From assembly GCA_035687145.1 (NCBI GenBank), contig DASRYM010000039.1:1219-65218 (forward strand): a DNA stretch of 64,000 bases, in the 5' to 3' direction. Made by a program: the position numbers and the translations under genes. The stretch's first letter is position 1. The number at the start of each line of letters is the position of its first letter. The notes beneath the pieces were generated by a model. That model was not told the DNA's origin and did no database searches. It was given only the letters and a program-made list of their open reading frames with translations. Positions 1-64,000 of the stretch are shown one piece after another. The stretch comes from Candidatus Zixiibacteriota bacterium. GTDB lineage: Bacteria > Chloroflexota > Limnocylindria > QHBO01.

Positions 1-569
1 CGTTGGTCGGCACCCGCCCGATCTCGTCGATGACCTCGGTGCCGGCGGTCACGCGCCCGATGATGGTGTAGAGGCGGTCGAGCCGATCGTCGAGATCGGT
101 CAGGTTGATGAAGAACTGGCTCCCGTTGGTGTCCGTGCCACCCGCGTTGGCCATGGCCACCACGTACGGATCGTAGGTCAGACCCTCGGCCGGCGGCTCG
201 ATGACGAAGCGGTAGCCGGGGCCGCCGGTCCCGAGACCGGCGAAGTCGCCGCGGTTCTGCTTCGTCTGCGGGTCTCCGGCCTGGGCCACGAAGCCGGCGA
301 TGATCCGATGGAAGCTGATGCCGTCGTAGAAGCCGCAGCGGGCGAGGGCCACGAAGTTGGCGACCGCGATGGGCGCCGCGTCCGAGGCCAGCTCGATCGC
401 GAACGTACCCTTGTTGGTGGTCACCTCCACCGACCGCACGTCCCCGATCACGTCGGCCGCCTGCTCGGCGGATGGCGCGCCGGCCGGGCAGGGTGGCGGG
501 GTCTCGGCGGGACCGCCGCAGGCGGTGGTCAGCACCGCGACCAGGGACAGGGCGGCCAGCCGCTTCATC
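1..569 (-). CDS. peptidyl-prolyl cis-trans isomerase, cyclophilin type, lipoprotein signal (5' part inside window; runs off window start)
   Basis: Reverse-strand translation MKRLAALSLVAVLTTACGG...FHRIIAGFVAQAGDP...GSQFFI is typical of cyclophilin PPIases. The ATG at 569 overlaps the TGA of the upstream DUF885 gene (ATGA). Confidence 0.7.
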
Positions 570-2229
570 GGTCCATTGCCTGGGGCACGACGTCAAACAG
601 GCGCTCGGCAAGGCTGATCGGCATGGTCCCTCCGTAGAGCAGGGTGTCGTGGAAGCGGCGCAGCGAGAAGGCCGGGCCCAGGCGCCGCTCGACCCGCTCG
701 CGGAGCCGGTCGAACATGTGACGCCCGTACAGGTAGCTGAGCTGGTAGGTGGGCGTGCTGGTGTAGCGCCTCACCTCGGCCAAGGCACCGGGGCGCTCCA
801 AGCCGGTCTTCTCGACCAGGAAGTCCACCGCCTCCTCGAAGCTGATGTCACCGCGGTGCAGGCGGATGTCCAAGATGATGCGCACCGCCCGCCAGATGGC
901 GTCGGTGTGCTGGATGTACCGATGGGCGGGCGTGGCGTCGAAGCCGGCCTCCTTCATCATCCGCTCGCAGTAGAACGCCCAACCCTCGACGAACTCGGCC
1001 GCCGAAAGGTTGAGGCACCGCACCAGGCTCGGGTTGGTGATCGCCGCCGCCAGCTGCAGGTGGTGGCCCGGATAGGCCTCGTGGACGCTGGTGTTGCTGA
1101 TCGACGCGTAGTTGTGCTCGCGCCACATGCTCGGCTCGGATGGCGGCGTGACGATGTAGATGCCGACCGGGTCCGGGTCGAAGCGCGGCGGGATGTAGTA
1201 GGCGGCGAACGGGATGAGGTGACGCTGGTGGACCGGCGTCTCGATCACCCGCAGCTCGTCGCGCGGCGGCATGGTGGCCAGCTCGTGCTCCACCACGAAG
1301 GCGCGGGCGCGGGCGATCGACTCGCGGTAGGCCTCCAGCGCCTCGGGGAAGGTGGCCGGGTGGTCGTTCTTCACCAGGTCGGCGACCTCGCGCGGGTCGA
1401 GCAGCGGGTCGATCTCGGTGGCGACGGCGTCGCGCGCCGCGGTCTCGGCGGCCAGGATCTCCTCGCCCACGGCCACGATCTCGTCGCCGTCGGCGGCCAG
1501 CGCCCGCAGCCGGATCAGCTCCTCCAGCCCGTCGCGGCCGGCCCGCCAGTCGGCCTCGGCGCGCGGCAGGGCCTCGTGGCGCAGCCAGTCGGCATGCTCG
1601 GCCAGGGCGCGGCGCGCGCCGTCGACGGCGGTGCGCAGGCGGTCGACCACGGCCGCGTCCACGTGCTCGGCCTGGGCCGCGGCCAGGATGGCGTCCAGGA
1701 ACTCCGGCAGTCGCTCGGTGGCCTCCAGGTCGATCTCCAGCCAGATGCGCACCGGCGCGTCCAGGCGGGTGCGGGTGGCGGCCAGGTGGCGCGGCGCGTC
1801 CTCCAGCCGGGCGGCGATCGACGCCAGGCGCACCTCGGCCGGCGCGAAGTCGCGGGTGAAGAGGGGGAACAGGGCGTCGCCGATGTGCTCCGCCCCGCGG
1901 GTGCTGCCCGCCCACTGGCGTCGCTCGGTGAGCTGGTGATGGGCCAGCCGCGACTCGTGGATGACCAGGTCGCGGTCCAGCGCCCGGTCCGGCGTCAGCT
2001 CCGACGGGTCGAAACGCTCCATCTCCGTGATGGTCGCCCGGTGGAAGGCGGCCAGCGCCTCGATCTCCTCGCGGTCTCCACCGGCCAGCCGGTGGTCGTG
2101 ATCGTGGATGCCGATGTAGGTCGCCTCGAGCGGATCCAGCTCCAGGAGCTGGCGGAACCAGCGGTCCACGGTGCGGTCGAAGCGTGCGTCGGCGTCGGAT
2201 GGCGGGGATTGGCGGTCGGTCGGCAGCAT
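565..2229 (-). CDS. DUF885 family protein (putative metallopeptidase-like)
   Basis: 554-aa ORF with an HEAYPGHH motif and overall similarity to DUF885 proteins. High GC3 codon bias. Confidence 0.75.
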   Translation of the reverse strand: MLPTDRQSPPSDADARFDRTVDRWFRQLLELDPLEATYIGIHDHDHRLAGGDREEIEALAAFHRATITEMERFDPSELTPDRALDRDLVIHESRLAHHQLTERRQWAGSTRGAEHIGDALFPLFTRDFAPAEVRLASIAARLEDAPRHLAATRTRLDAPVRIWLEIDLEATERLPEFLDAILAAAQAEHVDAAVVDRLRTAVDGARRALAEHADWLRHEALPRAEADWRAGRDGLEELIRLRALAADGDEIVAVGEEILAAETAARDAVATEIDPLLDPREVADLVKNDHPATFPEALEAYRESIARARAFVVEHELATMPPRDELRVIETPVHQRHLIPFAAYYIPPRFDPDPVGIYIVTPPSEPSMWREHNYASISNTSVHEAYPGHHLQLAAAITNPSLVRCLNLSAAEFVEGWAFYCERMMKEAGFDATPAHRYIQHTDAIWRAVRIILDIRLHRGDISFEEAVDFLVEKTGLERPGALAEVRRYTSTPTYQLSYLYGRHMFDRLRERVERRLGPAFSLRRFHDTLLYGGTMPISLAERLFDVVPQAMDR

Positions 2230-2276
2230 TAGCCCTCGCGTGGACGGCTGGAAAGTCGCGGCTACGGCCGGCCGGG

Positions 2277-3392
2277 CTAACCGTCAGAGGCGGCGGCCTC
2301 GGTCAGCGTGCGCGCGAGGAAGCCTAGCACCCAGTCGCGGTAGTCGTCGGGGCAGGCACTGGCCGATTGCCCGTGCCCGGCCGCCGGGCAGAGCTGGAGC
2401 TCGGCCTGCGAGCCGCCATCCTGCGCGGCGGCCAGCAGGTCGTGCGGGTCGTTAGGGCCCATGGAGCCGTCGGCGCCGCCGGCGATGATCAGCACCGGCC
2501 CGTCGTAGCGCTCGATGGCCTGCACCGGGTCCGCCGCACTCATGTCGGCCCCGGTGCGCAACAGGCCGCCCAGCAGGATGGCCCATGCTCCGGGCACCGA
2601 CAGCGGGTAGCCGGCCCGGGCCAGGCGCGCGTCGAGGGCATTGGCCAGCGTGGCGTGGGTGGACTCCAGGATGAGAGCGTCGATCCGGTCGTCCGAGACC
2701 GCGGTGTTCACGGCCACTGCCCCGCCCATCGAGATACCCCACACCGCCACGGCCGGCGGCCCCTTGGTCGCCTCCAGCCAGTCCAGGACAGCACCCAGGT
2801 CGGCGCGCTCTCGCACGCCCACGGTCGTCGGCGCCGCCTCGCTCTGGCCGTGGTTACGGAAGTCGAAGAGCACCACGTTGTAGGCGTCGTGCAGCACCTC
2901 GGCCTGTCGCAGCAGGGTGCTCTTGTTCGCGCCATGGCCGTGGGCCAGCACCACGGTGGGTCCCTCCGGCCCGATGCCGGACGCCGCCGGCACGTACCAG
3001 CCGGCGATGCTGACCCCGTCGGCGGTCACCAGCTCGCTGCCGGCCTGGGCGCCCTGCGACGGGCAGTCGGCCGCGTCCGGGTAGGCGGCCAGCACCCCAT
3101 CGGTGGCCTGGTCATAGTTGATGGCCTCATAAGCCCCACCGAACGCGCTTTCGGGCGTCCGGCAGTCCCGGCTCGGCAGCGGCGGATCGACAACCTGGGC
3201 CGATCCGACGAAGCCGACGTAGGCCAGGTAGGTGAGGGTGGCCACCAGCAGGGCGATGGGGGCGAAGCTCAGCCAGCGCCGGAGGGCGGCTGACCGGGCT
3301 GCGCGCCGTTGCTCGGGCAGCTCGTACGGCACGGGCCGGAGTATAGGTTCGCGCCGGTCCCGATCGTCACCTACAATCCCGCGGATGGCCAT
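2277..3392 (-). CDS. alpha/beta hydrolase with N-terminal transmembrane anchor
   Basis: Only the C-terminal 372 aa of the 614-aa ORF look genuine: MAIRGIV... then a TM segment then a GISMGG serine-hydrolase nucleophile elbow. ATG at 3392. Confidence 0.65.
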   Translation of the reverse strand: MAIRGIVGDDRDRREPILRPVPYELPEQRRAARSAALRRWLSFAPIALLVATLTYLAYVGFVGSAQVVDPPLPSRDCRTPESAFGGAYEAINYDQATDGVLAAYPDAADCPSQGAQAGSELVTADGVSIAGWYVPAASGIGPEGPTVVLAHGHGANKSTLLRQAEVLHDAYNVVLFDFRNHGQSEAAPTTVGVRERADLGAVLDWLEATKGPPAVAVWGISMGGAVAVNTAVSDDRIDALILESTHATLANALDARLARAGYPLSVPGAWAILLGGLLRTGADMSAADPVQAIERYDGPVLIIAGGADGSMGPNDPHDLLAAAQDGGSQAELQLCPAAGHGQSASACPDDYRDWVLGFLARTLTEAAASDG

Positions 3393-3897
3393 CCGAACTC
3401 GTGGTCGCGCCGCGGCGCGACCCGCGCCCACCGGACGCACCGCCACCCGCTCCGCACGCCCGCGGGCCCACTCGCTCGCGCCGGCGCACCTCGGCGAGGC
3501 GGGGGCGGCGGCCGTCCTGGCGCTGGTGGTGCTGGGGCTGGCCACCTTCATCGTGGCCCTGGCCATGATCGTGTCCGGGATCACCATCGCCGGCCGCTTC
3601 GGCGGCTCGCCGCCGCCCAACGTGGGCAGCCTGGGGCTGGGGCAGATCATCGGCGGCGCCGGCCTGCTGCTGCTGGGGCTGGGCCTGTCGGGCTCGGCGC
3701 TGGCGGTGCTGGCCGAGGTGAAGCACAGCCGCCTGGTCGCCGCCGGGCTGTCCGGGCTGGCAGCGGTGCTCTCGATCGCCGGCGCGCTGGTGACCCTGCT
3801 GCAGCCCGGCCGCGAGGTGGTGCTGCCCCTGGCGCTCGGCATCGCGGCCCTGGTCTTCGCCGCGTCCGCCATCCTGCTGGCTCGCCCGCGGCCGTAA
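3385..3897 (+). CDS. small hypothetical integral membrane protein (about 4 TM)
   Basis: MAIRTRG... followed by Gly/Ala/Leu-rich TM helices. The ATG at 3385 lies in the palindrome ATGGCCAT shared with the divergent hydrolase start. Confidence 0.45.
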   Translation: MAIRTRGRAAARPAPTGRTATRSARPRAHSLAPAHLGEAGAAAVLALVVLGLATFIVALAMIVSGITIAGRFGGSPPPNVGSLGLGQIIGGAGLLLLGLGLSGSALAVLAEVKHSRLVAAGLSGLAAVLSIAGALVTLLQPGREVVLPLALGIAALVFAASAILLARPRP

Positions 3898-3914
3898 GGG
3901 CCGCGCCGCGCGGG

Positions 3915-4370
3915 ATGGGCCGTTCCGCGACGCCTGCGACCCTCGTCCTGGGCCTGGCCGGCGTCCTGTTCCTGCTCGGCGGCATCGGCGGCCTCGTCGG
4001 CGGGCTGTACCTGGCGGAGTGGATCCACGCCCAGCTGCCGGAGGTGACCGCCGATGCCGACGCCATCGGCGGCGCAGCCTTCGCCCTGGGCGTGGCGCTG
4101 CTGTTCGTGGCGACGGCGCACCTGGTCCTGGCGCTGGGGGTCGCGCGCCGCTGGCGGGTCATCCTGCTCCCCGCCGCGGTGGTGAGCGCCGGGATGCTGG
4201 TGGCGGTTGCCGGCTGGGGCGTCGCGGCGCTGGTGACCGCGGCCGCCGGGTTGGCCGCGCCCGCGCTGATGCTGCCCGCCGGCGCCGCACTCCTGCTGCT
4301 GGCGGCGGCCTATGGATGGGCCACGCGCGTGGTCATCGGCCTGTGGGGGGAGACCAGGCGGCCCGGCTGA
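3915..4370 (+). CDS. small hypothetical integral membrane protein (about 4 TM), possible paralogue of the preceding gene
   Basis: MGRSATPATLVLGLAGVLFLLGG...; four hydrophobic helices; ATG at 3915. Confidence 0.45.
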   Translation: MGRSATPATLVLGLAGVLFLLGGIGGLVGGLYLAEWIHAQLPEVTADADAIGGAAFALGVALLFVATAHLVLALGVARRWRVILLPAAVVSAGMLVAVAGWGVAALVTAAAGLAAPALMLPAGAALLLLAAAYGWATRVVIGLWGETRRPG

Positions 4371-4415
4371 AGGGGCGCCGGATGGCTGCTATACTCGCGG
4401 CTCCGTCACTTCCCC

Positions 4416-4492
4416 GGGCCCGTGGTGTAGTGGCCTAACATGCCAGCCTGTCACGCTGGAGATCGCCGGTTCGAATCCGGTCGGGCCCGCCA
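4416..4492 (+). tRNA. tRNA-Asp (anticodon GTC)
   Basis: Cloverleaf with 7-bp acceptor stem GGGCCCG/CGGGCCC, D-arm GTGT..ACAT, anticodon stem CCAGC/GCTGG, loop CTGTCAC (GTC), T-arm GCCGG TTCGAATC CGGTC, encoded CCA. Confidence 0.9.
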
Positions 4493-4494
4493 AG

Positions 4495-4511
4495 CGCTTG
4501 CTGGCCAAGCG
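4495..4511 (+). terminator. perfect hairpin CGCTTG-CTGGC-CAAGCG immediately after the tRNA (no T-tract)
   Basis: 6-bp inverted repeat with a 5-nt loop seen directly. Typical of high-GC terminators or processing sites. Confidence 0.35.
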
Positions 4512-4796
4512 AGCAAGCCGCCAGACCGTGCGGGTCGTCTCGAGGATTCAGTGGCACGCGGATCCGCCCCCCGGTCGGCCCGCCAAGCTTTCGCTCGCCG
4601 AGCGACCAGGCGGCATTCTCCCAGGCATTGCCACCCATCCCGAATGACGTGCTGTCATCTGCACGGTCGGGCGGCGGCGCATGGCATGGCTCGCGACGGG
4701 CCCATACCTACCCGGTCGGTTTGGCTGTCTTCGGCATCCGCCGCCGATGAACAACGCCTCACCTCCTGGCACGTTGCGTGCGACCGCGGGCGGCGC

Positions 4797-5675
4797 ATGG
4801 CCGTTCAGCAGCGGGTCGACCGCGTGGGCGAATCGCCGGCGGACGGTGACTCGATCGAGCTCATCGGAAACGCCACCGTCCTCATCCGGTATGGCGCCTT
4901 CACGATCCTCACCGACCCGAACTTCGTCCACCGCGGCGTGGAGGTGCCCCTCGGCTACGGGCTGAGCACCGTCCGCCTCACGAACCCCGCCATGGAGATC
5001 GACCAGCTGCCGCCGCTGGACCTGGTGCTGCTCTCGCACCACCACGGTGACCACTTCGACGAGGTGGCCGAGCGACGCCTGGACCGAACGATCCCGATCG
5101 TGACCACGCCATCGGCCGCCGATACGCTGCGCGGGCAGGGCTTCGGGGCGGCGCGTGGGTTGGAGACCTGGCGTTCCGTCGAGCTGGCGAAGGGAGAGGA
5201 CCGGCTGCGGATCAGCGCCATGCCCGGGCAGCACGCCAGCGGCGTCATCTCGGTGGCGCTTCCCGACGTGATGGGCTCGCTCCTCGAGTTCTGGCGCGGG
5301 GCCGATGCCTCCCGGACGCCACGGCGCCGTCGGCCGGCCGCTGACGGCGATCGGCCGCCATCGCTCCGCCTCTACATCAGCGGGGACACGGTCGTCTACG
5401 ACGGCCTGGACGAGATCCCCCGCCGCCACCCGGAGATCGACCTGGCCCTCCTGCACCTGGGCGGGACGCGGGTGGTGGGGGCGACGGTCAGCATGGACGC
5501 CGAGCAGGGCGTCGATCTCCTGCGGCGGGTTCGGCCGAGGATGGCGATCCCCATCCACTACGCCGACTACGAGGCCTTCAAGTCACCGCTCGCCGACTTC
5601 GTGGCGGCGGTCAACGCCGCGGGGTGGGACGACCGGGTCTCCTACCTGCTGGCCGGCGACCGCTTCGTCCTGTAG
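4797..5675 (+). CDS. MBL-fold metallo-hydrolase
   Basis: SHHHGDH (HxHxDH) motif and beta-lactamase-fold layout. The ATG at 4797 is chosen because the first beta-strand IELIGNATVLI follows. An earlier start at 4686 is possible. Confidence 0.7.
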   Translation: MAVQQRVDRVGESPADGDSIELIGNATVLIRYGAFTILTDPNFVHRGVEVPLGYGLSTVRLTNPAMEIDQLPPLDLVLLSHHHGDHFDEVAERRLDRTIPIVTTPSAADTLRGQGFGAARGLETWRSVELAKGEDRLRISAMPGQHASGVISVALPDVMGSLLEFWRGADASRTPRRRRPAADGDRPPSLRLYISGDTVVYDGLDEIPRRHPEIDLALLHLGGTRVVGATVSMDAEQGVDLLRRVRPRMAIPIHYADYEAFKSPLADFVAAVNAAGWDDRVSYLLAGDRFVL

Positions 5676-5704
5676 CCAGCGGGCCGCCGCGTCCGCCCGC
5701 ACCG

Positions 5705-6544
5705 TCAGCCGCTTCGCGCGCCGCCCGCGGCCCGCTGCACCGCGTCCTGCATGGCCCGCTGCGACGACTCCTCCACCGCCTCGCGCTCCTCGCGCTCCTG
5801 GCGTCGCAGGTGCGACTCGGTGATGACCCGGGCCACCTCCTCGACCGAATCGGTCACCGTCAGCAGGTCCAGGTCCTGGGGGCTGATCTTCTCCTCGTAC
5901 AACGGCCTGGCCCGGATCCACTGCAGCAGGCCGCCCCAGTAGTCGGTCCCGAACAGGACCACCGGGAAGTGCTCGACCTTGCCGGTCTGGATCAGGGTCA
6001 GCGACTCGAACAGCTCGTCCAGGGTGCCGAAGCCGCCGGGGAAGATGACGAAGCCCACGGCGTACTTCACGAACATCATCTTCCGCACGAAGAAGTAGCG
6101 GAACTCCATGCCCAGGTCGACGTACTCGTTCAGGCCCTGCTCGAAGGGCAGCTCGATGTTGCAGCCGATGGACATGGCGCCCACCTCGTGGGCTCCCCGG
6201 TTGGCGGCCTCCATCACCCCTGGCCCGCCGCCGGTGATGATCGCGAAGCCCCGCCGTCCGAGCTCGGCCGCCACCCGCCGCGCGGCGCCGTAGTAGCGGT
6301 TGCGCCGCCCGATCCGCGCCGAGCCGAAGACGCTGACCGCCGGACCGATGCCGGCCAGGGCGTCGAAGCCCTCCACGAACTCGCCCATGATCCGCAGCGT
6401 GCGCCACGTATCCGAGGCGCGGACCTCGGCGGTCGGCTGGGGGCGCAGCAGCTCCTGGTCCTCGGTGCGATGGGGCTGCCGTTGGTCGCCCCGCATGACG
6501 ATGGCGCCCCGGCGTCGCTCGGGCTCTCTCTTGCGTCGTGGCAT
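5705..6544 (-). CDS. LOG family protein (TIGR00730; cytokinin riboside 5'-monophosphate phosphoribohydrolase-like)
   Basis: GGGPGVMEA and PGGFGTLDELFE motifs. ATG at 6544 is preceded by an AGGAG RBS. Confidence 0.8.
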   Translation of the reverse strand: MPRRKREPERRRGAIVMRGDQRQPHRTEDQELLRPQPTAEVRASDTWRTLRIMGEFVEGFDALAGIGPAVSVFGSARIGRRNRYYGAARRVAAELGRRGFAIITGGGPGVMEAANRGAHEVGAMSIGCNIELPFEQGLNEYVDLGMEFRYFFVRKMMFVKYAVGFVIFPGGFGTLDELFESLTLIQTGKVEHFPVVLFGTDYWGGLLQWIRARPLYEEKISPQDLDLLTVTDSVEEVARVITESHLRRQEREEREAVEESSQRAMQDAVQRAAGGARSG

Positions 6545-6687
6545 GCCTTCGGCTCCTGTGGTACGTTCCCGCAGTCCCGCTGGAGGCCCGCTGAGCGCGC
6601 GGCTTCCGGGCCGCGCTCGAACGGTCGCATCACCGGCCGGACGGCCGGGGTCCGAGGGACGATGGACCAAGCTCAACGAGGATTCTA

Positions 6688-7335
6688 TTGCCGGACCTGC
6701 TGCGGCGCGTCGCCGCCCTGGCCGTGATCAGCGCCCTCGGCATCGCGCTTCTCCTGCCGCTCACCGCTCGCTCAGCCACTCCCAGCTCGGAGGCCGTCGA
6801 TCGTCTGCTCGACGCCGCCGATCGCGCCAGCCTCTCCACCCTGGACCGCGGCTCGCTCCAGGGCCGCAACCAGCCCGCCACGCTGACGCTCATGGAGCGT
6901 GGAACCACCATCGGCCCCGAGTCATTGAGCACCACCGCCCTGCCCACGCCGGCCTCGGCGCCCATGCAGGCGAAGCTGTACGCCAACCCCACCCCGCGGC
7001 CGACGCCGCGACCGGCGCCGCCCGTCCCGCCGCCCCAGCCGAACGGTGACACCGTCACCGGCAAGGCGACCTGGTACTGCTGCACCGCCGGCTACCGCGG
7101 CCAGGCGGTGGTGGCTCTGCCCGGGGCCTTGGGCGGCCGCTACGACCCCCCGCCCGCCGCGCGCTCGGTCACGGTGTGTGCCGATCGCTGCGTGGTGCTG
7201 CCCGTGGTCGACTACTGCGGCTGCCACTGGGGCACGGCCAACCAGAAGGTCGCCGACCTCTCGCCGGAGGCCTGGGCGGCGGTCAGCGACGCGCCCACCA
7301 GCCGGGGCGTGATCACGGTCACCATCCGGCTCTAG
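6688..7335 (+). CDS. secreted RlpA-like / double-psi beta-barrel domain protein
   Basis: Signal peptide, a Pro-rich linker, then GKATWYCC...GRYD...C-rich DPBB-like domain. TTG start. Confidence 0.5.
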   Translation: MPDLLRRVAALAVISALGIALLLPLTARSATPSSEAVDRLLDAADRASLSTLDRGSLQGRNQPATLTLMERGTTIGPESLSTTALPTPASAPMQAKLYANPTPRPTPRPAPPVPPPQPNGDTVTGKATWYCCTAGYRGQAVVALPGALGGRYDPPPAARSVTVCADRCVVLPVVDYCGCHWGTANQKVADLSPEAWAAVSDAPTSRGVITVTIRL

Positions 7336-7372
7336 GCGCTCGGCCCCCGGCCGCCCGCGGTAGCATCGGTCC

Positions 7373-7816
7373 ATGCTCCGCCCCCTCGGCATCGGTCACG
7401 TGGTGCTGAAGGTGCGCGACCTCGACCGGTCGCTCGCCTTCTACCGTGACCTGCTGGGATTCAGCGTGTCGGGTGAGATGAGCAACGTGATGGTCTTCCT
7501 GACCGCCACCGGCGAGAACCACCATGACCTCGCCCTGCTGCGGGTGGGGGCCAACGCGCCCTCGCCGCTCCCGACCGCGGTGGGCCTCTACCACGTCGCG
7601 ATCCGGCTGCCCGACCTGGACGCGCTCCGCGAGGCACGCGATATCCTCGCCCGGCGCGGCCTGCTGAAGGGCAGCGCCGACCACGGGGTCAGCCGCTCGC
7701 TGTACACGGCCGATCCGGACGGCAACGACATCGAGCTCTACTGCGACGCGCCGCGCGAGGAGTGGGAGGGCCGCGTCCACGAGGTGATGACCGTCCGGCC
7801 GCTGGACCTCGACTGA
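7373..7816 (+). CDS. VOC family protein (glyoxalase/bleomycin resistance/dioxygenase fold)
   Basis: GHVVLKVRDLDRSLAFYRDLLGF... pattern typical of VOC proteins. Confidence 0.75.
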   Translation: MLRPLGIGHVVLKVRDLDRSLAFYRDLLGFSVSGEMSNVMVFLTATGENHHDLALLRVGANAPSPLPTAVGLYHVAIRLPDLDALREARDILARRGLLKGSADHGVSRSLYTADPDGNDIELYCDAPREEWEGRVHEVMTVRPLDLD

Positions 7817-7852
7817 TTCCTCCGCGGCACGCCAGTTGCTTCCCGGGCGAGC

Positions 7853-8887
7853 GTGCCGTTCCTGCCGTTCATCGTGCTGCTGGCCTGGCAGGCGCTGAGC
7901 AAGTCCGCTTCCTTCGCGCTGGGCTGGGCCACCGCCCTGTACTTCGGGCAGGTGCCCGGCAAGCAGGGGCGCGTCCTGGCCGTGATGTGCCTGGCCGCCG
8001 CGGCCTGGGTGATCCTGACCGCTGGCTTCGCCGTCCCGCTGCTGGTCGGGGCCGTGCTCGACTTCGCGGGCGTGATCGAGCGCAACTTCACGGTGCAGCC
8101 GCTGCACGCCCTGGGCCTGACGGCCGCCATCGTGCTGACCCCCCCGGCGCTGGCGGCGGCGACGCTGTGGGCCGAGTTCCACGAGGATCGGTCCGTGGGC
8201 GGCTGGCTGCGGCTGGTACCGGCCAGCTACCCGGCCACCGCCTCGCTGGGCGCCGGCGTGCTGCTCATGGTGCTCATCACCCCGGTGGCGCTGGTGCAGC
8301 GCCTGCTCCGCAAGCGCCGCCTGGTGCAGACCGCGGTCTCCATGCGACCCGACAGCAGCGACGACGACCTGGTCGAGGCGGTCGGCGCCGCACTGCGGTC
8401 GCTCGGCATCGAGCGCATTGCGGTCAAGGAGCAGACGGGCTTCCTGTCCTGGCCGATGCGGACCGTCGGCTTCGCCGCCCGCCACCTCATCGGCGCGGTC
8501 GTCCGCGGTGAGCCGATGCGCCTGGAGGCCGATGGCCTGGACCTGTTCGCCTACGCCACCAACGTGTCGATCATCGGTCCCACGGAGAAGGCCTTCCGCG
8601 CGCGAGCCGCGCTGCAGCGCGAGCTGCCCATGGAGCGGGCGCGGATCACCTGGTCGGACGATGCCCAGGAGCTGGAGGACGCCCTGCTCGACGTGCGCCG
8701 GGAGATGAACGGCGACATCGGCGCCCTGCAGGCCAGGCTGGACGAGATCCAGCACCGGATGGACTCCTGCAGCCTGGACCTGGTGGAGTGGAACCTGCTC
8801 TACCGGCTGCGGCTGCAGGTGGAGCGCGAGGGGCTCCAGGTGGCCAGCGGCGGAAGCGGCGGACGGACCAGGCGACGCGGCGGCTGA
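7853..8887 (+). CDS. hypothetical membrane protein
   Basis: GTG start. N-terminal half has several TM helices; C-terminal half is soluble and charged. No family recognised. Codon bias is consistent with a real gene. Confidence 0.45.
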   Translation: MPFLPFIVLLAWQALSKSASFALGWATALYFGQVPGKQGRVLAVMCLAAAAWVILTAGFAVPLLVGAVLDFAGVIERNFTVQPLHALGLTAAIVLTPPALAAATLWAEFHEDRSVGGWLRLVPASYPATASLGAGVLLMVLITPVALVQRLLRKRRLVQTAVSMRPDSSDDDLVEAVGAALRSLGIERIAVKEQTGFLSWPMRTVGFAARHLIGAVVRGEPMRLEADGLDLFAYATNVSIIGPTEKAFRARAALQRELPMERARITWSDDAQELEDALLDVRREMNGDIGALQARLDEIQHRMDSCSLDLVEWNLLYRLRLQVEREGLQVASGGSGGRTRRRGG

Positions 8888-8905
8888 GCCGCTACCGTTT
8901 GGCTC

Positions 8906-9661
8906 GTGCTGCATCCACTCGTCATCTTCGATGCCGGCTTCACCCTGATCCGGCCCCGCGAGACCTTGGCCGATGCCCTGCATCGCGCCCTGAACGACCA
9001 CGGCCACCAGGCCACGATGGATGAGATCCAGCGCGCCTGGGAGGCGGCCGACGCCTGGTTCTGGGAGAACTACCACCGCCCGGACAACCAGACCTGGACG
9101 TCCGACGAGCGCATCGAGGAGACGTGGCGCTCGTACCACCGCCTGATGCTCGACCATCTCGGCGTGCCCGACGTCGGGCAGGAGCTGATGGAGACCATCC
9201 TGGCCGGCCAGTTCTCGCACGAGTCGTGGGAGCCGTACCCGGAGGCCGTCGAGGCGCTGGAACGGGCGCGCGCCGAGGGGTCGAAGGTGGCCATCGCCAG
9301 CGACTGGGGCTCCACCCTGCCGGACGTGATCCGCGGGGTGGGCCTGGCCGACTACATCGACATCTGGGTGGTGTCGGCCATCGAGGGCGTGGCCAAGCCG
9401 TCGCCCGAGTTCTTCCGCCGCGCCGCCGAGCGCGCCGGGGTGCTGCCCGCGCAGGCGGTCATGATCGGCGACAGCTACCGGGCGGACGTGCTGGGCGCCC
9501 GCTCGGCCGGCATGGACGCCGTCCTGCTCGACCGCAACGGGCATGCCGCCGCCGATGTCGAGGGCCCGGTGGCCGACAGCCTGACCGCGGCCCTGGACCT
9601 GGCCGCCTCGCTGGCGGCCGCCCGCGCCGCCGACGCGCCGGCGGACTGGCCGGTACGCTAG
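8906..9661 (+). CDS. HAD family hydrolase
   Basis: VIFDAGFTLI (DxG/D motif I), later SDW...GD motifs. GTG start. Confidence 0.7.
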   Translation: MLHPLVIFDAGFTLIRPRETLADALHRALNDHGHQATMDEIQRAWEAADAWFWENYHRPDNQTWTSDERIEETWRSYHRLMLDHLGVPDVGQELMETILAGQFSHESWEPYPEAVEALERARAEGSKVAIASDWGSTLPDVIRGVGLADYIDIWVVSAIEGVAKPSPEFFRRAAERAGVLPAQAVMIGDSYRADVLGARSAGMDAVLLDRNGHAAADVEGPVADSLTAALDLAASLAAARAADAPADWPVR

Positions 9662-9667
9662 CCGGCT

Positions 9668-10672
9668 TTGGATCCCGCCCTCGAGGCCGCGCCCGAGCCG
9701 CGTGCCGGGCCCGCGCCGCACACCGAGCGCGAGCGCCTGCTGGCCGCCGGGGAGACGCTGTTGGTCACCTTCCTGTGGGCGACCTCCTGGGTGCTGATCA
9801 AGATCGGCCTCGACGACCTGGCGCTGGCGCCGCTCTCCTTCGCCGGCCTGCGCTACGCGCTGGCGGCCCTGATCCTGGCGCCCCTCGGCTGGCGGGCGAT
9901 CCGTGGCGTGCATCGGCGCGGGGAGCGCGGCCCGGACCGGGCACTGGTGGCGCGGGTGGCGGTGATGGGCCTCTTCCTGTACGCCATCGCCCAGGGCGCG
10001 CAGTTCGCCGCCCTGGAGGTGCTGCCGGCGGCATCGGTGGGTTTGGTGCTGGCCACCATCCCGATCTGGGTCAGCGGCGTCTCCTGGCTGCGCGGCGAGG
10101 AGGCCGCCAGCGGGGTGCAGCTGGTCGGCATCGGCATCCTGGTGGCCGGGGCGGTGCTGTACTTCGGCGGCTTCGACCCGGGGCCCTCCGGGCTGGTCGG
10201 CCTGGGGGCGGCGGCGCTGTGCGCCATCGCCTCGACCACCGGCCAGCACCTGTCGCGCGACCTCAACCGTGACGCCCAGGCCCGCCTCGGCGGACCCATC
10301 GGCCTGACCGCCCTGTCCATGGCCGTCGGCGCGGCGCTGCTGCTGGCGGTCGGCGTGGCGCTGGAGGGCTGGCCGGCGCTCGACCCGCGGGGCTGGGCGA
10401 TCGTGGCCTGGCTGGCGGTGGTCAACACCGCCTTCGCCTTCACCGTCTACAACCGCACGCTGCGGGTGCTGACCGCCGTCGAGTCGAGCGTGATCGTCAA
10501 CCTGCTGCTGGTGATGGTGGCGGCCATGGCCTGGATCTTCCTGGACGAGGCGCTCGACCTGCGGCAGATCGCCGGCCTGGCGCTGGCCACCGTGGGGGTG
10601 CTGGTCGTGCAGGTCGGACCGCGCCTCGTGCGCCGCTGGGCGGCCGGGGTGTGCGACAGGTCGGACGGCTGA
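9668..10672 (+). CDS. EamA/DMT family transporter
   Basis: 10 predicted TM helices in two EamA-like halves. TTG start 6 nt after the HAD stop. Confidence 0.7.
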   Translation: MDPALEAAPEPRAGPAPHTERERLLAAGETLLVTFLWATSWVLIKIGLDDLALAPLSFAGLRYALAALILAPLGWRAIRGVHRRGERGPDRALVARVAVMGLFLYAIAQGAQFAALEVLPAASVGLVLATIPIWVSGVSWLRGEEAASGVQLVGIGILVAGAVLYFGGFDPGPSGLVGLGAAALCAIASTTGQHLSRDLNRDAQARLGGPIGLTALSMAVGAALLLAVGVALEGWPALDPRGWAIVAWLAVVNTAFAFTVYNRTLRVLTAVESSVIVNLLLVMVAAMAWIFLDEALDLRQIAGLALATVGVLVVQVGPRLVRRWAAGVCDRSDG

Positions 10673-10761
10673 CGCGGTCCGGCCGGTTTCCGGGCCGGGT
10701 GGTCGGTACCGGCAACCCCGTCCCAGGTGCCGATCGTTCGATGTATCGGTGCGGGTGGGGG

Positions 10762-11625
10762 TCAGGCCGTAACGTCCGCCAGCTCGGGCTCCACGAGCTC
10801 GCCGCTGACCTTGGCCTCGGCGCCCTCGATGATCCGCCGCCGGATCCAGCCCGAGATGGTGTCCACCACGATGGTGGCCCCGATCACCACCAGGATGATC
10901 ATGCCCGCCCGCTCGTGGCGGTTGAAGCTGATGGCCTGCTGCAGGACGAAGCCGATGCCGCCGGCACCGACCACGCCCAGGATGGCCGAGGCGCGGATGT
11001 TGATCTCGAAGCGGTACAGCCAGAAGGCAACGATCTCGGGCAGCACCTGGGGCAGCACGCCCCAGCGCTGCACCTGCAGCGGCCGCGCGCCGGTGGCCCG
11101 CGCCGCCTCCACCGGGCCGGGGTCGATCCCCTCGATCACCTCGGCCGTCAGCTTGCCCAACGTGCCCACCGAGTGCAGCCCCAGGGCCAGCATGCCGGCC
11201 ACCGGGCCGAGCCCGGCGATCGGGATCATGATCGCGATGGCCAGCACCACCTCCGGGAAGGCACGGATGGCGTTGAGCACCTGGCGCATGACGTTCGAGA
11301 CCAGGCCACTGGACACGTTCTTGGCGCCGAAGAACCCGAGCGGCAGCGAGATGATCGCCCCCAGCACGGTGCCCAGCCAGGCGATCTGCAGCGACTCGAG
11401 CATGTAGCCCAGCGCCTCGGGGAAGTAGCTCCACTCCGGGCCCTCGCGCAGGAACATCTCGTAGAACACGAGGCCCACGCCGACCGGCAGACGAAGGATC
11501 TCCCCGGGGTCGAGGTCCACGGTCAGCGCGCAGAGCGCGACCACGACGGCCGCTCCCAGCAGCGCCAGGTTGCGCTTGGCGCGGGAGGGGCGTGCCGGCC
11601 GCGAGCCGGCGGCGAGCGCGCTCAC
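10762..11625 (-). CDS. phnE: phosphonate ABC transporter permease PhnE
   Basis: PhnE-type permease signature ILGVVGAGGIGF. 4-nt overlap with the upstream phnE. Confidence 0.85.
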   Translation of the reverse strand: MSALAAGSRPARPSRAKRNLALLGAAVVVALCALTVDLDPGEILRLPVGVGLVFYEMFLREGPEWSYFPEALGYMLESLQIAWLGTVLGAIISLPLGFFGAKNVSSGLVSNVMRQVLNAIRAFPEVVLAIAIMIPIAGLGPVAGMLALGLHSVGTLGKLTAEVIEGIDPGPVEAARATGARPLQVQRWGVLPQVLPEIVAFWLYRFEINIRASAILGVVGAGGIGFVLQQAISFNRHERAGMIILVVIGATIVVDTISGWIRRRIIEGAEAKVSGELVEPELADVTA

Positions 11626-12431
11626 ACCAGCCTCCGGCGCAGCCAGATCGAGAGCAGCTCGATCAGGAACACGAACACGAAGAGCTCGATGATGATGACC
11701 GACACCCGCTCCCAGGCGAAGAAGCGGTACTGGGTCTGGAGCAGGTAGCCGATGCCGCCCGCGCCCACGATGCCGATCACCGTCGAGGCGCGGATGTTCA
11801 GCTCGAAGGTGTACAGCGAGTAGGCGACGTAGTTGGGCAGCACCTGGGGCAGCACCGACCAGCGCACCGTCTGCAGCCGGTTGCCGCCGGCGGCGCGAGC
11901 GGCCTCGATCGGCCCGGTGTCCACGCCGTCCACCGTCTCGGACAGCAGCTTGGCGACCACCCCGATGTTGAAGAAGGTGAGCGCGGCGATGCCGGCCAGC
12001 GGGCCGATGCCGGCCGCCGCCACGAAGACCAGGGCGTAGAGGATGTCGGGGATGGCGCGCACCACGCTCAGCACGGTGCGGGCGGCCAGGAAGACCGGGG
12101 CGTTGGGCGCCGTGACCCGGGAGGCGAGGAACGCCACCAGCAGGGCCACCGCGCAGCCGAGGACCGAGGCCAGGACCGCCATCTGGAAGGTCTCGACCAT
12201 GGGCCCCACGGTCTGCGGAAGGAACTCCCAGTCGGGGTTGAACAGGTCGGCGATGATCTCCGCCCCCCGGCCGATGTCGGCGATCAGGTCGCCGACCTCC
12301 AGCCCGATCCCGAACTGCTCGCTGGCCGATGCCCAGGTGACGGCCACGAAGGCCAGCAGGCCGATGGGGACGGCCAGCGAGGGCCGCGGCCTGGCGGGAC
12401 GGCCGCCGGGCTGAGCCGTCGCGACCGTCAC
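11622..12431 (-). CDS. phnE: phosphonate ABC transporter permease PhnE (second copy)
   Basis: IGIVGAGGIGYLL motif. Overlaps phnC by 4 nt. Confidence 0.85.
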   Translation of the reverse strand: MTVATAQPGGRPARPRPSLAVPIGLLAFVAVTWASASEQFGIGLEVGDLIADIGRGAEIIADLFNPDWEFLPQTVGPMVETFQMAVLASVLGCAVALLVAFLASRVTAPNAPVFLAARTVLSVVRAIPDILYALVFVAAAGIGPLAGIAALTFFNIGVVAKLLSETVDGVDTGPIEAARAAGGNRLQTVRWSVLPQVLPNYVAYSLYTFELNIRASTVIGIVGAGGIGYLLQTQYRFFAWERVSVIIIELFVFVFLIELLSIWLRRRLV

Positions 12432-13216
12432 AGCGTGGCGGGCGCCGCGGCCGCCTCGCCCATCAGGTCGTCGGCGGTCAGGCTGCGGCCGTAGATGTCG
12501 CGGAAGACGTTCTCGTCAGCCTCGGCGGCGGTCCCGTCGTAGACCAGCTCCCCCTGGCGCAGGCCGATGATCCGCTCGCCGTAGACCTTGGCCAGGTCCA
12601 GGAAGTGGAGGTTGACGATGGTGGTGATCTTCAGCTCGCGGTTGATGCGCTGCAGGTCGCGCATCACCACGTGGCTGGTGGGTGGGTCCAGGCTGGCCAC
12701 CGGCTCGTCGGCCAGGATGATCTTCGGTTGCTGGGCCAGCGCCCGCGCGATGCCGACCCGCTGCTGCTGCCCGCCGGACAGGTTCGCGGCCCGCACGTAG
12801 GCCTTCTCCACGATCCCCACCCGCTCCAGGGCCTGCATGGCGACCTCAACGTCCTCGGCCCGGTACCAGCCGAGGAGCGAGCGCAGGGTGCCGGTGCTGT
12901 GCAGCCGTCCCATGAGGACGTTGTTGAGCACGGTGGTGCGCTTCACCAGGTTGAAGGTCTGGAAGATCATGCCGATCTTCGAGCGCAGCTGGCGCAGCTG
13001 TCGGGGATTCGCCCTGCGCACACTGACGCCGTCGATGGTCACGTCGCCCTCGCTCAGCGGCACCAGGCCGTTGATGGCGCGGATCAGCGTCGACTTGCCC
13101 GCGCCCGAGAGCCCCACGATGACCATCATCTGGCCGTCGGGGATCTCCAGGGTCAGGTCGCGCAGGGCGTGGACGCCGCCCGGGTAGGTGACCGAGGCGT
13201 TCTCGAAGCGAATCAT
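12428..13216 (-). CDS. phnC: phosphonate ABC transporter ATP-binding protein PhnC
   Basis: Walker A GLSGAGKST, LSGGQQQRV signature, PhnC-like N-terminus MIRFENASVTY. Confidence 0.85.
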   Translation of the reverse strand: MIRFENASVTYPGGVHALRDLTLEIPDGQMMVIVGLSGAGKSTLIRAINGLVPLSEGDVTIDGVSVRRANPRQLRQLRSKIGMIFQTFNLVKRTTVLNNVLMGRLHSTGTLRSLLGWYRAEDVEVAMQALERVGIVEKAYVRAANLSGGQQQRVGIARALAQQPKIILADEPVASLDPPTSHVVMRDLQRINRELKITTIVNLHFLDLAKVYGERIIGLRQGELVYDGTAAEADENVFRDIYGRSLTADDLMGEAAAAPATL

Positions 13217-13270
13217 GTCTGACGTGAAACGAGGGGCGAGCCGCTTGCGGCCCGCCCCTCGCCGTGAGGC

Positions 13271-14320
13271 TCAGCCCTCGTAGCCGAGCTCCGCCGCCGC
13301 CTGGCGGACGATCTCGAGCGAGTCGAGGTTCGGCTCACCGAAGGCGGTGATGTTGTAGATCTCGTCCAGGACGGTCGCCCCTTCCTCCGTCTCGGCGAAG
13401 GCCAGCAGCGCGTCCTTGATCTGCTGCTTCAGCTCGTCCGGCAGGTCACCGGCCACGGCCACGCCGTCGTTCGGGATCTCCGGGCCGTAGGCGAAGACCA
13501 CGACATTGCTGGCCACGTCGCAGTCGGTCACCGGCTCGGTCCGGGCGTCGTCGAAGCTCACGCCGACCTCGGCGTCACCCATGCAGACGGTCACGACCGA
13601 GTTGTCGTGGCTGCCGGCGAAGACCGGCTCGATGTCGTTCATCGGGTCGATGCCCTGGCTGATGAGCACCGTGGCCGGGAAGATGTAGCCCGAGGCCGAG
13701 GTCTGCTCCACGAAGGAGACCGTGGTGCCCGGCTCGAGGTTGGCGAGCGCCTCGATCCCGATCGGGCCCTCCGGCGTCTCGTCGAACGCCCGGTCGGTGC
13801 CGTTGCAGTTCAGGAAGGTCACCTCCTGGTCATCCGACATGCGGGTGTTCTCGACCGGCTCGTCCTCGCAGTACTTGTCCGGGTCGTTGGTGAAGAACTG
13901 GGTGTGATAGGTGGTGCTGCCGAAGCGGGCCGACTGCAGGATGATCTCGGCGCCCGCCTCGTCGACGGCCTGGACCATGCCGTACGGCGGCAGGAAGCCC
14001 ATGTGGGCCTGGCCGGACTGCATGGCCGTCACCAGGCCGGCGTAGTCGTTGGAGACCACGCCCTCGACCTCGATCCCGAGCTCCTCGGTCAGGAAGTCGG
14101 CGAGGGGCTGGATGTCCTCCACCAGCTGGCCGGCCTCGCGGGACGGCACGAAGCCGAGCACCAGCTTGTCCGGCATCTCGGCGGCCTGCGACTCGCTGGG
14201 CGCGGCCGACCCGGCCTCGCTCGCGGCGGTCGACTCGCCGGGCGAGCCGCCGGGTCCCGTGCACGCGCCGATGAACAGCGCAGTCACCGCGAGCGCGGCG
14301 AATGGGCGATATCGCTTCAT
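13271..14320 (-). CDS. phnD: phosphonate ABC transporter substrate-binding lipoprotein PhnD
   Basis: MKRYRPFAALAVTALFIGAC lipobox. ATG at 14320 preceded by a GGAGG RBS. Heads the phnDCEE operon. Confidence 0.8.
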   Translation of the reverse strand: MKRYRPFAALAVTALFIGACTGPGGSPGESTAASEAGSAAPSESQAAEMPDKLVLGFVPSREAGQLVEDIQPLADFLTEELGIEVEGVVSNDYAGLVTAMQSGQAHMGFLPPYGMVQAVDEAGAEIILQSARFGSTTYHTQFFTNDPDKYCEDEPVENTRMSDDQEVTFLNCNGTDRAFDETPEGPIGIEALANLEPGTTVSFVEQTSASGYIFPATVLISQGIDPMNDIEPVFAGSHDNSVVTVCMGDAEVGVSFDDARTEPVTDCDVASNVVVFAYGPEIPNDGVAVAGDLPDELKQQIKDALLAFAETEEGATVLDEIYNITAFGEPNLDSLEIVRQAAAELGYEG

Positions 14321-14464
14321 CTGTCCTCCATGCCGCCGCGGCGTGTCGGCGCGGCGCTCAAGTTCCGGAGCGCCCGTCCGTGGGCGTCCTCGATTCCCGG
14401 GCATGATACCGGAGCGATGCCAGGGTCCCGTCCGGCATCGGCCGCGCGTCTGGCGCGGGCCGGT

Positions 14465-14617
14465 TCAACGGGGCAAGGTGATGATCGCGAAGCCGGCCAC
14501 CAGGGCGATGGCCACGATCACGATCACCAGCCGCGCCACCCAGCTGGGGCCGCGCTGCGGGTAGGGCTGGAAAAAGCGCCCGGAGCGCCGGCCGCGACGC
14601 CCGCTCACCGGCCCCAT
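14465..14617 (-). CDS. possible small membrane protein (50 aa), overlapping the 3' end of the upstream gene
   Basis: ATG at 14617 overlaps the upstream gene's stop region (14605-14607). Single C-terminal TM helix LVIVIVAIALVAGFAIITL. Weak support. Confidence 0.2.
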   Translation of the reverse strand: MGPVSGRRGRRSGRFFQPYPQRGPSWVARLVIVIVAIALVAGFAIITLPR

Positions 14618-15066
14618 TCCCGGCGCAGCAGGAACGGCGTGGTCAGTGCCGCCCGGCTGGAGACGCTGCGCAGCTGCTTGCGCGTCCGCTTCAGCAGCTT
14701 GCCGTGGTAGGTGCCATCGCCATACGGCTCGTGGAGACGGGCCACGTCCCAGTCGTGGGTGCCGGCCACGGTGGACTGCGGGAGGTATCGGTCCAGGATG
14801 ACCTTGGCCTCGTCGATGGCCACGAACCGCCGGGTGCGGGCCGCGTTGTCCAGCACCGTCAGCAGGTCGTTGAAGCTGGCGTCCAGGTCCGCGACCAGGG
14901 TGGTGAGGCGCTCCATGGTGCCCGGCATGCGCTCCGGCTTGAAGAGCCCGCCGAGCAGGGCCTTGCGCTCCTCGTCCGGCAGGCCGGCCAGGGCGTCGCG
15001 CAGGTTCGGCACGCCCGCGGCCGGGTCGGCGGGCGGCACCTCGTAGTCGTAGAGGTGGACCATCAT
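14605..15066 (-). CDS. hypothetical protein
   Basis: Start chosen at MMVHLYDYEV (ATG 15066) with a GAAGGA RBS. No recognised family. Confidence 0.5.
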   Translation of the reverse strand: MMVHLYDYEVPPADPAAGVPNLRDALAGLPDEERKALLGGLFKPERMPGTMERLTTLVADLDASFNDLLTVLDNAARTRRFVAIDEAKVILDRYLPQSTVAGTHDWDVARLHEPYGDGTYHGKLLKRTRKQLRSVSSRAALTTPFLLRREWGR

Positions 15067-15123
15067 CGGTCCTTCAAATGTAGACCGATGGAGCGGCTGC
15101 CGTCCGGGGCACACCGGTGGCGC

Positions 15124-15218
15124 GAAGCGTCGCAACGCACACCAGGTGACCATTGCGCGGGGATCCACCCGCTCGAAGCGTCGTCATTCACAGGAGCCGC
15201 GCATTGCGACGCTTCGAG
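15124..15218. promoter_or_regulatory. three copies of a 12-bp element (two direct GAAGCGTCG, one inverted) in the divergent fabI / hypothetical promoter region. Candidate operator or alternative hairpin.
   Basis: GAAGCGTCGCAA at 15124-15135, CTCGAAGCGTCG at 15172-15183, and the reverse complement TTGCGACGCTTCGAG at 15204-15218. TACAAT -10 at 15290-15295. Confidence 0.35.
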
Positions 15219-15340
15219 TGGCGACGGCCGCGCACAACGTGCATGCCATGTGAATTGAGACGGTCGGCGTCCGGGCCGCCTCCCCGGGCTACAATCGGCG
15301 TCCGCATCGGTCCAAACCCCACACGGAGGTCCTCGCGCAC

Positions 15341-16123
15341 GTGCTGCTTGATGGCAAGAAGCTGCTCATCACCGGCGTCCTGACCGACGACTCCATGGCC
15401 TTCGCCGCCGCCCGGGTGGCGCAGGAGGCGGGGGCCGAGATCCTGCTGACCAGCGTGGGCCGCGCGGTGCGCCTCACCGAGCGGGTGGCCAGGAAGCTCG
15501 ACCCGGTGCCCGATGTGCTGGACATGGACGTCAACAACGACGAGCAGATCGCGGCGGTGGCCCAGGAGGTCACCAGGCGCTGGGGCAGGGTGGATGGCGT
15601 GCTGCACTCCATCGGCTTCATGCCGCAGGCCGGGTTGGGCGGCAACTTCCTGAACACCTCCTGGGAGGACGTGGCCACCGGGTTCCGGACATCGGCCTAC
15701 AGCCTGAAGGCGCTGGCGGTTGGCATGCTGGAGCCGATGAAGGCCGCCGGCAGCGCCAGCGTGGTGAGCCTGACCTTCGACGGGCGCTTCGCCTGGCCGA
15801 TCTACGACTGGATGGGCGTGGCCAAGGCCGGCCTGGAGGCCACCACCCGCTACCTGGCCCGCGACCTCGGCAGGCACAACATCCGGGTCAACACCGTGTC
15901 GGCCGGGCCGATCCGCACCATGGCGGGCAAGAACATCCCCGGCTTCGATGACATCGCGTCGGGCTGGCTGCGTCGCGCGCCACTGAAGTGGTCGATGACC
16001 GATGCCACCCCGGTGGGACAGATGGTCTGCTTCCTCATGAGTGATTGGTCGGCCATGACCACCGGCGAGATGATCCACGTCGACGGCGGCTACCACGCCA
16101 TGGGGACCGACATCACCTGGTGA
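15341..16123 (+). CDS. fabI: enoyl-[acyl-carrier-protein] reductase (NADH), FabI/InhA type
   Basis: LLDGKKLLITG N-terminus and SDR layout of FabI/InhA. GTG start with an upstream GGAGG. Confidence 0.85.
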   Translation: MLLDGKKLLITGVLTDDSMAFAAARVAQEAGAEILLTSVGRAVRLTERVARKLDPVPDVLDMDVNNDEQIAAVAQEVTRRWGRVDGVLHSIGFMPQAGLGGNFLNTSWEDVATGFRTSAYSLKALAVGMLEPMKAAGSASVVSLTFDGRFAWPIYDWMGVAKAGLEATTRYLARDLGRHNIRVNTVSAGPIRTMAGKNIPGFDDIASGWLRRAPLKWSMTDATPVGQMVCFLMSDWSAMTTGEMIHVDGGYHAMGTDITW

Positions 16124-16136
16124 GGGCCTGAGCGCC

Positions 16137-16784
16137 ATGGCGCGCCGCACAGTGGGGGAGCACTTCGACGAGTGGGCGTCGCGCTACGACGCCGAGATCC
16201 ACGCCCACGTCCCGCGTTACGACGAGATCCAGGACACCGTCGTCCAGCTCCTCACCGTGCGGCCGCCGCACCGGGTGCTGGACCTGGGGACCGGCACGGG
16301 GGTCACCGCGCTGCGGCTCCTCGAGGCGCTGCCGGAGGCCCGGGTGGTTGGCATCGACGTGTCGAGCGAGATGCTGACCCGCGCCCGCCAGCGGCTGCGG
16401 GTCCATCGGCGCCGCGTGGAGCTGCGGGCCGGGGACATTGCGACGCCGGAGCTGGACGGGCTGTTCGACGCCATCGTCTCCGTCCTGGCCGTTCACCACC
16501 TGTGGGCCGATGAGAAGCGCCATCTCTTCTCGCGCCTGTGGGAGCACCTCGCCCCGGGCGGCATCCTGGTGGTGGCCGATGCCTTCCGCCACGCCTCGGA
16601 CCGCCTGGCCGAGCTCTACGGCTACCCGCGACCCGAGGACCCGCACGAGGCCGAGCACGACCACCTGGACACCACCGCCGACCACCTCGACTGGCTGCAG
16701 GCCGCCGGCTTCGCCACGGTGGACGTGGTCTGGAAGTACGAGGACGTGGGGGTGCTGGTGGCCTGGAAGGCCGACCGCCGCTGA
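16137..16784 (+). CDS. class I SAM-dependent methyltransferase
   Basis: VLDLGTGTG motif I. Confidence 0.7.
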   Translation: MARRTVGEHFDEWASRYDAEIHAHVPRYDEIQDTVVQLLTVRPPHRVLDLGTGTGVTALRLLEALPEARVVGIDVSSEMLTRARQRLRVHRRRVELRAGDIATPELDGLFDAIVSVLAVHHLWADEKRHLFSRLWEHLAPGGILVVADAFRHASDRLAELYGYPRPEDPHEAEHDHLDTTADHLDWLQAAGFATVDVVWKYEDVGVLVAWKADRR

Positions 16785-16838
16785 CCGCACATCCGCCACG
16801 GCAGCCGGCCCTCCCGCACGGATCGGTTGACCCATCGG

Positions 16839-17792
16839 TCACACGCGGATCCGGCGCGGGAGGTGGCCCCTAGGCAACCGATCCGCTTTCCGAGCGATCG
16901 AGAAGCTGCCCAGCGGTGACCTCAGACCGTGGTAGCCGCCGGCGGCGGCCATGGCCTGGGCCACGCGGGCCTCGTGGGCGAGCAGCCAGGCCTTCCGCCA
17001 GCGGCCGCCGCCGTAGCGGCCGGTGTCGCCGCTCTTGCGCACCACGCGGTGGCAGGGGATGAGCAGCGCCAGGCGGTTGGCGCCGTTGGCGGTCCCCGCC
17101 GCCCGCACCGCGCCGGGATGCCCCGTGCGCGCCGCCAGCTCCTCGTAGGCCAGGGTGGCGCCGGGCGGGATCGAGCGCAGCACCGCCCAGACCCGCTCCT
17201 GGAACGGGGTGCCGGCCACGACCAGCGGGACGGTGAAGGCGGCTCGTTCGCCGCGGAAGTACTCGTCCAGCTCGCGCTCCACCTGATCCAGCACCGGGTG
17301 GCGGCCGGTCACCAGGGGCCGGCCCAGGCGGCGCTGCAGGATGGCCAGCTGGGTGGGGAGCATCGGCCGGTCGGCGAACTCCAGGAGGGCAACACCGTCG
17401 TCGGTGGCGCCGGCCAGCATCGGCCCCAGGCGCGTGGTCAGCAGGCGCAGCACGACCACGTCGTGGGCGCGGCGGGCCCGGCGGGTGCGGCGGGCAGAGG
17501 CAAGCAGCGGACGCAGGCGCTCGGCGCGACGCAGCGCGGCCTCGGTGGGCGCCGGATCGGCCACCTCCAGCGGGCGGCAGCGCAGGCAGGGCCGGTAGCC
17601 GGAGAAGAGCGCGTCGCGCGCCGGCAGGCGGCGGACGTTCTCCGCGCGAGGCGCCGGGGCCGGGCAGCCGGGCCGGCAGAAGATGCCGGTGGTCCCGACC
17701 GCAATGAAGGTGGCCTCGCGATCGGGGTCCGGCGGATCAGGGAGCGGCAGCGCCACGGTCATGTCGGGAGCACCTCCTCCGTCGGTGGGCAT
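16839..17792 (-). CDS. Ada-type zinc-binding domain fused to methylated-DNA-[protein]-cysteine S-methyltransferase
   Basis: N-terminal FCRPGCP...CLRC Ada Zn-binding domain. C-terminal MGMT with the PCHRV active site (IPCHRVV). Start may be 17762 (MTVALPL) instead. Confidence 0.7.
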   Translation of the reverse strand: MPTDGGGAPDMTVALPLPDPPDPDREATFIAVGTTGIFCRPGCPAPAPRAENVRRLPARDALFSGYRPCLRCRPLEVADPAPTEAALRRAERLRPLLASARRTRRARRAHDVVVLRLLTTRLGPMLAGATDDGVALLEFADRPMLPTQLAILQRRLGRPLVTGRHPVLDQVERELDEYFRGERAAFTVPLVVAGTPFQERVWAVLRSIPPGATLAYEELAARTGHPGAVRAAGTANGANRLALLIPCHRVVRKSGDTGRYGGGRWRKAWLLAHEARVAQAMAAAGGYHGLRSPLGSFSIARKADRLPRGHLPRRIRV

Positions 17793-17838
17793 CGGTCCGG
17801 TCGGGAGATGGAACGCCGGCGCACGCCGGAACGTGAGA

Positions 17839-18255
17839 TCAGGCGTTGGCCACCTGGCGGCCCTGCCACAGCAGCGCCACGGTGAAGGGGGTGCTGCCCA
17901 GCAGCCGGTCGCCGGCGCGCAGCTCGACCCGGTGCCGGCCGATCTCCTTCAGCTGCAGGCCCTTCAGGTCGGCCACGATGTTGGCCGTGGTCGCGTTGGG
18001 CGGCACCTCCAGGCGCATCTGGGGCGGGCGCGCCAGCATCGGCTGCCCGCTGGGGGAGACGACCTGCAGGCTGAGCCGGTGCTGGCCCTGGTCGGCCTCC
18101 AGCACGGCCACGATGAAGAGCCGCCCGTAGGTGGTCGGCAGCCGCGAGACGTTGATCTGGCTGAACAGGCCGATGGCGCTGACCTTGCCGTCCTGCGCGG
18201 TGATCGCGTAATCGCAGAGCAGCAGGCTGCGCAGCTCCACGCTGGGTTCGGCCAT
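17839..18255 (-). CDS. hypothetical protein
   Basis: 138-aa ORF with an ATG start. No recognisable motif. Confidence 0.5.
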   Translation of the reverse strand: MAEPSVELRSLLLCDYAITAQDGKVSAIGLFSQINVSRLPTTYGRLFIVAVLEADQGQHRLSLQVVSPSGQPMLARPPQMRLEVPPNATTANIVADLKGLQLKEIGRHRVELRAGDRLLGSTPFTVALLWQGRQVANA

Positions 18256-18291
18256 GCGGCGAGTATAGGTGCCCGGACCGATGCCACCCGG

Positions 18292-18789
18292 TCAGGCGCC
18301 GGCCGGCTCCTCCTCGGCCCGGTACAGGTCGGGATCGATCAGCCAGGCCAGCTCCCCGGTCCCCGGCTCCGGCGTGCCCGGGAACTCGACGCAGGCCAGG
18401 CCACCCTTCCGCATGCGGACCGATGCCGCGCCGGTCAGGGCGGCGATCGCCGACGACAGGTCAGGCTCGTGCCCGACGAAGAGCACCCGTCGCGCGCCCG
18501 GGTGCGCGGTCATGGCCCGTGCGAAGTCGGCCCAGGTGGCGCCCGGCGCCAGGCGATCGTCGGGCTGCGGCGCGCGGTCGAGCCCGATCCCCTCCACCAG
18601 CAGCTCGGCGGTCTGCATGGCGCGCGGCAGCGGGGAGCTGAGGACGGCGTCCGGCCGCAGGTTCAGGCGGCGCAGCAGCGGGCCGGCGGCGCGCAGGGCG
18701 GCGAGGCCGGCCGGGCTCAGCCGCCGCGCGGCGTCCCCCTCCGGGCCGGCCGGCTCGGCGTCGGCGTGGCGCAGGAAGTAGAGGATCAC
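18292..18789 (-). CDS. sixA: histidine phosphatase family protein (SixA-like)
   Basis: LRHADA (RHG-type) motif near the N-terminus. About 165 aa. GTG start. Confidence 0.7.
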   Translation of the reverse strand: MILYFLRHADAEPAGPEGDAARRLSPAGLAALRAAGPLLRRLNLRPDAVLSSPLPRAMQTAELLVEGIGLDRAPQPDDRLAPGATWADFARAMTAHPGARRVLFVGHEPDLSSAIAALTGAASVRMRKGGLACVEFPGTPEPGTGELAWLIDPDLYRAEEEPAGA

Positions 18790-18799
18790 CGGCGGCCGG

Positions 18800-19195
18800 T
18801 CAGCCGATCGCGGTGCCGCCGCGGCCGGAGTGGCCGACCGTCATGCCGCGGGCGTGCCCGGCGTCGGCCACGGCCAGCATGGCGGGCTCGGTGGCGGCGG
18901 CCTTGGGCAGCGCCACGGCCAGCACACCGTTCCCGAAGCTCAGGTTGGCGCGGCGCGCGTCCACCTGGCGCGGCAGCTCCACGGTGCGCTCGTAGGGGCC
19001 ATAGCTCCACTCGCGGACCAGGTAGCTGATCCGCTCCTGCCCCTCGCCGTGCATGGCGGCGCGCAGGGTGACCGTGTTGTCGGTGCGCACCTCGACGCTG
19101 ATGTCCTCGGCGGCGACGCCGGGCATCGGCGCCACGAGCATCACCTCGCGGTCGTTCTCGTACATGTTGACGGGGATGGCGGTGGCGTCGGTCAT
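18800..19195 (-). CDS. Hsp20/alpha-crystallin family small heat-shock protein
   Basis: Only the C-terminal 131 aa of the long ORF 18800..20002 (MTDATAIPVNMYEND...) form an alpha-crystallin domain. ATG at 19195. Confidence 0.8.
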   Translation of the reverse strand: MTDATAIPVNMYENDREVMLVAPMPGVAAEDISVEVRTDNTVTLRAAMHGEGQERISYLVREWSYGPYERTVELPRQVDARRANLSFGNGVLAVALPKAAATEPAMLAVADAGHARGMTVGHSGRGGTAIG

Positions 19196-19287
19196 GTGCT
19201 CAGCCTCACGTGGGTTCAGCGATTGTGCCTCGTCTCGGAGCGCACGCCCAGCACGTCGCGGGCCGGACGGCCGCCATCGGCCCGAGC

Positions 19288-20514
19288 TCAGTCGGGGAAC
19301 GCCTCCGGACCGCGCTCCGACAGCTCTCGCGCGTGCGCGTCCGCGTCCTCCGGCGGCAGCCAGGAGTACGGGTAGCGCTCGTCCTCCAGCTCGGCGGCCT
19401 GGCGGGTGAGGTACAGCGGATGGAAGGTGTCGATCATCACCGCCAGCTCCTCGGTCGCTTCCTTGCCGATGCTGGCCTCCACCGTCCCCGGGTGCGGCCC
19501 GTGGGGGATCCCGGCCGGGTGCACAGTGAAGGAGGCGACGTCCACGCCGCGCCGGCTCATGAAGTTGCCGGCCACGTAGTAGATGACCTCGTCCGAGTTG
19601 ATGTTCGAGTGGTTGTATGGGGCTGGGATGGCCAGCGGGTGGTAGTCGAACTTGCGCGGCACGAAGCTGCAGATCACGAAGTTCCGCGGCTGGAAGGTGA
19701 GGTGCACCGGCGGCGGCTGGTGGATGCGCCCGGTGATCGGCTCGAAGTCGCCGATGTTGAAGGCGAAGGGCCACAGGTAGCCGTCCCAGCCGACCAGGTC
19801 GAAGGGATGGTGCCGGTAGTGGTATGGCGTCACCCGGTCGCGGCTGCGGACCTGGATCACGAACTCGCCCGTCTCCAGGTTGGGCGGCATCTCGTCCGGC
19901 GGGCGGATGTCGCGGTGGTAGTACGGCGAGTGCTCCAGCAGCTGCCCGTACTCGTTCCGGTAGCGGTGGGGCGGCTCGATCTCCGACGGGCACTCCAGCC
20001 ACAGCATGCGCTGCTGGCTCTGGTCATCGGGCACCAGGCGGTAGGTGGTGCCGATGGGGATGACCAGGTAGTCACCCGGGCCGTACGGGATGGGGCCGAA
20101 GATCGTCTCCAGCACGCCTGTGCCGGTGTGCACGAAGTACATCTCGTCGGCCACGCCGTTGCGGTAGTAGGTCTGCATCGGCTCGGCCGGGAGCACGACG
20201 CCGAAGGTGACATCGGCGTTGAAGAAGAGCGGGATGCGCCCGGTCAGGGCGTCGCCGCGCGGCGTCAGGTGCCCGGTGTTCACCAGGTGGTGGCGGTGCG
20301 GCGCCTTGCCCTCCGGGTCTGCCGGCTCGACGACGATCGGCGTCGGCGGGTCGATCTGGTGGGTCTGGGTCGGCGGCGTGTGGTGGTAGAGCAGCGAGGA
20401 GCGGCCGGCGAAGCCCTCCACGCCGAACAGCTCCTCGGCGTACAGGGCGCCGTCCTCGCGGCGGAACTGGGTGTGGCGCTTGTGCGGCACCTGGCCGCGC
20501 TGAACGTAGAACAC
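19288..20514 (-). CDS. hmgA: homogentisate 1,2-dioxygenase
   Basis: 408 aa with the HGD-typical YYRNGVADEMYFVHTGTGVLETIFG region. GTG start with a GAGGA RBS. Confidence 0.85.
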   Translation of the reverse strand: MFYVQRGQVPHKRHTQFRREDGALYAEELFGVEGFAGRSSLLYHHTPPTQTHQIDPPTPIVVEPADPEGKAPHRHHLVNTGHLTPRGDALTGRIPLFFNADVTFGVVLPAEPMQTYYRNGVADEMYFVHTGTGVLETIFGPIPYGPGDYLVIPIGTTYRLVPDDQSQQRMLWLECPSEIEPPHRYRNEYGQLLEHSPYYHRDIRPPDEMPPNLETGEFVIQVRSRDRVTPYHYRHHPFDLVGWDGYLWPFAFNIGDFEPITGRIHQPPPVHLTFQPRNFVICSFVPRKFDYHPLAIPAPYNHSNINSDEVIYYVAGNFMSRRGVDVASFTVHPAGIPHGPHPGTVEASIGKEATEELAVMIDTFHPLYLTRQAAELEDERYPYSWLPPEDADAHARELSERGPEAFPD

Positions 20515-20716
20515 TGGCGATCCTCGTAGCCCCGTGTGGTGCTGGCACCGATTCTAGGCCCCACGGGCCACCGCTCCTCCGCGGCACGACGCATGCGCGC
20601 ATCTTCGGCCTGTCGCGGCCTGCGCGCCGTCACGACTTGCGTCTCGACGCAAGCAGTGCCATACTGAAAATAGTTGCGCGAGCAATTACCAGAGCGACAT
20701 CGGGAGGAGAACGACG

Positions 20717-21331
20717 ATGCGAGTGGCAGTCATCGGGGTGGGCAACGTGGGCAGCGCGCTGGCGCGCAAGCTCGAGGCCGCCGGGCATGACGTGGTGGTG
20801 GCGGCCTCGTCCGCCGAGAGCGCCGAGCGGGCGGCCAAGGGCCTGGACTGCGAGCCGGCCTCCACGCCGGCCGAGGCGGCCCAGAACGCGGAGGCGGTGA
20901 TCCTGGCCGTCCCGGCCGGAGCGCTGGACGAGGTGGCCTCCGAGATCCGACCGCACGTGACCGGCAAGCCGGTGGTGGACGTCAGCAACGGGCCGCAGGC
21001 GGTCCAGGAGGGGCGCAGCCTGGCCGAGGACCTACAGGCCAAGCTGCCCGAGGCCAACGTGGTCAAGGCCTTCAACACGGCGTTCGCCTCGCGGATGGCC
21101 GATCCCGACGCAGACGGCCAGGCGCTGGACGGCTACCTGGCCGGTGACGACGCCGAAGCGAAGCAGACGGTCGCCCGGCTGGTCGGCGACGTCGGGTTCG
21201 AGCCGGTGGATGTCGGCGAGCTGAAGTTCGCCCGTGCCCTGGAGGGCATGGCCTGGATCAACATCAGCCTGAACATGGCCAACAACTGGCCGTGGAAGTC
21301 CGGCTGGAAGCTGCTGGCCAAGACCGGATAG
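20717..21331 (+). CDS. npdG: NADPH-dependent F420 reductase (F420_oxidored family)
   Basis: MRVAVIGVGNVGSALARKL Rossmann N-terminus and family-typical C-terminus. GGAGGAG RBS. Confidence 0.75.
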   Translation: MRVAVIGVGNVGSALARKLEAAGHDVVVAASSAESAERAAKGLDCEPASTPAEAAQNAEAVILAVPAGALDEVASEIRPHVTGKPVVDVSNGPQAVQEGRSLAEDLQAKLPEANVVKAFNTAFASRMADPDADGQALDGYLAGDDAEAKQTVARLVGDVGFEPVDVGELKFARALEGMAWINISLNMANNWPWKSGWKLLAKTG

Positions 21332-21458
21332 CGCCGGCCCGTTCATGGGCCGCTGGCCCCGCCGTGCGCGGGGCCGATCGCGCGGCGGCCACCCGGAGGC
21401 GGGGGGAACCGGGGAGCCGCCGCCCGATGTGGTTGCCGCCCGCTGGGCGGCCGACCGC

Positions 21459-22187
21459 CTAGCGCTCGGCGCGGCGCTCCAGGGCGGGGACGTCGGTCAC
21501 GATCAGCCGCTCGCGCTCCACGCGGATCAGCCCCTCGTCGATGAGGTCGGCCAGCAGGCGGTTCACGCTCTGCCGCGTGCCGCCGATCATGGCCGCCAGG
21601 TCGCTCTGGGTGTAGGGCCAGTCCAGCTCCACCGGGCCGATGTCGCGGCCGGCGGCGCCGGGCCCGGTGCGGGCCTCCAGCTCCTGGCGGGCCAGCTGCG
21701 CCAGCCGGGCGGCGAGCCGCCCGGCGAGGTCCAGGAAGTGGAGCTCCTCCACGTGGCGGGTGGTGCGCCGCAGCAGCGCCGCCAGGCTGGCGAACAGGGT
21801 GTCGCGAAGCTCCGGGTGCTGGTTGACCAGCTCGCGGAAGACGTCGCCCGGCAGGGTCAGCGTGTCGGTCTGCTCCACGGCGATGGCGCTGGCGGAGCGC
21901 GGCTTGCTGTCGATGAGGGCCAGCTCCCCGAAGAAGTCGCCGGCGCGCAGGGTGGCAATGATCGCCTCCTCCCCCTCCGGCGAGGGCAGGACGATCTTCA
22001 CCGCGCCGTCGACGATGACGTGCAGCGCGTCGCCCGGGTCGCCCTGGTGGAAGATCACCTCGTTGCGGCGGAAGTGGCGATGGCGCAGCCGGCGCCCGAC
22101 CTCGGCCAGCACCGGTTCCGGACAGGGGGCGAAGAGCGGGCAACCCCGCAGCGCCTCGAGCGCCGCCTGGTCGTCGAGCGTGGTCAT
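21459..22187 (-). CDS. Crp/Fnr family transcriptional regulator
   Basis: cNMP-binding domain (GDFFGELALI) plus a C-terminal HTH (RQSVNRLLADL). Confidence 0.8.
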   Translation of the reverse strand: MTTLDDQAALEALRGCPLFAPCPEPVLAEVGRRLRHRHFRRNEVIFHQGDPGDALHVIVDGAVKIVLPSPEGEEAIIATLRAGDFFGELALIDSKPRSASAIAVEQTDTLTLPGDVFRELVNQHPELRDTLFASLAALLRRTTRHVEELHFLDLAGRLAARLAQLARQELEARTGPGAAGRDIGPVELDWPYTQSDLAAMIGGTRQSVNRLLADLIDEGLIRVERERLIVTDVPALERRAER

Positions 22188-22223
22188 GGGTGCGCCTGAG
22201 TGTAGCCACTACACTCGCCACCC

Positions 22224-23336
22224 ATGAACGCCGAGCCCGCGACCGAGCCCGCTGCCGTGTGCGTCTTCCGGACTGATGCCCACCTGGGCCACGACGGGTT
22301 GATCGAGCTGGTTGCCGGTCGCGAGGTCCCCTGCTGGGAGTCCCCGCGGCGCGCGATGGAGATCGAGCGGGCGCTGCGGGCCCACGGCGGCTTCCGCGTC
22401 CTGGAGCCGCGCGCGTTCGGCCGCGGCCCGATCCTGGCAATTCACGATTCCGAGCTGCTGGACGCGGTCGACCGGGCGTGGACCGATGCCGTGGCCGCCG
22501 GCCACGACCCGTCCCGCGCCTACATCCCGGACACCTTCCGCCTGGACGGCTACGCGGGACCGATGTCGCCGCTGCCACTCCCCGATGCCGCGCACCTGCG
22601 GCTGGGGGCGTTCTGCTTCGACACCGCCACGCCCGTCGTGGCGGGCACGGCGGCCGCGGCCTACGCGTCCGTGGACGTGGCGCTCTCCGCCGCCGCTGCC
22701 GTTGCGGGCGGTGACGGGCCGCTGGCCTACGGGCTGTGCCGGCCGCCGGGGCACCACGCCGCGCGGCGCATGCTGGGCGGCTACTGCTACTTCAACAACG
22801 CGGCCATCGTGGCCGAGTGGCTGCGCCGCGAGGCCGGCGCGCGCCGGGTCGCCATCGTCGACGTCGACTACCACCACGGGAACGGCACGCAGCAGATCTT
22901 CTGGGAGCGGGCCGACGTGCTGTACGTCTCGCTCCACGGCGACCCGGCGCGCGCCTACCCCTACTTCTCCGGATCGACGGCGGAGCGCGGCGGCGGCGCG
23001 GGGACGGGCTTCACCCACAACGTCCCGCTGCCGGCGCGCACCACCGGTGACGCGTACGCGACTGCCCTGGCCCGGGCGCTGGACCGGGTGGCGGCCTTTG
23101 ACCCGGACGCGCCGCTGGTCGTCAGCCTCGGCTTCGACACCTTCGAGCGCGACCCGATCAGCGACCTGGCGCTGACCACCGACGACTACACGGGGGTGGG
23201 TCGCCTCATCGGCCGCACGGCCGCCGCGGGCGGGGCGCGGTCGGTGGTGGCACTCCAGGAGGGCGGCTACGCGCTGGACGCCATCGGCGCCAACGCGGTT
23301 GCCTTCCTCACCGGCCTGCAGGAGGGGCTGCGCTAG
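22224..23336 (+). CDS. histone deacetylase family protein (acetoin utilization AcuC / acetylpolyamine amidohydrolase-like)
   Basis: RPPGHHA and DVDYHHGNGTQ HDAC catalytic motifs. Confidence 0.8.
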   Translation: MNAEPATEPAAVCVFRTDAHLGHDGLIELVAGREVPCWESPRRAMEIERALRAHGGFRVLEPRAFGRGPILAIHDSELLDAVDRAWTDAVAAGHDPSRAYIPDTFRLDGYAGPMSPLPLPDAAHLRLGAFCFDTATPVVAGTAAAAYASVDVALSAAAAVAGGDGPLAYGLCRPPGHHAARRMLGGYCYFNNAAIVAEWLRREAGARRVAIVDVDYHHGNGTQQIFWERADVLYVSLHGDPARAYPYFSGSTAERGGGAGTGFTHNVPLPARTTGDAYATALARALDRVAAFDPDAPLVVSLGFDTFERDPISDLALTTDDYTGVGRLIGRTAAAGGARSVVALQEGGYALDAIGANAVAFLTGLQEGLR

Positions 23337-24766
23337 GACGCGGCCAGGATCTCGGCCAGGCCCCTCGGGTCGATGTTGCCGCCACTGATGACGATCACCC
23401 GGTGGTCATCCCCATCCGGCTGGGGAGCGGTGCCCGACAGGTGGGCCGCCATGGCGGCCGCGCCGGAGGGCTCGACCACCAACCGCGCGCCGGAGGCCAG
23501 GCGGCGGATGGCATCGGTCATGGCCTGCTCGCTGACGGTCACGATCTCGTCCATGTAGCGCCGCAGGTGGACGAAGGGCAGCCAGCCCAGGTGCTCGACG
23601 CGCAGGCCGTCAGCCGCGGTCCGCGTGGTGAGCGACGCATCCCAGTGGACGATCTCGCCGGCGGCCAGCGACTCCCTGGCGTCGGCGGCCAGCTCCGGCT
23701 CGACGCCGATGATCCGCGCCGACGGGACGAGCGACTTCACCGCGGTGGCGATCCCCGCCGACAACCCGCCGCCGCTCACCGGGATGAGCACGCTGGTCAC
23801 CTCGGGCAGGTCCTCGGCGATCTCCAGGCCGGCGGTGCCCTGCCCGGCGATGATCTCCGGGGCGTCGTACGGCTCGATCATCACGTGGCCGCGCTCCTCG
23901 ACGACCTGCCGCGCGACGGCGTGGCGCTCCTCGGACGAGGGGCCGGTGAAGATGATCTCGGCGCCGTCGCGCCGCACGCCCTCGACCTTGATCCGCGGCG
24001 CGCCCTCGGGCATGACGATCACGGCCTTCGTGCCCAGCAGCCGGGCGCAGCGGGCCACTGCCTGGGCGTGGTTGCCGGAAGAGTAGGTGACCACTCCCCG
24101 GGACCGCTCCGCGTCGGACAGCGAGGCGATGGCGTTGTAGGCGCCGCGCATCTTGAAGGCGCCGACCGGCTGCAGGCTTTCCGGCTTGAGCCAGGTGCGC
24201 TCGTCCCAGCGCAGCAGCGGGGTGCGCACCGCCGCTCCCCGGATCCGCTCGGCAGCCTGCCGGATCTCGTCGAGCGTGACCAGCACCAGGCCGTCGAGCT
24301 GGTCGGCATGCTCCTCCAGGTGGGCCACGATGAACTCGTCCACCATCCGCGACACCGGCATCTCCCCGCGGGTGGGGTGGCGCCCGATGATGTCCCAGTC
24401 CTCCGGCTTCAGCTGCTGCAGGACCGATGACACCTGCGCCAGGTCCGCCGTCACTCGCCGCAGCAGCTCCCCGGGTGCTGTCCGCCGTTCGCGCTCGATG
24501 GCCGCCAGCCGGTTGGCATCGGTCTTCACGCGCCCGAACTGGGCCCCTGGCGAGGCGAGGACCGATTGGATCTGCGCCAGCCAGTAGGCCGGGAACTCGG
24601 CCAAGTGGGCCCACACCTGCCCCGCCTCCCAGCGCTCGGAGGCGCCGGGATCCGGATCGCTGAGGCGCGACGGAACGGGCCGCACGGCATGCTCCGCCAG
24701 CCGCCGCTCCACCCGCGCCATGCGTTCCAGGTAGCGCTCCACCTCGGCGCCGCGCGTCGTCGTCAT
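23333..24766 (-). CDS. fusion protein: N-terminal DinB_2/MDMPI-like domain plus C-terminal PLP-dependent threonine/serine dehydratase (catabolic type, no ACT domain)
   Basis: N-terminal 165 aa has DinB-like helices with WAHLAEF and an AHLEEH (HxxxH) motif. C-terminus has the RTPLL...QPVGAFKMRGA Lys-PLP motif and a GGGL loop. No stop or in-frame strong start between the two parts. Confidence 0.65.
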   Translation of the reverse strand: MTTTRGAEVERYLERMARVERRLAEHAVRPVPSRLSDPDPGASERWEAGQVWAHLAEFPAYWLAQIQSVLASPGAQFGRVKTDANRLAAIERERRTAPGELLRRVTADLAQVSSVLQQLKPEDWDIIGRHPTRGEMPVSRMVDEFIVAHLEEHADQLDGLVLVTLDEIRQAAERIRGAAVRTPLLRWDERTWLKPESLQPVGAFKMRGAYNAIASLSDAERSRGVVTYSSGNHAQAVARCARLLGTKAVIVMPEGAPRIKVEGVRRDGAEIIFTGPSSEERHAVARQVVEERGHVMIEPYDAPEIIAGQGTAGLEIAEDLPEVTSVLIPVSGGGLSAGIATAVKSLVPSARIIGVEPELAADARESLAAGEIVHWDASLTTRTAADGLRVEHLGWLPFVHLRRYMDEIVTVSEQAMTDAIRRLASGARLVVEPSGAAAMAAHLSGTAPQPDGDDHRVIVISGGNIDPRGLAEILAAS

Positions 24767-24779
24767 CGGTCCATCCCGG

Positions 24780-25796
24780 TCATCGGTCCATGCGTTCGAC
24801 CACCGGCGAGGTCAGGGCCCCGAGCCGTTCGACCGCCAGCGTCACCTCATCACCGGGCTCCAGCCATCGTCCGAGGGTCTCGTCCTTGATCTCCAGCAGG
24901 CACCCGGTGCCCACCGTCCCGCTGCCCAGGAGGTCGCCGGGCCGCAGCCGGACGTCGGCCGACGCCCGCGCCACCATCTCGCCGAAGCTGAACGCGACGC
25001 TCGCCCACGACCCGCGGCTGGTCTCCACCCCGTTGACCGTGGCGGTCATGGTCAGGTCGTAGCCTTTCCCCTTTCGGGCATCGGCCAGCTCGTCCGGGGT
25101 GACCAGCCATGGACCGATGCTGGTGGCGAAGTCCTTCCCCTTCGCTGGCCCCAAACGGACCGTCGTCTCCTCGCGCTGCAGGTCGCGGGCGCTCCAGTCG
25201 TTCATGACCATGAAGCCGCCGATGGCCTCCTCGCCGCGCTCCGCGTCCAGGTCGCGGACCGGCGTGTCGATCAGGGCCGCCACCTCCAGCTCGTAGTCCA
25301 GTTCGCTCGATGCCTTCGGACGCCACACTGGCTCCCCGGGCCCGCGGATCTCACTGACGTTGCTGAAGTAGAAGATCGGCAGCCGGTACCACGCCTCCGG
25401 CACGGTCCCGCCGCGACGCTCCCACATCGTGCGCACGTGCTGCTCGAAGGCGTAGAAGTCGCGCAGGCTCGGCGGGTTGAGGATCGGCGGCCCGAAGACG
25501 AGATCGGCCGCATCCAGGATCGCCTCATCATCGTCCGACGCGGCCGCGTAGGCCTCCACGATCTCGCGCAGCGCGTCCACCCGCAGCCCCCGTGCCAGGA
25601 GATCGTCCAGGGTGGTCACCGGCTGCCGAAACAGCGCCGAGTTGTGCGGCCGCCGCGGGTCCTCGACCACCAGCCCCCGGCGGACCGCCTCGAGGTCGAG
25701 CCAGCGCCGGGGCGCGTCGCCCCCGTCGCGCGCCACCGCCAGTCGCCACGGCGTGCCGGCCGCGGCGTGGCGCTCGCGAATGTGGGCGACCTTCAT
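24780..25796 (-). CDS. fumarylacetoacetate hydrolase (FAH) family protein
   Basis: 338-aa FAH-fold hydrolase. Probably the fumarylacetoacetase of the homogentisate pathway. Confidence 0.75.
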   Translation of the reverse strand: MKVAHIRERHAAAGTPWRLAVARDGGDAPRRWLDLEAVRRGLVVEDPRRPHNSALFRQPVTTLDDLLARGLRVDALREIVEAYAAASDDDEAILDAADLVFGPPILNPPSLRDFYAFEQHVRTMWERRGGTVPEAWYRLPIFYFSNVSEIRGPGEPVWRPKASSELDYELEVAALIDTPVRDLDAERGEEAIGGFMVMNDWSARDLQREETTVRLGPAKGKDFATSIGPWLVTPDELADARKGKGYDLTMTATVNGVETSRGSWASVAFSFGEMVARASADVRLRPGDLLGSGTVGTGCLLEIKDETLGRWLEPGDEVTLAVERLGALTSPVVERMDR

Positions 25797-25844
25797 GCCG
25801 CCCGAGTCTACGGACTACGGCGCATGCCTGCTGAACCTTCGCAA

Positions 25845-25865
25845 GTGTTCGGATCATTCGAACAC
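25845..25865. repeat. palindromic element copy (GTGTTCGGATCATTCGAACAC)
   Basis: Member of a dispersed 21-27 bp palindrome family, in the divergent FAH/LLM promoter region. Confidence 0.8.
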
Positions 25866-25902
25866 GTTCACCGCATCAGCCGGGCGGGCGACGCGCACCG
25901 AA

Positions 25903-25923
25903 GTGTTCCGATCATCCGAACAA
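25903..25923. repeat. palindromic element copy (GTGTTCCGATCATCCGAACAA)
   Basis: Second copy 58 bp downstream of the first, upstream of the LLM oxidoreductase. Confidence 0.8.
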
Positions 25924-25981
25924 TCTGGCCTGGGGTGGCCTGCCGGAGACCCGGAGCGGCCACCGCTAGAATCGGTTGAGC

Positions 25982-27004
25982 GTGAAACGGATCGGCTTCC
26001 TGTCGTTCGGCCACTGGTCGGACTCTCCGTATTCGAAGGTGCGCTCGGCGTCTGACGCCCTCCACCAGTCGATCGAGCTCGCGATCGCCGCCGAGGAGCT
26101 GGGCGCCGACGGCGCCTACTTCCGCGTCCACCACTTCGCGCAGCAGCTCGCCTCGCCGTTCCCCCTGCTGGCGGCCGTCGGCGCGCGGACCACGCGAATC
26201 GAGATCGGCACCGCCGTCATCGACATGCGGTACGAGAACCCGTTCTACATGGTGGAGGATGCGGGGGCGGCCGACATCATCGCCAACGGCCGCCTGCAGC
26301 TGGGGATCAGCCGCGGGTCGCCGGAGCAGGTCATCGACGGCTACCGCTACTTCGGCTACATCCCGGCCGAGGGCGAGGACGACGGCGACATGGCGCGCCG
26401 CCACGCGCAGGTCTTCCTGCAGCTCCTATCGGGTGAGGGTTTCGCCGAGCCGAATCCCAGGCCGATGTTTCCCAACCCGCCCGGCCTGCTGCGGCTGGAA
26501 CCGCACTCGCACGGCCTGCGCGACCGGATCTGGTGGGGCGCCGGCTCGAACGCGACCGCTGCCTGGGCGGCCACGCTGGGGATGAACATGATGACCTCGA
26601 CCCTGAAGTTCGACGAGTCGGGGCAGCCGCTGCACATCCAGCAGGCCGAGCAGATCGAGGCCTTCCGCGAAGCCTGGCGGGGGGCCGGCCACCACCGCGA
26701 GCCGCGGGTATCGGTCAGCCGCAGCATCTTCCCGCTGGTCGACGACCGCGACCGGCTCTACTTCGGGCACGGCCGGGAGGACACCGATCACATCGGCTAC
26801 CTGGACGAGAAGACGAGGGCCGTCTTCGGCCGCACCTACGCCGATGAGCCCGATCGGCTGGTCGAGCAGCTGCGCGCCGACACCGCCGTCGCGGCCGCCG
26901 ACACGCTGCTGCTGACCATCCCGAACCAGCTCGGCGTGGACTACAACGCCCACGTCATCGAGTCGGTGCTGCGCTACGTGGCGCCGGAGCTGGGCTGGCG
27001 CTAG
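25982..27004 (+). CDS. LLM class flavin-dependent (possibly F420-dependent) oxidoreductase
   Basis: Luciferase-like monooxygenase fold (VKRIGFLSFGHW...). GTG at 25982 or TTG at 25976. TAGAAT -10-like hexamer directly upstream. Confidence 0.75.
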   Translation: MKRIGFLSFGHWSDSPYSKVRSASDALHQSIELAIAAEELGADGAYFRVHHFAQQLASPFPLLAAVGARTTRIEIGTAVIDMRYENPFYMVEDAGAADIIANGRLQLGISRGSPEQVIDGYRYFGYIPAEGEDDGDMARRHAQVFLQLLSGEGFAEPNPRPMFPNPPGLLRLEPHSHGLRDRIWWGAGSNATAAWAATLGMNMMTSTLKFDESGQPLHIQQAEQIEAFREAWRGAGHHREPRVSVSRSIFPLVDDRDRLYFGHGREDTDHIGYLDEKTRAVFGRTYADEPDRLVEQLRADTAVAAADTLLLTIPNQLGVDYNAHVIESVLRYVAPELGWR

Positions 27005-28140
27005 AGGTTGCCGCGGCGCGCCTGCTCGCGCTCGATGGCCTCGAACAGCGCCTTGAAGTTGCCGACCCCGAAGCCGCGCGAGCCGTGGCGCTCGATGATC
27101 TCGAAGAAGAAGGTCGGGCGGTCCTGCACCGGCCTGGTGAAGATCTGGAGGAGGTAGCCCTCCTCGTCGCGATCGGCCTCGATGCCGAGCTCCTCGAGGA
27201 CGTCCATCGGCACACCGACGTCGCCGACCCGCTCGGGGAGCGACTCGTAGTAGGCGTGCGGCAGGCCCAGGAACTCCACTCCCCGTTCCCGCAGGGCGCG
27301 GACGGTCCCCACGATGTCCTCGGTGCGCAGCGCGATGTGCTGGGTGCCGGCGTCCAGGTAGTAGTCCAGGAACTCCTGGATCTGGCTCTTGCGCTTGCCG
27401 GTGGCGGGCTCGTTGATGGGGAACTTGATGCGGCCGTTCCCGTTCTGCATCACCTTGCTCATCAGCGCCGAGTACTCGGTGTGGATCACCTTGTCGTCGT
27501 AGTGGATGAGCTGGCTGAAGCCCAGGACGTTCCGGTAGAACTCGACAAACCGGTCCATGTCGCCGAGGGCGACGTTACCGACGCAGTGGTCGACCTCCAG
27601 GAGGCTCTGGCCACTCCCCGCCGGCCCGGGATTCCTGATGCGGTGATACCCCGGCGCGAACGTGCCGTGGTAGTCGCGCCGGTCGACGAAGCTGTGGATC
27701 ACCTCGCCGTAGGTGTGGATCGCGCTCTTGCGCAGCACGCCCTTCTGGCCCTCGATGGCCGTCGGTTCCAGGGCCGAGCGCGCCCCGCGTGACGTGGTCT
27801 CGCGCCACGCCGCCTCCACGTCGTCGACGGCGAAGGCGATGTCGTGCACCCCGTCTCCGTGCTTGTGGACGTGGGCCGCGATCTCGCTGTCGGGGGAGAG
27901 GGGCGCGGTGAACACGAATCGGATGTCGTTCTGCACCAGCACGTAGCTGGCGCGGTCACGCACGCCGGTCTCGAGCCCGGCGTAGGCCACCGGGGTGAAG
28001 CCCCACAGGGTGCGGTAGTAGGCCGCGGCCTGCTTGGCGTTCCCCACCCAGAACTCGATGTAGTCGATGCCCTTGAGCGGGAGGAAGTCCTCGTTCTGGC
28101 CCTCGGCGACCGCGTCGGGCTTGACGGCGATATCGGTCAT
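27001..28140 (-). CDS. hppD: 4-hydroxyphenylpyruvate dioxygenase
   Basis: Two VOC modules with the HPPD C-terminal signature FFFEIIERHGSRGFGVGNFKALFEAIEREQ. The ATG at 28140 overlaps the TGA of deoD (ATGA). Confidence 0.85.
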   Translation of the reverse strand: MTDIAVKPDAVAEGQNEDFLPLKGIDYIEFWVGNAKQAAAYYRTLWGFTPVAYAGLETGVRDRASYVLVQNDIRFVFTAPLSPDSEIAAHVHKHGDGVHDIAFAVDDVEAAWRETTSRGARSALEPTAIEGQKGVLRKSAIHTYGEVIHSFVDRRDYHGTFAPGYHRIRNPGPAGSGQSLLEVDHCVGNVALGDMDRFVEFYRNVLGFSQLIHYDDKVIHTEYSALMSKVMQNGNGRIKFPINEPATGKRKSQIQEFLDYYLDAGTQHIALRTEDIVGTVRALRERGVEFLGLPHAYYESLPERVGDVGVPMDVLEELGIEADRDEEGYLLQIFTRPVQDRPTFFFEIIERHGSRGFGVGNFKALFEAIEREQARRGNL

Positions 28141-28883
28141 GGTGCCCCGATTGTAGTGGCGTGCAGCACGACGTCGATCATCCGCTCCACCGCCGCGTTC
28201 AGATCGTCCTGCGAGAGGTACGTCTCCTCCGAGGTCGCTTCCTCGGAGAGCACGTCGGACACGACCAGCGCACATGCCGCCTGCGCCCCCTCTCGAGCGG
28301 CCAGGTAGAACAGTGCCGATGCCTCCATCTCGAAGGCCAGCACGCCGCGCGCGCGCCAGCGCGAGGCGTAGTCCGGATCGGTGTTGTAGAAGACGTCCAC
28401 CGAGGCCACCTGACCGACGTGAGCGGGCACCCCGGCCTCCTCTGCCGCGTGCACCAGGGCGTGGGTCAGCGCGAAGTCCGCTGTCGGCGCATAGGGCTCG
28501 CCGTGCAGGTACGTGCGCGTGGCTCCGTCGGTCGGCGCCGCCGAGGTGGCGATCACCAGGTCGCCGGTCTTCACGCCCGGGGCGATGCCGCCGCAGGTCC
28601 CCACCCGGATCAGCTGCTTCGCGCCGAGGCGCAGCAGCTCCTCGACCACGATCGACAGGCTCGGCGTGCCCATTCCCGTGGTCTGGACGCTGACCGGCCG
28701 ACCACCGACCGTGCCGGTGAACCCCAGCAGGCCCCGATGGGCGTTGACCTGGCGCGCACCTCCGTCGCTCCCGACGCCCCCATCGAACCGCTCGGCGATG
28801 CGTCGCGCCCGGTTGGGGTCGCCCGGAAGCATGACCAGAGGCGCGTAGTCACCGGGCTCGGCGTGCAGGTGGATCTGTGGCAT
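28137..28883 (-). CDS. deoD: purine nucleoside phosphorylase, DeoD type
   Basis: MPQIHLHAEPGDYAPLVMLPGDPNRARRIAE aligns with the E. coli DeoD N-terminus. Confidence 0.8.
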   Translation of the reverse strand: MPQIHLHAEPGDYAPLVMLPGDPNRARRIAERFDGGVGSDGGARQVNAHRGLLGFTGTVGGRPVSVQTTGMGTPSLSIVVEELLRLGAKQLIRVGTCGGIAPGVKTGDLVIATSAAPTDGATRTYLHGEPYAPTADFALTHALVHAAEEAGVPAHVGQVASVDVFYNTDPDYASRWRARGVLAFEMEASALFYLAAREGAQAACALVVSDVLSEEATSEETYLSQDDLNAAVERMIDVVLHATTIGAP

Positions 28884-28919
28884 GCGGCTAGGGTACGTCA
28901 CCCTGCGCCGGTCCACCTG

Positions 28920-29723
28920 TCACGGTGGCGACCGCGCGCCGCTCTCGATGGCGGCGATCAGCAGCGCCGCGCGACGCGCCCGCACCGGCCGCCCCTCTTC
29001 GATCGCGTACAGCAGCGCGGCGTGGAGCTCGTTGAGCCGCTCGTCGCCGGCGAGCACCCTTGCCCGCGCCGCCAGGTCCGGCTGCAGCGCGATGGTGGCC
29101 ATTCGGCAGGCGGCTGCCGCGACCGCGTTTCCGCTCAGTCGCGCGACCGCTCGGTGCACCTCCAGATCGGCCGTGGTGAAGACCTGCGCGTCCGGGGAGG
29201 CCCGAGCCCTGGACCGCTCACCGACGGCCAACCGCAGCTCACCCAGCTCTCGTTCGCGTCCACGCCGTCTGCCGCCGGCCGACTTGGCCGCGCTGGCCGC
29301 CACCACCGGCTCCACGGCGGTCCGCAGCTCCGCCACATCAGCCCGTCTCGCTCGTCGCTGCACGGCCCGCAGCGTGCGCGCTGCTCTGGGCCGCCGGGCG
29401 ACGAACGTTCCGCGGCCCTGGCGCACCTCCACCATTCCCTCTGCCTTCAGCTGAGCGACCGCTTCCCGCACGACACCCAACGACACGCCAAGCTGGCGCG
29501 CAACCTCGCGCATTGGCTCCAGGCGCTGCCCGGGCCGCACCTGGCCCAGCACGATCCGCCGCCGGATCGCGTCGGCCGTGCGATCCGCCAGCGTGCCGCG
29601 CTCGATCGGCGGCAGCGACAGCGGCTGGCGCCACCACGATGGCCGCCGCGCCCGCCGCTTCGCCTGCGCCGTCTGCTTCCTTCCCACCCCAAAGCCACCT
29701 GCGCTCTGAATTGTTCGGATCAT
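28920..29723 (-). CDS. GntR family (FadR/FCD-type) transcriptional regulator
   Basis: GntR HTH (EPMREVARQLGVSLGVVREAVAQLKAEGMV) plus a helical FCD-like C-terminus. The annotated start lies inside a copy of the palindromic element. The true start may be an internal GTG. Confidence 0.7.
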   Translation of the reverse strand: MIRTIQSAGGFGVGRKQTAQAKRRARRPSWWRQPLSLPPIERGTLADRTADAIRRRIVLGQVRPGQRLEPMREVARQLGVSLGVVREAVAQLKAEGMVEVRQGRGTFVARRPRAARTLRAVQRRARRADVAELRTAVEPVVAASAAKSAGGRRRGRERELGELRLAVGERSRARASPDAQVFTTADLEVHRAVARLSGNAVAAAACRMATIALQPDLAARARVLAGDERLNELHAALLYAIEEGRPVRARRAALLIAAIESGARSPP

Positions 29724-29731
29724 CCGAACAC
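29711..29731. repeat. palindromic element copy (TTGTTCGGATCATCCGAACAC)
   Basis: Overlaps the 5' end of the GntR regulator gene, in the divergent GntR/IMPase region. Confidence 0.8.
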
Positions 29732-29802
29732 TTGCAGGTGGCGCCTTACCGGGCGGTTACTCGGCACTTACCGGCAAGGGCGGCGGGTAGCATCCATCGG
29801 GC

Positions 29803-30633
29803 ATGGATCAATGGCAGGACGACCTGCGGTTCGCCGTCGAGGTAGCCAATCGGGCGGGAGAGCTGCTGAAGGCCAGCTATGGCCGTGTGGAGCGCGTGGA
29901 TCGCAAGAGCAAGCGGGACGTGGTGACCGAGGTGGACTACGCATCCGAGCGCCTGGTGCTCGACGCCATCCGGGAGGCGTACCCCGCCGACGAGATCCTG
30001 GCCGAAGAATCGGGCCACCACCAGCGGCGCGGAGCCAGGGGACGGCGGGATCGGAGCAGGCGGACCTGGGTGGTGGATCCACTGGATGGGACGGTGAACT
30101 ACGCGAATGCGATCCCGTACTTCTGCGTCAGCATTGGTCTGGTAGAGGACGGGAGGCCGGTGGTCGGCGTCGTCCTCGATCCTCTGCGGGGCGACTGCTT
30201 CGCGGCGGCGGCGGACGGGCCGGCGACGTTGAACGGTGTCCCGGTAACGACCAGCGACAAGGATGAGCTGGGGGATTTCGTGGTGAGCCTGGCGATCATC
30301 GGGCGCGACGGCACCGGACGCGAGCGGCGGATCGCGCGCCGGATCCGGATCCCGCGGCGCATGGGGAGCGCGGCGTTGTCGCTGGCGTACGTGGCGAACG
30401 GGCGCTTCGATGCCTTCGTACAGAACGGCGGGCTGTCGCTGTGGGACGTGGCCGCGGCGGGGCTCATCGCCGAGCGTGGCGGGGCAACGGTGAGCGACCT
30501 GTACGGCGGGGAGTGGTGGGATATGCGCCGGAAGAGCAGCACGGTCAGCGTGGTCGCCGCCCCGCAGCCCCACCACGGGGAGTTGCTGGAACTCCTCGCC
30601 TCAACCGGGGTCCGAGCCCGAACCCGCCGCTGA
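29803..30633 (+). CDS. inositol monophosphatase family protein
   Basis: WVVDPLDGT motif and IMPase fold. Confidence 0.8.
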   Translation: MDQWQDDLRFAVEVANRAGELLKASYGRVERVDRKSKRDVVTEVDYASERLVLDAIREAYPADEILAEESGHHQRRGARGRRDRSRRTWVVDPLDGTVNYANAIPYFCVSIGLVEDGRPVVGVVLDPLRGDCFAAAADGPATLNGVPVTTSDKDELGDFVVSLAIIGRDGTGRERRIARRIRIPRRMGSAALSLAYVANGRFDAFVQNGGLSLWDVAAAGLIAERGGATVSDLYGGEWWDMRRKSSTVSVVAAPQPHHGELLELLASTGVRARTRR

Positions 30634-30650
30634 GGCGGCGGCACGCACCC

Positions 30651-31343
30651 TCAGGTGAGCTCGCCCGCCAGACGCAGGACGGTGGCGAACATCGCCAGGC
30701 TGCGGGCGGTCGCACCCCAGATGAGGTGCTCCCCATGCCGATACCCACCGGCCAGCCGCTGCCAGCCCGGCCCCGAGATTACCTCCTCGACCAGTCGGCC
30801 CTCTTCCAGCAGGAGGCGCGCCGGCAGCTCGATGATCGCCTCGACCTCCGGCTCGTGAGCGACCAGGTCGGGGGCCGACGGCAGCGCGCCGACGAAGGGC
30901 CGCAGCTCGAAGTTGCTGACCGGGATCCACGTGGCGTCGAGCTGCCCGAGGACGCGGACGTCGGCCGGCGGCACGCCGAGCTCCTCCCAGGCCTCGCGCA
31001 GGGCGGCGTCGGCTGGCGTCGGATCGGAGGGATCGATCGCGCCGCCGGGCAGCGAGACCTCCCCCGCATGCTCGCGCAGGTTGGCGTGGCGCACGGTCAG
31101 TGGGATGACGAGCTCGCGCGTGGCATCGGGGGTGACACGCGGGTAGAGGAGGAGCAGGGTCGCCGCGCGGCGGGCGGGCGGGAAGGCGGACCGCTCCGCC
31201 TGGCCCTCGGCCGGGCTCCCTTCGGCGCGCGGCACCGTCCGGGGCGTCACCCGCGGGTCGACGGCGATCGGTCGTGGCACCCGGCGCAGGGCCCGGGCGA
31301 TGGCCTCCTGCCAGTCGCCGTCAGCGCGTAAGATGCGCTCCAT
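30651..31343 (-). CDS. NUDIX hydrolase (CoA pyrophosphatase-like)
   Basis: Nudix box GEVSLPGGAIDPSDPTPADAALREAWEELGV. Confidence 0.75.
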   Translation of the reverse strand: MERILRADGDWQEAIARALRRVPRPIAVDPRVTPRTVPRAEGSPAEGQAERSAFPPARRAATLLLLYPRVTPDATRELVIPLTVRHANLREHAGEVSLPGGAIDPSDPTPADAALREAWEELGVPPADVRVLGQLDATWIPVSNFELRPFVGALPSAPDLVAHEPEVEAIIELPARLLLEEGRLVEEVISGPGWQRLAGGYRHGEHLIWGATARSLAMFATVLRLAGELT

Positions 31344-31803
31344 GACCTCCCGCCTTCCCGTCCTGGGCGACCGCGACGCGCGCGTTCGCGAGGCCCTCTA
31401 CCAGACCCGCATCCTGGTGAACCGCACGCCGCACTTCAGCACGTCCACCCGGCGCGAGGCAAATCGGGCGTTGGACATGCTCGAGGGCCAGCTGGGGCGC
31501 AACCAGGTGAATGTGGCGGAGGCGATCCGTGGCATCGAGCTGCTCAACCGGGCGCACAGCTCGCTCCTGTTCGGGCTGCTTCGCGATCCGGCCTTCTGCG
31601 ATCGGTTCGGCCCGGCGCTGCGGCGCCTGGGTCTGCGGGGGCTCGACCAGCGGCTGAGCGAGGTTCCGAGCTCGGTCATGGCGTTGCCGATCCCGGGGCC
31701 AACCGGCGGCCGCCGCCACCGCGACGAGCTGCCGCCCGAGGAGCGGACCGACGCCGAGGGCAACCCGCTGCCACCGCCGCCCGGCTGGTACGTCGGCTAC
31801 TGA
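31342..31803 (+). CDS. hypothetical protein
   Basis: MTSRLPVLGDRDARVREALYQTRILVN... The ATG (31342-31344) overlaps the CAT (31341-31343) of the divergent NUDIX start. Confidence 0.4.
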   Translation: MTSRLPVLGDRDARVREALYQTRILVNRTPHFSTSTRREANRALDMLEGQLGRNQVNVAEAIRGIELLNRAHSSLLFGLLRDPAFCDRFGPALRRLGLRGLDQRLSEVPSSVMALPIPGPTGGRRHRDELPPEERTDAEGNPLPPPPGWYVGY

Positions 31804-31811
31804 GCCACGAA

Positions 31812-31832
31812 GTGTTCGGATGATCCGAACAC
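31812..31832. repeat. palindromic element copy (perfect 10-bp arms GTGTTCGGAT G ATCCGAACAC)
   Basis: Exactly fills the gap between the convergent stops of the hypothetical gene (31803) and ecfA2 (31833). Could act as a bidirectional terminator. Confidence 0.8.
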
Positions 31833-32687
31833 TCACCGCGCGGGGCGGCCGCCGAGGGCGGTGAACAGCGTCTCGTCAGTGGGGGTGGGGGTCGCCAGGC
31901 CAAGGCGCTCGCCGAGGATGGCGGCCAGCGGCGGCTCGAGGTAGGTCGAGCGCAGGGTCGGCCAGGCATCGGGCGCGAAGACCGATGCCGGCGGGCCGTC
32001 GGCGACCACCCGGCCCTGGCGCAGGACGATGACCCGCGCGAAATTGCCGGCCACGAACTCCATGTCGTGGCTGATGGCGATGACCGTGCGGCCGGCCGCG
32101 GAGGCCTCGTCGATCACGTGGCGCACGGTCGCCACGCCGCGCGGGTCCTGGCCGGTGGTCGGCTCGTCCAGGACGAGCACGGGGGTGCGCATGGCCAGGA
32201 CCGATGCCAGGGCCAGCAGCTTGCGGCGCGAGCCGCCGAGGTCGTAGGGGTTGGTGCGGTCGTCGCCGGCGAGGCCCACGGTGGTCAGCGCCTGCTCGAC
32301 CACCGCCCGCAGCGCCGGTCCGCGCAGGCCCAGGTTGCGCGGCCCGAACTCGACCTCGGCGCGGACGGTGCCGGCGAAGATCTGGCGATCGGGGTCCTGG
32401 AAGACGAGGCCGACGACGCGCGCCAGGTCGGCCACGCTGCGGCGACGCGTGGGACGATCGTCGAAGCAGACCTCGCCGCCCGTCGGGCGCAGCAGGCCGT
32501 TGAGGTGGCGGACCAGCGTGGACTTGCCACTGCCGTTCTGCCCGACCACGGCGACTCGTTCGCCCGGTCCGATGGTGAGCGTCACGCCCTCCAGAGCGCG
32601 GACCGCGCCGTCCCGAGTTGGGTAGGTGTAGGTCACGCCATCGAGGTCGATGCGCGGGGGAGCCGCGGGGAGCGGGGCGGCGGTCAT
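31833..32687 (-). CDS. ecfA: ECF transporter ATPase component EcfA2
   Basis: Walker A GQNGSGKST, LSGGQ-like GGSRRKL, Walker B VLVLDEPT. Only the C-terminal 284 aa of the 854-aa ORF are genuine. ATGA overlap with ecfA1. Confidence 0.8.
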   Translation of the reverse strand: MTAAPLPAAPPRIDLDGVTYTYPTRDGAVRALEGVTLTIGPGERVAVVGQNGSGKSTLVRHLNGLLRPTGGEVCFDDRPTRRRSVADLARVVGLVFQDPDRQIFAGTVRAEVEFGPRNLGLRGPALRAVVEQALTTVGLAGDDRTNPYDLGGSRRKLLALASVLAMRTPVLVLDEPTTGQDPRGVATVRHVIDEASAAGRTVIAISHDMEFVAGNFARVIVLRQGRVVADGPPASVFAPDAWPTLRSTYLEPPLAAILGERLGLATPTPTDETLFTALGGRPAR

Positions 32688-33505
32688 CGGCCGAGGGCTC
32701 CCTCCAGGCGGGCGAGGGCATCCGGCGGGACCTGCGCGGACCGGGCGGCGCGCGGGATGCGGACCGCGGCCGGCGGCGCCACCCCGAGATCGACCAGCCG
32801 GGGATCGGCGAGCACCTCCGCCGTCGGCCCGCTCAGGGCCACGCGGCCGTGCTCCAGGACCACGACCCGCTGGCAGGTGCCGGCCAGCAGATCGGTCTTC
32901 TGCTCGGTGATCAGGATCGAGGTGCCGGTGCCGGCCAGGGCGGACAGAGCATCGGCCACCAGCTGCGTGCCGGCCGGGTCGAGCTGGGCCGTCGGCTCGT
33001 CGAGCACCAGGTGGCGCGGCCGCATGGCCAGGAGGCCGGCGATCGCCACCAGCTGCTGCTGCCCACCGGAGAGGCGGGATGGATCGCGGTCGGCCAGGGC
33101 GTCGATGCGCAACGTGGACAGCGCCCCCCACGTGCGTGCCAGCACCTCGGGGAGTGGAAGGCCGAGGTTCATCGGCCCGAAGGCGACCTCCTCGAAGACC
33201 GTGGTGGCCACCCCGGAAAGCTGGGTGTGCGGGTTCTGGAAGCCGATGGCCACCTCGCTCGCCAGCCGGTGCATCGGCCAGTCGTCGACGTGCTGCCCAT
33301 CCAGCCGGACGTGGCCCCGGATGCGCCCGCCCACCGCCCGCGGGGCGAGGCCAGAGACGACCAGGCACAGCGTGGTCTTGCCCGCCTCCGAGGCGCCGGC
33401 CACGCCGACCACCTCGCCGTCGGCCAGCTCCAGGTCGACGTCGAGCAGCGACGGCTTGCGCGCGCCGGCGTACCGGTAGCCGACGCCCTCCAGGCGCAGG
33501 CCCAC
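32684..33505 (-). CDS. ecfA: ECF transporter ATPase component EcfA1
   Basis: ABC ATPase motifs (GASEAGKTT, LSGGQQQLVAIA, LVLDEPTAQLD). GTG start. Confidence 0.8.
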   Translation of the reverse strand: MGLRLEGVGYRYAGARKPSLLDVDLELADGEVVGVAGASEAGKTTLCLVVSGLAPRAVGGRIRGHVRLDGQHVDDWPMHRLASEVAIGFQNPHTQLSGVATTVFEEVAFGPMNLGLPLPEVLARTWGALSTLRIDALADRDPSRLSGGQQQLVAIAGLLAMRPRHLVLDEPTAQLDPAGTQLVADALSALAGTGTSILITEQKTDLLAGTCQRVVVLEHGRVALSGPTAEVLADPRLVDLGVAPPAAVRIPRAARSAQVPPDALARLEGALGR

Positions 33506-34348
33506 CTACAGCGCTCCGAGCACGCGCGCCACGATCAGGGCCACCAGCCCCGCGACCAGCGCCCAGCGCAGGAGGGCCTGCGCCGGCGAGTCGGGCGGCG
33601 TCCACAGGAGAGTGCGGCGCCCCGGGCGCGAGAAGGCGCGTGCCTCCAGGGCCAGGGTGCGCTCCTCGACCTCGGCGATCGAGCCGAGGATGACCGGCCC
33701 CACGATCGGCACGATGCCGCGCGCCCGGCGCCAGACGCTGCCCTCGGTGTCCAGGCCGCGCGCCCGCTGGGCGTCGGTGATCTGGGCGGCGCGCTCGACC
33801 ATGGCCGGCACGGTCTGGACCGATGCGTTGGCCACGAACGCGACCCGCGGGCTCACCCCGCGCCGCTCGAGGTCGACGACCAGGTCGGCGGGGCGAGTGG
33901 TCAGGTAGAAGAGGGTGATCGCCCCGCTGATGGCCATGATCCGCACCAGGATCTCCAGGGCGAAGGCCAGCCCCTCGGCGGTGGCCACCACCGGGCCGAT
34001 GCGCAGCAGCTCCGTCTGCCCGCCGGGGAAGAAGAAGACGTTGACCAGCACGGCGCTGATGGCGATGGGCAATGCCAGCAGCAACGCGGTACGCGCCAGG
34101 CGGCCGAGGACCGAGGCCGCCACGGCCGGCACCACGACCAGGACCGCCAGCAGCAGCAGCGGGCCGATCAGGCCGCCGATGACCACCGCGGCGATGGCGG
34201 TGGTGGTGGCCAGGGTGGCCTTGGTCAGCGGGTTGAGGCGGTGATACGCGGTCGGACCGGGGCGCCCGATCGATTCGGGCAGTCCCCGGTCCTCGGCGCT
34301 CGGCGTGGCCGCGGCCGGGGTGCTGGTCAGGCCGGCGCCCCCCGCCAC
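33506..34348 (-). CDS. ecfT: ECF transporter transmembrane component EcfT (CbiQ family)
   Basis: Polytopic membrane protein with AYHRLNPLTK near the N-terminus, typical of EcfT. Start uncertain (overlaps S by 22 nt). Confidence 0.7.
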   Translation of the reverse strand: MAGGAGLTSTPAAATPSAEDRGLPESIGRPGPTAYHRLNPLTKATLATTTAIAAVVIGGLIGPLLLLAVLVVVPAVAASVLGRLARTALLLALPIAISAVLVNVFFFPGGQTELLRIGPVVATAEGLAFALEILVRIMAISGAITLFYLTTRPADLVVDLERRGVSPRVAFVANASVQTVPAMVERAAQITDAQRARGLDTEGSVWRRARGIVPIVGPVILGSIAEVEERTLALEARAFSRPGRRTLLWTPPDSPAQALLRWALVAGLVALIVARVLGAL

Positions 34349-35394
34349 TCGCCCTCGTCCGCGGTCCCCGGCTCCTCGGCCTCCAGGAGCAGCTCACCCT
34401 GCGGGAAGCGCGCCTTCGTGCGACGCGCCATGGCGTTCAGCACGAGGTAGACCACGAAGAAGGTGACCAGCTTGTCGACCGGGTCGGAGAGCAGGCCCTG
34501 CTGGAAGGTGGCAGCCTGGATGTCGGAGCCGGCCTGGCGGAAGGCGGCCACCAGGAAGTCGGTCCCCGAGCCGGTGACGCCGCTGAACAGATTGGCGCTG
34601 ATCGGAGCGCTGATCAGGGCGGCGATGACCCCGGTGATGACGCCGGCCACGGTGACGTAGGCCACGGTCAGGTCGCGTCGCACGAAGAGCAGCAGCAGGA
34701 AGCCGATGATGAACGCGGCGAACAGCGCGGCGATCAGCCAGCCGAGGACGACGAACAGCGGGTCGGTGGTATCGGGATTGAAGAACTCGAAGGTCTCGGT
34801 GTAGAAGCGGGTGTAGGCGTAGAGGGCCAGGCCGGCCACCACCGCCAGCGCCAGCACCGCCCCGATGGCCAGCTGCCCGGCCGGGCGGTCGGGTCGCGGG
34901 CGCAACCACCCGGCGCGGGCGAAGAGGCCGGCCAGCAGGCCGATGACCGCCGCCACGATCGCGAACGGGGCGGCCACCGTGCCCTGGAAGGGCGGCGGGA
35001 TGACGTACTGCCACAGGATGTTGGCCAGGAAACCGGTCAGGGCGCCGGGGATCGGCCCCGCCAGCGCGCCGACCAGGATGGTGCCGATGCTGTCGAGGTA
35101 GATCGGGATCTTCAGCGCGTTGGCCACCGCCGCGCCCAGGATGATGTTGATGGCGATGGCGATCGGCATCAGGACCAGGGTGCGCATGTCGAACTGCGCC
35201 GCGATGGAGCCGAAGCCGCCGGTCTGCAGGTACTCCACCAGCGCATAGGCGATGAAAGCGGCCAGCAGCCCGAGGGCGGCGACCAGCGCCCAGGAGTCGC
35301 CTGCGGCATCGGTCGAGAAGTCGCCGATGACCACGATCCCCACGAAGGCCACGACCACGAATGCCGCCAGGGCGGCGACCCAGCGCACGATCAC
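34327..35394 (-). CDS. ECF transporter substrate-specific (S) component, long form
   Basis: Highly hydrophobic 355 aa directly upstream of ecfT/A1/A2. The GTG start overlaps the TGA of the nucleoside hydrolase (GTGA). Confidence 0.55.
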   Translation of the reverse strand: MIVRWVAALAAFVVVAFVGIVVIGDFSTDAAGDSWALVAALGLLAAFIAYALVEYLQTGGFGSIAAQFDMRTLVLMPIAIAINIILGAAVANALKIPIYLDSIGTILVGALAGPIPGALTGFLANILWQYVIPPPFQGTVAAPFAIVAAVIGLLAGLFARAGWLRPRPDRPAGQLAIGAVLALAVVAGLALYAYTRFYTETFEFFNPDTTDPLFVVLGWLIAALFAAFIIGFLLLLFVRRDLTVAYVTVAGVITGVIAALISAPISANLFSGVTGSGTDFLVAAFRQAGSDIQAATFQQGLLSDPVDKLVTFFVVYLVLNAMARRTKARFPQGELLLEAEEPGTADEGEWRGAPA

Positions 35395-36419
35395 GTTCGG
35401 AATCCTCCTTCGGCTATCCCGGCCGCGGCCTGCGGCCCGGCGACGGCGCGGCCCAGCCGCTCGAGCAGCTCGGCCTTCATCCCCTCGGCGTCGATGGCGG
35501 TGACGACCTCCACCTCCGGGCGTTGGTCATCGGCGGCGCGGTACAGGCTGCCGGCAACGCGCGGGTCGGAGCTGGTGTCGCAGGCGAGGCGCACGCGCAC
35601 CGTCTCGGTCACCAGGTCGGGCCGCAGCAGGGCACCGATCAGGGTGACCGGGTCGTGGAGGTAGGCGCCGTCGATGCCATCGGCCTCGCGATGGAACGCC
35701 ACGTAGTAGCGGACGGCGTCACGCACCACGCCGGCCAGGTGCGTCTCCGGCAGGGAGCGGAGGTCGTCCATGGTGAACACCACGTCCTGCGTGGCGTCCA
35801 GCGGGAAGATGCGGTCCAGCACCCCCTCCTTCAGGCACGTCTCGGCGGCCTCAGGGTCGACGCAGGCGTTCCACTCCCCGGTCTCGGTGGTGTTGCCCCG
35901 CTCCTCGAGGGTGCCGCCCATCCAGATCACCTCGCGCGTGCCGCCGGCCAGGTCCACGCCACCCATCGCCGCCGAGGCCAGGTTGGTGAGCGGGCCAAGG
36001 GCCAGCAGGGTCATCTCCCCGGGGTGGCGCTTGACGTGCGCGCCCAGGTAGCGGGGCGCGGGGAGGGCGGTGTACTCGGTGGTGCCCAGCGAGCGGTCCT
36101 CGCCCCGCAGCTCGACGAAGCCGGTACCGGTGGGGCCGTGGGTGTCCGGGGCGGTCCGCAGCCGCCGCTGGAGCGGCCGCGCGGCGCCGATGCTGACCGG
36201 CACGTCGGAGCGGCCCATCATCGAGAGCACCTTCCCGGTGTTGCGCGCCACGTGGTGGATCTCGACGTTGCCGGCCACGCAGGTCACGCCCCGCAGGTTG
36301 AGCTCCGGGGCGCTGGCGGCGATCAGCAGCGCGATCATGTCGTCGATCCCGGTGTCGACGTCCATGATCAGCGGGCGCGGGCCTGACCGGGCCTCGTCGG
36401 ACGGCTCCACGTCCTCCAT
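35391..36419 (-). CDS. inosine-uridine preferring nucleoside hydrolase family protein
   Basis: MDVDTGIDDMIALL aspartate cluster typical of IU-nucleoside hydrolases. Confidence 0.8.
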   Translation of the reverse strand: MEDVEPSDEARSGPRPLIMDVDTGIDDMIALLIAASAPELNLRGVTCVAGNVEIHHVARNTGKVLSMMGRSDVPVSIGAARPLQRRLRTAPDTHGPTGTGFVELRGEDRSLGTTEYTALPAPRYLGAHVKRHPGEMTLLALGPLTNLASAAMGGVDLAGGTREVIWMGGTLEERGNTTETGEWNACVDPEAAETCLKEGVLDRIFPLDATQDVVFTMDDLRSLPETHLAGVVRDAVRYYVAFHREADGIDGAYLHDPVTLIGALLRPDLVTETVRVRLACDTSSDPRVAGSLYRAADDQRPEVEVVTAIDAEGMKAELLERLGRAVAGPQAAAGIAEGGFRT

Positions 36420-36440
36420 CCTAGCGTGCCCGCCCAGCGA

Positions 36441-37351
36441 TCAGCGACCGGCCGGCGGCCAACCGCCGGCCCGCCCCACCTTGCTGCCCACCTCCGGCTT
36501 GCCGAGCGCCTTCGCCGCGAAACGCGCGGCGGCCAGCAGCCGGTCCAGGTCCACGCCGTGACGCAGGCCCTGGCGGTCGAGCAGGTAGACGAGGTCCTCG
36601 GTGGCCAGGTTCCCGGCGGCGCCCGGGGCGTACGGCGAGCCACCGGTGCCTCCGGCCGCCGCGTCGAAGGCGGCCACACCCACGTCGAGGGCGGCCATCA
36701 CGTTGGCCAGCGCCGTCCCGCGCGTGTCGTGGAGGTGCAGCGCCACCACCTCCGGACCGACTCCAGCGGCGCCCAGCGCGTCGAGCACGCGCCGCACGTC
36801 GACCGGCGCCGCGACCCCGACGGTGTCCGAGATGGCCAGCTCGTCCACGCCCATGGCCAGCAGCCGCTCGCAGACGCTCACCACTGCCCGCGGGTCGACC
36901 TCCCCCTCGTAGGGGCAGCCGAAGGCGGTGCTCACGTAGGCGCGCAGCCACCAGCCCCGTCTCCGGGCCTCCTCGGCGATCGGCGTGAACTCGGCCAGCG
37001 ACTCGTCGATCCCCATCCCGATGTTGTGGCGCACGTACGACTCGGTGGCCGCGGTGAACAGGCAGATCGCATCGACTTCGGCCGCGATCGCGCGCTCCAG
37101 CCCGCGCGCGTTCGGCACCAGCACCGGGTAGCGGACGCCCGGGCGCCGTTCGAGGCGCGCCATGAGCCCGTCGGCATCGGCCAGGGCGGGGATGGCGCGC
37201 GGCGAGACGAAGGAGGTGGCCTCGATCTCGCGCAGGCCGGCATCGGCCAGCAGGCCGATCAGGGCCAGCTTGTCGTCGGTCGACAGGACCTGGCGCTCCG
37301 CCTGCAGGCCGTCGCGCGGCGCGACCTCGTAGATGCGCACGTCCAGCGCGG

Positions 37352-37355
<4 letters not shown>
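36441..37355 (-). CDS. hydroxymethylglutaryl-CoA lyase
   Basis: YEVAPRDGLQ, HLHDTRG and GGSPYAPGAAGN HMGL motifs. ATGA overlap with the MCC alpha stop. Confidence 0.85.
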
Positions 37356-39448
<2,093 letters not shown>

Positions 39449-39627
39449 GTCGCGATTGTCGCACCGGTGGGCTCCGGCGTTACGGCCGGCAGCGAAGCGG
39501 GCCGGGTTGCGGCGGCGGCGTATCATCCTCACTGCCCCGTCGCGCTGATCGTTGTCCCACCGACAGCGTCTGGCAGCGCGCATACCCGAGCGTGCGCATG
39601 GTCATCTGAATCGCGGGAGGAAGATGC

Positions 39628-42018
39628 ATGCGGAAGGTCCGGAGAGGCTTCAGCCCCCTGCTGCTCCTCGCCTTCGTCGTGACCCTGGCAGCCGCGCCGG
39701 GCAGTGTCCTGGCCAGGCCGAGCGGCCCACCGTTTCTGACCGGTCCCGCCCAGGGGGACGCGGTCGACGTCGTCGTCAACTACCTGCGGGCCAACCACGC
39801 CAAGTACGGCCTGAAGCAGGTCGACGTCCAGGACGTCATCGTCACCGATCGCTACACCTCCGACCACAACGGCGTGACCCACGTCTACCTGCGCCAGGCG
39901 CATCGCGGCATCGGCGTGGTCGGGGCCGCGGTCAACGCCAACGTGGCTGCCGACGGCAGCATCATCAGCCTCAACAGCAGCTTCATCCCGGACCTGCACG
40001 CCAAGGTTCGGGGCGCGGCGGCGCGCAGCGCGGAAGCATCGGTCAGGGCGGTGGCGCGCGGCCTCGGGCTGCACCCGCCGGCGAGCCTGAAGGTCCTCCA
40101 GCACCGCGGTGGCCCGGCGGCCGGGGTGGTCTTCGACCGCAACGGCATCAGCCTGGAGCCGATCACCGCCAAGCTGGTCTACCAGCCCGCCGGCGACGTC
40201 GTGAAGCTGGCCTGGCAGATCGAGCTCTACGAGCCCGATGCCGACCACTGGTGGAACCTTCGCGTGGACGCCACCACCGGCCAGGAGCTGGCCCGGGACG
40301 ACTACGTCAGCCACGCCGACGAGACGTACTCCGTGTTCCCCATCCCCACCGAGAACCCGGAGGAGGCGGGCGGCGTTCGTACCACGGTGACCAACCCGGC
40401 CACCGACGCCTCGCCCCTGGGCTGGGTCACCGCGGGCCAGACCCTCACCATGGGGAACAACGTGCTGGCCTACACCGATCGGGACGCCGACAACGTCCCC
40501 GACCAGGACGGCTTCGCCGACGGTGGGCCGGACCTCGTCTTCGATCCGCCGCTCGACCTGACGCGACCCCCGGTCGAGTACCAGGACGCGGCGGTCACCA
40601 ACCTGTTCTACTGGAACAACGTCATCCATGACGTCACCTACGCCTACGGCTTCGACGAGAAGGCCGGCAACTTCCAGGAGAACAACTTCGCGCCGCAGAA
40701 CGGCAAGGGCGGCGACCCGGTGCGGGCCGAGGCCCAGGACGGCTCGGGCCGCAACAACGCCAACTTCGCCACGCCGCCCGACGGCTTCCGCCCGCGAATG
40801 CAGATGTTCGAGTGGCGCGACTCGGCGCCCAACCCGCTGACGGTCGAGGCGCCCACCGGTCCCCTCACGGTATCGGGACCGATGGCCGGCTTCGGCGCCA
40901 GCCTGGCGACCACGGGGCCGATCTCCGGGACCCTGATGGTGGTGGACGACGGCACGGCCCCGACCAGCGATGGCTGCCAGTCGTTCAGCCTGCCCGGTGC
41001 CCCCGGGTCGGTCATCCCCCTCATCGACCGCGGCGCCTGCACCTTCACCCAGAAGGTGAAGAACGCACAGAACGCGGGGGCGCTGGCGGCCGTGGTGGTC
41101 GACAACGTGCCCGGCGAGGCCCCGTTCGGTATGGGCGGCAGCGACCCGTCGATCACCATCCCGTCGATCATGATCTCGTTCGAGGACGGACAGACGGTGC
41201 GGGCCCTGCTGCCGGCAGCGGCCACCCTGGCGCCGAACCCCGACCTCAAGCCGGATCGTGACTCGGACCTCGACTCCGGGGTGATCATCCACGAGTACGG
41301 GCACGGGGTGAGCAACCGGCTGACCGGCGGACCGGGCACCGTGAACTGCCTGAACAATGCCGAGCAGATGGGCGAGGGGTGGAGTGATTTCCTGGCCCTG
41401 GTGCTCACCGCTCAGGCCGGGGACGAGGACATCGCCCGCGGCATCGGCAACTACGTCATCTTCGAGGACGCGACCGGCGTGGGCATCCGGCCCACACCGT
41501 ACAGCCGCGACATGGCGGTCAATCCCACGACCTACCAGACGGTCATCGACGAGGCGGGGACCACGCTCACCGTCCCGCACGGCGTTGGCTACGCCTGGGC
41601 GACCATGCTGTGGGAGATGTACGGCGCCCTCGTCGACGAATACGGGTTCAGCGGCGACATCTACGCCGACTGGACGGCGGGGGGCAACAACCTGGCCCTC
41701 CAGCTGGTGATCGACGGCATGAAGTTCCAGCCCTGCCAGCCGGGCTTCGTGCAGGGCCGCGACGCGATCCTCCAGGCCGACCAGGCCCTGACCGGCGGCG
41801 TGAACCAGTGCCTCATCTGGGAGGCCTTCGCCAAGCGCGGTCTGGGCTTCAGCGCCAGCCAGGGCTCGCCGATGAAGGTGAACGACGGCCGGGCGGCCTT
41901 CGACCTGCCGGTCGGCTGCGGCGGCGGCAGCGCGGGGGTGGTGCTCCCGCTCGTCCCGGCCGCGCTGCTGGCCGGGTTCGAGCGGCTGCGCCTGCGGCGG
42001 ACGGCTATCCGTCGCTGA
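39628..42018 (+). CDS. M36 family (fungalysin-like) secreted zinc metallopeptidase with FTP and PA domains
   Basis: Signal peptide, HEYGHG zinc motif, EGWSDF, and a C-terminal hydrophobic segment plus RR-rich tail. GGGAGG RBS. Confidence 0.8.
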   Translation: MRKVRRGFSPLLLLAFVVTLAAAPGSVLARPSGPPFLTGPAQGDAVDVVVNYLRANHAKYGLKQVDVQDVIVTDRYTSDHNGVTHVYLRQAHRGIGVVGAAVNANVAADGSIISLNSSFIPDLHAKVRGAAARSAEASVRAVARGLGLHPPASLKVLQHRGGPAAGVVFDRNGISLEPITAKLVYQPAGDVVKLAWQIELYEPDADHWWNLRVDATTGQELARDDYVSHADETYSVFPIPTENPEEAGGVRTTVTNPATDASPLGWVTAGQTLTMGNNVLAYTDRDADNVPDQDGFADGGPDLVFDPPLDLTRPPVEYQDAAVTNLFYWNNVIHDVTYAYGFDEKAGNFQENNFAPQNGKGGDPVRAEAQDGSGRNNANFATPPDGFRPRMQMFEWRDSAPNPLTVEAPTGPLTVSGPMAGFGASLATTGPISGTLMVVDDGTAPTSDGCQSFSLPGAPGSVIPLIDRGACTFTQKVKNAQNAGALAAVVVDNVPGEAPFGMGGSDPSITIPSIMISFEDGQTVRALLPAAATLAPNPDLKPDRDSDLDSGVIIHEYGHGVSNRLTGGPGTVNCLNNAEQMGEGWSDFLALVLTAQAGDEDIARGIGNYVIFEDATGVGIRPTPYSRDMAVNPTTYQTVIDEAGTTLTVPHGVGYAWATMLWEMYGALVDEYGFSGDIYADWTAGGNNLALQLVIDGMKFQPCQPGFVQGRDAILQADQALTGGVNQCLIWEAFAKRGLGFSASQGSPMKVNDGRAAFDLPVGCGGGSAGVVLPLVPAALLAGFERLRLRRTAIRR

Positions 42019-42043
42019 CGCTGCCTCTCTCCTCCGGACCGAT

Positions 42044-42075
42044 GACGAGGCGGCCGCTCCGGCGGCCGCCTCGTC
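42044..42075. terminator. perfect 14-bp-stem hairpin (GACGAGGCGGCCGC tccg GCGGCCGCCTCGTC) between the convergent peptidase and ECH genes
   Basis: Inverted repeat seen directly. Likely a bidirectional intrinsic-type terminator without a U-tract. Confidence 0.5.
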
Positions 42076-42081
42076 GGGTGC

Positions 42082-42882
42082 TCAGTCCGGGGCGCGCTCC
42101 ACCGACCAGGACGCGCGGCGCTTGTCGAGGAAGGCGGTCAGGCCCTCCTGGCCCTCGGCGCTCACCCGCTGGCGGGCGGCGACGCGCACCGCGTGGGCCG
42201 CGAACTTCCCGGACGGCAGGTCCCGCCAGACGCGGATCAGGAGCTTGGCCTGGCGCACCGCGTTCGGGCCCGCGGCCAGCAGCTCGCCGAGCAGGGCATC
42301 GACCCGCCCGTCCAGCGCGGTCTCGTCCGGCAGCACCTCGTGGACCAGGCCGATGCGCAGCGCGCGCTCCGCGCCGAACCGCTCCCCGGAGAGATACAAC
42401 GCCCGCGCCTGCCCCTCCCCGATGCGGGGCAGCACGAACGGGCTGATCACCGCCGGCAGGATGCCGAGCTTGACCTCGGTGAAGCCGAAGCGGGCATCGG
42501 CGGTGGCCAGCACCACGTCCGACACGGCGCAGAGCGCCATGCCGCCGCCCAGCGCCGCGCCCTGGACGCGGGCGATCACCGGCGCGGGGCACTCGTCGAT
42601 GGCCCGCAGCATGGCCTGCAGCCGCGCCGCGTCGGCCTCGTTCTCCTCCAGCGTGAGGTGCAGGGCAGCCCGCTGCCAGTTGATGTCGGCCCCGGCCGAG
42701 AAGACCGGTCCCTCGCCGGCCAGCACCACCGCGCGCATCCGCTGCGCCGGCTCGCGGGCCAGGGCGGTGAAGGCGTCGTGCAGCTCCCCGATGAGGGCGG
42801 CGTTGAACGCGTTGCGCACCTCGGGGCGGGCGAGCGTGACCCTCGTGACGGGACCGTCACGCTCGACGCGCAGGGCCGCCAT
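42082..42882 (-). CDS. enoyl-CoA hydratase/isomerase family protein (possibly methylglutaconyl-CoA hydratase)
   Basis: Crotonase fold with the AALGGGMAL oxyanion region. Start overlaps the upstream gene's stop by 1 nt. Confidence 0.8.
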   Translation of the reverse strand: MAALRVERDGPVTRVTLARPEVRNAFNAALIGELHDAFTALAREPAQRMRAVVLAGEGPVFSAGADINWQRAALHLTLEENEADAARLQAMLRAIDECPAPVIARVQGAALGGGMALCAVSDVVLATADARFGFTEVKLGILPAVISPFVLPRIGEGQARALYLSGERFGAERALRIGLVHEVLPDETALDGRVDALLGELLAAGPNAVRQAKLLIRVWRDLPSGKFAAHAVRVAARQRVSAEGQEGLTAFLDKRRASWSVERAPD

Positions 42883-43691
42883 CAGCGGCGCCCTCCGCGG
42901 CGGTAGAACGGCTCGGCCACCGCCCGCACCGACGACAGGAGCGGCTCCTCAAGCCACACCACGTCGGTCCCGTCCGGCACGTCCACGGTCGCCGACGCCC
43001 CCTCGGGACCCAGCAGGCCAAGCAGCAGCCGGCGCTGCCCGTCGCTCTCCGACTCCACCAGCCAGGCGGCCTCCACATCGGTCCGCGACAGCTCCTGCGC
43101 CAGCGAGGCCTCCAGGGCCATCGCCTCGGCGCCCGGCAGCCGCAGCCGCAGCGACCGGCGCGCGGCCGTCTCGAACAGGGGCCGATCGGTGCCGGGCAGT
43201 CGTCCGGCGGCCAGGTCGGCCAGCTCATCGGGCTCGAAGCGGTAGGGGATCGGCCCGGCGGGGTCCAGGATGGCCGGCACCCCGGCGGCGGCCATGTTGG
43301 CCACCGCGATTCGGGCTGGGAGCGGCAGCGTGGCCGTCCCGCGCGGGGCCCAGGCCGCCAGGGCCGCCACCGAGGCGAAGCAGACGCTGACGGCCTGCCC
43401 GTCGGCATCGGTCGCCAGCAGCACGCTGACCTCGACCTCCTGGTCGTCGTTGACCGCCGCCTCCAGCGCGCGGCGCGCCTCCTCGCCGTGCTCGGGTGGC
43501 ACCGGCAGCAGCAGGGTGCCGGTCATCAGGGTGCGGTAGAAGTGCTCGAGCGCCGGGCCGGCCGCCTCGTCGCGCCCCTCGGCGTCGCGGGCGGCGAGCA
43601 TGGCCTCGAACAGGTTGGCCGACGACTCCTCCAGGGTGCCGGTCGGCGTGGTGCGGTCGTGTGAGCCCGGGGCGGGCCGGTCCAGGGTCAT
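42882..43691 (-). CDS. hypothetical protein, possibly SseB-like
   Basis: TLLLPVPPEHGEE region resembles the SseB N-terminal domain. Weak. Confidence 0.4.
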   Translation of the reverse strand: MTLDRPAPGSHDRTTPTGTLEESSANLFEAMLAARDAEGRDEAAGPALEHFYRTLMTGTLLLPVPPEHGEEARRALEAAVNDDQEVEVSVLLATDADGQAVSVCFASVAALAAWAPRGTATLPLPARIAVANMAAAGVPAILDPAGPIPYRFEPDELADLAAGRLPGTDRPLFETAARRSLRLRLPGAEAMALEASLAQELSRTDVEAAWLVESESDGQRRLLLGLLGPEGASATVDVPDGTDVVWLEEPLLSSVRAVAEPFYRRGGRR

Positions 43692-43729
43692 TGCCCGCAG
43701 CCTACCATCGGCCGGGGTAGCATCTGGGC

Positions 43730-44527
43730 ATGCCACAGGCGATCGACCACATCGTCATCGCCGTTCCCGACCTCGACGCCGCGGTCGACGACGCCCAGCG
43801 CGCGCTGGGCCTGGCCTTCACCTCCGGTGGCGAGCATCCCGGGGCGGGCACCGCCAACCGCATCGCCTTCCTGGGCGAGGCGTACCTCGAGCTCATCGGC
43901 GTCACCGACCGGGAGGCGGCGGCACAGCGGCCGATCGGCGCCGCCGCCCTGCGCGCCCTGGAGGCGGGCGGTGGCCTGGCGACCTACGCCCTGCGCGAGG
44001 ATCACCTGGAGACGACCGTGGCCGAGCTGCGGGCCAACGCCAGTCCCATCGGCCCGGTGGAGCACGGCTCGCGGCGCCGGCCCGACGGCGAGACCGTGAA
44101 TTGGTGGACCGCCACCCTCGAGCGCCTCGGTCCTGACCGGCCGCCGTTCCTGATCCGCCACGCGTACGCCGGCGCCGAGTGGGGCGCGGAGGCGCTCGCC
44201 GAGCGGCGCGCCTTCCGACATCCGCTGGGGTCACCGGTGAGCCTGGTGCGGCTGGACATCGCCACGCCCGACCCGCCAGCCCTGGCCGCCGACTACCACG
44301 CCGCCCTGGGCCTGGAGTTCTGGGCGGTGGCTGACCTGGCGGTGTGCACCGTCGGTCCGCACACCATCCGGCTGCGCCCGACGGCCGAGATGCAGTTCCC
44401 GGCCGCCGTCCTGCTCGGCGCGCAGCTGCCCGAACCGCGCAGCGTGGAGCTGCTCGGCCTGCGCTTCGGGTTCGAGCCGGTGACCGCGGAGGCGGTCGGC
44501 GCGGCCGGGGCGTCCGAGGCGGGCTGA
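43730..44527 (+). CDS. two-module VOC/glyoxalase-like domain protein
   Basis: IDHIVIAVPDLDAAVDD... glyoxalase-like pattern, repeated in the C-terminal half. Confidence 0.6.
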   Translation: MPQAIDHIVIAVPDLDAAVDDAQRALGLAFTSGGEHPGAGTANRIAFLGEAYLELIGVTDREAAAQRPIGAAALRALEAGGGLATYALREDHLETTVAELRANASPIGPVEHGSRRRPDGETVNWWTATLERLGPDRPPFLIRHAYAGAEWGAEALAERRAFRHPLGSPVSLVRLDIATPDPPALAADYHAALGLEFWAVADLAVCTVGPHTIRLRPTAEMQFPAAVLLGAQLPEPRSVELLGLRFGFEPVTAEAVGAAGASEAG

Positions 44528-44546
44528 CCCGCCGCGGTCCCGCCGG

Positions 44547-46145
44547 TCACATCCGGAAGACGCCGAACCGCGACTCGGGGATCGGCGCGTTCAGGGCGGC
44601 GCTGATGCCCATGGCCAGCACCCGCCGGGTGTCGAGCGGGTCGATGACGCCGTCGTCCCACAGCCGAGCGGTCGAGTAGTAGGGCGAGCCCTCGCGCTCG
44701 TACTTCTCCAGGATGGGGGCCTCGAAGGCGTCGCGCTCCGCATCGGTCCGGAAGCCTCCGCGGACGGTGGACAGCACCCGCGCCGCCTGCTGGCCGCCCA
44801 TCACCGAGATCCGGGCGTTCGGCCACATCCACAGGAAGCGCGGTGCGTAGGCGCGGCCGGCCATGCCGTAGTTCCCGGCGCCGAAGCTGCCGCCGATGAT
44901 CACCGTGAACTTGGGCACGTCGGTGGTGGCCACCGCGGTGACCAGCTTGGCGCCGTCCTTGGCGATGCCCCCGGCCTCGTACTCGCGGCCGACCATGAAG
45001 CCGGTGATGTTCTGCAGGAAGACCAGCGGAATGCGGCGCTGGCTGGCCAGCTCGATGAAGTGGGCCCCCTTCAGGCTGGAGGACGAGAACAGGATCCCGT
45101 TGTTGGCCAGGATCCCGACCGGGTAGCCCTCGATGCGGGCGAAGCCGCAGACCAGCGTCTCGCCGTAGCGCTCCTTGAACTCGTGGAACTCCGATCCGTC
45201 GACCAGGCGGGCGATCACCTCGCGCACGTCGTAGCCCTGGCGCGGGTCGTCCGGGATGACCCCGTACAGCTCCTCCGGGTTGACCGATGGCTCCCGCGGC
45301 TCAGCGCGCTCCCACGGCGGATCGGGCTTGCGCCGGTGCAGGCTGGCCACGATCTGGCGCCCGATGGCGATGGCGTGCTCGTCGTCCAGCGCGTAGTGGT
45401 CGGCCACGCCCGACTGGACGGTGTGCACCTCGGCCCCGCCCAGCTCCTCGGCCGACACCTCCTCGCCGGTGGCCGCCTTCACCAGCGGCGGGCCGCCCAG
45501 GAAGATGGTGCCGGTGCCGCGCACGATGACGGTCTCGTCGCTCATGGCCGGCACGTAGGCTCCGCCCGCGGTGGAGCTGCCCATGACCAGCGCGATCTGC
45601 GGGATGCCGGCCGCCGACAGGCGGGCCTGGTTGTAGAAGATCCGCCCGAAGTGGTCGCGGTCGGGGAAGACCTCGTCCTGCAGCGGCAGGTAGGCCCCGC
45701 CCGAGTCGACCAGGTAGATGCACGGCAGCCGGTTCTGCTCGGCGATCTCCTGGGCGCGCAGGTGCTTCTTGACGGTCATCGGGTAGTAGGTGCCGCCCTT
45801 GACCGTGGCGTCGTTGGCCACGATCAGGCACTCGGTGCCGGACACCATGCCGATGCCGGTGACGATGCCGGCGCCGGGCGCCTCGTCGCCGTACAGCCCG
45901 TTGGCGGCCAGCGCGCTCAGCTCGAGGAAGGCGCTCCCCGTGTCCAGCAGCAGCTCGATGCGCTCGCGGACCAGCAGCTTGTTGCGCTCCCGGTGGCGGG
46001 CGATGGCCCGCTCGTCACCCGCGGCCCCGCGTTCGGCGACCGCGCGCGTGCGCTCGCGCAGGTCGTCCACCAGCGCGCGCATGGCAGCGGCGTTGGCCTC
46101 GAAGCTTGGCGAGGAGGGGTCCAGGGTGGAACGCAGCACGGCCAT
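44547..46145 (-). CDS. methylcrotonyl-CoA / acyl-CoA carboxylase carboxyltransferase (beta) subunit
   Basis: 532 aa from MAVLRST (ATG 46145) with carboxyltransferase N and C domains. A CATAAT -10-like hexamer lies 6 nt upstream, suggesting a leaderless mRNA. Confidence 0.85.
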
Positions 46146-46197
46146 CGGGAGCCGATTATGGCTGTCCCGGGCACCCACACGAGTGACGGCGGGCAAC

Positions 46198-46218
46198 GTG
46201 TTCGGAACATCGGAACAC
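46198..46218. repeat. palindromic element variant copy (GTGTTCGGAACATCGGAACAC)
   Basis: Upstream of the MCC beta start. Inner arms altered relative to the consensus. Confidence 0.75.
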
Positions 46219-46241
46219 GTCCGCGGCTGGCGAACCACGAA

Positions 46242-46262
46242 GTGTTCGGAACATCGGAACAC
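46242..46262. repeat. palindromic element variant copy (identical 21-mer GTGTTCGGAACATCGGAACAC), preceded by the conserved CACGAA flank
   Basis: Second identical copy 44 bp from the first, upstream of MCC beta. Confidence 0.75.
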
Positions 46263-46308
46263 TTCCCGGAGGCCGATGCGGGCCGGCGTGCCGGTGGCCG
46301 GAACAGCC

Positions 46309-46854
46309 TCAGGCCAGCGTGACCAGCGGGACCAGCTGGGTGACCATGCGCGTGTTCACGATCACCACGCTGACGACGTGCTCGAAGGGTGGCTCGCCGT
46401 TGTGCAGGATGTAGGCCTCGGTGAGCGGCATGAACCGCGGGGCGCGCAGCAGCAGGTCCATGGTCGGCTCGGCGCCCGGGCTCAGGTGCAGGTTGCCGGT
46501 GACGCTGAAGGGGCCGGCCGACATGGCCACCCGGCGCAGCTTGCGGTGCAGGCGCAGCTGCCGCGAGGCGCGCCACTCGGGTGGCATGGCCAGGATGACC
46601 TGGTCGGTCACCAGCGACTGCCACTCGCCGGTCTCCTCGATCCGGGGTGGGGCGTCCCGCACGCTGGTCGGCATGCGGGAGTTGTCCGCGGTCGTGCCGG
46701 CGTCCAGCGGCCCGGGCGATGGGCGCCACAGGCGCAGCTCGTCCTGCTCGTTCAGCAGATCGGTGACGCGACGGCCGTTGGCGGCGATCCAGGCGACGAT
46801 GCGCGCGTCGGCCGTGTACAGCTCGATCGGCGCCAGCTCGGCAGCCATGGCCAT
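46309..46854 (-). CDS. hypothetical protein
   Basis: Start chosen at [13 protein letters not shown] (ATG 46854, or 46848). No recognised family. Confidence 0.4.
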
Positions 46855-47093
46855 GGCCGACGAGCCGTTGCTCGTCGTTGCGCCCGAGCCCCGGCGCCAG
46901 TTCCAGAAGGTCACGTCGCGGTTCCTGTAGGAGGTTGACGGCCGCGGGGCAGTCGCGGCTCGTGGGTGCAGGCTAGCCGCGGCCGCAGACCCCACCAACT
47001 GCCCGAGAGTACTAGGCAGGGCCGTTGCCGGCCGGCAACAGGACCACGCCCGCCGGCTAACGTGAACGACGTTGAGCCGTTACTACTCACGGC

Positions 47094-47585
47094 ATGACCA
47101 GGCCCGTCCGCATCTTCCTCGCAGCCGCCATCCTCGTGCTGCTGGTGGTCACCTCCGCCAGCGGCGCGCCGAATCACCGCGGCCAGGAGCGGCGCGCGTC
47201 GGTCGCGGCCTCCCACCAGCCGGTGACCCCGCAGGACCAGCCCGAGGCGGAGGACGCGGATGAAGGGCCATCGGCCGAGAAGCTGGAGGCGCTGGCCGAG
47301 GAGCTGGGGTCGACGCCCGAGCAGATCAGCGCGCTGGCGGAGACCTACGGCCTGGGCGGCGCGGTCCGCATCCTGGCCTGGGCGCAGGCCAGCGGCATGG
47401 AGCCGTCGGACATCGCGGCCATGTTCGACGACGGGATGGGCTGGGGCCAGATCGCGCAGCAGCTCAATGCGGAGAACCCGGACCTGGATGTGCATCCGGG
47501 CATCGGGACCGTCATGGGCCAGGGCGCGGGCCATGGCCGCGCGAACGCCCCGGGGCAGCAGAAGCAGCAGCCCGCGCAGCCCTAG
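47094..47585 (+). CDS. secreted hypothetical protein
   Basis: Signal peptide MTRPVRIFLAAAILVLLVVTSASG, then an acidic low-complexity region. Confidence 0.5.
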   Translation: MTRPVRIFLAAAILVLLVVTSASGAPNHRGQERRASVAASHQPVTPQDQPEAEDADEGPSAEKLEALAEELGSTPEQISALAETYGLGGAVRILAWAQASGMEPSDIAAMFDDGMGWGQIAQQLNAENPDLDVHPGIGTVMGQGAGHGRANAPGQQKQQPAQP

Positions 47586-47653
47586 GGGCCGGCCTGCAGC
47601 GCGCGGCCCGGCGAGCGCGCAGACCCGCAGTCCACGCGCTACCCTCACGCCCG

Positions 47654-47989
47654 GTGATCGACGTCGAGCACTTCGCGCAGGTGGACATGCGCGTGGGCCG
47701 CATCGTGGCGGCTGAGCCGTTCCCCGAGGCCCGCAAGCCGTCGTACCGGCTGCGCATCGACTTCGGCCCGCAGCTCGGGGAGCGGGTCAGCTCGGCGCAG
47801 CTGACGGTGACCTACCCCGACCCATCGGCCCTGGTGGGTCGCCAGGTGGTGGCCGTGGTGAACTTCCCGCCGCGCCGCATCGCCGGCTTCGACAGCCAGG
47901 TGCTGGTGCTGGGCGCCATGGGTGACGACGGCAACGTCTGGCTGCTGGAACCGAACCCGGAGGCGCCGCTCGGCTCCCGCATCGGCTAG
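47654..47989 (+). CDS. csaA: tRNA-binding protein (CsaA/Trbp111-like, EMAP fold)
   Basis: DFAQVDMRVGRIVAAEPFPEARKPSYRLRIDFG matches the CsaA N-terminus. GTG start. Confidence 0.75.
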   Translation: MIDVEHFAQVDMRVGRIVAAEPFPEARKPSYRLRIDFGPQLGERVSSAQLTVTYPDPSALVGRQVVAVVNFPPRRIAGFDSQVLVLGAMGDDGNVWLLEPNPEAPLGSRIG

Positions 47990-48089
47990 GCATCGGAAGG
48001 GATCGGCCAGGCGGCGCGCACGTCCGTTCGCCAAACGCGCCCCGGCGCGGCACACTGGCACCGTGAGCACCGAGCAGTCGACCGAACCG

Positions 48090-48512
48090 ATGGTCGTTGG
48101 GCCGGCCCCCGACGGCATGCCGCAGCCCGACCTGACGCCGCCCCAGATCGCCCGCTCGGGCGACCCGTTCGCCCGGCTGCGGATCGTGCACTTCCTGTCA
48201 CGCCTGCGGCGCAACACCACCCACCAGCTGCGCGACGTGGTGGCCGCCCTGAACGCCGTTTACCTGGACTGGTACTTCAGCGAGAAGGTGCTGCTGGCCG
48301 AGATCGCCCAGCTGCAGGCCGACTGGTCGATCAGCTTCCACGGCGAGGACCGCATCGTGCTGGACCGCAACGAGCGCGGCCACACCCTGCTCATCGTGGA
48401 CTCCACCAAGATGACCGCCTTCCTGGTGGCCGAGGGGCGTCGGGCGGCGGAGGAGGCCGAGGAGGAGCTGCGGCGCTTCACCCTGGGCGACGGGGTCAGC
48501 CCCGACAACTGA
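48090..48512 (+). CDS. hypothetical protein
   Basis: ATG at 48090 (alternative GTG at 48063). No family recognised. Confidence 0.45.
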   Translation: MVVGPAPDGMPQPDLTPPQIARSGDPFARLRIVHFLSRLRRNTTHQLRDVVAALNAVYLDWYFSEKVLLAEIAQLQADWSISFHGEDRIVLDRNERGHTLLIVDSTKMTAFLVAEGRRAAEEAEEELRRFTLGDGVSPDN

Positions 48513-48518
48513 GCAGCC

Positions 48519-49169
48519 CTAGCCCCGCAGCTCCTCGAGCTGGTCGTCGCGACCGATCAGGATCAGCTCGTCCGCCTGCTGCACCCGCTCCTCCGGGGCG
48601 GGGTTGATGATCACGTTCTTCCCGCGCCGCACGGCGATCGGCGTGACCCCCATCCGCGTCTTCAGGTCCAGCTCGCGCAGCGACTTGCCGATGAAGGCCG
48701 CCGGCGGCCGCACCTTCTCGATGCCGAAGCTGGGACCGATGTCCAGGTAGTCGATCACGTTCGGCACGTGGAAGGAGTGGGCCAGGCGGGTGCCGGTCTC
48801 CTGCTCGGGGAGGATCACCCGGTCGGCGCCGACCCGGCGCAGGATCTCGGCGTGCAGCTGGTCGGCGGCCTTGGCGATCACGTTGGCCACGCCCAGCCGC
48901 TTGAGGACCATGGTGGCGAAGATCGACGGCTCCGCCCGGCCGCTGATGGCCACGATGGCGGTGGTGAAGTCCCCGGCCCCTGCGGCCCGCAGCGCGTCCT
49001 CGTCGGAGGCGTCCAGCTGCATGGCGTGGGTCACCTCGCGGGCGATGTCGTTGACCGCCTCCTCGTTGATGTCGACCGCCAGCACCTCGTGCCCCAGCCG
49101 CTCCAGCTCCCGGGCCACGGCCGCGCCGAAGCGACCGACTCCAACCACGAGCACCTGTTGACGGGCCAC
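48519..49169 (-). CDS. trkA: Trk/Ktr potassium uptake NAD-binding subunit TrkA
   Basis: VLVVGVGRFGAAVAREL Rossmann motif plus the RCK C-terminus. GTG start preceded by GGAAAGGAG. Confidence 0.8.
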   Translation of the reverse strand: MARQQVLVVGVGRFGAAVARELERLGHEVLAVDINEEAVNDIAREVTHAMQLDASDEDALRAAGAGDFTTAIVAISGRAEPSIFATMVLKRLGVANVIAKAADQLHAEILRRVGADRVILPEQETGTRLAHSFHVPNVIDYLDIGPSFGIEKVRPPAAFIGKSLRELDLKTRMGVTPIAVRRGKNVIINPAPEERVQQADELILIGRDDQLEELRG

Positions 49170-49186
49170 GCGGGCGTGCTCCTTTC

Positions 49187-50620
49187 CTACCCGATGCGAA
49201 TGGTCTCGATCGCCGGCCGATAGGGTACAGGCCGCAGCCGAGCCGCCAGGGCCAGGACCAGGGTGATCGGGCCCAGCCTGCCGACGAACATGCCGATGAT
49301 GGCGATCACCCGCGCCGGCTCGTCCAGCCCCGGGGTGATGCCGGTGGTGGCCCCCACCGTGCCGAAGGCGGAGACCGCCTCGAAGAGGGTCTGCAGGAAG
49401 GTGGCCTGCGAGGTGACCGCCAGTCCCAGGCCCACCAGGAAGACGAAGGCGATGGCCAGCAGCGCCACCGACAGGGCGCGGTAGACGACCCCGTGCGGGA
49501 TGCGCCGGCCGAAGACCTCGGCCGAGGGGCGGCCGCGGACGCTCGACCAGATGACGGCCCCCAGCAGGCCGAAGGTGTTGACCTTGATGCCGCCGGCCGT
49601 CGACCCCGACGCGCCGCCGATGAACATCAGGGCCATGACCACGAACAGCGAAGCCTCGGCGAAGTTCGCCGGACTGAGGGCGGTGAAGCCGGCGGTGCGC
49701 AGCGTGGCCGACTCGAAGGCGGCGTTCAGGATGCGCTGCTCGGCCGGCAGCCGGCCAAGGGTGGTCGGGTTGTTCCACTCGATCACCGCGATCAGCACCG
49801 TCCCGGCCAGCAGCAGCCCGGCGCTGACGGTGAGCACCAGCTTGGTCTCCAGCGCCAGGCGCCGCCAGGAGCGATGCCGTCCGACGTCGCCGACGATCGC
49901 CCAGCCCAGCCCGCCGAGGATGAGCAGCACCGCCACCGTGCTCAGCACCACCCAGTCGTCGATGAAGGGGGTCAGGCTCCGGTAGCCGCCGGTCAGGTCG
50001 AAGCCGGCGTTGTTGAAGGCCGACACCGCGTGGAAGACGCCCCACCAGATCCCTTGTGGGTGCCACGGCGGGCCCGCCTCCGGCCCGGCCATGAAGGCGA
50101 CCGACAAAACCACCGCCCCGGCCAGCTCCACGACCAGGGTGAAGGCCGCGATGCGGATGGCCACCTGGGTCACGCTGCCCAGCTCCAGCCCGCCCAGGGA
50201 CTCCTGCACCACCACCCGGTCGTGGAGGCGGGTGCGGCGCCCGGCGATCAGGTAGAGGAGCAGGGTCGAGCCGGTCATGATCCCGAAGCCGCCGACCTGG
50301 ATGAGGAGCAGGATCACCACCTCGCCGAAGGCGCTCCAGTGGGTGGCGGTGTCGACCACCACCAGCCCGGTGACGCAGACCGCCGAGGTGGCGGTGAAGA
50401 GCGCGGTGAGCGGGTCGGTGCCGCGGCCCGGCTCGGTGGCCCAGGGCAGCAAGAGCAGGACGGTGCCGGCCGCGATCATGACCACGAAGGCCACCAGCAG
50501 GGTCCCGGCCGGGGAGAGCGGCCGCCGCGCCCGCCGCGCCGGCTTGAGCGCCACCTCCTCGGGCCGGATGCGCGTGACGCGGACCCGGCGGTCGCCGGGA
50601 CGCTGCCCCTGGACCGTCAT
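49187..50620 (-). CDS. trkH: TrkH/KtrB family potassium transporter
   Basis: Polytopic protein with repeated GFGIMTGS / AGF selectivity-filter-like segments. Confidence 0.85.
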   Translation of the reverse strand: MTVQGQRPGDRRVRVTRIRPEEVALKPARRARRPLSPAGTLLVAFVVMIAAGTVLLLLPWATEPGRGTDPLTALFTATSAVCVTGLVVVDTATHWSAFGEVVILLLIQVGGFGIMTGSTLLLYLIAGRRTRLHDRVVVQESLGGLELGSVTQVAIRIAAFTLVVELAGAVVLSVAFMAGPEAGPPWHPQGIWWGVFHAVSAFNNAGFDLTGGYRSLTPFIDDWVVLSTVAVLLILGGLGWAIVGDVGRHRSWRRLALETKLVLTVSAGLLLAGTVLIAVIEWNNPTTLGRLPAEQRILNAAFESATLRTAGFTALSPANFAEASLFVVMALMFIGGASGSTAGGIKVNTFGLLGAVIWSSVRGRPSAEVFGRRIPHGVVYRALSVALLAIAFVFLVGLGLAVTSQATFLQTLFEAVSAFGTVGATTGITPGLDEPARVIAIIGMFVGRLGPITLVLALAARLRPVPYRPAIETIRIG

Positions 50621-50683
50621 GGGGCCTGGCTGCGGCTGCTCACGCCCCTACGGTAGCGGCTGGGGTATCGGCCCGGGGGCGGG

Positions 50684-51601
50684 TCAGACCCGGTCGGATC
50701 CTCCGGCCTGGCCGACGGCGGCCTGCGGTCGGTCGGCATCGGACACGGGGATGGGCGCGCGCCGTGGTCGCGGCCGGAAGGGCGAGGTCTCGGGCACCAC
50801 CGGCCCATCGGTCTCCGCCAGGCGACCGCTGCGGTAGGCGTCCCAGACGGCCATGACCGTGTCGCGGTGGGGCCGGATGCGGCAGTGCTCGTCGCGGTTG
50901 CCCATCTCGTCGCAGTAGCCGAGCGGCACGCACTTGGGGGCCAGGAAGCTGCCGAAGAAGGGCGAGACCCGGAAGATCTCGTGGCGGATCTGCTTGAACA
51001 GCTGCCGGATCTCCCACTGGGCCATGGTGCACAGCCGCAGCCCGCTCATGTGGATCAGCTGCCGCAGGTTGACCGTCATGATCAGGTTGGTCTGCATGGC
51101 GTTGGGGAAGATGAAGCGGGCGTCCTCGGCGGGGACCTCCGCCTGCAGCAGCTGCCCGTACAGGTCCAGGTTGTCGTCGATCGCCTTCTTGAAGCGGCCT
51201 GCCAGGTCATCGGGCAGGTCGCCCTTGGCGATCGAGTCGGGGATCGTGTAGTTGTCGCGCCGCTTGAAGGAGACGTAGCGCTGCGACTGCTGGTCGAAGG
51301 CGGTCCCCGCCCGGTGGCGGACCAGCTGGTGGGAGAGGGTGCGGGTCACGCCGCTGATGGCGAAGGTGAAGTTCACGTGCTCGATGGTCGAGCCGTGCCC
51401 CGACTCCATGACCTTGCGCACCAGCGCCTGCTGCTTCTCATCGGCCACCTGGCGGCTGACGGCCCTGTCCCAGATCTGCTCCGGCAGCTGCTCCGAGTAG
51501 CAGGTCCGGCAAGCGGTGTAGATCAGCGGGAGGTAGTACTCCTCCACGATCTCCTTGGTGGGGAAGATGAGCCGGGCGGAGAGGGCAGAAGCGGTCGGCA
51601 T
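50684..51601 (-). CDS. thyX: FAD-dependent thymidylate synthase ThyX
   Basis: ThyX motif LVRHRAGTAFDQQSQRY (RHRxxxxxxxSxR). ATG at 51601. Confidence 0.85.
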   Translation of the reverse strand: MPTASALSARLIFPTKEIVEEYYLPLIYTACRTCYSEQLPEQIWDRAVSRQVADEKQQALVRKVMESGHGSTIEHVNFTFAISGVTRTLSHQLVRHRAGTAFDQQSQRYVSFKRRDNYTIPDSIAKGDLPDDLAGRFKKAIDDNLDLYGQLLQAEVPAEDARFIFPNAMQTNLIMTVNLRQLIHMSGLRLCTMAQWEIRQLFKQIRHEIFRVSPFFGSFLAPKCVPLGYCDEMGNRDEHCRIRPHRDTVMAVWDAYRSGRLAETDGPVVPETSPFRPRPRRAPIPVSDADRPQAAVGQAGGSDRV

Positions 51602-51643
51602 CGGTCCCGCGAGGATAGCACCGTCGGCGGTCGGAGCGGCCCG

Positions 51644-51718
51644 ATTATCCACAACATGTCGCGTTCGCGGTGGACAGCACCCCACATGTTGTGCACAACC
51701 CAGCGGCCGGTGTGGATA
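51644..51718. promoter_or_regulatory. nested inverted repeats in the divergent thyX promoter region (TTATCCACA...TGTGGATA outer; ACAACATGT...ACATGTTGT inner)
   Basis: Exact 9-bp inverted repeats seen directly. Loose resemblance to the NrdR-box architecture. Confidence 0.3.
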
Positions 51719-51744
51719 CCGAGCCGGCTGGCTATGCTCGGCGC

Positions 51745-52197
51745 ATGCCCGATCCCGCCAGCCCCGCGCCCTCACCCGCCGGCCGCCGGACCGTGATGTC
51801 GCGCCGCCGCTTCCTGCAGCTGACCGACGAGCTGATCGCCACCGGCGAGCGGCTGCTGGACGAACCGGACTGGAACCTGTTCCGCGCCTGGCTGCTGAAC
51901 TCGGACGAGCTGCTCGAACGGGTGTGGGGACGCATGGACCGATACCACCTGGCCTGGCTGAACGTCGGCCGCGACTCCGCCCCACCGGGCTCGCCGCTGG
52001 ACGAGCCGGGCACGGCCCGCTTCGTCCGCGAAGTCTCCGGCGCGAAGCTGGCCGTGCTGCGTACCATGAGGGAGGCCGTCGCGCGGCGGGGCTGGACCAC
52101 CCTGAGCGACGACCCCGACGACGGCCACGACGGCCACGACGGCCACGACGGCCACGAGGAGCACGCAGGCGAGCAGGAGGACGAGGAGGACCGGTGA
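51745..52197 (+). CDS. hypothetical protein with C-terminal His/acidic repeat tail (DGHDGHDGHDGHEEH)
   Basis: ORF with ATG at 51745. (DGH)4 repeat then an acidic tail. The stop overlaps the next gene's start (GTGA). Confidence 0.45.
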   Translation: MPDPASPAPSPAGRRTVMSRRRFLQLTDELIATGERLLDEPDWNLFRAWLLNSDELLERVWGRMDRYHLAWLNVGRDSAPPGSPLDEPGTARFVREVSGAKLAVLRTMREAVARRGWTTLSDDPDDGHDGHDGHDGHEEHAGEQEDEEDR

Positions 52198-52931
52198 CCC
52201 GTCACCGCCCGGACCACGAGATCGGCGGCCTGGCCGCGGTGCTGGCCCACCCCGACGACGAAAGCTTCGGCTGCGCGGGGGCGCTGGCCCTGGCCCACGA
52301 CGCGGGGCGCAACGTGCGCCTGCTGCTGGCCACCCGCGGTGAGGCGGGCAGCCCGCCGGACGGGATGGACGCGGCCGACTTCGCCCAGGTGCGCGAGGAG
52401 GAGCTGCGCTGCGCCGCCGCGAAGATCGGGCTGACCGAGATCACCGTGCTGGAGGGCTATCCCGATGGCGGCGTGGCCGACATGCCCTTCAACCAGCTGG
52501 TCGACGAGATCGCCCTGTGGCTGGCCGACCGGCGCCCGGACGCGGTGATCACCTTCGGCGCCCACGGCGTCACCGGCCACCCGGACCACGTGGTCGTCGG
52601 CTCGGCCACGCGCTGGGCGGTCGAGCGGCTGGCCGAGACCGGGCAGGCGCCGCACGCGGTGTACGTCATCGCCCCGGTTTTCGGCGGCGGGGCCCGGCGC
52701 TACGACCTATCCCCGGAGGAGGGGGCGGCCACGCACCGGATCGACATCACGTCGGTGGCCGGTCGCAAGATCGCCGCGCTGGCCTGCCACGCCTCGCAGG
52801 CTGACGCCGTCCAGGAGGCGCAGGACCTGCAGGCCGTCCTGGACCGCGACGGGGTGCTGTACGAGGGCTACACCCGGGTCCGGCCCCCCGTCCCGGCGCC
52901 GCATCCCAAGTTCGACGAGCGCCTGGTCTGA
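52194..52931 (+). CDS. PIG-L/LmbE family N-acetylglucosaminyl deacetylase
   Basis: AHPDDESFG zinc-binding motif. GTG start preceded by GAGGAGGA. Confidence 0.8.
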   Translation: MTRHRPDHEIGGLAAVLAHPDDESFGCAGALALAHDAGRNVRLLLATRGEAGSPPDGMDAADFAQVREEELRCAAAKIGLTEITVLEGYPDGGVADMPFNQLVDEIALWLADRRPDAVITFGAHGVTGHPDHVVVGSATRWAVERLAETGQAPHAVYVIAPVFGGGARRYDLSPEEGAATHRIDITSVAGRKIAALACHASQADAVQEAQDLQAVLDRDGVLYEGYTRVRPPVPAPHPKFDERLV

Positions 52932-53000
52932 CCGCCGCGCCCCGGCGGTCGGGGACGACCACGACCACCCCGCGGCACATCCTTGGTATTCTGGTCGGGT

Positions 53001-53291
53001 ATGGCAATTGACCAGGACCTCGCCCGCGTCGACGAGGTCATGACCGCGCTCTACGACATCCACGACCCGGAGATCGGGATGAGCATCGTGGATCTCGACC
53101 TGATCAAGCACGTCGAGATCGGGAAGGACGGCGGGCCCACCGAGATCAAGATGGTGCTCACCACCCCGTTCTGCCCGTGGGCCGGCGAGCTGATCCAGAC
53201 CGTCAAGCAGCGGGCCGAGGAGGTGGTCGGTCCGCCGGTCAAGGTCACCCTGCTCGCCGATCGCTGGGAGCCGCCACCGGGCCTCTTCTAG
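53001..53291 (+). CDS. metal-sulfur cluster assembly factor (DUF59/MIP18/SufT-like)
   Basis: VMTALYDIHDPEIGMSIVDLDLI and TTPFCPWAGEL motifs. Confidence 0.7.
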   Translation: MAIDQDLARVDEVMTALYDIHDPEIGMSIVDLDLIKHVEIGKDGGPTEIKMVLTTPFCPWAGELIQTVKQRAEEVVGPPVKVTLLADRWEPPPGLF

Positions 53292-53339
53292 CGGCCGCAA
53301 CCGCCACCGGTGCCCGGCCGAGGCCGTACCATCGGTCCG

Positions 53340-53906
53340 GTGAAGATCTACACCCGCAAGGGGGACGCCGGCACCACCGGCCTGCTGTACGGCGGCGAGC
53401 GCATCAGCAAGGCGGGCCTGCGGACGGATGCCTACGGCACCACCGACGAGGCCGTTTCGGCCCTGGGCCTGGCACGCGCCGCCCTGGGCGTCATCACCGA
53501 TCGCGCCGAGGCCCGCTTGGCCTCCCTCACGGTGCGCCTGCAGCGCGAGCTGTTCGTGGTCGGTGCCGAGCTGGCGACCCACGCCGAGCGTCGCGATCGT
53601 CTGACGCCGGGCACCACCCTGGTCACCGCCGAGATGGTCGAGGCCCTCGAGCGGGAGATCGACGACCTGGAGGCCGGCATGACCATGCCGACCGAGTTCG
53701 TGATTCCCGGTGAGTCGCTGGCCGGCGCCGCCTACGACCTGGCTCGCACCACCGTCCGCCGCGCCGAGCGGCGCGCCGTGGCGCTGGCCGAGGCCGGCGG
53801 CCTGCCCGACTCACAGGTCCTGGCCTACCTGAACCGCCTCGCCGACCTGCTGTGGGTCATGGCCCGTGTCGCCGATGGCGGCTACGTCCCGGTCCGCCAG
53901 CGCTGA
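53340..53906 (+). CDS. cob(I)yrinic acid a,c-diamide adenosyltransferase, PduO type
   Basis: VKIYTRKGDAGTTGLL N-terminus typical of PduO-type ATR. GTG start. Confidence 0.8.
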   Translation: MKIYTRKGDAGTTGLLYGGERISKAGLRTDAYGTTDEAVSALGLARAALGVITDRAEARLASLTVRLQRELFVVGAELATHAERRDRLTPGTTLVTAEMVEALEREIDDLEAGMTMPTEFVIPGESLAGAAYDLARTTVRRAERRAVALAEAGGLPDSQVLAYLNRLADLLWVMARVADGGYVPVRQR

Positions 53907-53937
53907 GGTCGGGCGGGCGTCCGGCGTGCCGCCACGA

Positions 53938-53958
53938 GCGTTCCGATGATCGGAACAC
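53938..53958. repeat. palindromic element variant copy (GCGTTCCGATGATCGGAACAC)
   Basis: In the intergenic region between the PduO-type ATR and ALDH genes. CC/GG-swapped inner arms but still palindromic. Confidence 0.75.
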
Positions 53959-54114
53959 TCAGTGGACCACTCAGCATTCGGACGCTTGCGGAATCACCCG
54001 CGATTCCGGGAAGGGACTACCGAATCCGCCGGCATCGGGGGTAGAATCGCCCGGATACCGGCGCTGCGGCCACCGTCTGGCCGCGCCCGATCTGCCCTTC
54101 CGAGAGGTGCTTCG

Positions 54115-55560
54115 ATGACGCTCACTGCCAGCAGCTACCGGATGTTCATCGATGGTGAGTGGTCGGAGGCCGCCAGCGGCGAGACCACCGAGATCATCAA
54201 CCCCGCCACCGAGGAGGTGATCGCCACCGTCCCGCGCGGCGACGCGAACGACGTGGACCGCGCGGTGGCCGCCGCCCGCGCGGCGTTCGAGTCCTGGTCG
54301 CTCACCACGCCCGCCGAGCGCTCGACGATGCTCCACAAGTTCGCCGACGCGCTGGCCGCCGACGCGGAGACCCTTTCCAGCCTGGAGCAGCAGAACGTCG
54401 GCAAGCCGAAGGGCACGGCCGATTTCGACGTCGAGTTCACCATCGACAACGTGCGCTTCTTCGCCGGCGCCGCCCGGGTCATCGAGGGCAAGGCCACTGC
54501 GGAGTACGTCAGCACCCACACCAGCATGATCCGCCGCGAGCCGGCCGGGGTGGTGGGCCAGGTGGCACCCTGGAACTACCCGCTGATGATGGCCATCTGG
54601 AAGCTGTGCCCCGCGCTGGCGGCGGGCTGCACGGTGGTCCTCAAGCCGTCGAGCCTGACCCCGCTCTCGGCGCTGCGCATCGCCGAGCTGGCGGCCGACA
54701 TCTTCCCCAGGGGAGTGCTCAACGTGGTGACCGGGCCGGGCAGCACAGTCGGCGCGCGGCTGGTCACCCACCCGCAGGTCGACATGGTGAGCCTCACCGG
54801 CGACACGGCCACCGGCAGGGAGATCGCCGCCGCGGCGGCCCAGACCGTGAAGCGCGTGCACCTCGAACTGGGCGGCAAGGCCCCGGTGCTGGTCTTCGAC
54901 GACGCGGATCCGGCGGCGGTGGCCGAAGGCGTGAAGCTGGCCGGCTTCTTCAACTCGGGCCAGGACTGCACGGCGGCGACCCGGATCATCGCCGGGCCGA
55001 AGATCTACGACAACCTCATGTCGGAGCTGGTGCCGGCGGTCCAGTCGGTGAAGGTCGGCAACCCGGCCGACGACCCCGAGCTGGACATGGGGCCGCTGGT
55101 CAGCAGGGCGCAGCAGGAGCGGGTCATCGGCTTCGTGGACCGCGCGCGCGAACGTGGAGCCACGGTGGCCGCCGGGGGCGCCACCACCGGCGCGCGCGGG
55201 TACTTCTACTCGCCGACCGTGGTGACCGACGTGGCCCAGGACTCGGAGATCGTCCAGCAGGAGGTCTTCGGGCCGGTGGTCACCGTCCAGCGCTTCGGCG
55301 ATGACGAGGAGGCCATCCGCTGGGCCAACGGCGTGAACTACGGGTTGGCTGCCTCGGTCTGGACGCGCGACGTGAAGCGGGCCCTGAATGCCGCCCGCCG
55401 GCTGCGGTTCGGGACGGTCTGGATCAACGACCACCTGACCATCGCGTCGGAGATGCCGCATGGCGGGTTCGGGCAGTCCGGCTACGGCAAGGACATGAGC
55501 CTGTACTCGATCGAGGACTACACGATCGTCAAGCACGTGATGGCCAAGATCGCCGACTGA
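54115..55560 (+). CDS. NAD(P)-dependent aldehyde dehydrogenase (gamma-aminobutyraldehyde/betaine aldehyde DH-like)
   Basis: ALDH motifs ELGGKAP, catalytic Cys region FFNSGQDCTAA, VAPWNYPL. Confidence 0.85.
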   Translation: MTLTASSYRMFIDGEWSEAASGETTEIINPATEEVIATVPRGDANDVDRAVAAARAAFESWSLTTPAERSTMLHKFADALAADAETLSSLEQQNVGKPKGTADFDVEFTIDNVRFFAGAARVIEGKATAEYVSTHTSMIRREPAGVVGQVAPWNYPLMMAIWKLCPALAAGCTVVLKPSSLTPLSALRIAELAADIFPRGVLNVVTGPGSTVGARLVTHPQVDMVSLTGDTATGREIAAAAAQTVKRVHLELGGKAPVLVFDDADPAAVAEGVKLAGFFNSGQDCTAATRIIAGPKIYDNLMSELVPAVQSVKVGNPADDPELDMGPLVSRAQQERVIGFVDRARERGATVAAGGATTGARGYFYSPTVVTDVAQDSEIVQQEVFGPVVTVQRFGDDEEAIRWANGVNYGLAASVWTRDVKRALNAARRLRFGTVWINDHLTIASEMPHGGFGQSGYGKDMSLYSIEDYTIVKHVMAKIAD

Positions 55561-55722
55561 ACCGGCTGGACCGATGGAGCCGACTCCGACTACCTGCGCT
55601 GGCTGGCCCGGCACTCGTCCGGCATCCGCTACCGTCGCCACATTGCCCGGCTGCTGCCCACCGAGCCGGACATCGAGCGCCGCGCGAACCAGGTGGCATG
55701 AGGGCCTGCTAGCATCGGGCCG

Positions 55723-56175
55723 ATGCCTGACGCATCGGTTCGAACGGACCCTGAGGCGCCGGGGGAGCTGCCTCCCGGACGCACGCCGCCACTGCCGGCC
55801 GACGAGGTCGACCGTCTCTTCCGGGAGGGCGTGGCCCTCTTCAACGGCGTGCGCTACTGGCACGCCCACGAGGCGTGGGAGACGCTGTGGCGCGCCGCGC
55901 CGGAGGAGGAGCGGAGCTTCTACCAGGGGCTGATCCAGGTCGCCGCCGGGCTGCTGCACCTGGAGCGCCGCAACCTCCGCGGCGCGCGCAACAAGCTGCG
56001 CGAGGGAGTGGACAAGCTGCGGCCGTACATGCCCACCCATCGGGGCATCTTCGTGAACGAGCTGGTGCGCCGCTGCGAACGCATCCTGGAGGACCTCGAC
56101 GCCGGCATCCTGCCCTACCTGATCCCGCCGGTGATCCGCTACACGGAGCTGGCCGACTGGGACTTCGAGCGATGA
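55723..56175 (+). CDS. DUF309 domain protein
   Basis: [17 protein letters not shown] motif typical of DUF309. Confidence 0.7.
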
Positions 56176-57587
56176 GGACCGCGCCGGAGGGGGGCGAGAC
56201 GCGCCTGGAGCGCGACTCCATGGGGGAGGTGCGCGTGCCGGCCTCGGCGAAGTGGCGGGCGCAGACGCAACGGGCCATCGAGAACTTCCCGGTCTCCGGC
56301 CTGCGGCTGGAGCCGGCGCACATCCGGGCGCTGGGCTTGATCAAGTGGGCGGCCGCATCGGTCAACGCCGAGCTGGGTGTGCTGGAGCCGGCCATGGCCG
56401 AGGCCATCGCGGACGCCGCCGAGGAGGTGGCGCGCGGCGAGTGGGACGCCGAGTTCCCCATCGACGTCTTCCAGACCGGGTCGGGCACCAGCTCGAACAT
56501 GAACGCCAACGAGGTGATCGCCACCCTCGCCGCCGAGCGGCTTCGCGCCCCGGTGCACCCCAACGACCACGTCAACGCCAGCCAGTCGAGCAACGACGTC
56601 TTCCCGTCCTCCATCCACCTGGCGGCCACCGACGCCGTGGTCAACGACCTGATCCCGGCGCTCGAGCACCTGGCCGCAGCACTGGAGGCCAAGCGCGACG
56701 AGTTCGCCTCGGTGGTCAAGGCCGGCCGCACCCACCTGATGGATGCCACCCCGGTGACGCTGGGCCAGGAGTTCGGCGGCTATGCCGACCAGGTGCGCAA
56801 GGGCATCGAGCGGCTGCAGGCCACCCTGCCGCGACTGGCCGAGCTGCCGCTGGGCGGCACGGCGGTGGGCACCGGCATCAACACCCCTCCCGGCTTCGCG
56901 GCGAAGGTGATCGCACGGCTGCGGGAGCGGACCGGGCTGCCGCTGACCGAGGCGCGCAACCACTTCGAGGCCCAGGGTGCGCGCGACGGGCTGGTGGAGG
57001 CCTCCGGGCAGCTGCGCACCATCGCGGTGGGGCTCTACAAGATCAGCAACGACCTGCGCTGGATGGGATCCGGCCCGCGGGCGGGGCTGGCCGAGATCAA
57101 CATCCCCGACCTCCAGCCGGGGTCCTCGATCATGCCCGGCAAGGTGAACCCGGTGATCCCCGAGGCGATGTGCATGGTCTGCGCCCAGGTCGTCGGCAAC
57201 GACGCCACGGTGGCCTTCGCCGGCGCCGCCGGATCGTTCGAGCTGAACGTCATGCTGCCGGTCATGGCCCGCAACCTGCTGGAGTCCATCCGGCTGCTGG
57301 CCAGCATGTCCCGCCTGTTCGCGGACCGATGCGTCAGCGGCATCACCGCCAACGCCGAGCGCGCCCGCGAGTATGCGGAGAGCTCGCCGGCCATCGTCAC
57401 GCCGCTCAACCGCTACATCGGCTACGAGGAGGCGGCCAAGGTCGCCAAGCAGGCACTGGCCGAGCGCAAGACGATTCGCCAGGTGGTGCTGGAGCGCGGG
57501 TACGTGGAGGCGGGCACCATCAGCGAGGAGGAGCTGGACCGGGTCCTGGACGTGATGGCCATGACCCGTCCACCGTCCGACACCTGA
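56172..57587 (+). CDS. fumC: class II fumarate hydratase (fumarase C) / aspartase family; fumarase favoured
   Basis: [26 protein letters not shown]-terminus and the [11 protein letters not shown] signature. ATGA overlap with the upstream gene. Confidence 0.8.
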
Positions 57588-57799
57588 CCATCCCCGGACA
57601 CGCCGACGCCGGCCCGCTGCCGGACCGGCGCCTGGCGGTCATCCGCCACGATGGGTGTGCCACTACTTCAGCCCCGTGAACGTACGTTTACGGAACGCCC
57701 ACCGCGACGGCTGTTCACTTGTGCCCCCATGGTGGGCGGGGCGTGGACGGCGCCGCTAGGGACGAATGTCCCGCACCGGCCGGGAATCGGGCGGCGACC

Positions 57800-57805
57800 T
57801 ACAAT
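57800..57805 (+). promoter_or_regulatory. TACAAT -10 hexamer 6 nt upstream of the GTG start of the ALDH gene (probable leaderless transcript)
   Basis: acctACAATcgcggcGTG seen directly. No room for an RBS. Confidence 0.35.
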
Positions 57806-57811
57806 CGCGGC

Positions 57812-59311
57812 GTGAGCACCACCTTCCACAACCTCATCGGCGACCGATGGGTGCCGGCCCGATCGGGCGCCACCTTCACCAGCGTCAACCCGGCCAACCA
57901 CGATGACGTCATCGGTGAGTTCCCCGCGTCCGGGCCGGAGGACGTCGACGACGCGGTCCAGGCCGCCGCGAAGGCCTTCCCCGCCTGGTCGCTGATGCCC
58001 GCGCCCAAGCGCGGCGAGATCCTGTTCAAGATCGCGCGCCTGCTGGCCGAGCACAAGGAGGAGCTGGCGCGCCTCATGACCCGCGAGATGGGCAAGGTCC
58101 TGACCGAGGCGCGCGGCGACGTGCAGGAGGCCATCGACGTGGCCTACTACATGGCCGGCGAGGGGCGCCGCCTCTTCGGCCAGACCGTGCCGTCGGAGAT
58201 GCCCGACAAGTTCGCCATGGCCATCCGGCGGCCGATCGGGGTGGTCGGCATCATCACCCCGTGGAACTTCCCCATCGCCATCCCGGCCTGGAAGCTGTTC
58301 CCGGCCCTGATCTGCGGCAACACCGCCGTCATCAAGCCCGCGTCGGACACGCCGGCCTGCCTGGTGCGCTTCGTGGAGCTGCTCCAGGAGGGCGGCCTGC
58401 CGCCGGGGGTGGTGAACCTGGTGACCGGCAGCGGCGGCAGCGTGGGCAACGCCATCGTCGACCATCCCGACGTGCGGGCCATCAGCTTCACCGGCCACAC
58501 CGAGACCGGGGTCGAGATCAGCCGCCGCGCGGCGGAGACCCTGAAGCGGGTCAGCCTGGAGCTGGGCGGCAAGAACCCGATCGTCATCTGGGAGGACGCC
58601 GACCTGGACCTGGCCCTGGACAGCGTGGTGTGGTCCGCGTTCGGCACCTCCGGCCAGCGCTGCACGGCCGCCAGCCGGATCATCGTCCATCGGTCCATCC
58701 ATGACACCGTCGCCGAGAAGCTGCGGGACCGCGTGGCGAGGCTGGTGCTGGGCGACGGGCTGCTGGAGACCACCGACGTGGGCCCGGTCATCAACGACCG
58801 TGCGGTGGAGCGCATCGCCCAGTACGCCGCGGTCGGGCGCAACGAGGGCGAGCTGCTGATCGGCGGCGAGCCGGCGCGCGAGGGCGACCTGGCCAGGGGC
58901 TCCTTCTTCCAGCCGACGATCTTCGCCGAGGTGCGCCCCGACGCCCGCATCGCCCAGGAGGAGATCTTCGGGCCGCTCACCGCGCTGGTGCCGGTCGACA
59001 CCTGGGAGGAGACGGTCGAGGTCGTGAACAGCGTGAAGTACGGGCTGTCGACCTCGCTCTTCACCCGGGACATCAACCTGGCCTTCCGCTCCATCCGCGA
59101 CTTCGACTCGGGGCTGGGCTACGTGAACCACGGCACCATCGGCGCCGAGGCGCACCTGCCCTTCGGAGGCACCAAGGCCACCGGCAACGGGCACCGCGAG
59201 GTGGGACAGGCCGCGCTGGACTTCTTCAGCGAGTGGAAGAGCGTCTACATCGACTACTCGGGGAGGCTGCAGCGGGCCCAGATCGACACCGAGTTCCTCG
59301 ACCAGGGCTGA
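57812..59311 (+). CDS. aldehyde dehydrogenase family protein (semialdehyde DH-like)
   Basis: ALDH motifs ELGGKNP, FGTSGQRCTAASR (catalytic Cys), ITPWNFP. Confidence 0.8.
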   Translation: MSTTFHNLIGDRWVPARSGATFTSVNPANHDDVIGEFPASGPEDVDDAVQAAAKAFPAWSLMPAPKRGEILFKIARLLAEHKEELARLMTREMGKVLTEARGDVQEAIDVAYYMAGEGRRLFGQTVPSEMPDKFAMAIRRPIGVVGIITPWNFPIAIPAWKLFPALICGNTAVIKPASDTPACLVRFVELLQEGGLPPGVVNLVTGSGGSVGNAIVDHPDVRAISFTGHTETGVEISRRAAETLKRVSLELGGKNPIVIWEDADLDLALDSVVWSAFGTSGQRCTAASRIIVHRSIHDTVAEKLRDRVARLVLGDGLLETTDVGPVINDRAVERIAQYAAVGRNEGELLIGGEPAREGDLARGSFFQPTIFAEVRPDARIAQEEIFGPLTALVPVDTWEETVEVVNSVKYGLSTSLFTRDINLAFRSIRDFDSGLGYVNHGTIGAEAHLPFGGTKATGNGHREVGQAALDFFSEWKSVYIDYSGRLQRAQIDTEFLDQG

Positions 59312-59393
59312 CGGGCAGCATCGGCACGAGGTCGATGGGCCGCGCTCGGGCGGCTGGACGGCGGGAACGCCGCGTGCCACGATCGGCGCTGGC

Positions 59394-60125
59394 ATGAGGC
59401 TCCCGTACTTCCCGCTGCACGTCGTGGTCTTTCCGCACCTGCCGCTGCCGATCCAGGTCTTCGAGCCGCGGTACCGGGCCATGGCCCGCGACGTGGTCGA
59501 CCCGCGCTCGCCCTACGCGGGCCGCTTCGTGGTGGCCATGATCACCGAGGGCGCCGAGGTCGGCGACGACCCGGAGCAGCCGGTCCGCACCCGGCGGGTC
59601 GGGACCGTGGTGGAGGTGCGCCGCGCCGAGCGCTTCGCCGACGGCCGCTGGGTGCTGCTGGTGGTGGGCGTGGCGCGGGCGCTGCTCGGCGCGGTCGACC
59701 GCAGCGGCCCGTACGCCCTGGTCGACGTGGAGCCGCTTTCCGACGAGACGGGCGATCCCTCGGTGGCCCGCGCGCTGCTGCCCGAGGTGCAGGACGCGCT
59801 CGACGCCTACCTAGAGACCGTGAAACACTTCGTGGCCACCGCGGCGTCCATTGGGGCGGAATCGCAGGAGATCAACGACGTGGCGTCCTCCCTGGACGAG
59901 GTGCTCAAGCCCCTGAGGCTGCCGGACGACCCGTTGGCCGCCAGCTACGCGGTCGCCGGCGTGCTGCAGATCGAGCTGACGCGCAAGCAGCAGCTCCTGG
60001 AACTGCCGGACGCCACCAGCCGCCTGCGGGCCGAGCTGCAGCTCCTCCGCCGCGAGGCGCGGCTGCTGGCCGAAGGCGCCATGCCGCCGGTCAGCACCGC
60101 CGACCTCCGCTACCATCCCAACTGA
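59394..60125 (+). CDS. LON N-terminal (substrate-binding) domain protein
   Basis: LPYFPLHVVVFPHLPLPIQVFEPRY is typical of the Lon N-terminal domain. Confidence 0.7.
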   Translation: MRLPYFPLHVVVFPHLPLPIQVFEPRYRAMARDVVDPRSPYAGRFVVAMITEGAEVGDDPEQPVRTRRVGTVVEVRRAERFADGRWVLLVVGVARALLGAVDRSGPYALVDVEPLSDETGDPSVARALLPEVQDALDAYLETVKHFVATAASIGAESQEINDVASSLDEVLKPLRLPDDPLAASYAVAGVLQIELTRKQQLLELPDATSRLRAELQLLRREARLLAEGAMPPVSTADLRYHPN

Positions 60126-60145
60126 CCCACATCCGAGCTGCGGAA

Positions 60146-61303
60146 ATGACCTCCCCTCGCCTGCGGCGCGCTGCCGCCTGCCTGACGTTCGTCCTGCTCC
60201 TGGCCGCCTGCACCAGCGGCTCCCCGTCGCCGTCGGCCAGCGAGGCGCCGACCTCGCTCGGCCCCGGGCCGTCCACGCCGACCAGCGAGGTGCCGGGCAC
60301 GACCCAGGATCCATCGGCCGGCCCAAGCGCGCCGGTCCAGACGACGTACACGGTCCAGGCGGGCGACACCCTGTTCTCGATCGCCCGGGCGTGGGGCACC
60401 ACCGTCGAGCAGCTGCAGGCCTGGAACGCGGCGGCCTACCCGTCGCTGGCCGACGATCCGAACACCCTGGAGGCCGGCTGGGTGCTGATCGTCAGCGGCG
60501 ACCCGAACGCCACGCCGCTGCCCACGACGCCCCCGACGGCCGCGCCCACCGCCCGTCCGGCCACGCCGGCGCCGACCACCCCGCCGCCGGTGAGCTCCGG
60601 TTGCAGGGCCGGCAACCGCGTCGCGGCCGGGAACCCCCAGACCTTCTACACGGTGCCGAACGCCGGCAACGGGGTTGCCCTGACCCTGGACATGGGCGGT
60701 CGCCTCGACCCGGGCGTCGACATCCTGAACTTCCTGATCGAGAACAGGGTGTGCGTCACCCTGTTCCCCACCGGTGCCATGGCCGATACGCCCCAGGGCC
60801 GGGAGATCATGGCCATCGTGCGGGCCCATCCCGAGCTGTTCGAGCTCGGCAACCACACCATGCACCACTGCGACCTCGTGCGCGGGGGTGGCGGCTCACC
60901 CAGCACCGCGCCGTGCGCCGGCATCACGCCCACCGCCGACTTCATCCGCCGCCAGCTGACCGATGCGGAGGCGATCCTCCGCAGCCTGTCCGGCCAGAAC
61001 CCGCAGCCCTACTGGCGGCCGCCGTTCGGATCGGTCAACCAGGCGGTCATCGACGCGGCCGCATCGGCCGGCTACACGAAGACCTTCATGTGGGACATCG
61101 ACACCATCGACTGGAAGCCGATCAGCCAGGGCGGCCCGACCGCCGAGCAGATGGCGGCCAAGGTCATCACCAACGCCCGCAGCGGGTCCAACGTGCTGAT
61201 GCACCTGGGCGGCTACGAGACGCTGGACGCGCTGCGCATCATGGTCCCCGGCCTGCGCGACCGGGGCTTCCTGCTGACCTCGCTGAGCGACCTGCTGAAC
61301 TAA
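60146..61303 (+). CDS. LysM domain plus polysaccharide deacetylase (NodB homology) lipoprotein
   Basis: Lipobox LLAAC; LysM (YTVQAGDTLFSIARAWG); NodB-type motifs (TLDMGG, HTMHHCD). Confidence 0.75.
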   Translation: MTSPRLRRAAACLTFVLLLAACTSGSPSPSASEAPTSLGPGPSTPTSEVPGTTQDPSAGPSAPVQTTYTVQAGDTLFSIARAWGTTVEQLQAWNAAAYPSLADDPNTLEAGWVLIVSGDPNATPLPTTPPTAAPTARPATPAPTTPPPVSSGCRAGNRVAAGNPQTFYTVPNAGNGVALTLDMGGRLDPGVDILNFLIENRVCVTLFPTGAMADTPQGREIMAIVRAHPELFELGNHTMHHCDLVRGGGGSPSTAPCAGITPTADFIRRQLTDAEAILRSLSGQNPQPYWRPPFGSVNQAVIDAAASAGYTKTFMWDIDTIDWKPISQGGPTAEQMAAKVITNARSGSNVLMHLGGYETLDALRIMVPGLRDRGFLLTSLSDLLN

Positions 61304-61328
61304 GCGGACGGGTGAGCTGCGCCGGTGG

Positions 61329-62693
61329 TCAGCCGCCGGTCTCGGCCATGCCGCTGCGCGGCGCGCGGGCCGCGGACAGCGCCTCGCCGAAGATGGCGAC
61401 CGCGGTGCGCACCAGCTCCTCGTCCACGATGAGCGGCGGGCAGAGGCGCAGGGTGGCCTCGCCGCACTCCAGGACGAGCAGCCCGCGCTCGAAGGCCTCC
61501 TGCTGGACCGCGTTGGCAGCCTCGTGGCTCGCGAACTCGACGCCCACCATCAAACCCCGGCCGCGGATGTCGCGGACCCCGCCGTGCTCCTCGGCTGCGC
61601 GCTCCAGCCCGCTGCGCAGCAGCTCGCCCATGCGCGCGGCATTCTCGACCAGGCCCCCGGCGAGCAGGTCGAAGGTGGCGATGCCGGCGGCGGCGCACAC
61701 CGGGTTGCCGGCGAAGGTCGAGCCGTGGGCCCCGACCGGCCAGGTCCACACCGAGTCGCGGGCGACGAAGGCCCCGATGGGCATCCCCGAGGCGATGCCC
61801 TTGGCAGTGGTCACGATGTCCGGCTCAACGCCGGCGTGCTCCATGGCCCACCAGCGGCCGGTGCGGCCCATCCCCGACTGGATCTCGTCGGCGATGAGCA
61901 GGATCCCGTGCTCGTCGCAGAGGTCACGCAGCCCCTGCAGGAAGGCGGGCGGCGCCGGGAAGTAGCCACCCTCGCCCTGGACGGGCTCGATCACGATGGC
62001 CGCCACGTCCGAGGGCGCCACCAGGCGGCCCAGGATCGAGGTGCGCAGCACCTCCAGCTCGGCGCTGCCGTCGCCGCCGGACCCCTCGCGCCAGGCGCGG
62101 ACCCGCGGGAACGGGGCGTGGTAGACCATCGGCAGCAGCGGCCCGAAGCCGGCGCGCTGCTTGAGCTTCGAGTTGGTCAGGGACAGCGCTCCCAACGTCC
62201 GGCCGTGGAAGGCGCCCTCGAAGGCGATGATCGCCGGCCGATGCGTGTGGTAGCGGGCCAGCTTGATGGCGCCCTCGATCGCCTCCGTCCCGGAGTTGGT
62301 CAGGAAGACGCGGGCCTTCTCCTCGAACGGGGCGATGGACGCCAGGCGCTCGCTGAACTCGAGGTAGCGCGGCTCGTAGAAGTCGGTGGCGGCGATGTGG
62401 ATCAGCCGCTCGGCCTGCTCCCTGATGGCCGCCACCACGGCCGGGTGGGCGTGCCCGGTGCTGGCCACGGCGATGCCGGCGGCGAAGTCCAGGAAGACGT
62501 TGCCGTCGACATCGGTCACCCAGCAGCCGCTGCCGGACTCGGCGACCAGCGGATAGGCCCGGGTCAGGCTGGGCGAGACGATGGCCTCGTCGCGGGCGAT
62601 GATCTCGCGCGCCCGCGGTCCGGGCAGCTCGGTCGTGATCCGCGGTCCCGGCCGGCGGGCAGCCGCGGCGGAGGGGGTGGTCTCGACGCTCAT
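61329..62693 (-). CDS. class III PLP-dependent aminotransferase (4-aminobutyrate aminotransferase-like)
   Basis: Only the C-terminal 454 aa of the 635-aa ORF are genuine. LIADEIQSGMGRTG and TTAKGIASG PLP-Lys motifs. Confidence 0.8.
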   Translation of the reverse strand: MSVETTPSAAAARRPGPRITTELPGPRAREIIARDEAIVSPSLTRAYPLVAESGSGCWVTDVDGNVFLDFAAGIAVASTGHAHPAVVAAIREQAERLIHIAATDFYEPRYLEFSERLASIAPFEEKARVFLTNSGTEAIEGAIKLARYHTHRPAIIAFEGAFHGRTLGALSLTNSKLKQRAGFGPLLPMVYHAPFPRVRAWREGSGGDGSAELEVLRTSILGRLVAPSDVAAIVIEPVQGEGGYFPAPPAFLQGLRDLCDEHGILLIADEIQSGMGRTGRWWAMEHAGVEPDIVTTAKGIASGMPIGAFVARDSVWTWPVGAHGSTFAGNPVCAAAGIATFDLLAGGLVENAARMGELLRSGLERAAEEHGGVRDIRGRGLMVGVEFASHEAANAVQQEAFERGLLVLECGEATLRLCPPLIVDEELVRTAVAIFGEALSAARAPRSGMAETGG

Positions 62694-62742
62694 CGAACCG
62701 GGGTCTCCGAAGCGGAGTGGCGCGTCCTGCCCGCGCCCCTGG

Positions 62743-63846
62743 CTAGACGCCCACCATCGTAGCAGCCGCCTCGCGGCGCGGGCCAGACGGCGCGGGCGGC
62801 AGGTAGGGCACCGCCACCGCCTCGCCGATGAGCCCCGGCCCGCGGTAGACGAGCCCGGTCCACAGCTGGACGAGGTCCGCGCCGGCCTCATAGGCGGCGG
62901 CCACGTCCTGCCCGGAGGAGATCCCGCCCGAGGCCACCAGCACCAGGTCCGGCCCGCCGAGGCGGCGGGCCAGCGCCACGCGGGCCAGCATCGCCTGGCG
63001 CAGTGGCGCGCCGGAGAGTCCGCCCGCCTCGCCGGCGTGCCGGGAGCGCAGCACCGGCCGCGCGACGGTGGTGTTGGACAGGACGAAGCCCGCTGCCCCG
63101 GCGCCGGCCGCGGCCTCCAGGACCGCCGCGAAGGCGGCGTCGTCCAGGTCCGGGGAGAGCTTGACCAGCAGCGGACGCGGGTTGCGCAGCCGGTCGCCGG
63201 CGGCGACCAGTGCGGCGACCAGCTGGCGCACGGCATCGGGGGTTTGAAGGTCGCGCAAGCCGGGCGTGTTCGGCGAGCTGACGTTGACCACCAGGTAGTC
63301 GGCCACCGGCGCGACCAGGCGGTGGGCGGCCAGGTAGTCGTCGACGGTGCGCTCCAGGGGGGTGGTCCGCCCGCGGCCGAGGTTCACACCGACCATGAAG
63401 TCGGCCGGCAAATGGCGGCGGGCCAGCATCACCCGCCTGGCCAGCGCGGCGGCGCCGGCGTTGTTGAAGCCCATGCGGTTGATCAGGGCCGCGTCATCGG
63501 CCAGGCGGAAGAGGCGGGGGCGGGGGTTACCGGCCTGCGGCTCGGCGGTCACCGTCCCGACCTCCGCGAAGCCCAGGCCCAGGGCCGCCCAGCCGCGGAG
63601 CGCGACACCGTCCTTGTCGAAGCCGGCGCCCACCCCGATCCGGTTGCGGAAGCGGAGCCCGACGAGCGGCACCCAGGGCCGCGGACGGCGCGGCGCGCCG
63701 CCGGCCAGCGCCAGCAGCGCCCGCCCGCCGGGGTTCTCCCCGGCGATGCGCAGGGCGTCCACCGTCAGGCGGTGGATCCGCTCAGGCTCGAAGCGGAACA
63801 GGAGGGGGCGTGCCGCCCCGTAGAGCAGGGAGCGCCAGCCGCTCAC
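62743..63846 (-). CDS. pyrD: dihydroorotate dehydrogenase (quinone), class 2
   Basis: GFDKDG, NVSSPNTPGLRDLQ and SGGI motifs of PyrD. GTG start overlapping the upstream stop. Confidence 0.85.
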   Translation of the reverse strand: MSGWRSLLYGAARPLLFRFEPERIHRLTVDALRIAGENPGGRALLALAGGAPRRPRPWVPLVGLRFRNRIGVGAGFDKDGVALRGWAALGLGFAEVGTVTAEPQAGNPRPRLFRLADDAALINRMGFNNAGAAALARRVMLARRHLPADFMVGVNLGRGRTTPLERTVDDYLAAHRLVAPVADYLVVNVSSPNTPGLRDLQTPDAVRQLVAALVAAGDRLRNPRPLLVKLSPDLDDAAFAAVLEAAAGAGAAGFVLSNTTVARPVLRSRHAGEAGGLSGAPLRQAMLARVALARRLGGPDLVLVASGGISSGQDVAAAYEAGADLVQLWTGLVYRGPGLIGEAVAVPYLPPAPSGPRREAAATMVGV

Positions 63847-64000
63847 TCGTCGTGCGCGCGGGGAAACGCCATCTCGGTGGGCCGCACCAGGGGCAGCGGC
63901 TCGCCGCCGGCATCGGCCTCCACCCCCTCGGGCGCCATGAACTCGTGCCAGACCTCGGTGCCGGCGGCCGGCGGGTCGTCCAGCTCCTTGAGCGCCACCA
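63843..64000 (-). CDS. hypothetical protein, 3' end only (gene continues beyond window end)
   Basis: Reverse-strand ORF ending ...PTEMAFPRAHDE* with a stop at 63843-63845. No family assigned. Confidence 0.3.
   Translation of the reverse strand, partial: VALKELDDPPAAGTEVWHEFMAPEGVEADAGGEPLPLVRPTEMAFPRAHDE

Follow-up and report, generated by a model that had tools for sequence, protein, structure and literature searches.

The open reading frame at 23333..24766 (minus strand) of the window, i.e., the whole 64,000-nucleotide stretch of DNA analysed, has an ATG start and encodes, in 477 codons plus a stop, a 477-aa protein in which a DinB-type domain is fused to a PLP-dependent enzyme. The best explanation for this protein, to which we assign a probability of roughly 0.6, is that the N-terminal domain is a maleylacetoacetate isomerase and the C-terminal part an independent PLP enzyme, both joined by one rearrangement and uncoupled. 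Judged from genomic context and fold, the DinB family is probably a glutathione-independent maleylacetoacetate isomerase, and its joining to a dehydratase-like enzyme is apparently incidental. To our knowledge, this isomerase is the sole step of the homogentisate pathway for which no gene has been identified in bacteria lacking glutathione, and glutathione-independent activity was reportedly described in Gram-positive bacteria in the 1980s. The lack of a recognisable maleylacetoacetate isomerase gene is a documented gap in the glutathione-free B. anthracis (PMC4457819). No paper assigning this function to a DinB protein was found in the literature searched.

The initial annotation described the frame as a fusion of DinB-type and dehydratase-type domains, and this was borne out by Pfam matches to both DinB_2 (residues 42-156) and PALP (residues 179-462); the MDMPI_N assignment suggested at the same time was not obtained. 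The GC3 value of the frame is 0.94, similar to that of the neighbour genes, and the protein is identical to NCBI HET6380293.1, annotated as "threonine/serine dehydratase". The PALP domain starts directly after residue 165 without a linker, and inspection of the junction in the window ORF revealed neither a stop nor a Met codon nor a well-placed Shine-Dalgarno sequence. A search for the same fusion in other genomes showed this architecture in over 120 database proteins with lengths of 467-490 aa and an uninterrupted DinB::PALP frame in 37 independent species loci. Because it is shared so widely, the fusion is genuine and neither an annotation nor an assembly artefact. Modelled at full length with AF2, the protein had a pLDDT of 79. 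A second 477-aa frame in the window, at 49187..50620, encodes a TrkH transporter and is unrelated.

The N-terminal domain (residues 1-165, 24272..24766, minus strand) matched DinB_2 (PF12867) above the gathering cut-off of 24.8 bits, scoring 30.5 bits as part of the full protein and 33.4 bits on its own, and the same profile was matched by 33 of its 41 relatives. Its AF2 model (pLDDT 93, pTM 0.87) is a four-helix bundle, for which the leading Foldseek matches were DinB/YfiT structures throughout. The best was YfiT (1rxq, TM 0.75), followed by the mycothiol S-transferase (MST) of M. tuberculosis (Mtb; TM 0.68) and mycothiol-dependent maleylpyruvate isomerase (MDMPI; TM 0.67-0.68), so that the nearest solved folds are those of thiol-dependent enzymes; EgtB (4x8b) was also among the matches with TM 0.52. 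The sole profile-level match in the PDB was 2rd9 (E=7e-6), the alignment covering the HP motif as well as the His triad. A phmmer match of the domain to fluoroacetate dehalogenase among the PDB sequences (E=0.005) was judged spurious, and no GST_N/GST_C thioredoxin-like fold was found in the 477-aa protein. Sequence and model thus indicate a DinB/YfiT-fold domain of the metalloenzyme type.

The motifs quoted in the initial annotation, WAH54LAEF, H149LEEH153 and FK205MRGA, are all present. From conservation and the alignment to BH0186/2rd9, His54 (codon at 24605..24607, minus strand) is predicted to be the first of the three metal ligands in the DinB triad, and it is invariant in 41/41 family members and 82/82 Limnocylindria copies. 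The predicted second and third ligands, His149 and His153, lie in the HLEEH motif (24308..24322, minus strand), which is conserved and aligned with HDLTH of 2rd9. The domain therefore appears to retain the DinB-type triad His54/His149/His153, and metal binding is predicted. The segment FGR79...R86 (24509..24532, minus strand) contains two invariant arginines and may be a carboxylate-binding site for a dicarboxylate substrate. The invariant set of the subfamily comprises W46, H54, E57, W62, FGR79, R86, H130 and H149xxxH153, the candidate catalytic residues being all invariant in standalone (161-171 aa) and fused copies alike.

A close parallel is MDMPI/NagL2 of Corynebacterium glutamicum (PDB 2nsf/2nsg; TIGR03083, PF11716), an enzyme that likewise has a metal-binding domain of the DinB-type four-helix-bundle kind and catalyses the thiol-dependent cis-trans isomerisation of a maleyl-keto-acid one step ahead of an FAH-family hydrolase. 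Its substrate is maleylpyruvate, whereas that predicted for the N-terminal domain is maleylacetoacetate. The likeness to MDMPI_N put forward initially holds for the DinB_2 fold and the His motifs, but not beyond them. The 477-aa query gave no match to the MDMPI_N or TIGR03083 models (weak matches were obtained for 14/41 and 7/41 relatives, respectively, the best with E=5.9e-7), and the C-terminal domain of MDMPI is absent from this single 165-aa domain, PALP following residue 165 here and the standalone members ending at 161-171 aa. In addition, the triad is His/His/His and not the His/Glu/His of MDMPI, which is reportedly the ligand set given in the 2007 structure paper. The bacillithiol S-transferases YfiT/BstA, BH0186 and Mtb MST resemble the domain in being single-domain DinB proteins of about 165-175 aa with a His triad. 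However, they show 11-19% identity to it and are transferases that form conjugates and are not linked to homogentisate genes, whereas the subfamily has an invariant set of its own (W46, E57, W62, FGR79, R86 and H130) and obligate FAH/HGO synteny. The GST-zeta enzymes MaiA/HmgC/GSTZ1 (EC 5.2.1.2) catalyse the reaction predicted here from an equal position in pathway and operon, but they have the unrelated thioredoxin-like GST fold and are glutathione-dependent and metal-independent.

The source organism is a Limnocylindria-type Chloroflexota MAG, and the pathway genes proposed for its window were recovered with different degrees of certainty. The gene at 27001..28140 (minus strand) encodes a true 4-hydroxyphenylpyruvate dioxygenase (HPPD; TIGR01263, 428 bits vs. 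277), its ATG overlapping the stop of the upstream PNP gene as ATGA. The presumed hmgA at 19288..20514 (minus strand) encodes a divergent homogentisate-dioxygenase-like cupin of 408 aa, which is a relative of homogentisate dioxygenase (HGO) but a distant one, with 28 bits against the TIGR01015 cut-off of 510; it could be aligned to residues 287-455 of human HGO (E=1e-3) across the PYxH(S/R)N and HP...PHGP motifs, presumably the iron-binding His/Glu/His motifs of the active site, and its orthologues gave weak matches to PF20510 (HgmA_N). The directly adjoining 338-aa hydrolase at 24780..25796 (minus strand), the upstream partner of the DinB unit, belongs to the FAA_hydrolase family as stated (PF01557, 176 bits), but has the C-terminal domain without FAA_hydrolase_N and scored 77 bits with the fumarylacetoacetase model TIGR01266, below the equivalog cut-off of 375.3. 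In agreement with the initial annotation, no GST/MaiA-type gene was found among the 48 window ORFs scanned, which were all but a handful, the latter mostly of more than 500 aa. In contrast to the operons of other phyla, the Limnocylindria cluster has no aminotransferase gene in its vicinity.

A related-locus search with 10 sequences resulted in 80 loci, all of Limnocylindria, in which fused and standalone forms were distinguished by stop positions in DNA of 72% GC. In all 77 species loci with upstream sequence, the start of the DinB unit, whether fused or standalone, lies at the FAH stop codon or overlaps it, and in about half of these loci the genes are separate and DinB is a standalone gene of about 165 aa. 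The divergent HGO gene is located within 10 kb of the DinB unit in 28 of 32 full-length loci, and a PALP orthologue within the same distance in 8 of 20 unfused loci. In relatives the FAH/DinB overlap is 4 nt; in the window a 13-nt direct repeat with a period of 17 (24762..24791) extends across the stop of FAH and the start of DinB, and from its sequence is read as a duplication of the ancestral ATGA stop/start overlap.

Loci of other phyla were reached through contigs encoding family proteins. In one of them (L084) an AsnC gene accompanies the gene order HPPD-HGO-aminotransferase-FAH-DinB. In two Acidimicrobiales loci (L089 and L090), phenylalanine hydroxylase and AsnC precede HPPD, a HisC-type aminotransferase fused to DinB, fumarylacetoacetase and HGO, the fumarylacetoacetase having both N and C domains and passing TIGR01266 (375.7 vs. 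375.3 bits). HGO and DinB overlap by stop and start in L093, and FAH is followed by DinB in L083 and L091. In each of these operons, every step of the pathway but the isomerase has a gene, and every enzyme but DinB is assigned. The divergent HGO is found together with DinB family members in other phyla as well, and outside Limnocylindria the conserved gene set does not include the PALP partner. Two of the more distant members of the family (L087 and L092) are not beside FAH. One distant DinB member adjoins a PIG-L/LmbE-type gene, of the thiol-conjugate amidase/deacetylase superfamily.

The proposal that the N-terminal domain is the missing isomerase is thus well supported by synteny with homogentisate genes and by the empty isomerase position, the activity being predicted. 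Residues 1-165 would constitute a single-domain DinB/YfiT metalloenzyme acting as maleylacetoacetate cis-trans isomerase in a GST-free homogentisate pathway. In this scheme, modelled by analogy on MDMPI and GST-zeta, a divalent metal bound to His54/His149/His153 would position the thiolate of a low-molecular-weight thiol, which would add to maleylacetoacetate, held by Arg79/Arg86/His130, at its cis double bond. Rotation and elimination would then release fumarylacetoacetate, to be cleaved by the FAH-family hydrolase encoded directly upstream. The reaction, thiol, metal and arginine roles are all inferred. The rationale from mycothiol in actinobacteria, on which the initial annotation drew, is not supported; since the host belongs to the Chloroflexota and is not an actinobacterium, mycothiol cannot be assumed and is not expected. 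For the ~165-aa subfamily as a whole, we consider it slightly favoured that its members are unrecognised, GST-unrelated maleylacetoacetate isomerases in Limnocylindria, Dormibacterota-like lineages and Acidimicrobiia, twice fused to PLP enzymes. These two fusions are with the HisC-type aminotransferase in Acidimicrobiales and with the serine-racemase-type dehydratase in Limnocylindria.

The C-terminal domain (residues 166-477, 23333..24271, minus strand) was assigned from PALP, NCBIfam and PDB matches. The initial identification of a fold-type II PLP dehydratase with its lysine in FKMRGA proved correct, PALP (PF00291) being matched with 245 bits and Lys205 (codon at 24152..24154, minus strand) being aligned to FKFRGA in the S. 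pombe serine racemase, whose PLP lysine we take to be K57. Lys205, the predicted Schiff-base lysine, is invariant in 45 fusions. The PDB matches were the serine racemases 5cvc and 1v71 (E~1e-63) and TdcB, the alignment with 5cvc, 1v71 and 2gn0 extending end to end (E~1e-62). K205, S229-S230-G-N-H and G332-G334 were aligned with serine racemases, and the domain retains their PLP lysine, SSGNHAQ motif, GGGG loop and Mg ligands. The equivalog cut-offs of the NCBIfam models for threo-3-hydroxy-L-aspartate ammonia-lyase and threonine ammonia-lyase were not reached, the best score being 303.9 bits with the former (NF005454, cut-off 452) and that with NF005600 being 272 (cut-off 496). By its sequence the domain falls within the Ser/Thr dehydratase-serine racemase group of fold-type II PLP enzymes, and both halves of the protein look active in that their catalytic residues are kept. 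The C-terminal 312 residues would thus form an independent, catalytically intact serine racemase or Ser/Thr (or beta-hydroxy-amino-acid) ammonia-lyase, with PLP on Lys205 and a Mg site at Glu356/Asp362.

No characterised serine racemase, TdcB or threo-3-hydroxy-L-aspartate ammonia-lyase carries an N-terminal DinB enzyme such as that found here. Covalent attachment of a DinB_2 domain to another enzyme domain has a precedent in EgtB/OvoA, but in EgtB the DinB and FGE-like domains share one active site, whereas the present domains come from two autonomous enzymes and show no sign of a shared site. The unfused PALP orthologues begin with M..LVTI.DIR.AAERIRG, and no DinB N-terminus of their own was found on these genes. 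The fused forms constitute one clade nested within the standalone forms, which indicates a single origin of the fusion within Limnocylindria, where DinB and PALP had previously been two separate genes. In one sub-lineage, a single rearrangement would have set the FAH-DinB pair directly before PALP, with loss of the DinB stop codon. The outcome would be a linkerless head-to-tail fusion, a co-expressed two-enzyme polypeptide and not a coupled bifunctional catalyst.

A different function for the DinB unit, that of a thiol S-transferase or protective accessory, for instance one conjugating or reducing the benzoquinone-acetate that arises by auto-oxidation of homogentisate, is suggested by the presence of YfiT/BstA and Mtb MST among the best structural matches. 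The window FAH, being short and non-canonical (the above 77 bits with TIGR01266), could hydrolyse maleylacetoacetate directly, so that an isomerase would be unnecessary. Such a hydrolase activity in some Bacillus species is cited in PMC4457819, and the characterised single-domain DinB enzymes are S-transferases and not isomerases (PMC10950700). Nevertheless, DinB is translationally coupled to FAH or HGO and is fused to a pathway aminotransferase, which argues for a core step rather than a side-reaction scavenger. Moreover, its partner in Acidimicrobiales is a bona fide fumarylacetoacetase, an enzyme that needs the trans isomer, and we regard an S-transferase role as unlikely.

A truly coupled bifunctional enzyme, with the PLP domain acting in tyrosine/homogentisate catabolism, appears less likely still. 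This domain might convert a beta-hydroxy aromatic amino acid to 4-hydroxyphenylpyruvate, replacing the missing aminotransferase, or might supply or recycle the thiol cofactor. The aminotransferase that is lacking near the Limnocylindria cluster is elsewhere present in the operon or fused to DinB, both domains are strictly conserved after fusion, and the PALP orthologue in the HPPD-FAH neighbourhood of the 8/20 unfused loci may point to some functional link. However, the chemistry of serine racemases and dehydratases requires a beta-leaving group, which tyrosine does not have; in other phyla the tyrosine operons lack this PALP subfamily; the genes are separate in about half of the Limnocylindria species; and the linkerless junction contains no novel interface element. 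The "novel bifunctional enzyme" of the initial annotation is therefore not upheld as far as coupled chemistry is concerned, the fusion being a single one from separate genes and its PLP partner not being conserved outside Limnocylindria. Regulatory extensions are common on threonine dehydratases, and with the whole protein annotated as such an enzyme the DinB part might be taken for a non-catalytic regulatory or oligomerisation appendage comparable to ACT domains, or the frame for two genes read as one. This reading is highly improbable and already contradicted by the comparative data: the ancestral DinB is standalone and coupled to FAH, not PALP, its metal triad and further residues are invariant, and the continuous frame in 37 species, with neither a start codon nor a well-placed Shine-Dalgarno sequence where the two domains meet, speaks for one gene without an internal start.

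If the N-terminal domain is indeed a maleylacetoacetate isomerase joined to an independent PLP enzyme, a gene would be found for an activity without an identified gene in glutathione-free bacteria, and DinB-type thiol-dependent isomerases would extend from the gentisate to the homogentisate pathway. The dehydratase fusion would be of lesser weight, as a clean, datable fusion of two autonomous enzymes by stop-codon loss; it is the reason why the whole protein is mis-annotated as a threonine dehydratase. The DinB family would provide an annotation marker by which tyrosine catabolism could be completed in Limnocylindria, Dormibacterota and Acidimicrobiia, lineages that are abundant in soil, as well as a defined protein with which the low-molecular-weight thiol used by these uncultured phyla could be found.

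The DinB::PALP fusion ORF (23333..24766, minus strand) was a single reading frame of 477 aa with an ATG start, a GC3 of 0.94 and a codon-position GC like that of the adjoining genes. Pfam placed DinB_2 at residues 42–156 (30.5 bits, gathering cut-off 24.8; 33.4 bits when the domain was scored alone) and PALP at residues 179–462 (245 bits), which confirmed the two-domain organization described in the initial annotation, as well as its motifs WAH54LAEF, H149LEEH153 and FK205MRGA. An identical protein was found in NCBI (HET6380293.1, "threonine/serine dehydratase") from a MAG labelled candidate division Zixibacteria. All close relatives (73–90% identity, 467–490 aa, both domains) came from Candidatus Limnocylindria/Chloroflexota MAGs, which places the host outside the actinobacteria, and the actinobacterial, mycothiol-based framing proposed earlier was wrong for this organism. 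The GC content of the window was 72%. The Zixibacteria label conflicts with every close homologue and with a conserved 20-kb synteny, both Limnocylindria/Chloroflexota, and the source contig was probably mis-binned or mislabelled.

The HPPD gene (27001..28140, minus strand) was confirmed as canonical (428 bits against a cut-off of 277), and the FAA_hydrolase-family gene (FAH, 338 aa) does lie directly upstream of the fusion ORF on the same strand (24780..25796, minus), although it is of a short, non-equivalog type scoring 77 bits, below the fumarylacetoacetase equivalog cut-off of 375. This FAH scored higher with L-2,4-diketo-3-deoxyrhamnonate hydrolase (94 bits, NCBIfam; 78 bits with PDB 8gsr) and showed no Pfam family match over its first ~110 residues. 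Its substrate could be either fumaryl- or maleyl-acetoacetate. The gene annotated as hmgA (19288..20514, minus strand) proved to be a homogentisate dioxygenase (HGO) relative, but only a distant one (28 bits against 510 for TIGR01015); its product aligned with human HGO over the stretch bearing the active-site His/Glu/His motifs. It belongs to a divergent HGO-like family of ~390–410 aa (28–56 bits to TIGR01015, weak PF20510 matches), for which homogentisate dioxygenase activity is assumed. No GST-type protein was present among the 48 window ORFs scanned, in agreement with the reported absence of a GST-zeta-type maleylacetoacetate isomerase (MaiA).

A luciferase-like monooxygenase gene (25976–27004, plus strand) lies on the opposite strand between HPPD and FAH; this insertion was also seen in part of the related loci, while in others, such as L001 and L002, FAH directly follows HPPD. 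The window also contains an HMG-CoA-lyase-like gene (36441–37355, minus) and an enoyl-CoA hydratase gene (42082–42882, minus), separated by two large, unscanned ORFs (37352–39583 and 39628–42018); this region may be a leucine or ketone-body catabolic cluster, possibly relevant to the fate of acetoacetate.

Comparison of the DinB domain with 1.8 billion cluster representatives gave 516 clusters, mostly standalone proteins of 160–175 aa; members of the family carry the labels "hypothetical" or "DinB family protein". In an alignment of 41 sequences W46, H54, R86 and H153 were invariant, and E57, W62, G78-R79, H130, G134, H149 and Q156 nearly so. DinB_2 was matched by 33 of these 41 relatives, MDMPI_N and TIGR03083 weakly by 14 and 7, respectively. 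The initial assignment of the N-terminal domain to DinB_2/MDMPI_N thus held for DinB_2, the window domain itself matching neither MDMPI_N nor TIGR03083. Since NCBIfam has no model specific to these proteins either, they form a distinct, unnamed DinB subfamily. An AlphaFold model (41 homologues, pLDDT 93) showed a four-helix bundle, with YfiT (TM 0.75), BH0186, mycothiol-dependent maleylpyruvate isomerase (MDMPI, TM 0.67–0.68) and the M. tuberculosis mycothiol S-transferase (TM 0.68) as the best PDB matches. In the match of the family profile to BH0186 (E = 7e-6), the alignment paired all three histidines as well as the "HP" histidine, and single-domain proteins of the YfiT/BH0186 type were closest by both fold and profile. 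Other architectures, found among proteins P0127, P0129 and P0234, were DinB with hemerythrin (338 aa), DinB with a GNAT acetyltransferase (418 aa) and DinB followed by FAA_hydrolase_N/FAA_hydrolase (834 aa); the 834-aa protein may be a genuine fusion or result from a frameshift in the gene call.

Window proteins were mapped onto 80 species-level genome loci, all from Limnocylindria/Chloroflexota MAGs. The DinB unit began where the FAH gene ends in all 77 loci with upstream sequence, usually with a 4-nt ATGA overlap, and the divergent HGO gene was located within 10 kb in 28 of the 32 loci with full flanks. The fusion recurred in 37 of the 80 loci, 40 had a standalone DinB and three were cut by a contig end. 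In the window a perfect 13-nt direct repeat, GTCATCGGTCCAT (plus strand, period 17, 24762–24791), extends across the stop of FAH and the start of DinB. It leaves a remnant ORF of six codons (M T G M D R *) and separates the two genes by 13 nt, in place of the 4-nt overlap of relatives; its appearance suggests that the ancestral ATGA stop/start overlap underwent a small tandem duplication. An unfused Limnocylindria MAG (L067) carries two tandem DinB copies after FAH (10001–10486 and 10498–10956), which share 58% and 53% identity with the DinB domain of the window.

Outside Limnocylindria the family was found in tyrosine operons. Locus L084 has an AsnC regulator followed by HPPD, HGO-like, aminotransferase, FAH and DinB genes. 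The Acidimicrobiales loci L089 and L090 have phenylalanine hydroxylase and AsnC genes followed by HPPD, a HisC-type aminotransferase::DinB fusion (543 aa), a fumarylacetoacetase that passes TIGR01266, and HGO-like. This class I/II aminotransferase with C-terminal DinB (L089 7227–8858, L090 765–2396; proteins P0133, P0144 and P0152) is annotated "histidinol-phosphate transaminase" and is independent of the PALP fusion. In L093 the start of DinB and the stop of HGO overlap, L083 and L091 contain FAH-DinB pairs, and L092 gave no informative context around the DinB gene. In L087, a distant Acidimicrobiia member (34% identity; 8001–9330), a PIG-L/LmbE-family gene starts 1 nt after DinB, with an HGO-like gene 4.4 kb downstream. 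The PIG-L/LmbE superfamily includes MshB, Mca and BshB, so this neighbour may hint at thiol-conjugate chemistry. The 390–410-aa HGO-like family (TIGR01015/PF20510; window 19288–20514, minus; L084 6639–7799; L089 10017–11189; L093 5778–7001) accompanies DinB at 48–73% identity across Chloroflexota, Dormibacterota-like and Acidimicrobiia loci. In each operon the isomerase is the one step between tyrosine and fumarate plus acetoacetate that lacks a gene, and the DinB protein is the sole unassigned enzyme.

The proposed role of the DinB domain as the missing isomerase is thus well supported by comparative genomics, and maleylacetoacetate isomerase is its predicted function (probability about 0.6), the genomic context being the decisive evidence. 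The domain is unrelated to GST-zeta MaiA, which catalyzes the reaction predicted here. B. anthracis is reported to have no identifiable isomerase gene (PMC4457819), and full-text literature searches found no paper assigning maleylacetoacetate isomerase function to a DinB protein. Its proposed working mode, thiol-dependent cis-trans isomerization, resembles that of MDMPI; however, it differs from that family in lacking a model match and the C-terminal domain and in having a different triad. The mechanistic analogy comes from MDMPI and GST-zeta enzymes, whereas fold, His triad, conserved residues and synteny were observed. By this analogy, a metal on the His triad would position a low-molecular-weight thiolate, which would attack the cis-enedione of maleylacetoacetate, its carboxylates held by Arg79, Arg86 and His130; bond rotation and elimination would then release fumarylacetoacetate, to be processed by the translationally coupled FAH.

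The main alternative, a thiol-transferase or accessory role for DinB with direct hydrolysis of maleyl compounds by the short FAH, seems rather unlikely. Characterized single-domain DinB proteins of the YfiT/BH0186 type are S-transferases (PMC10950700); the tyrosine operons and the conserved FAH/HGO synteny favour the isomerase. That the domain is a regulatory appendage, or the arrangement artefactual, is very improbable.

The PLP domain aligned end to end with the maize and S. pombe serine racemases and TdcB (E~1e-62). It retains the Schiff-base Lys205, the "SSGNHAQ" loop, whose second-base serine is characteristic of serine racemases, the G332–G334 phosphate loop and Glu356/Asp362 at the positions of the racemase Mg site. 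It scored below every NCBIfam equivalog cut-off (best threo-3-hydroxy-L-aspartate ammonia-lyase, 304 bits against 452), and would independently deaminate, and possibly racemize, a serine/threonine-type amino acid. In a neighbour-joining tree of DinB domains all fused copies, the window's included, formed one clade within the standalone copies. Unfused lineages have the orthologous PALP (70–74% identical) as a gene of its own, located a few kb upstream, and its N-terminus (M...LVTI.DIR.AAERIRG) has no preceding DinB sequence; of 20 unfused Limnocylindria loci, only 8 have it within 10 kb. At the fused junction (...HADQLDGL(V/E)LVTLDEIR) the DinB C-terminus abuts a nearly complete PALP N-terminus without a linker. 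The fusion thus has a single origin, in which a rearrangement put FAH-DinB immediately in front of PALP and the DinB stop codon disappeared. Both halves are still under constraint, since the ten DinB signature residues checked showed no variation among 40 fused and 42 standalone copies, the PLP catalytic set was invariant in 45 fusions, and mean within-clade DinB identity was similar (68% fused, 71% standalone). Such joint conservation would also suit genuinely coupled catalysis by the two domains, which is improbable; the window-type PALP subfamily was absent from the tyrosine operons of other phyla, and the suggested novel bifunctional enzyme with coupled chemistry found no support. The fusion is real: it happened once, in one lineage, and joined two autonomous enzymes. 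The standalone DinB family is the more interesting object.

Follow-up and report, generated by a model that had tools for sequence, protein, structure and literature searches.

In the FadR subfamily of GntR proteins, regulators recognise palindromic sites, often accompanied by further boxes in the flanks, 7-12 nt from the centre, and they typically control the catabolism of oxidised or amino-acid-derived substrates (PMC4494728). In the canonical core, 2-3 nt separate the GT and the AC of the TKGT/ACMA boxes (PMC4494728). Two sources (PMC4494728, PMC8012715) also describe long operators with more than one box pair that bind more than one dimer, namely SdhR-type GntR sites with additional symmetry and the (GGTATA)x3 operator of NanR. 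A literature search returned no described FadR-subfamily member from the Chloroflexota class Limnocylindria.

The stretch of DNA analysed here, called the window, is 64 kb long and comes from an uncultured member of Ca. Limnocylindria (Chloroflexota), whose relatives are Candidatus Limnocylindria MAGs; a preliminary description had mistakenly treated the host as actinobacterial. It carries a family of short palindromes, one of them at the promoter of a gntR gene. Like FadR, PdhR, LldR, DgoR and HypR, the encoded regulator joins a GntR winged helix-turn-helix to an FCD domain. As with FCD GntR operators in general, the site is dyad-symmetric, of odd length and located at the regulator's own promoter, and the putative targets are catabolic genes for amino-acid-derived acids. 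The conserved boxes that flank the central core are a feature of many FadR-subfamily sites (PMC4494728).

The differences are equally clear. Unlike the canonical FadR core, the TGTTC/GAACA boxes are 9 nt apart (TGT to ACA, 13 nt) around a GRT-s-AYC centre, and unlike the A/T-rich FCD GntR sites the motif is G+C-rich. The site resembles the SdhR and NanR operators in its length and in having more than one pair of boxes, with an unrelated sequence. Relatives of the protein in the PDB are of the FadR/PdhR/GntR type; their alignments begin at residues 23-51 and do not cover an extra basic arm at the N terminus of the window GntR, which is rich in Arg and Lys and has a conserved TWW(S/R)(R/Q)P motif (TWWxRP).

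Two further kinds of system invite comparison. In Proteobacteria, leucine and tyrosine catabolism are controlled by the regulons of LiuR, a MerR-family protein, and of HmgR/TyrR. Their targets recur at this locus: the alpha and beta subunits of methylcrotonyl-CoA carboxylase (MCC) and HMG-CoA lyase among the liu genes, and 4-hydroxyphenylpyruvate dioxygenase (HPPD) and a fumarylacetoacetate-hydrolase-family protein (FAH) from the homogentisate pathway. Here the regulator belongs to another family, a single motif covers both pathways and, unlike the sites of MerR-type activators, the palindrome does not lie between -35 and -10. REP/BIME elements with RAYT transposases and Rickettsia palindromic elements (RPE) are also short palindromes, some between convergent genes, and one window copy is an in-frame insertion in a coding sequence, as with RPE. 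Unlike these elements, the window set is low-copy, has no visible cognate transposase, shares nothing beyond the palindrome and does not keep its stem, and most copies lie upstream of genes at orthologous positions.

The palindromes and their neighbouring genes

Eight near-identical 21-bp palindromes start at 25845, 25903, 29711, 31812, 37741, 46198, 46242 and 53938, as first reported. Allowing at most one mismatch, GTGTTC-N9-GAACAC matches exactly 8 times in the 64-kb window against 0.01 expected from shuffles, and none of 100 shuffles reached 8. With a position weight matrix (PWM) made from the eight copies, these score 36-48 bits and the runner-up position 0.7 bits, about 35 bits lower. Across 19 related loci there are 32 sites with the consensus AASTGTTCnGRTsAYCnGAACASTT; all 32 score at least 29 bits with a family-wide PWM, the best shuffle gives 13 bits, and in about 290 kb of related DNA the range from 8 to 29 bits is empty. 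The palindromes are a discrete and highly significant set. Their symmetry is looser than was first described. The outer arms, said to be invariant, carry one change each in four of the eight window copies (TTGTTC twice, GAACAA and GCGTTC), and the claimed co-variation of the inner arms does not hold, the S/S pair at positions 7/15 of the 21-mer being complementary in just four of eight. At the three variable pairs, 35-42% of 31 sites from the 19 loci are unpaired.

The described contexts, namely two divergent regions (FAH/LLM and GntR/IMPase), a tandem pair before MCC beta, a convergent junction and one copy within the MCC alpha coding sequence, were borne out. Six of the eight copies lie at most 150 bp upstream of a start codon, adjoining -10-like boxes kept across genomes. 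Sites at FAH, LLM, MCC beta, IMPase and ALDH are 34-94 nt upstream of these boxes, with centres at about -57 to -107.

The gntR gene (28920..29687, minus strand; Pfam PF00392, the GntR winged helix-turn-helix, and PF07729, FCD) is the first gene of gntR-pnp-hppD, and an identical 255-aa protein, P0103, was found. Downstream on the same strand lie a PNP_UDP_1-family gene (28137-28916) and the HPPD gene (27001 to about 28140), both assigned by Pfam; together (27001..28916) they are the presumed core targets. Copy 3 (29711..29731) occupies the region between gntR and the divergent inositol-monophosphatase-family gene (IMPase, 29803..30633, plus strand). Its 19-bp core ends 24 nt upstream of the gntR GTG start (29687), with the ribosome-binding site AGGTGG between. 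On the other side, 14 nt from copy 3, three TTAC boxes at 29746, 29757 and 29768 (29746..29771) follow an 11-bp spacing, and the IMPase -10-like box TAGCAT (29788-29793) stands 9 nt ahead of the ATG; a TAGGATC/TAGCATC box is kept in four genomes.

Copies 1 (GTGTTCGGATCATTCGAACAC, 25845..25865) and 2 (GTGTTCCGATCATCCGAACAA, 25903..25923), both found by PWM and pattern match, are 58 bp apart, centre to centre. Copy 1 is 34 nt upstream of the TAGACT box (25810-25805, minus strand) of its putative target FAH (24780..25796, minus strand), with its centre at about -57 relative to the predicted transcription start; the box is kept ahead of the FAH ATG in L062, L064, L065 and L066. Copy 2 is 43 nt upstream of the TAGAAT box (25967-25972) of its putative target, a luciferase-like monooxygenase gene (LLM, 25976..27004, plus strand). 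The pattern-matched tandem pair, copies 6 (46198..46218, proximal) and 7 (46242..46262, distal), is spaced 44 bp centre to centre. Its putative target is MCC beta, the carboxyltransferase (44547..46145, minus strand), whose ATG at 46145 is placed by conservation; copy 6 lies 37 nt upstream of the box CATAAT (46160-46155, minus strand). An orthologous pair stands before MCC beta in L014 (2540 and 2591). Copy 8 (GCGTTCCGATGATCGGAACAC, 53938..53958) falls between the stop of a PduO-type adenosyltransferase gene (53906) and an aldehyde dehydrogenase gene (ALDH, 54115..55560, plus strand; in-frame ATG 54115 after the ribosome-binding site GAGG), about 84 nt upstream of a TAGAAT box (54042-54047).

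Copies 5 and 4 bracket the genes for HMG-CoA lyase, an IU-nucleoside hydrolase and an ECF transporter (S, T, A, A'; 31833..37355, minus strand). Copy 4 (31812..31832) comes directly after the last ECF-transporter ATPase gene, whose stop codon is at 31833 (minus strand) and which is convergent with a hypothetical gene (31300-31803). It had been described as exactly filling the stop-to-stop gap; the gap (31804-31832) is 29 nt, and the 21-mer only abuts the ATPase stop codon. Copy 5 (37741..37761) is within the HTH_17-MCC alpha fusion gene (37352..39448, minus strand), about 390 bp upstream of the HMG-CoA lyase start, where it encodes SVRMIGTI in a 57-nt in-frame insertion absent from all 15 homologues compared. 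Five of its eight codons end in A or T against a background of 7% (P ~9e-5). A separate intragenic site in the MCC alpha linker of L067 (462-480), independently placed, has five such codons of seven (backgrounds for window and L067 7-10%, P ~1e-4 each). Because of this codon excess, and because the two sites share neither reading frame nor encoded peptide, the intragenic sites appear to be under selection at the DNA level.

Conservation among Limnocylindria genomes

The palindrome is restricted to one lineage and low in copy number. A strict pattern, which matches six of the eight window copies, occurs at 51 loci in 596 Gb of genomes; 44 are outside Limnocylindria, in one place each, at about chance level. 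Sites orthologous in position to those of the window were found only in four Ca. Limnocylindria MAGs, with whole-MAG strict-pattern counts of 1, 2, 1 and 5. The highest count belongs to the related MAG SMAG_U7036, which has about 5-6 copies in total.

The site upstream of gntR is present in all 12 genomes with a readable region (the window, L003, L008, L011 and L061-L068), down to a GntR identity of 47%. At loci with a placeable start it lies 11-24 nt upstream of the start codon, a near-constant distance, with the ribosome-binding site between, and the adjoining TTAC-box module is kept in 12/12 genomes as well. The copy 3 position is ancestral and the most conserved of all. The order gntR-pnp-hppD(-fah) is kept in L061-L067. 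In L061-L066 the 10-20 kb of syntenic DNA hold either the gntR site alone or one further site, upstream of FAH; L061-L063 and L065 have sites only at these two genes and none at MCC genes. FAH orthologues with an upstream site occur in L011, L062, L064 and L065. The remaining positions turn over between lineages: FAH/LLM, the MCC beta pair, ALDH, the MCC alpha intragenic site and the end of the ECF operon, where L068 has an equivalent of copy 4 at the same junction (274-292). Key copies keep orthologous positions in genomes whose proteins are just 47-86% identical.

Candidate readers of the sites

A site just before the start of a regulator gene is a classical signature of autoregulation, and GntR is the sole regulator with a palindrome at its own promoter. 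Since the site stands 11-24 nt before gntR in every one of the 12 genomes, the suggestion in the preliminary description of an operator for the local GntR gains support. On this sequence evidence the palindromes are probably operators of a dyad-symmetric transcription factor, most likely the FadR-subfamily GntR itself. Several observations count against this reading. Site centres at about -57 to -107 (FAH, LLM, MCC beta, IMPase, ALDH) are closer to activator geometry than to simple promoter occlusion, and copies 31812 and 37741, which resemble insertions when compared with close relatives, stand at places not expected to hold a promoter. The conserved pairing of site and gntR is also circumstantial evidence; a regulator encoded elsewhere could act on the divergent IMPase from this site. 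Such a regulator, outside the window, would control gntR-pnp-hppD or IMPase from the gntR-adjacent site. All the operator evidence holds whichever protein binds, the motif departs from the canonical GT-N(2-3)-AC core, and the three phased TTAC boxes could be GntR's own operator. A test of co-variation between recognition helix and motif also failed, L068 having the window-type helix (SLGVVRE) with another motif variant (TGTTCAGATCAYCTGAACA). We nevertheless hold an outside regulator to be unlikely, given the autoregulation-like placement before gntR and the fact that distant relatives often have a site at the gntR promoter only. In relatives, MarR or nothing stands in place of the window's Crp-family gene (21459-22187), and besides the HTH-MCC alpha fusion no further regulator is conserved in synteny with the sites. 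That fusion, with its excisionase/MerR-like HTH_17 domain at the N terminus, could itself bind the palindromes and make the carboxylase subunit a trigger enzyme for leucine and tyrosine catabolism. It is real, in frame and conserved in more than 80 Chloroflexota proteins, its own gene contains a site, and others stand upstream of MCC beta, the partner subunit. We consider it a very improbable binder: its recognition region (TVRTVQRW.A.GRL.A.RVGGR) is invariant in seven genomes, although the variable positions of palindromes near MCC genes differ among them and three of the seven (L058-L060) lack sites throughout the cluster from MCC beta to MCC alpha. The sites of L061-L063 and L065, at gntR and FAH alone, also speak against it, and the palindrome is never found at the conserved promoter of MCC alpha, TGCGACAATCGCGAC(A/G)TG.

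The preliminary description had preferred a REP/MITE-like palindrome, spread by transposition or copy-and-paste and perhaps co-opted in places as an operator or a terminator. Two window copies do appear to sit in lineage-specific insertions: copy 31812, an insertion of about 30 nt, has no counterpart at this convergent junction in L011 and L003, whose genes abut or overlap there, and a 7-nt direct repeat, CGCGCAG, borders the 57-nt insertion around copy 37741. A CCACGA(A) flank is common to three window copies, and close relatives differ in their site repertoire. The gntR, MCC beta and ECF-end copies, however, are orthologous in position across genomes, and the independent placement of the L067 linker site is better explained by selection for a site in the linker than by random insertion. 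Low copy number (five strict-pattern places in SMAG_U7036, one or two in three other MAGs), similarity that ends at about 25-27 bp once neighbouring tandem copies are discounted, the lack of a transposase or RAYT gene in the 64-kb window and complementarity that is not kept together argue against both a REP/MITE and a terminator. A mobile origin is thus improbable, though some copies may have spread by copy-and-paste. Perfect copies do fold at -14 to -16 kcal/mol (z about -4) and copy 31812 stands at an operon end, as an RNA hairpin acting as terminator or mRNA stabiliser might; copy 37741, by comparison, reaches only -6.7 kcal/mol (z = -0.7), and stems are broken in half of the copies. No U tract follows any copy, neither a terminator scan nor Rfam gave a match at the sites, and most copies are upstream of promoters, in untranscribed or divergent regions. 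Together with the frequency of unpaired positions, this rules against terminator co-option and makes an RNA role hardly credible.

A proposed GntR regulon

Returning to GntR as the probable regulator, we infer its binding, the sign of regulation and the effector as follows. GntR dimers would bind the 25-bp site, and two dimers per site are possible because the inner GRT-s-AYC core and the outer TGTTC/GAACA boxes are both conserved. At the gntR promoter, the short distance to the start codon means that the site would overlap the core promoter or transcription start, so that gntR-pnp-hppD would be autorepressed. If it behaves like other FCD regulators, GntR would be released by a small carboxylate ligand derived from tyrosine or leucine breakdown.

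The regulon may have grown in the window lineage from ancestral sites at gntR, plus FAH. It would now also include LLM, IMPase, MCC beta with its tandem pair, the aldehyde dehydrogenase gene and the two sites bracketing the hmgL-ECF unit; these last, inside MCC alpha and after the final stop codon, may act as an internal operator or as roadblocks. If this proposal is correct, one local regulator would preside over the genes for tyrosine and leucine breakdown.

The palindromes and their gene neighborhood

The preliminary description placed eight copies of a 21-bp palindrome in the window, and these are confirmed: the pattern GTGTTC-N9-GAACAC with at most one mismatch occurs at exactly the eight reported positions in the 64 kb, against 0.01 expected from shuffled sequences. 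A PWM built from the eight copies scores them at 36–48 bits, and the runner-up position in the 64 kb reaches 0.7 bits. The finer points of that description fared less well. The outer arms, said to be invariant, carry one change each in four of the eight copies, and the inner arms, said to covary, are complementary at the S/S positions in just four. The copy at 31812 was thought to fill a stop-to-stop gap exactly; the convergent gap is 29 nt, and the 21-mer is shorter. An actinobacterial host had been assumed for this DNA, which has a G+C content of 70–74%. The relatives are instead MAGs of Candidatus Limnocylindria and Chloroflexota, and the closest homologues of the HTH–MCC alpha N terminus, GntR, and the MCC alpha C terminus are all named as proteins of such MAGs.

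The genes of the window were identified by Pfam. Copies 25845 and 25903 lie between an FAH family gene (24780–25796, minus strand) and a luciferase-like monooxygenase (LLM) gene (25976–27004, plus strand). HPPD (27001 to about 28140), a PNP_UDP_1 family gene (28137–28916), and the GntR/FCD regulator (28920–29687) occupy the minus strand, and copy 29711 separates gntR from an IMPase family gene (29803–30633, plus strand). Beyond a NUDIX gene (30651–31343, minus strand), copy 31812 stands just after the stop codon of a minus-strand ECF transporter operon (31833–35394). The same strand carries an IU-nucleoside hydrolase (35391–36419), HMG-CoA lyase (36441–37355), the fusion of HTH_17 to methylcrotonyl-CoA carboxylase (MCC) alpha (37352–39448), inside which copy 37741 falls, enoyl-CoA hydratase (ECH; 42082–42882), and MCC beta (44547–46145), which is preceded by copies 46198 and 46242. 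The last copy, at 53938, precedes an aldehyde dehydrogenase (ALDH) gene (54115–55560, plus strand).

Two further genes deserve mention. An M36 fungalysin-type metallopeptidase gene (39628–42018, plus strand) separates ECH from HTH–MCC alpha; the two are adjacent in the related loci L058–L062 and L065, and the M36 peptidase stands beside MCC alpha in L063 too. A 408-aa gene at 19288–20514 (minus strand) is a candidate homogentisate 1,2-dioxygenase, and it probably is one, given a size and neighbors like those of the L062 and L066 genes matching HgmA_N. No palindrome was found upstream of this gene, so the regulon in the window seems not to include the middle step of the tyrosine pathway.

The MCC beta copies (46198–46218 and 46242–46262) both read GTGT-TCGGAACA-TCGGAACA-C, so that each is at once an imperfect palindrome and a tandem direct repeat of 8 bp without mismatch. 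The identical two departures from the consensus in both suggest that one was derived from the other. Spacings within tandem pairs vary (58, 44, 51, and 49 bp). Three copies share an asymmetric left flank, CCACGA(A), at 31806–31811, 46236–46241, and 53932–53937, which exceeds the palindromic AA...TT extension and could be chance or a remnant of copy-from-copy origin. A second inverted repeat, CGGAATC-N6-GATTCCG, lies at 53989–54008 between the copy at 53938 and the TAGAAT box of ALDH and may be a site of another regulator.

Distribution of the motif and the GntR regulator

A strict pattern (TGTTCSGAWSATCSGAACA), which catches six of the eight window copies, matches 51 loci in 596 Gb of species-representative genomes. 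Forty-four of these loci are outside Limnocylindria, in one place apiece, which is about the number that chance would give (35–70, an estimate based on the pattern's information content). The remaining seven belong to four Limnocylindria MAGs, with whole-MAG counts of 1, 2, 1, and 5 in assemblies that are possibly incomplete. Among the searched genomes, several orthologous motif copies occur only in Ca. Limnocylindria MAGs, and by the strict-pattern counts the palindrome is lineage specific with few copies per genome. Orthologous copies occupy the divergent gntR/IMPase region in L003, L008, and L011 and the FAH/HPPD region in L011 and L008, and an orthologous tandem pair precedes MCC beta in L014. 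Extra copies in SMAG_U7036 are found before a DUF72 gene, between dxs and a tlyA-like gene, and on another contig. A metagenome scan with the GntR protein returned only relatives of 32–40% identity, all without the motif. The PWM of all sites has the 25-bp consensus AASTGTTCnGRTsAYCnGAACASTT, which is palindromic, with 82% of cells complementary; it finds 32 sites at 29 bits or more, with everything else below 8 bits and the top shuffle at 13 bits.

The ORF at 28920–29723, which adjoins a palindrome, has the winged helix-turn-helix of GntR (PF00392, 6.7e-18) and an FCD domain (PF07729, 1e-10), and the PDB relatives of the window GntR are of FadR/PdhR/GntR type. Its orthologues (47–70% identity) were located on contigs as long as 1.87 Mb, which share a gene order of ECH, HTH–MCC alpha, HMGL, IUNH, ECF, NUDIX, and IMPase and, divergently, GntR, PNP, HPPD, and FAH. 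A variant of the palindrome stands directly upstream of gntR in 12 of 12 loci (the window, the MAG loci L003, L008, and L011, and L061–L068). At the nine with a placeable start codon, the 19-bp core of the gntR site ends 11–24 nt before the start, with the RBS between. The gntR site is the sole one in 10–20 kb of L061–L066, except for an extra site upstream of FAH in L062, L064, and L065. An operator for the local GntR, offered in the preliminary description as an alternative, has become the best-supported explanation, as a binding predicted from sequence. It is very likely that the palindromes are operators bound by some transcription factor, and fairly likely that the factor is GntR itself.

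In the orthologues P0112, P0115, and P0121, the recognition helix of GntR (SLG/SLP/SLS) seemed to covary with the inner motif, but L068 contradicted this, and the idea was dropped. The orthologues P0103–P0121, where P0103 is identical to the window protein, have an N-terminal arm rich in Arg and Lys, and TWW(S/R)(R/Q)P is conserved before the winged helix (29600–29687 in the window, residues 1–30); the matched PDB relatives and solved GntR-family structures do not align at this TWWxRP arm. Three TTAC boxes (nTAAS on the reverse strand) with 11-bp spacing lie at 29746–29771, 12–14 nt from the gntR palindrome. This module is kept in 12 of 12 genomes (the window, L003, L008, L011, and L061–L068), with none beside the other palindrome copies, and it may be another operator, conceivably that of GntR itself, or a promoter element.

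Operators of the FadR subfamily are A/T-rich palindromes with TKGT/ACMA boxes in which GT and AC are 2–3 nt apart, often with extra boxes 7–12 nt from the center, and exceptions with additional symmetry exist (PMC4494728). The window family resembles them in its dyad symmetry, odd length, location at the promoter of the regulator itself, and the idea of extra boxes. It differs from the canonical core in that TGT and ACA are 13 nt apart around a GRT-s-AYC center.

Mobility, hairpins, and other candidate binders

The preliminary description favored a REP/MITE-like mobile palindrome, a reading that is unsupported by copy number, stem, and flanks. REP and BIME elements number in the tens to hundreds in a genome; the four MAGs, possibly incomplete, have 5, 2, 1, and 1. 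Compensatory changes of the kind that maintain a stem are not seen, since the three variable pairs are unpaired in 35–42% of 31 sites, and covariation modestly above that of shuffles is no argument for a hairpin, because related sequences and homodimer sites are expected to show it anyway. As RNA, perfect copies fold at −14 to −16 kcal/mol, and copy 37741 at −6.7 kcal/mol (z = −0.7) does no better than shuffles. The copies do not have the terminal inverted repeats around a common interior or the target-site duplications of a MITE; a 7-nt direct repeat, CGCGCAG, flanking copy 37741 is the only candidate duplication and is not significant alone. Similarity among the window copies stops at about 27 bp, the high-scoring flank alignments coming only from neighboring tandem copies, and Pfam found no transposase or RAYT/IS200-like gene among the window ORFs. 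The suggested terminator role fails as well: the copies are not G+C-rich hairpins followed by a U tract, there is no T run after any copy, and a terminator scan found none at the palindromes. The only gathering-score match in an Rfam search of the whole window was a tRNA at 4416–4489, with nothing at the sites.

The other binder proposed from the start was the HTH_17 domain, whose in-frame fusion to MCC alpha is conserved across more than 80 Chloroflexota proteins. Seven genomes have exactly the same HTH_17 recognition region but differ at the palindrome's variable positions; the MCC beta-to-MCC alpha cluster of L058–L060 has no palindrome; and the HTH–MCC alpha promoter, TGCGACAATCGCGAC(A/G)TG, with the ATG 7 nt past its GACAAT box, is conserved in at least four genomes and palindrome-free. 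On these three observations, HTH–MCC alpha is ranked well below GntR as the predicted binder. The palindromes do not fit a MerR/LiuR-type operator either: such an operator, bound by a MerR-family protein, sits between −35 and −10 of a promoter with a long spacer, unlike the present sites, which are 34–94 nt upstream of −10-like boxes, and an invariant HTH_17 recognition region does not match sites that vary or are absent. The fusion, also present in L058–L063 and L065, may be a DNA-binding trigger enzyme regulating itself; no literature on it was found. A Crp-family gene at 21459–22187 was rejected as the source of the binder, its synteny not being conserved, and the odd-length palindrome with its 9-nt box spacing mismatches the 5-6-5 site of CRP-type proteins.

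Promoters, site turnover, and the predicted regulon

A sigma-70 promoter scan found nothing at the palindromes, and because neither it nor the terminator scan gave a hit at the sites, promoter placement rests on −10-like boxes conserved across genomes. These TAnnnT-type boxes (TAGACT, TAGAAT, TAGCAT, CATAAT, and GACAAT) lie 6–12 nt before the starts of FAH (25805–25810), LLM (25967–25972), IMPase (29788–29793), MCC beta (46155–46160), and HTH–MCC alpha (39452–39457), with no RBS. The conserved boxes near starts suggest that the mRNAs are leaderless or nearly so, seemingly a common state in the lineage.

At gntR, the putative operator would lie between any possible promoter and the RBS, an arrangement that fits autorepression. 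In L062 and L065, the upstream FAH site stops 19 and 12 nt short of the −10 box and so overlaps the −35 region. The window sites of FAH, LLM, MCC beta, IMPase, and ALDH are farther upstream, with centers at about −57 to −107, where activation or cooperative binding is conceivable. A ligand-released FadR-type repressor is the most likely mode for the predicted GntR operators; binding, sign of regulation, and effector are all deduced.

Positions away from gntR turn over. Copy 31812 has no counterpart at the corresponding convergent junction of L011 and L003. L068, which has the most similar GntR among the relatives found (70% identity), carries a counterpart just past the equivalent stop codon, and in L067 a site separates the two ECF ATPase genes instead. 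Copy 37741 lies within a 57-nt in-frame insertion (37711–37767, minus strand) that 15 homologues do not have and that encodes 19 aa (...SQGVGERAQSVRMIGTISA...) in the linker joining the BT and biotinyl domains of MCC alpha. A separate site in L067 lies about 60 nt farther along this linker, in a different reading frame and with a different peptide. Both intragenic sites are spelled with A/T-ending codons, which these genomes seldom use (P about 1e-4 each). Together, these features argue for selection keeping a site in the linker. The downstream stretch that aligns with the intragenic site of L067 agrees with it at only 11 of 21 positions and may be a decayed older site.

A bolder proposal is that in this lineage the autoregulated GntR operator has become a self-spreading module, its near-identical 25-bp copies pasted into new places. 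GntR would serve there as a roadblock or insulator; the MCC alpha linker and the post-ECF gap, which bracket hmgL–ECF, would be two such places. This is rather unlikely; if true, the regulon would grow by insertion of ready-made sites and not by point mutation, and operators would be tolerated and selected within coding sequence.

Literature searches found nothing on a GntR controlling hppD or on regulation in Limnocylindria, and a search with the literal motif strings gave unrelated primer matches only. An operator family of a transcription factor is an ordinary kind of thing, and what gives this one moderate interest is its uncultured lineage, the noncanonical operator, and the intragenic and post-stop copies. 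Candidatus Limnocylindria is an abundant Chloroflexota class of soil and freshwater, for which this is a first regulon prediction. The unusually long, noncanonical operator provides a 25-bp probe to go with a 255-aa protein. The sites turn over fast around a fixed autoregulatory core, and the same coding-sequence linker has received a site repeatedly. A single predicted FadR-type regulator would join the catabolism of tyrosine (HPPD and FAH) with that of leucine (MCC and HMG-CoA lyase).
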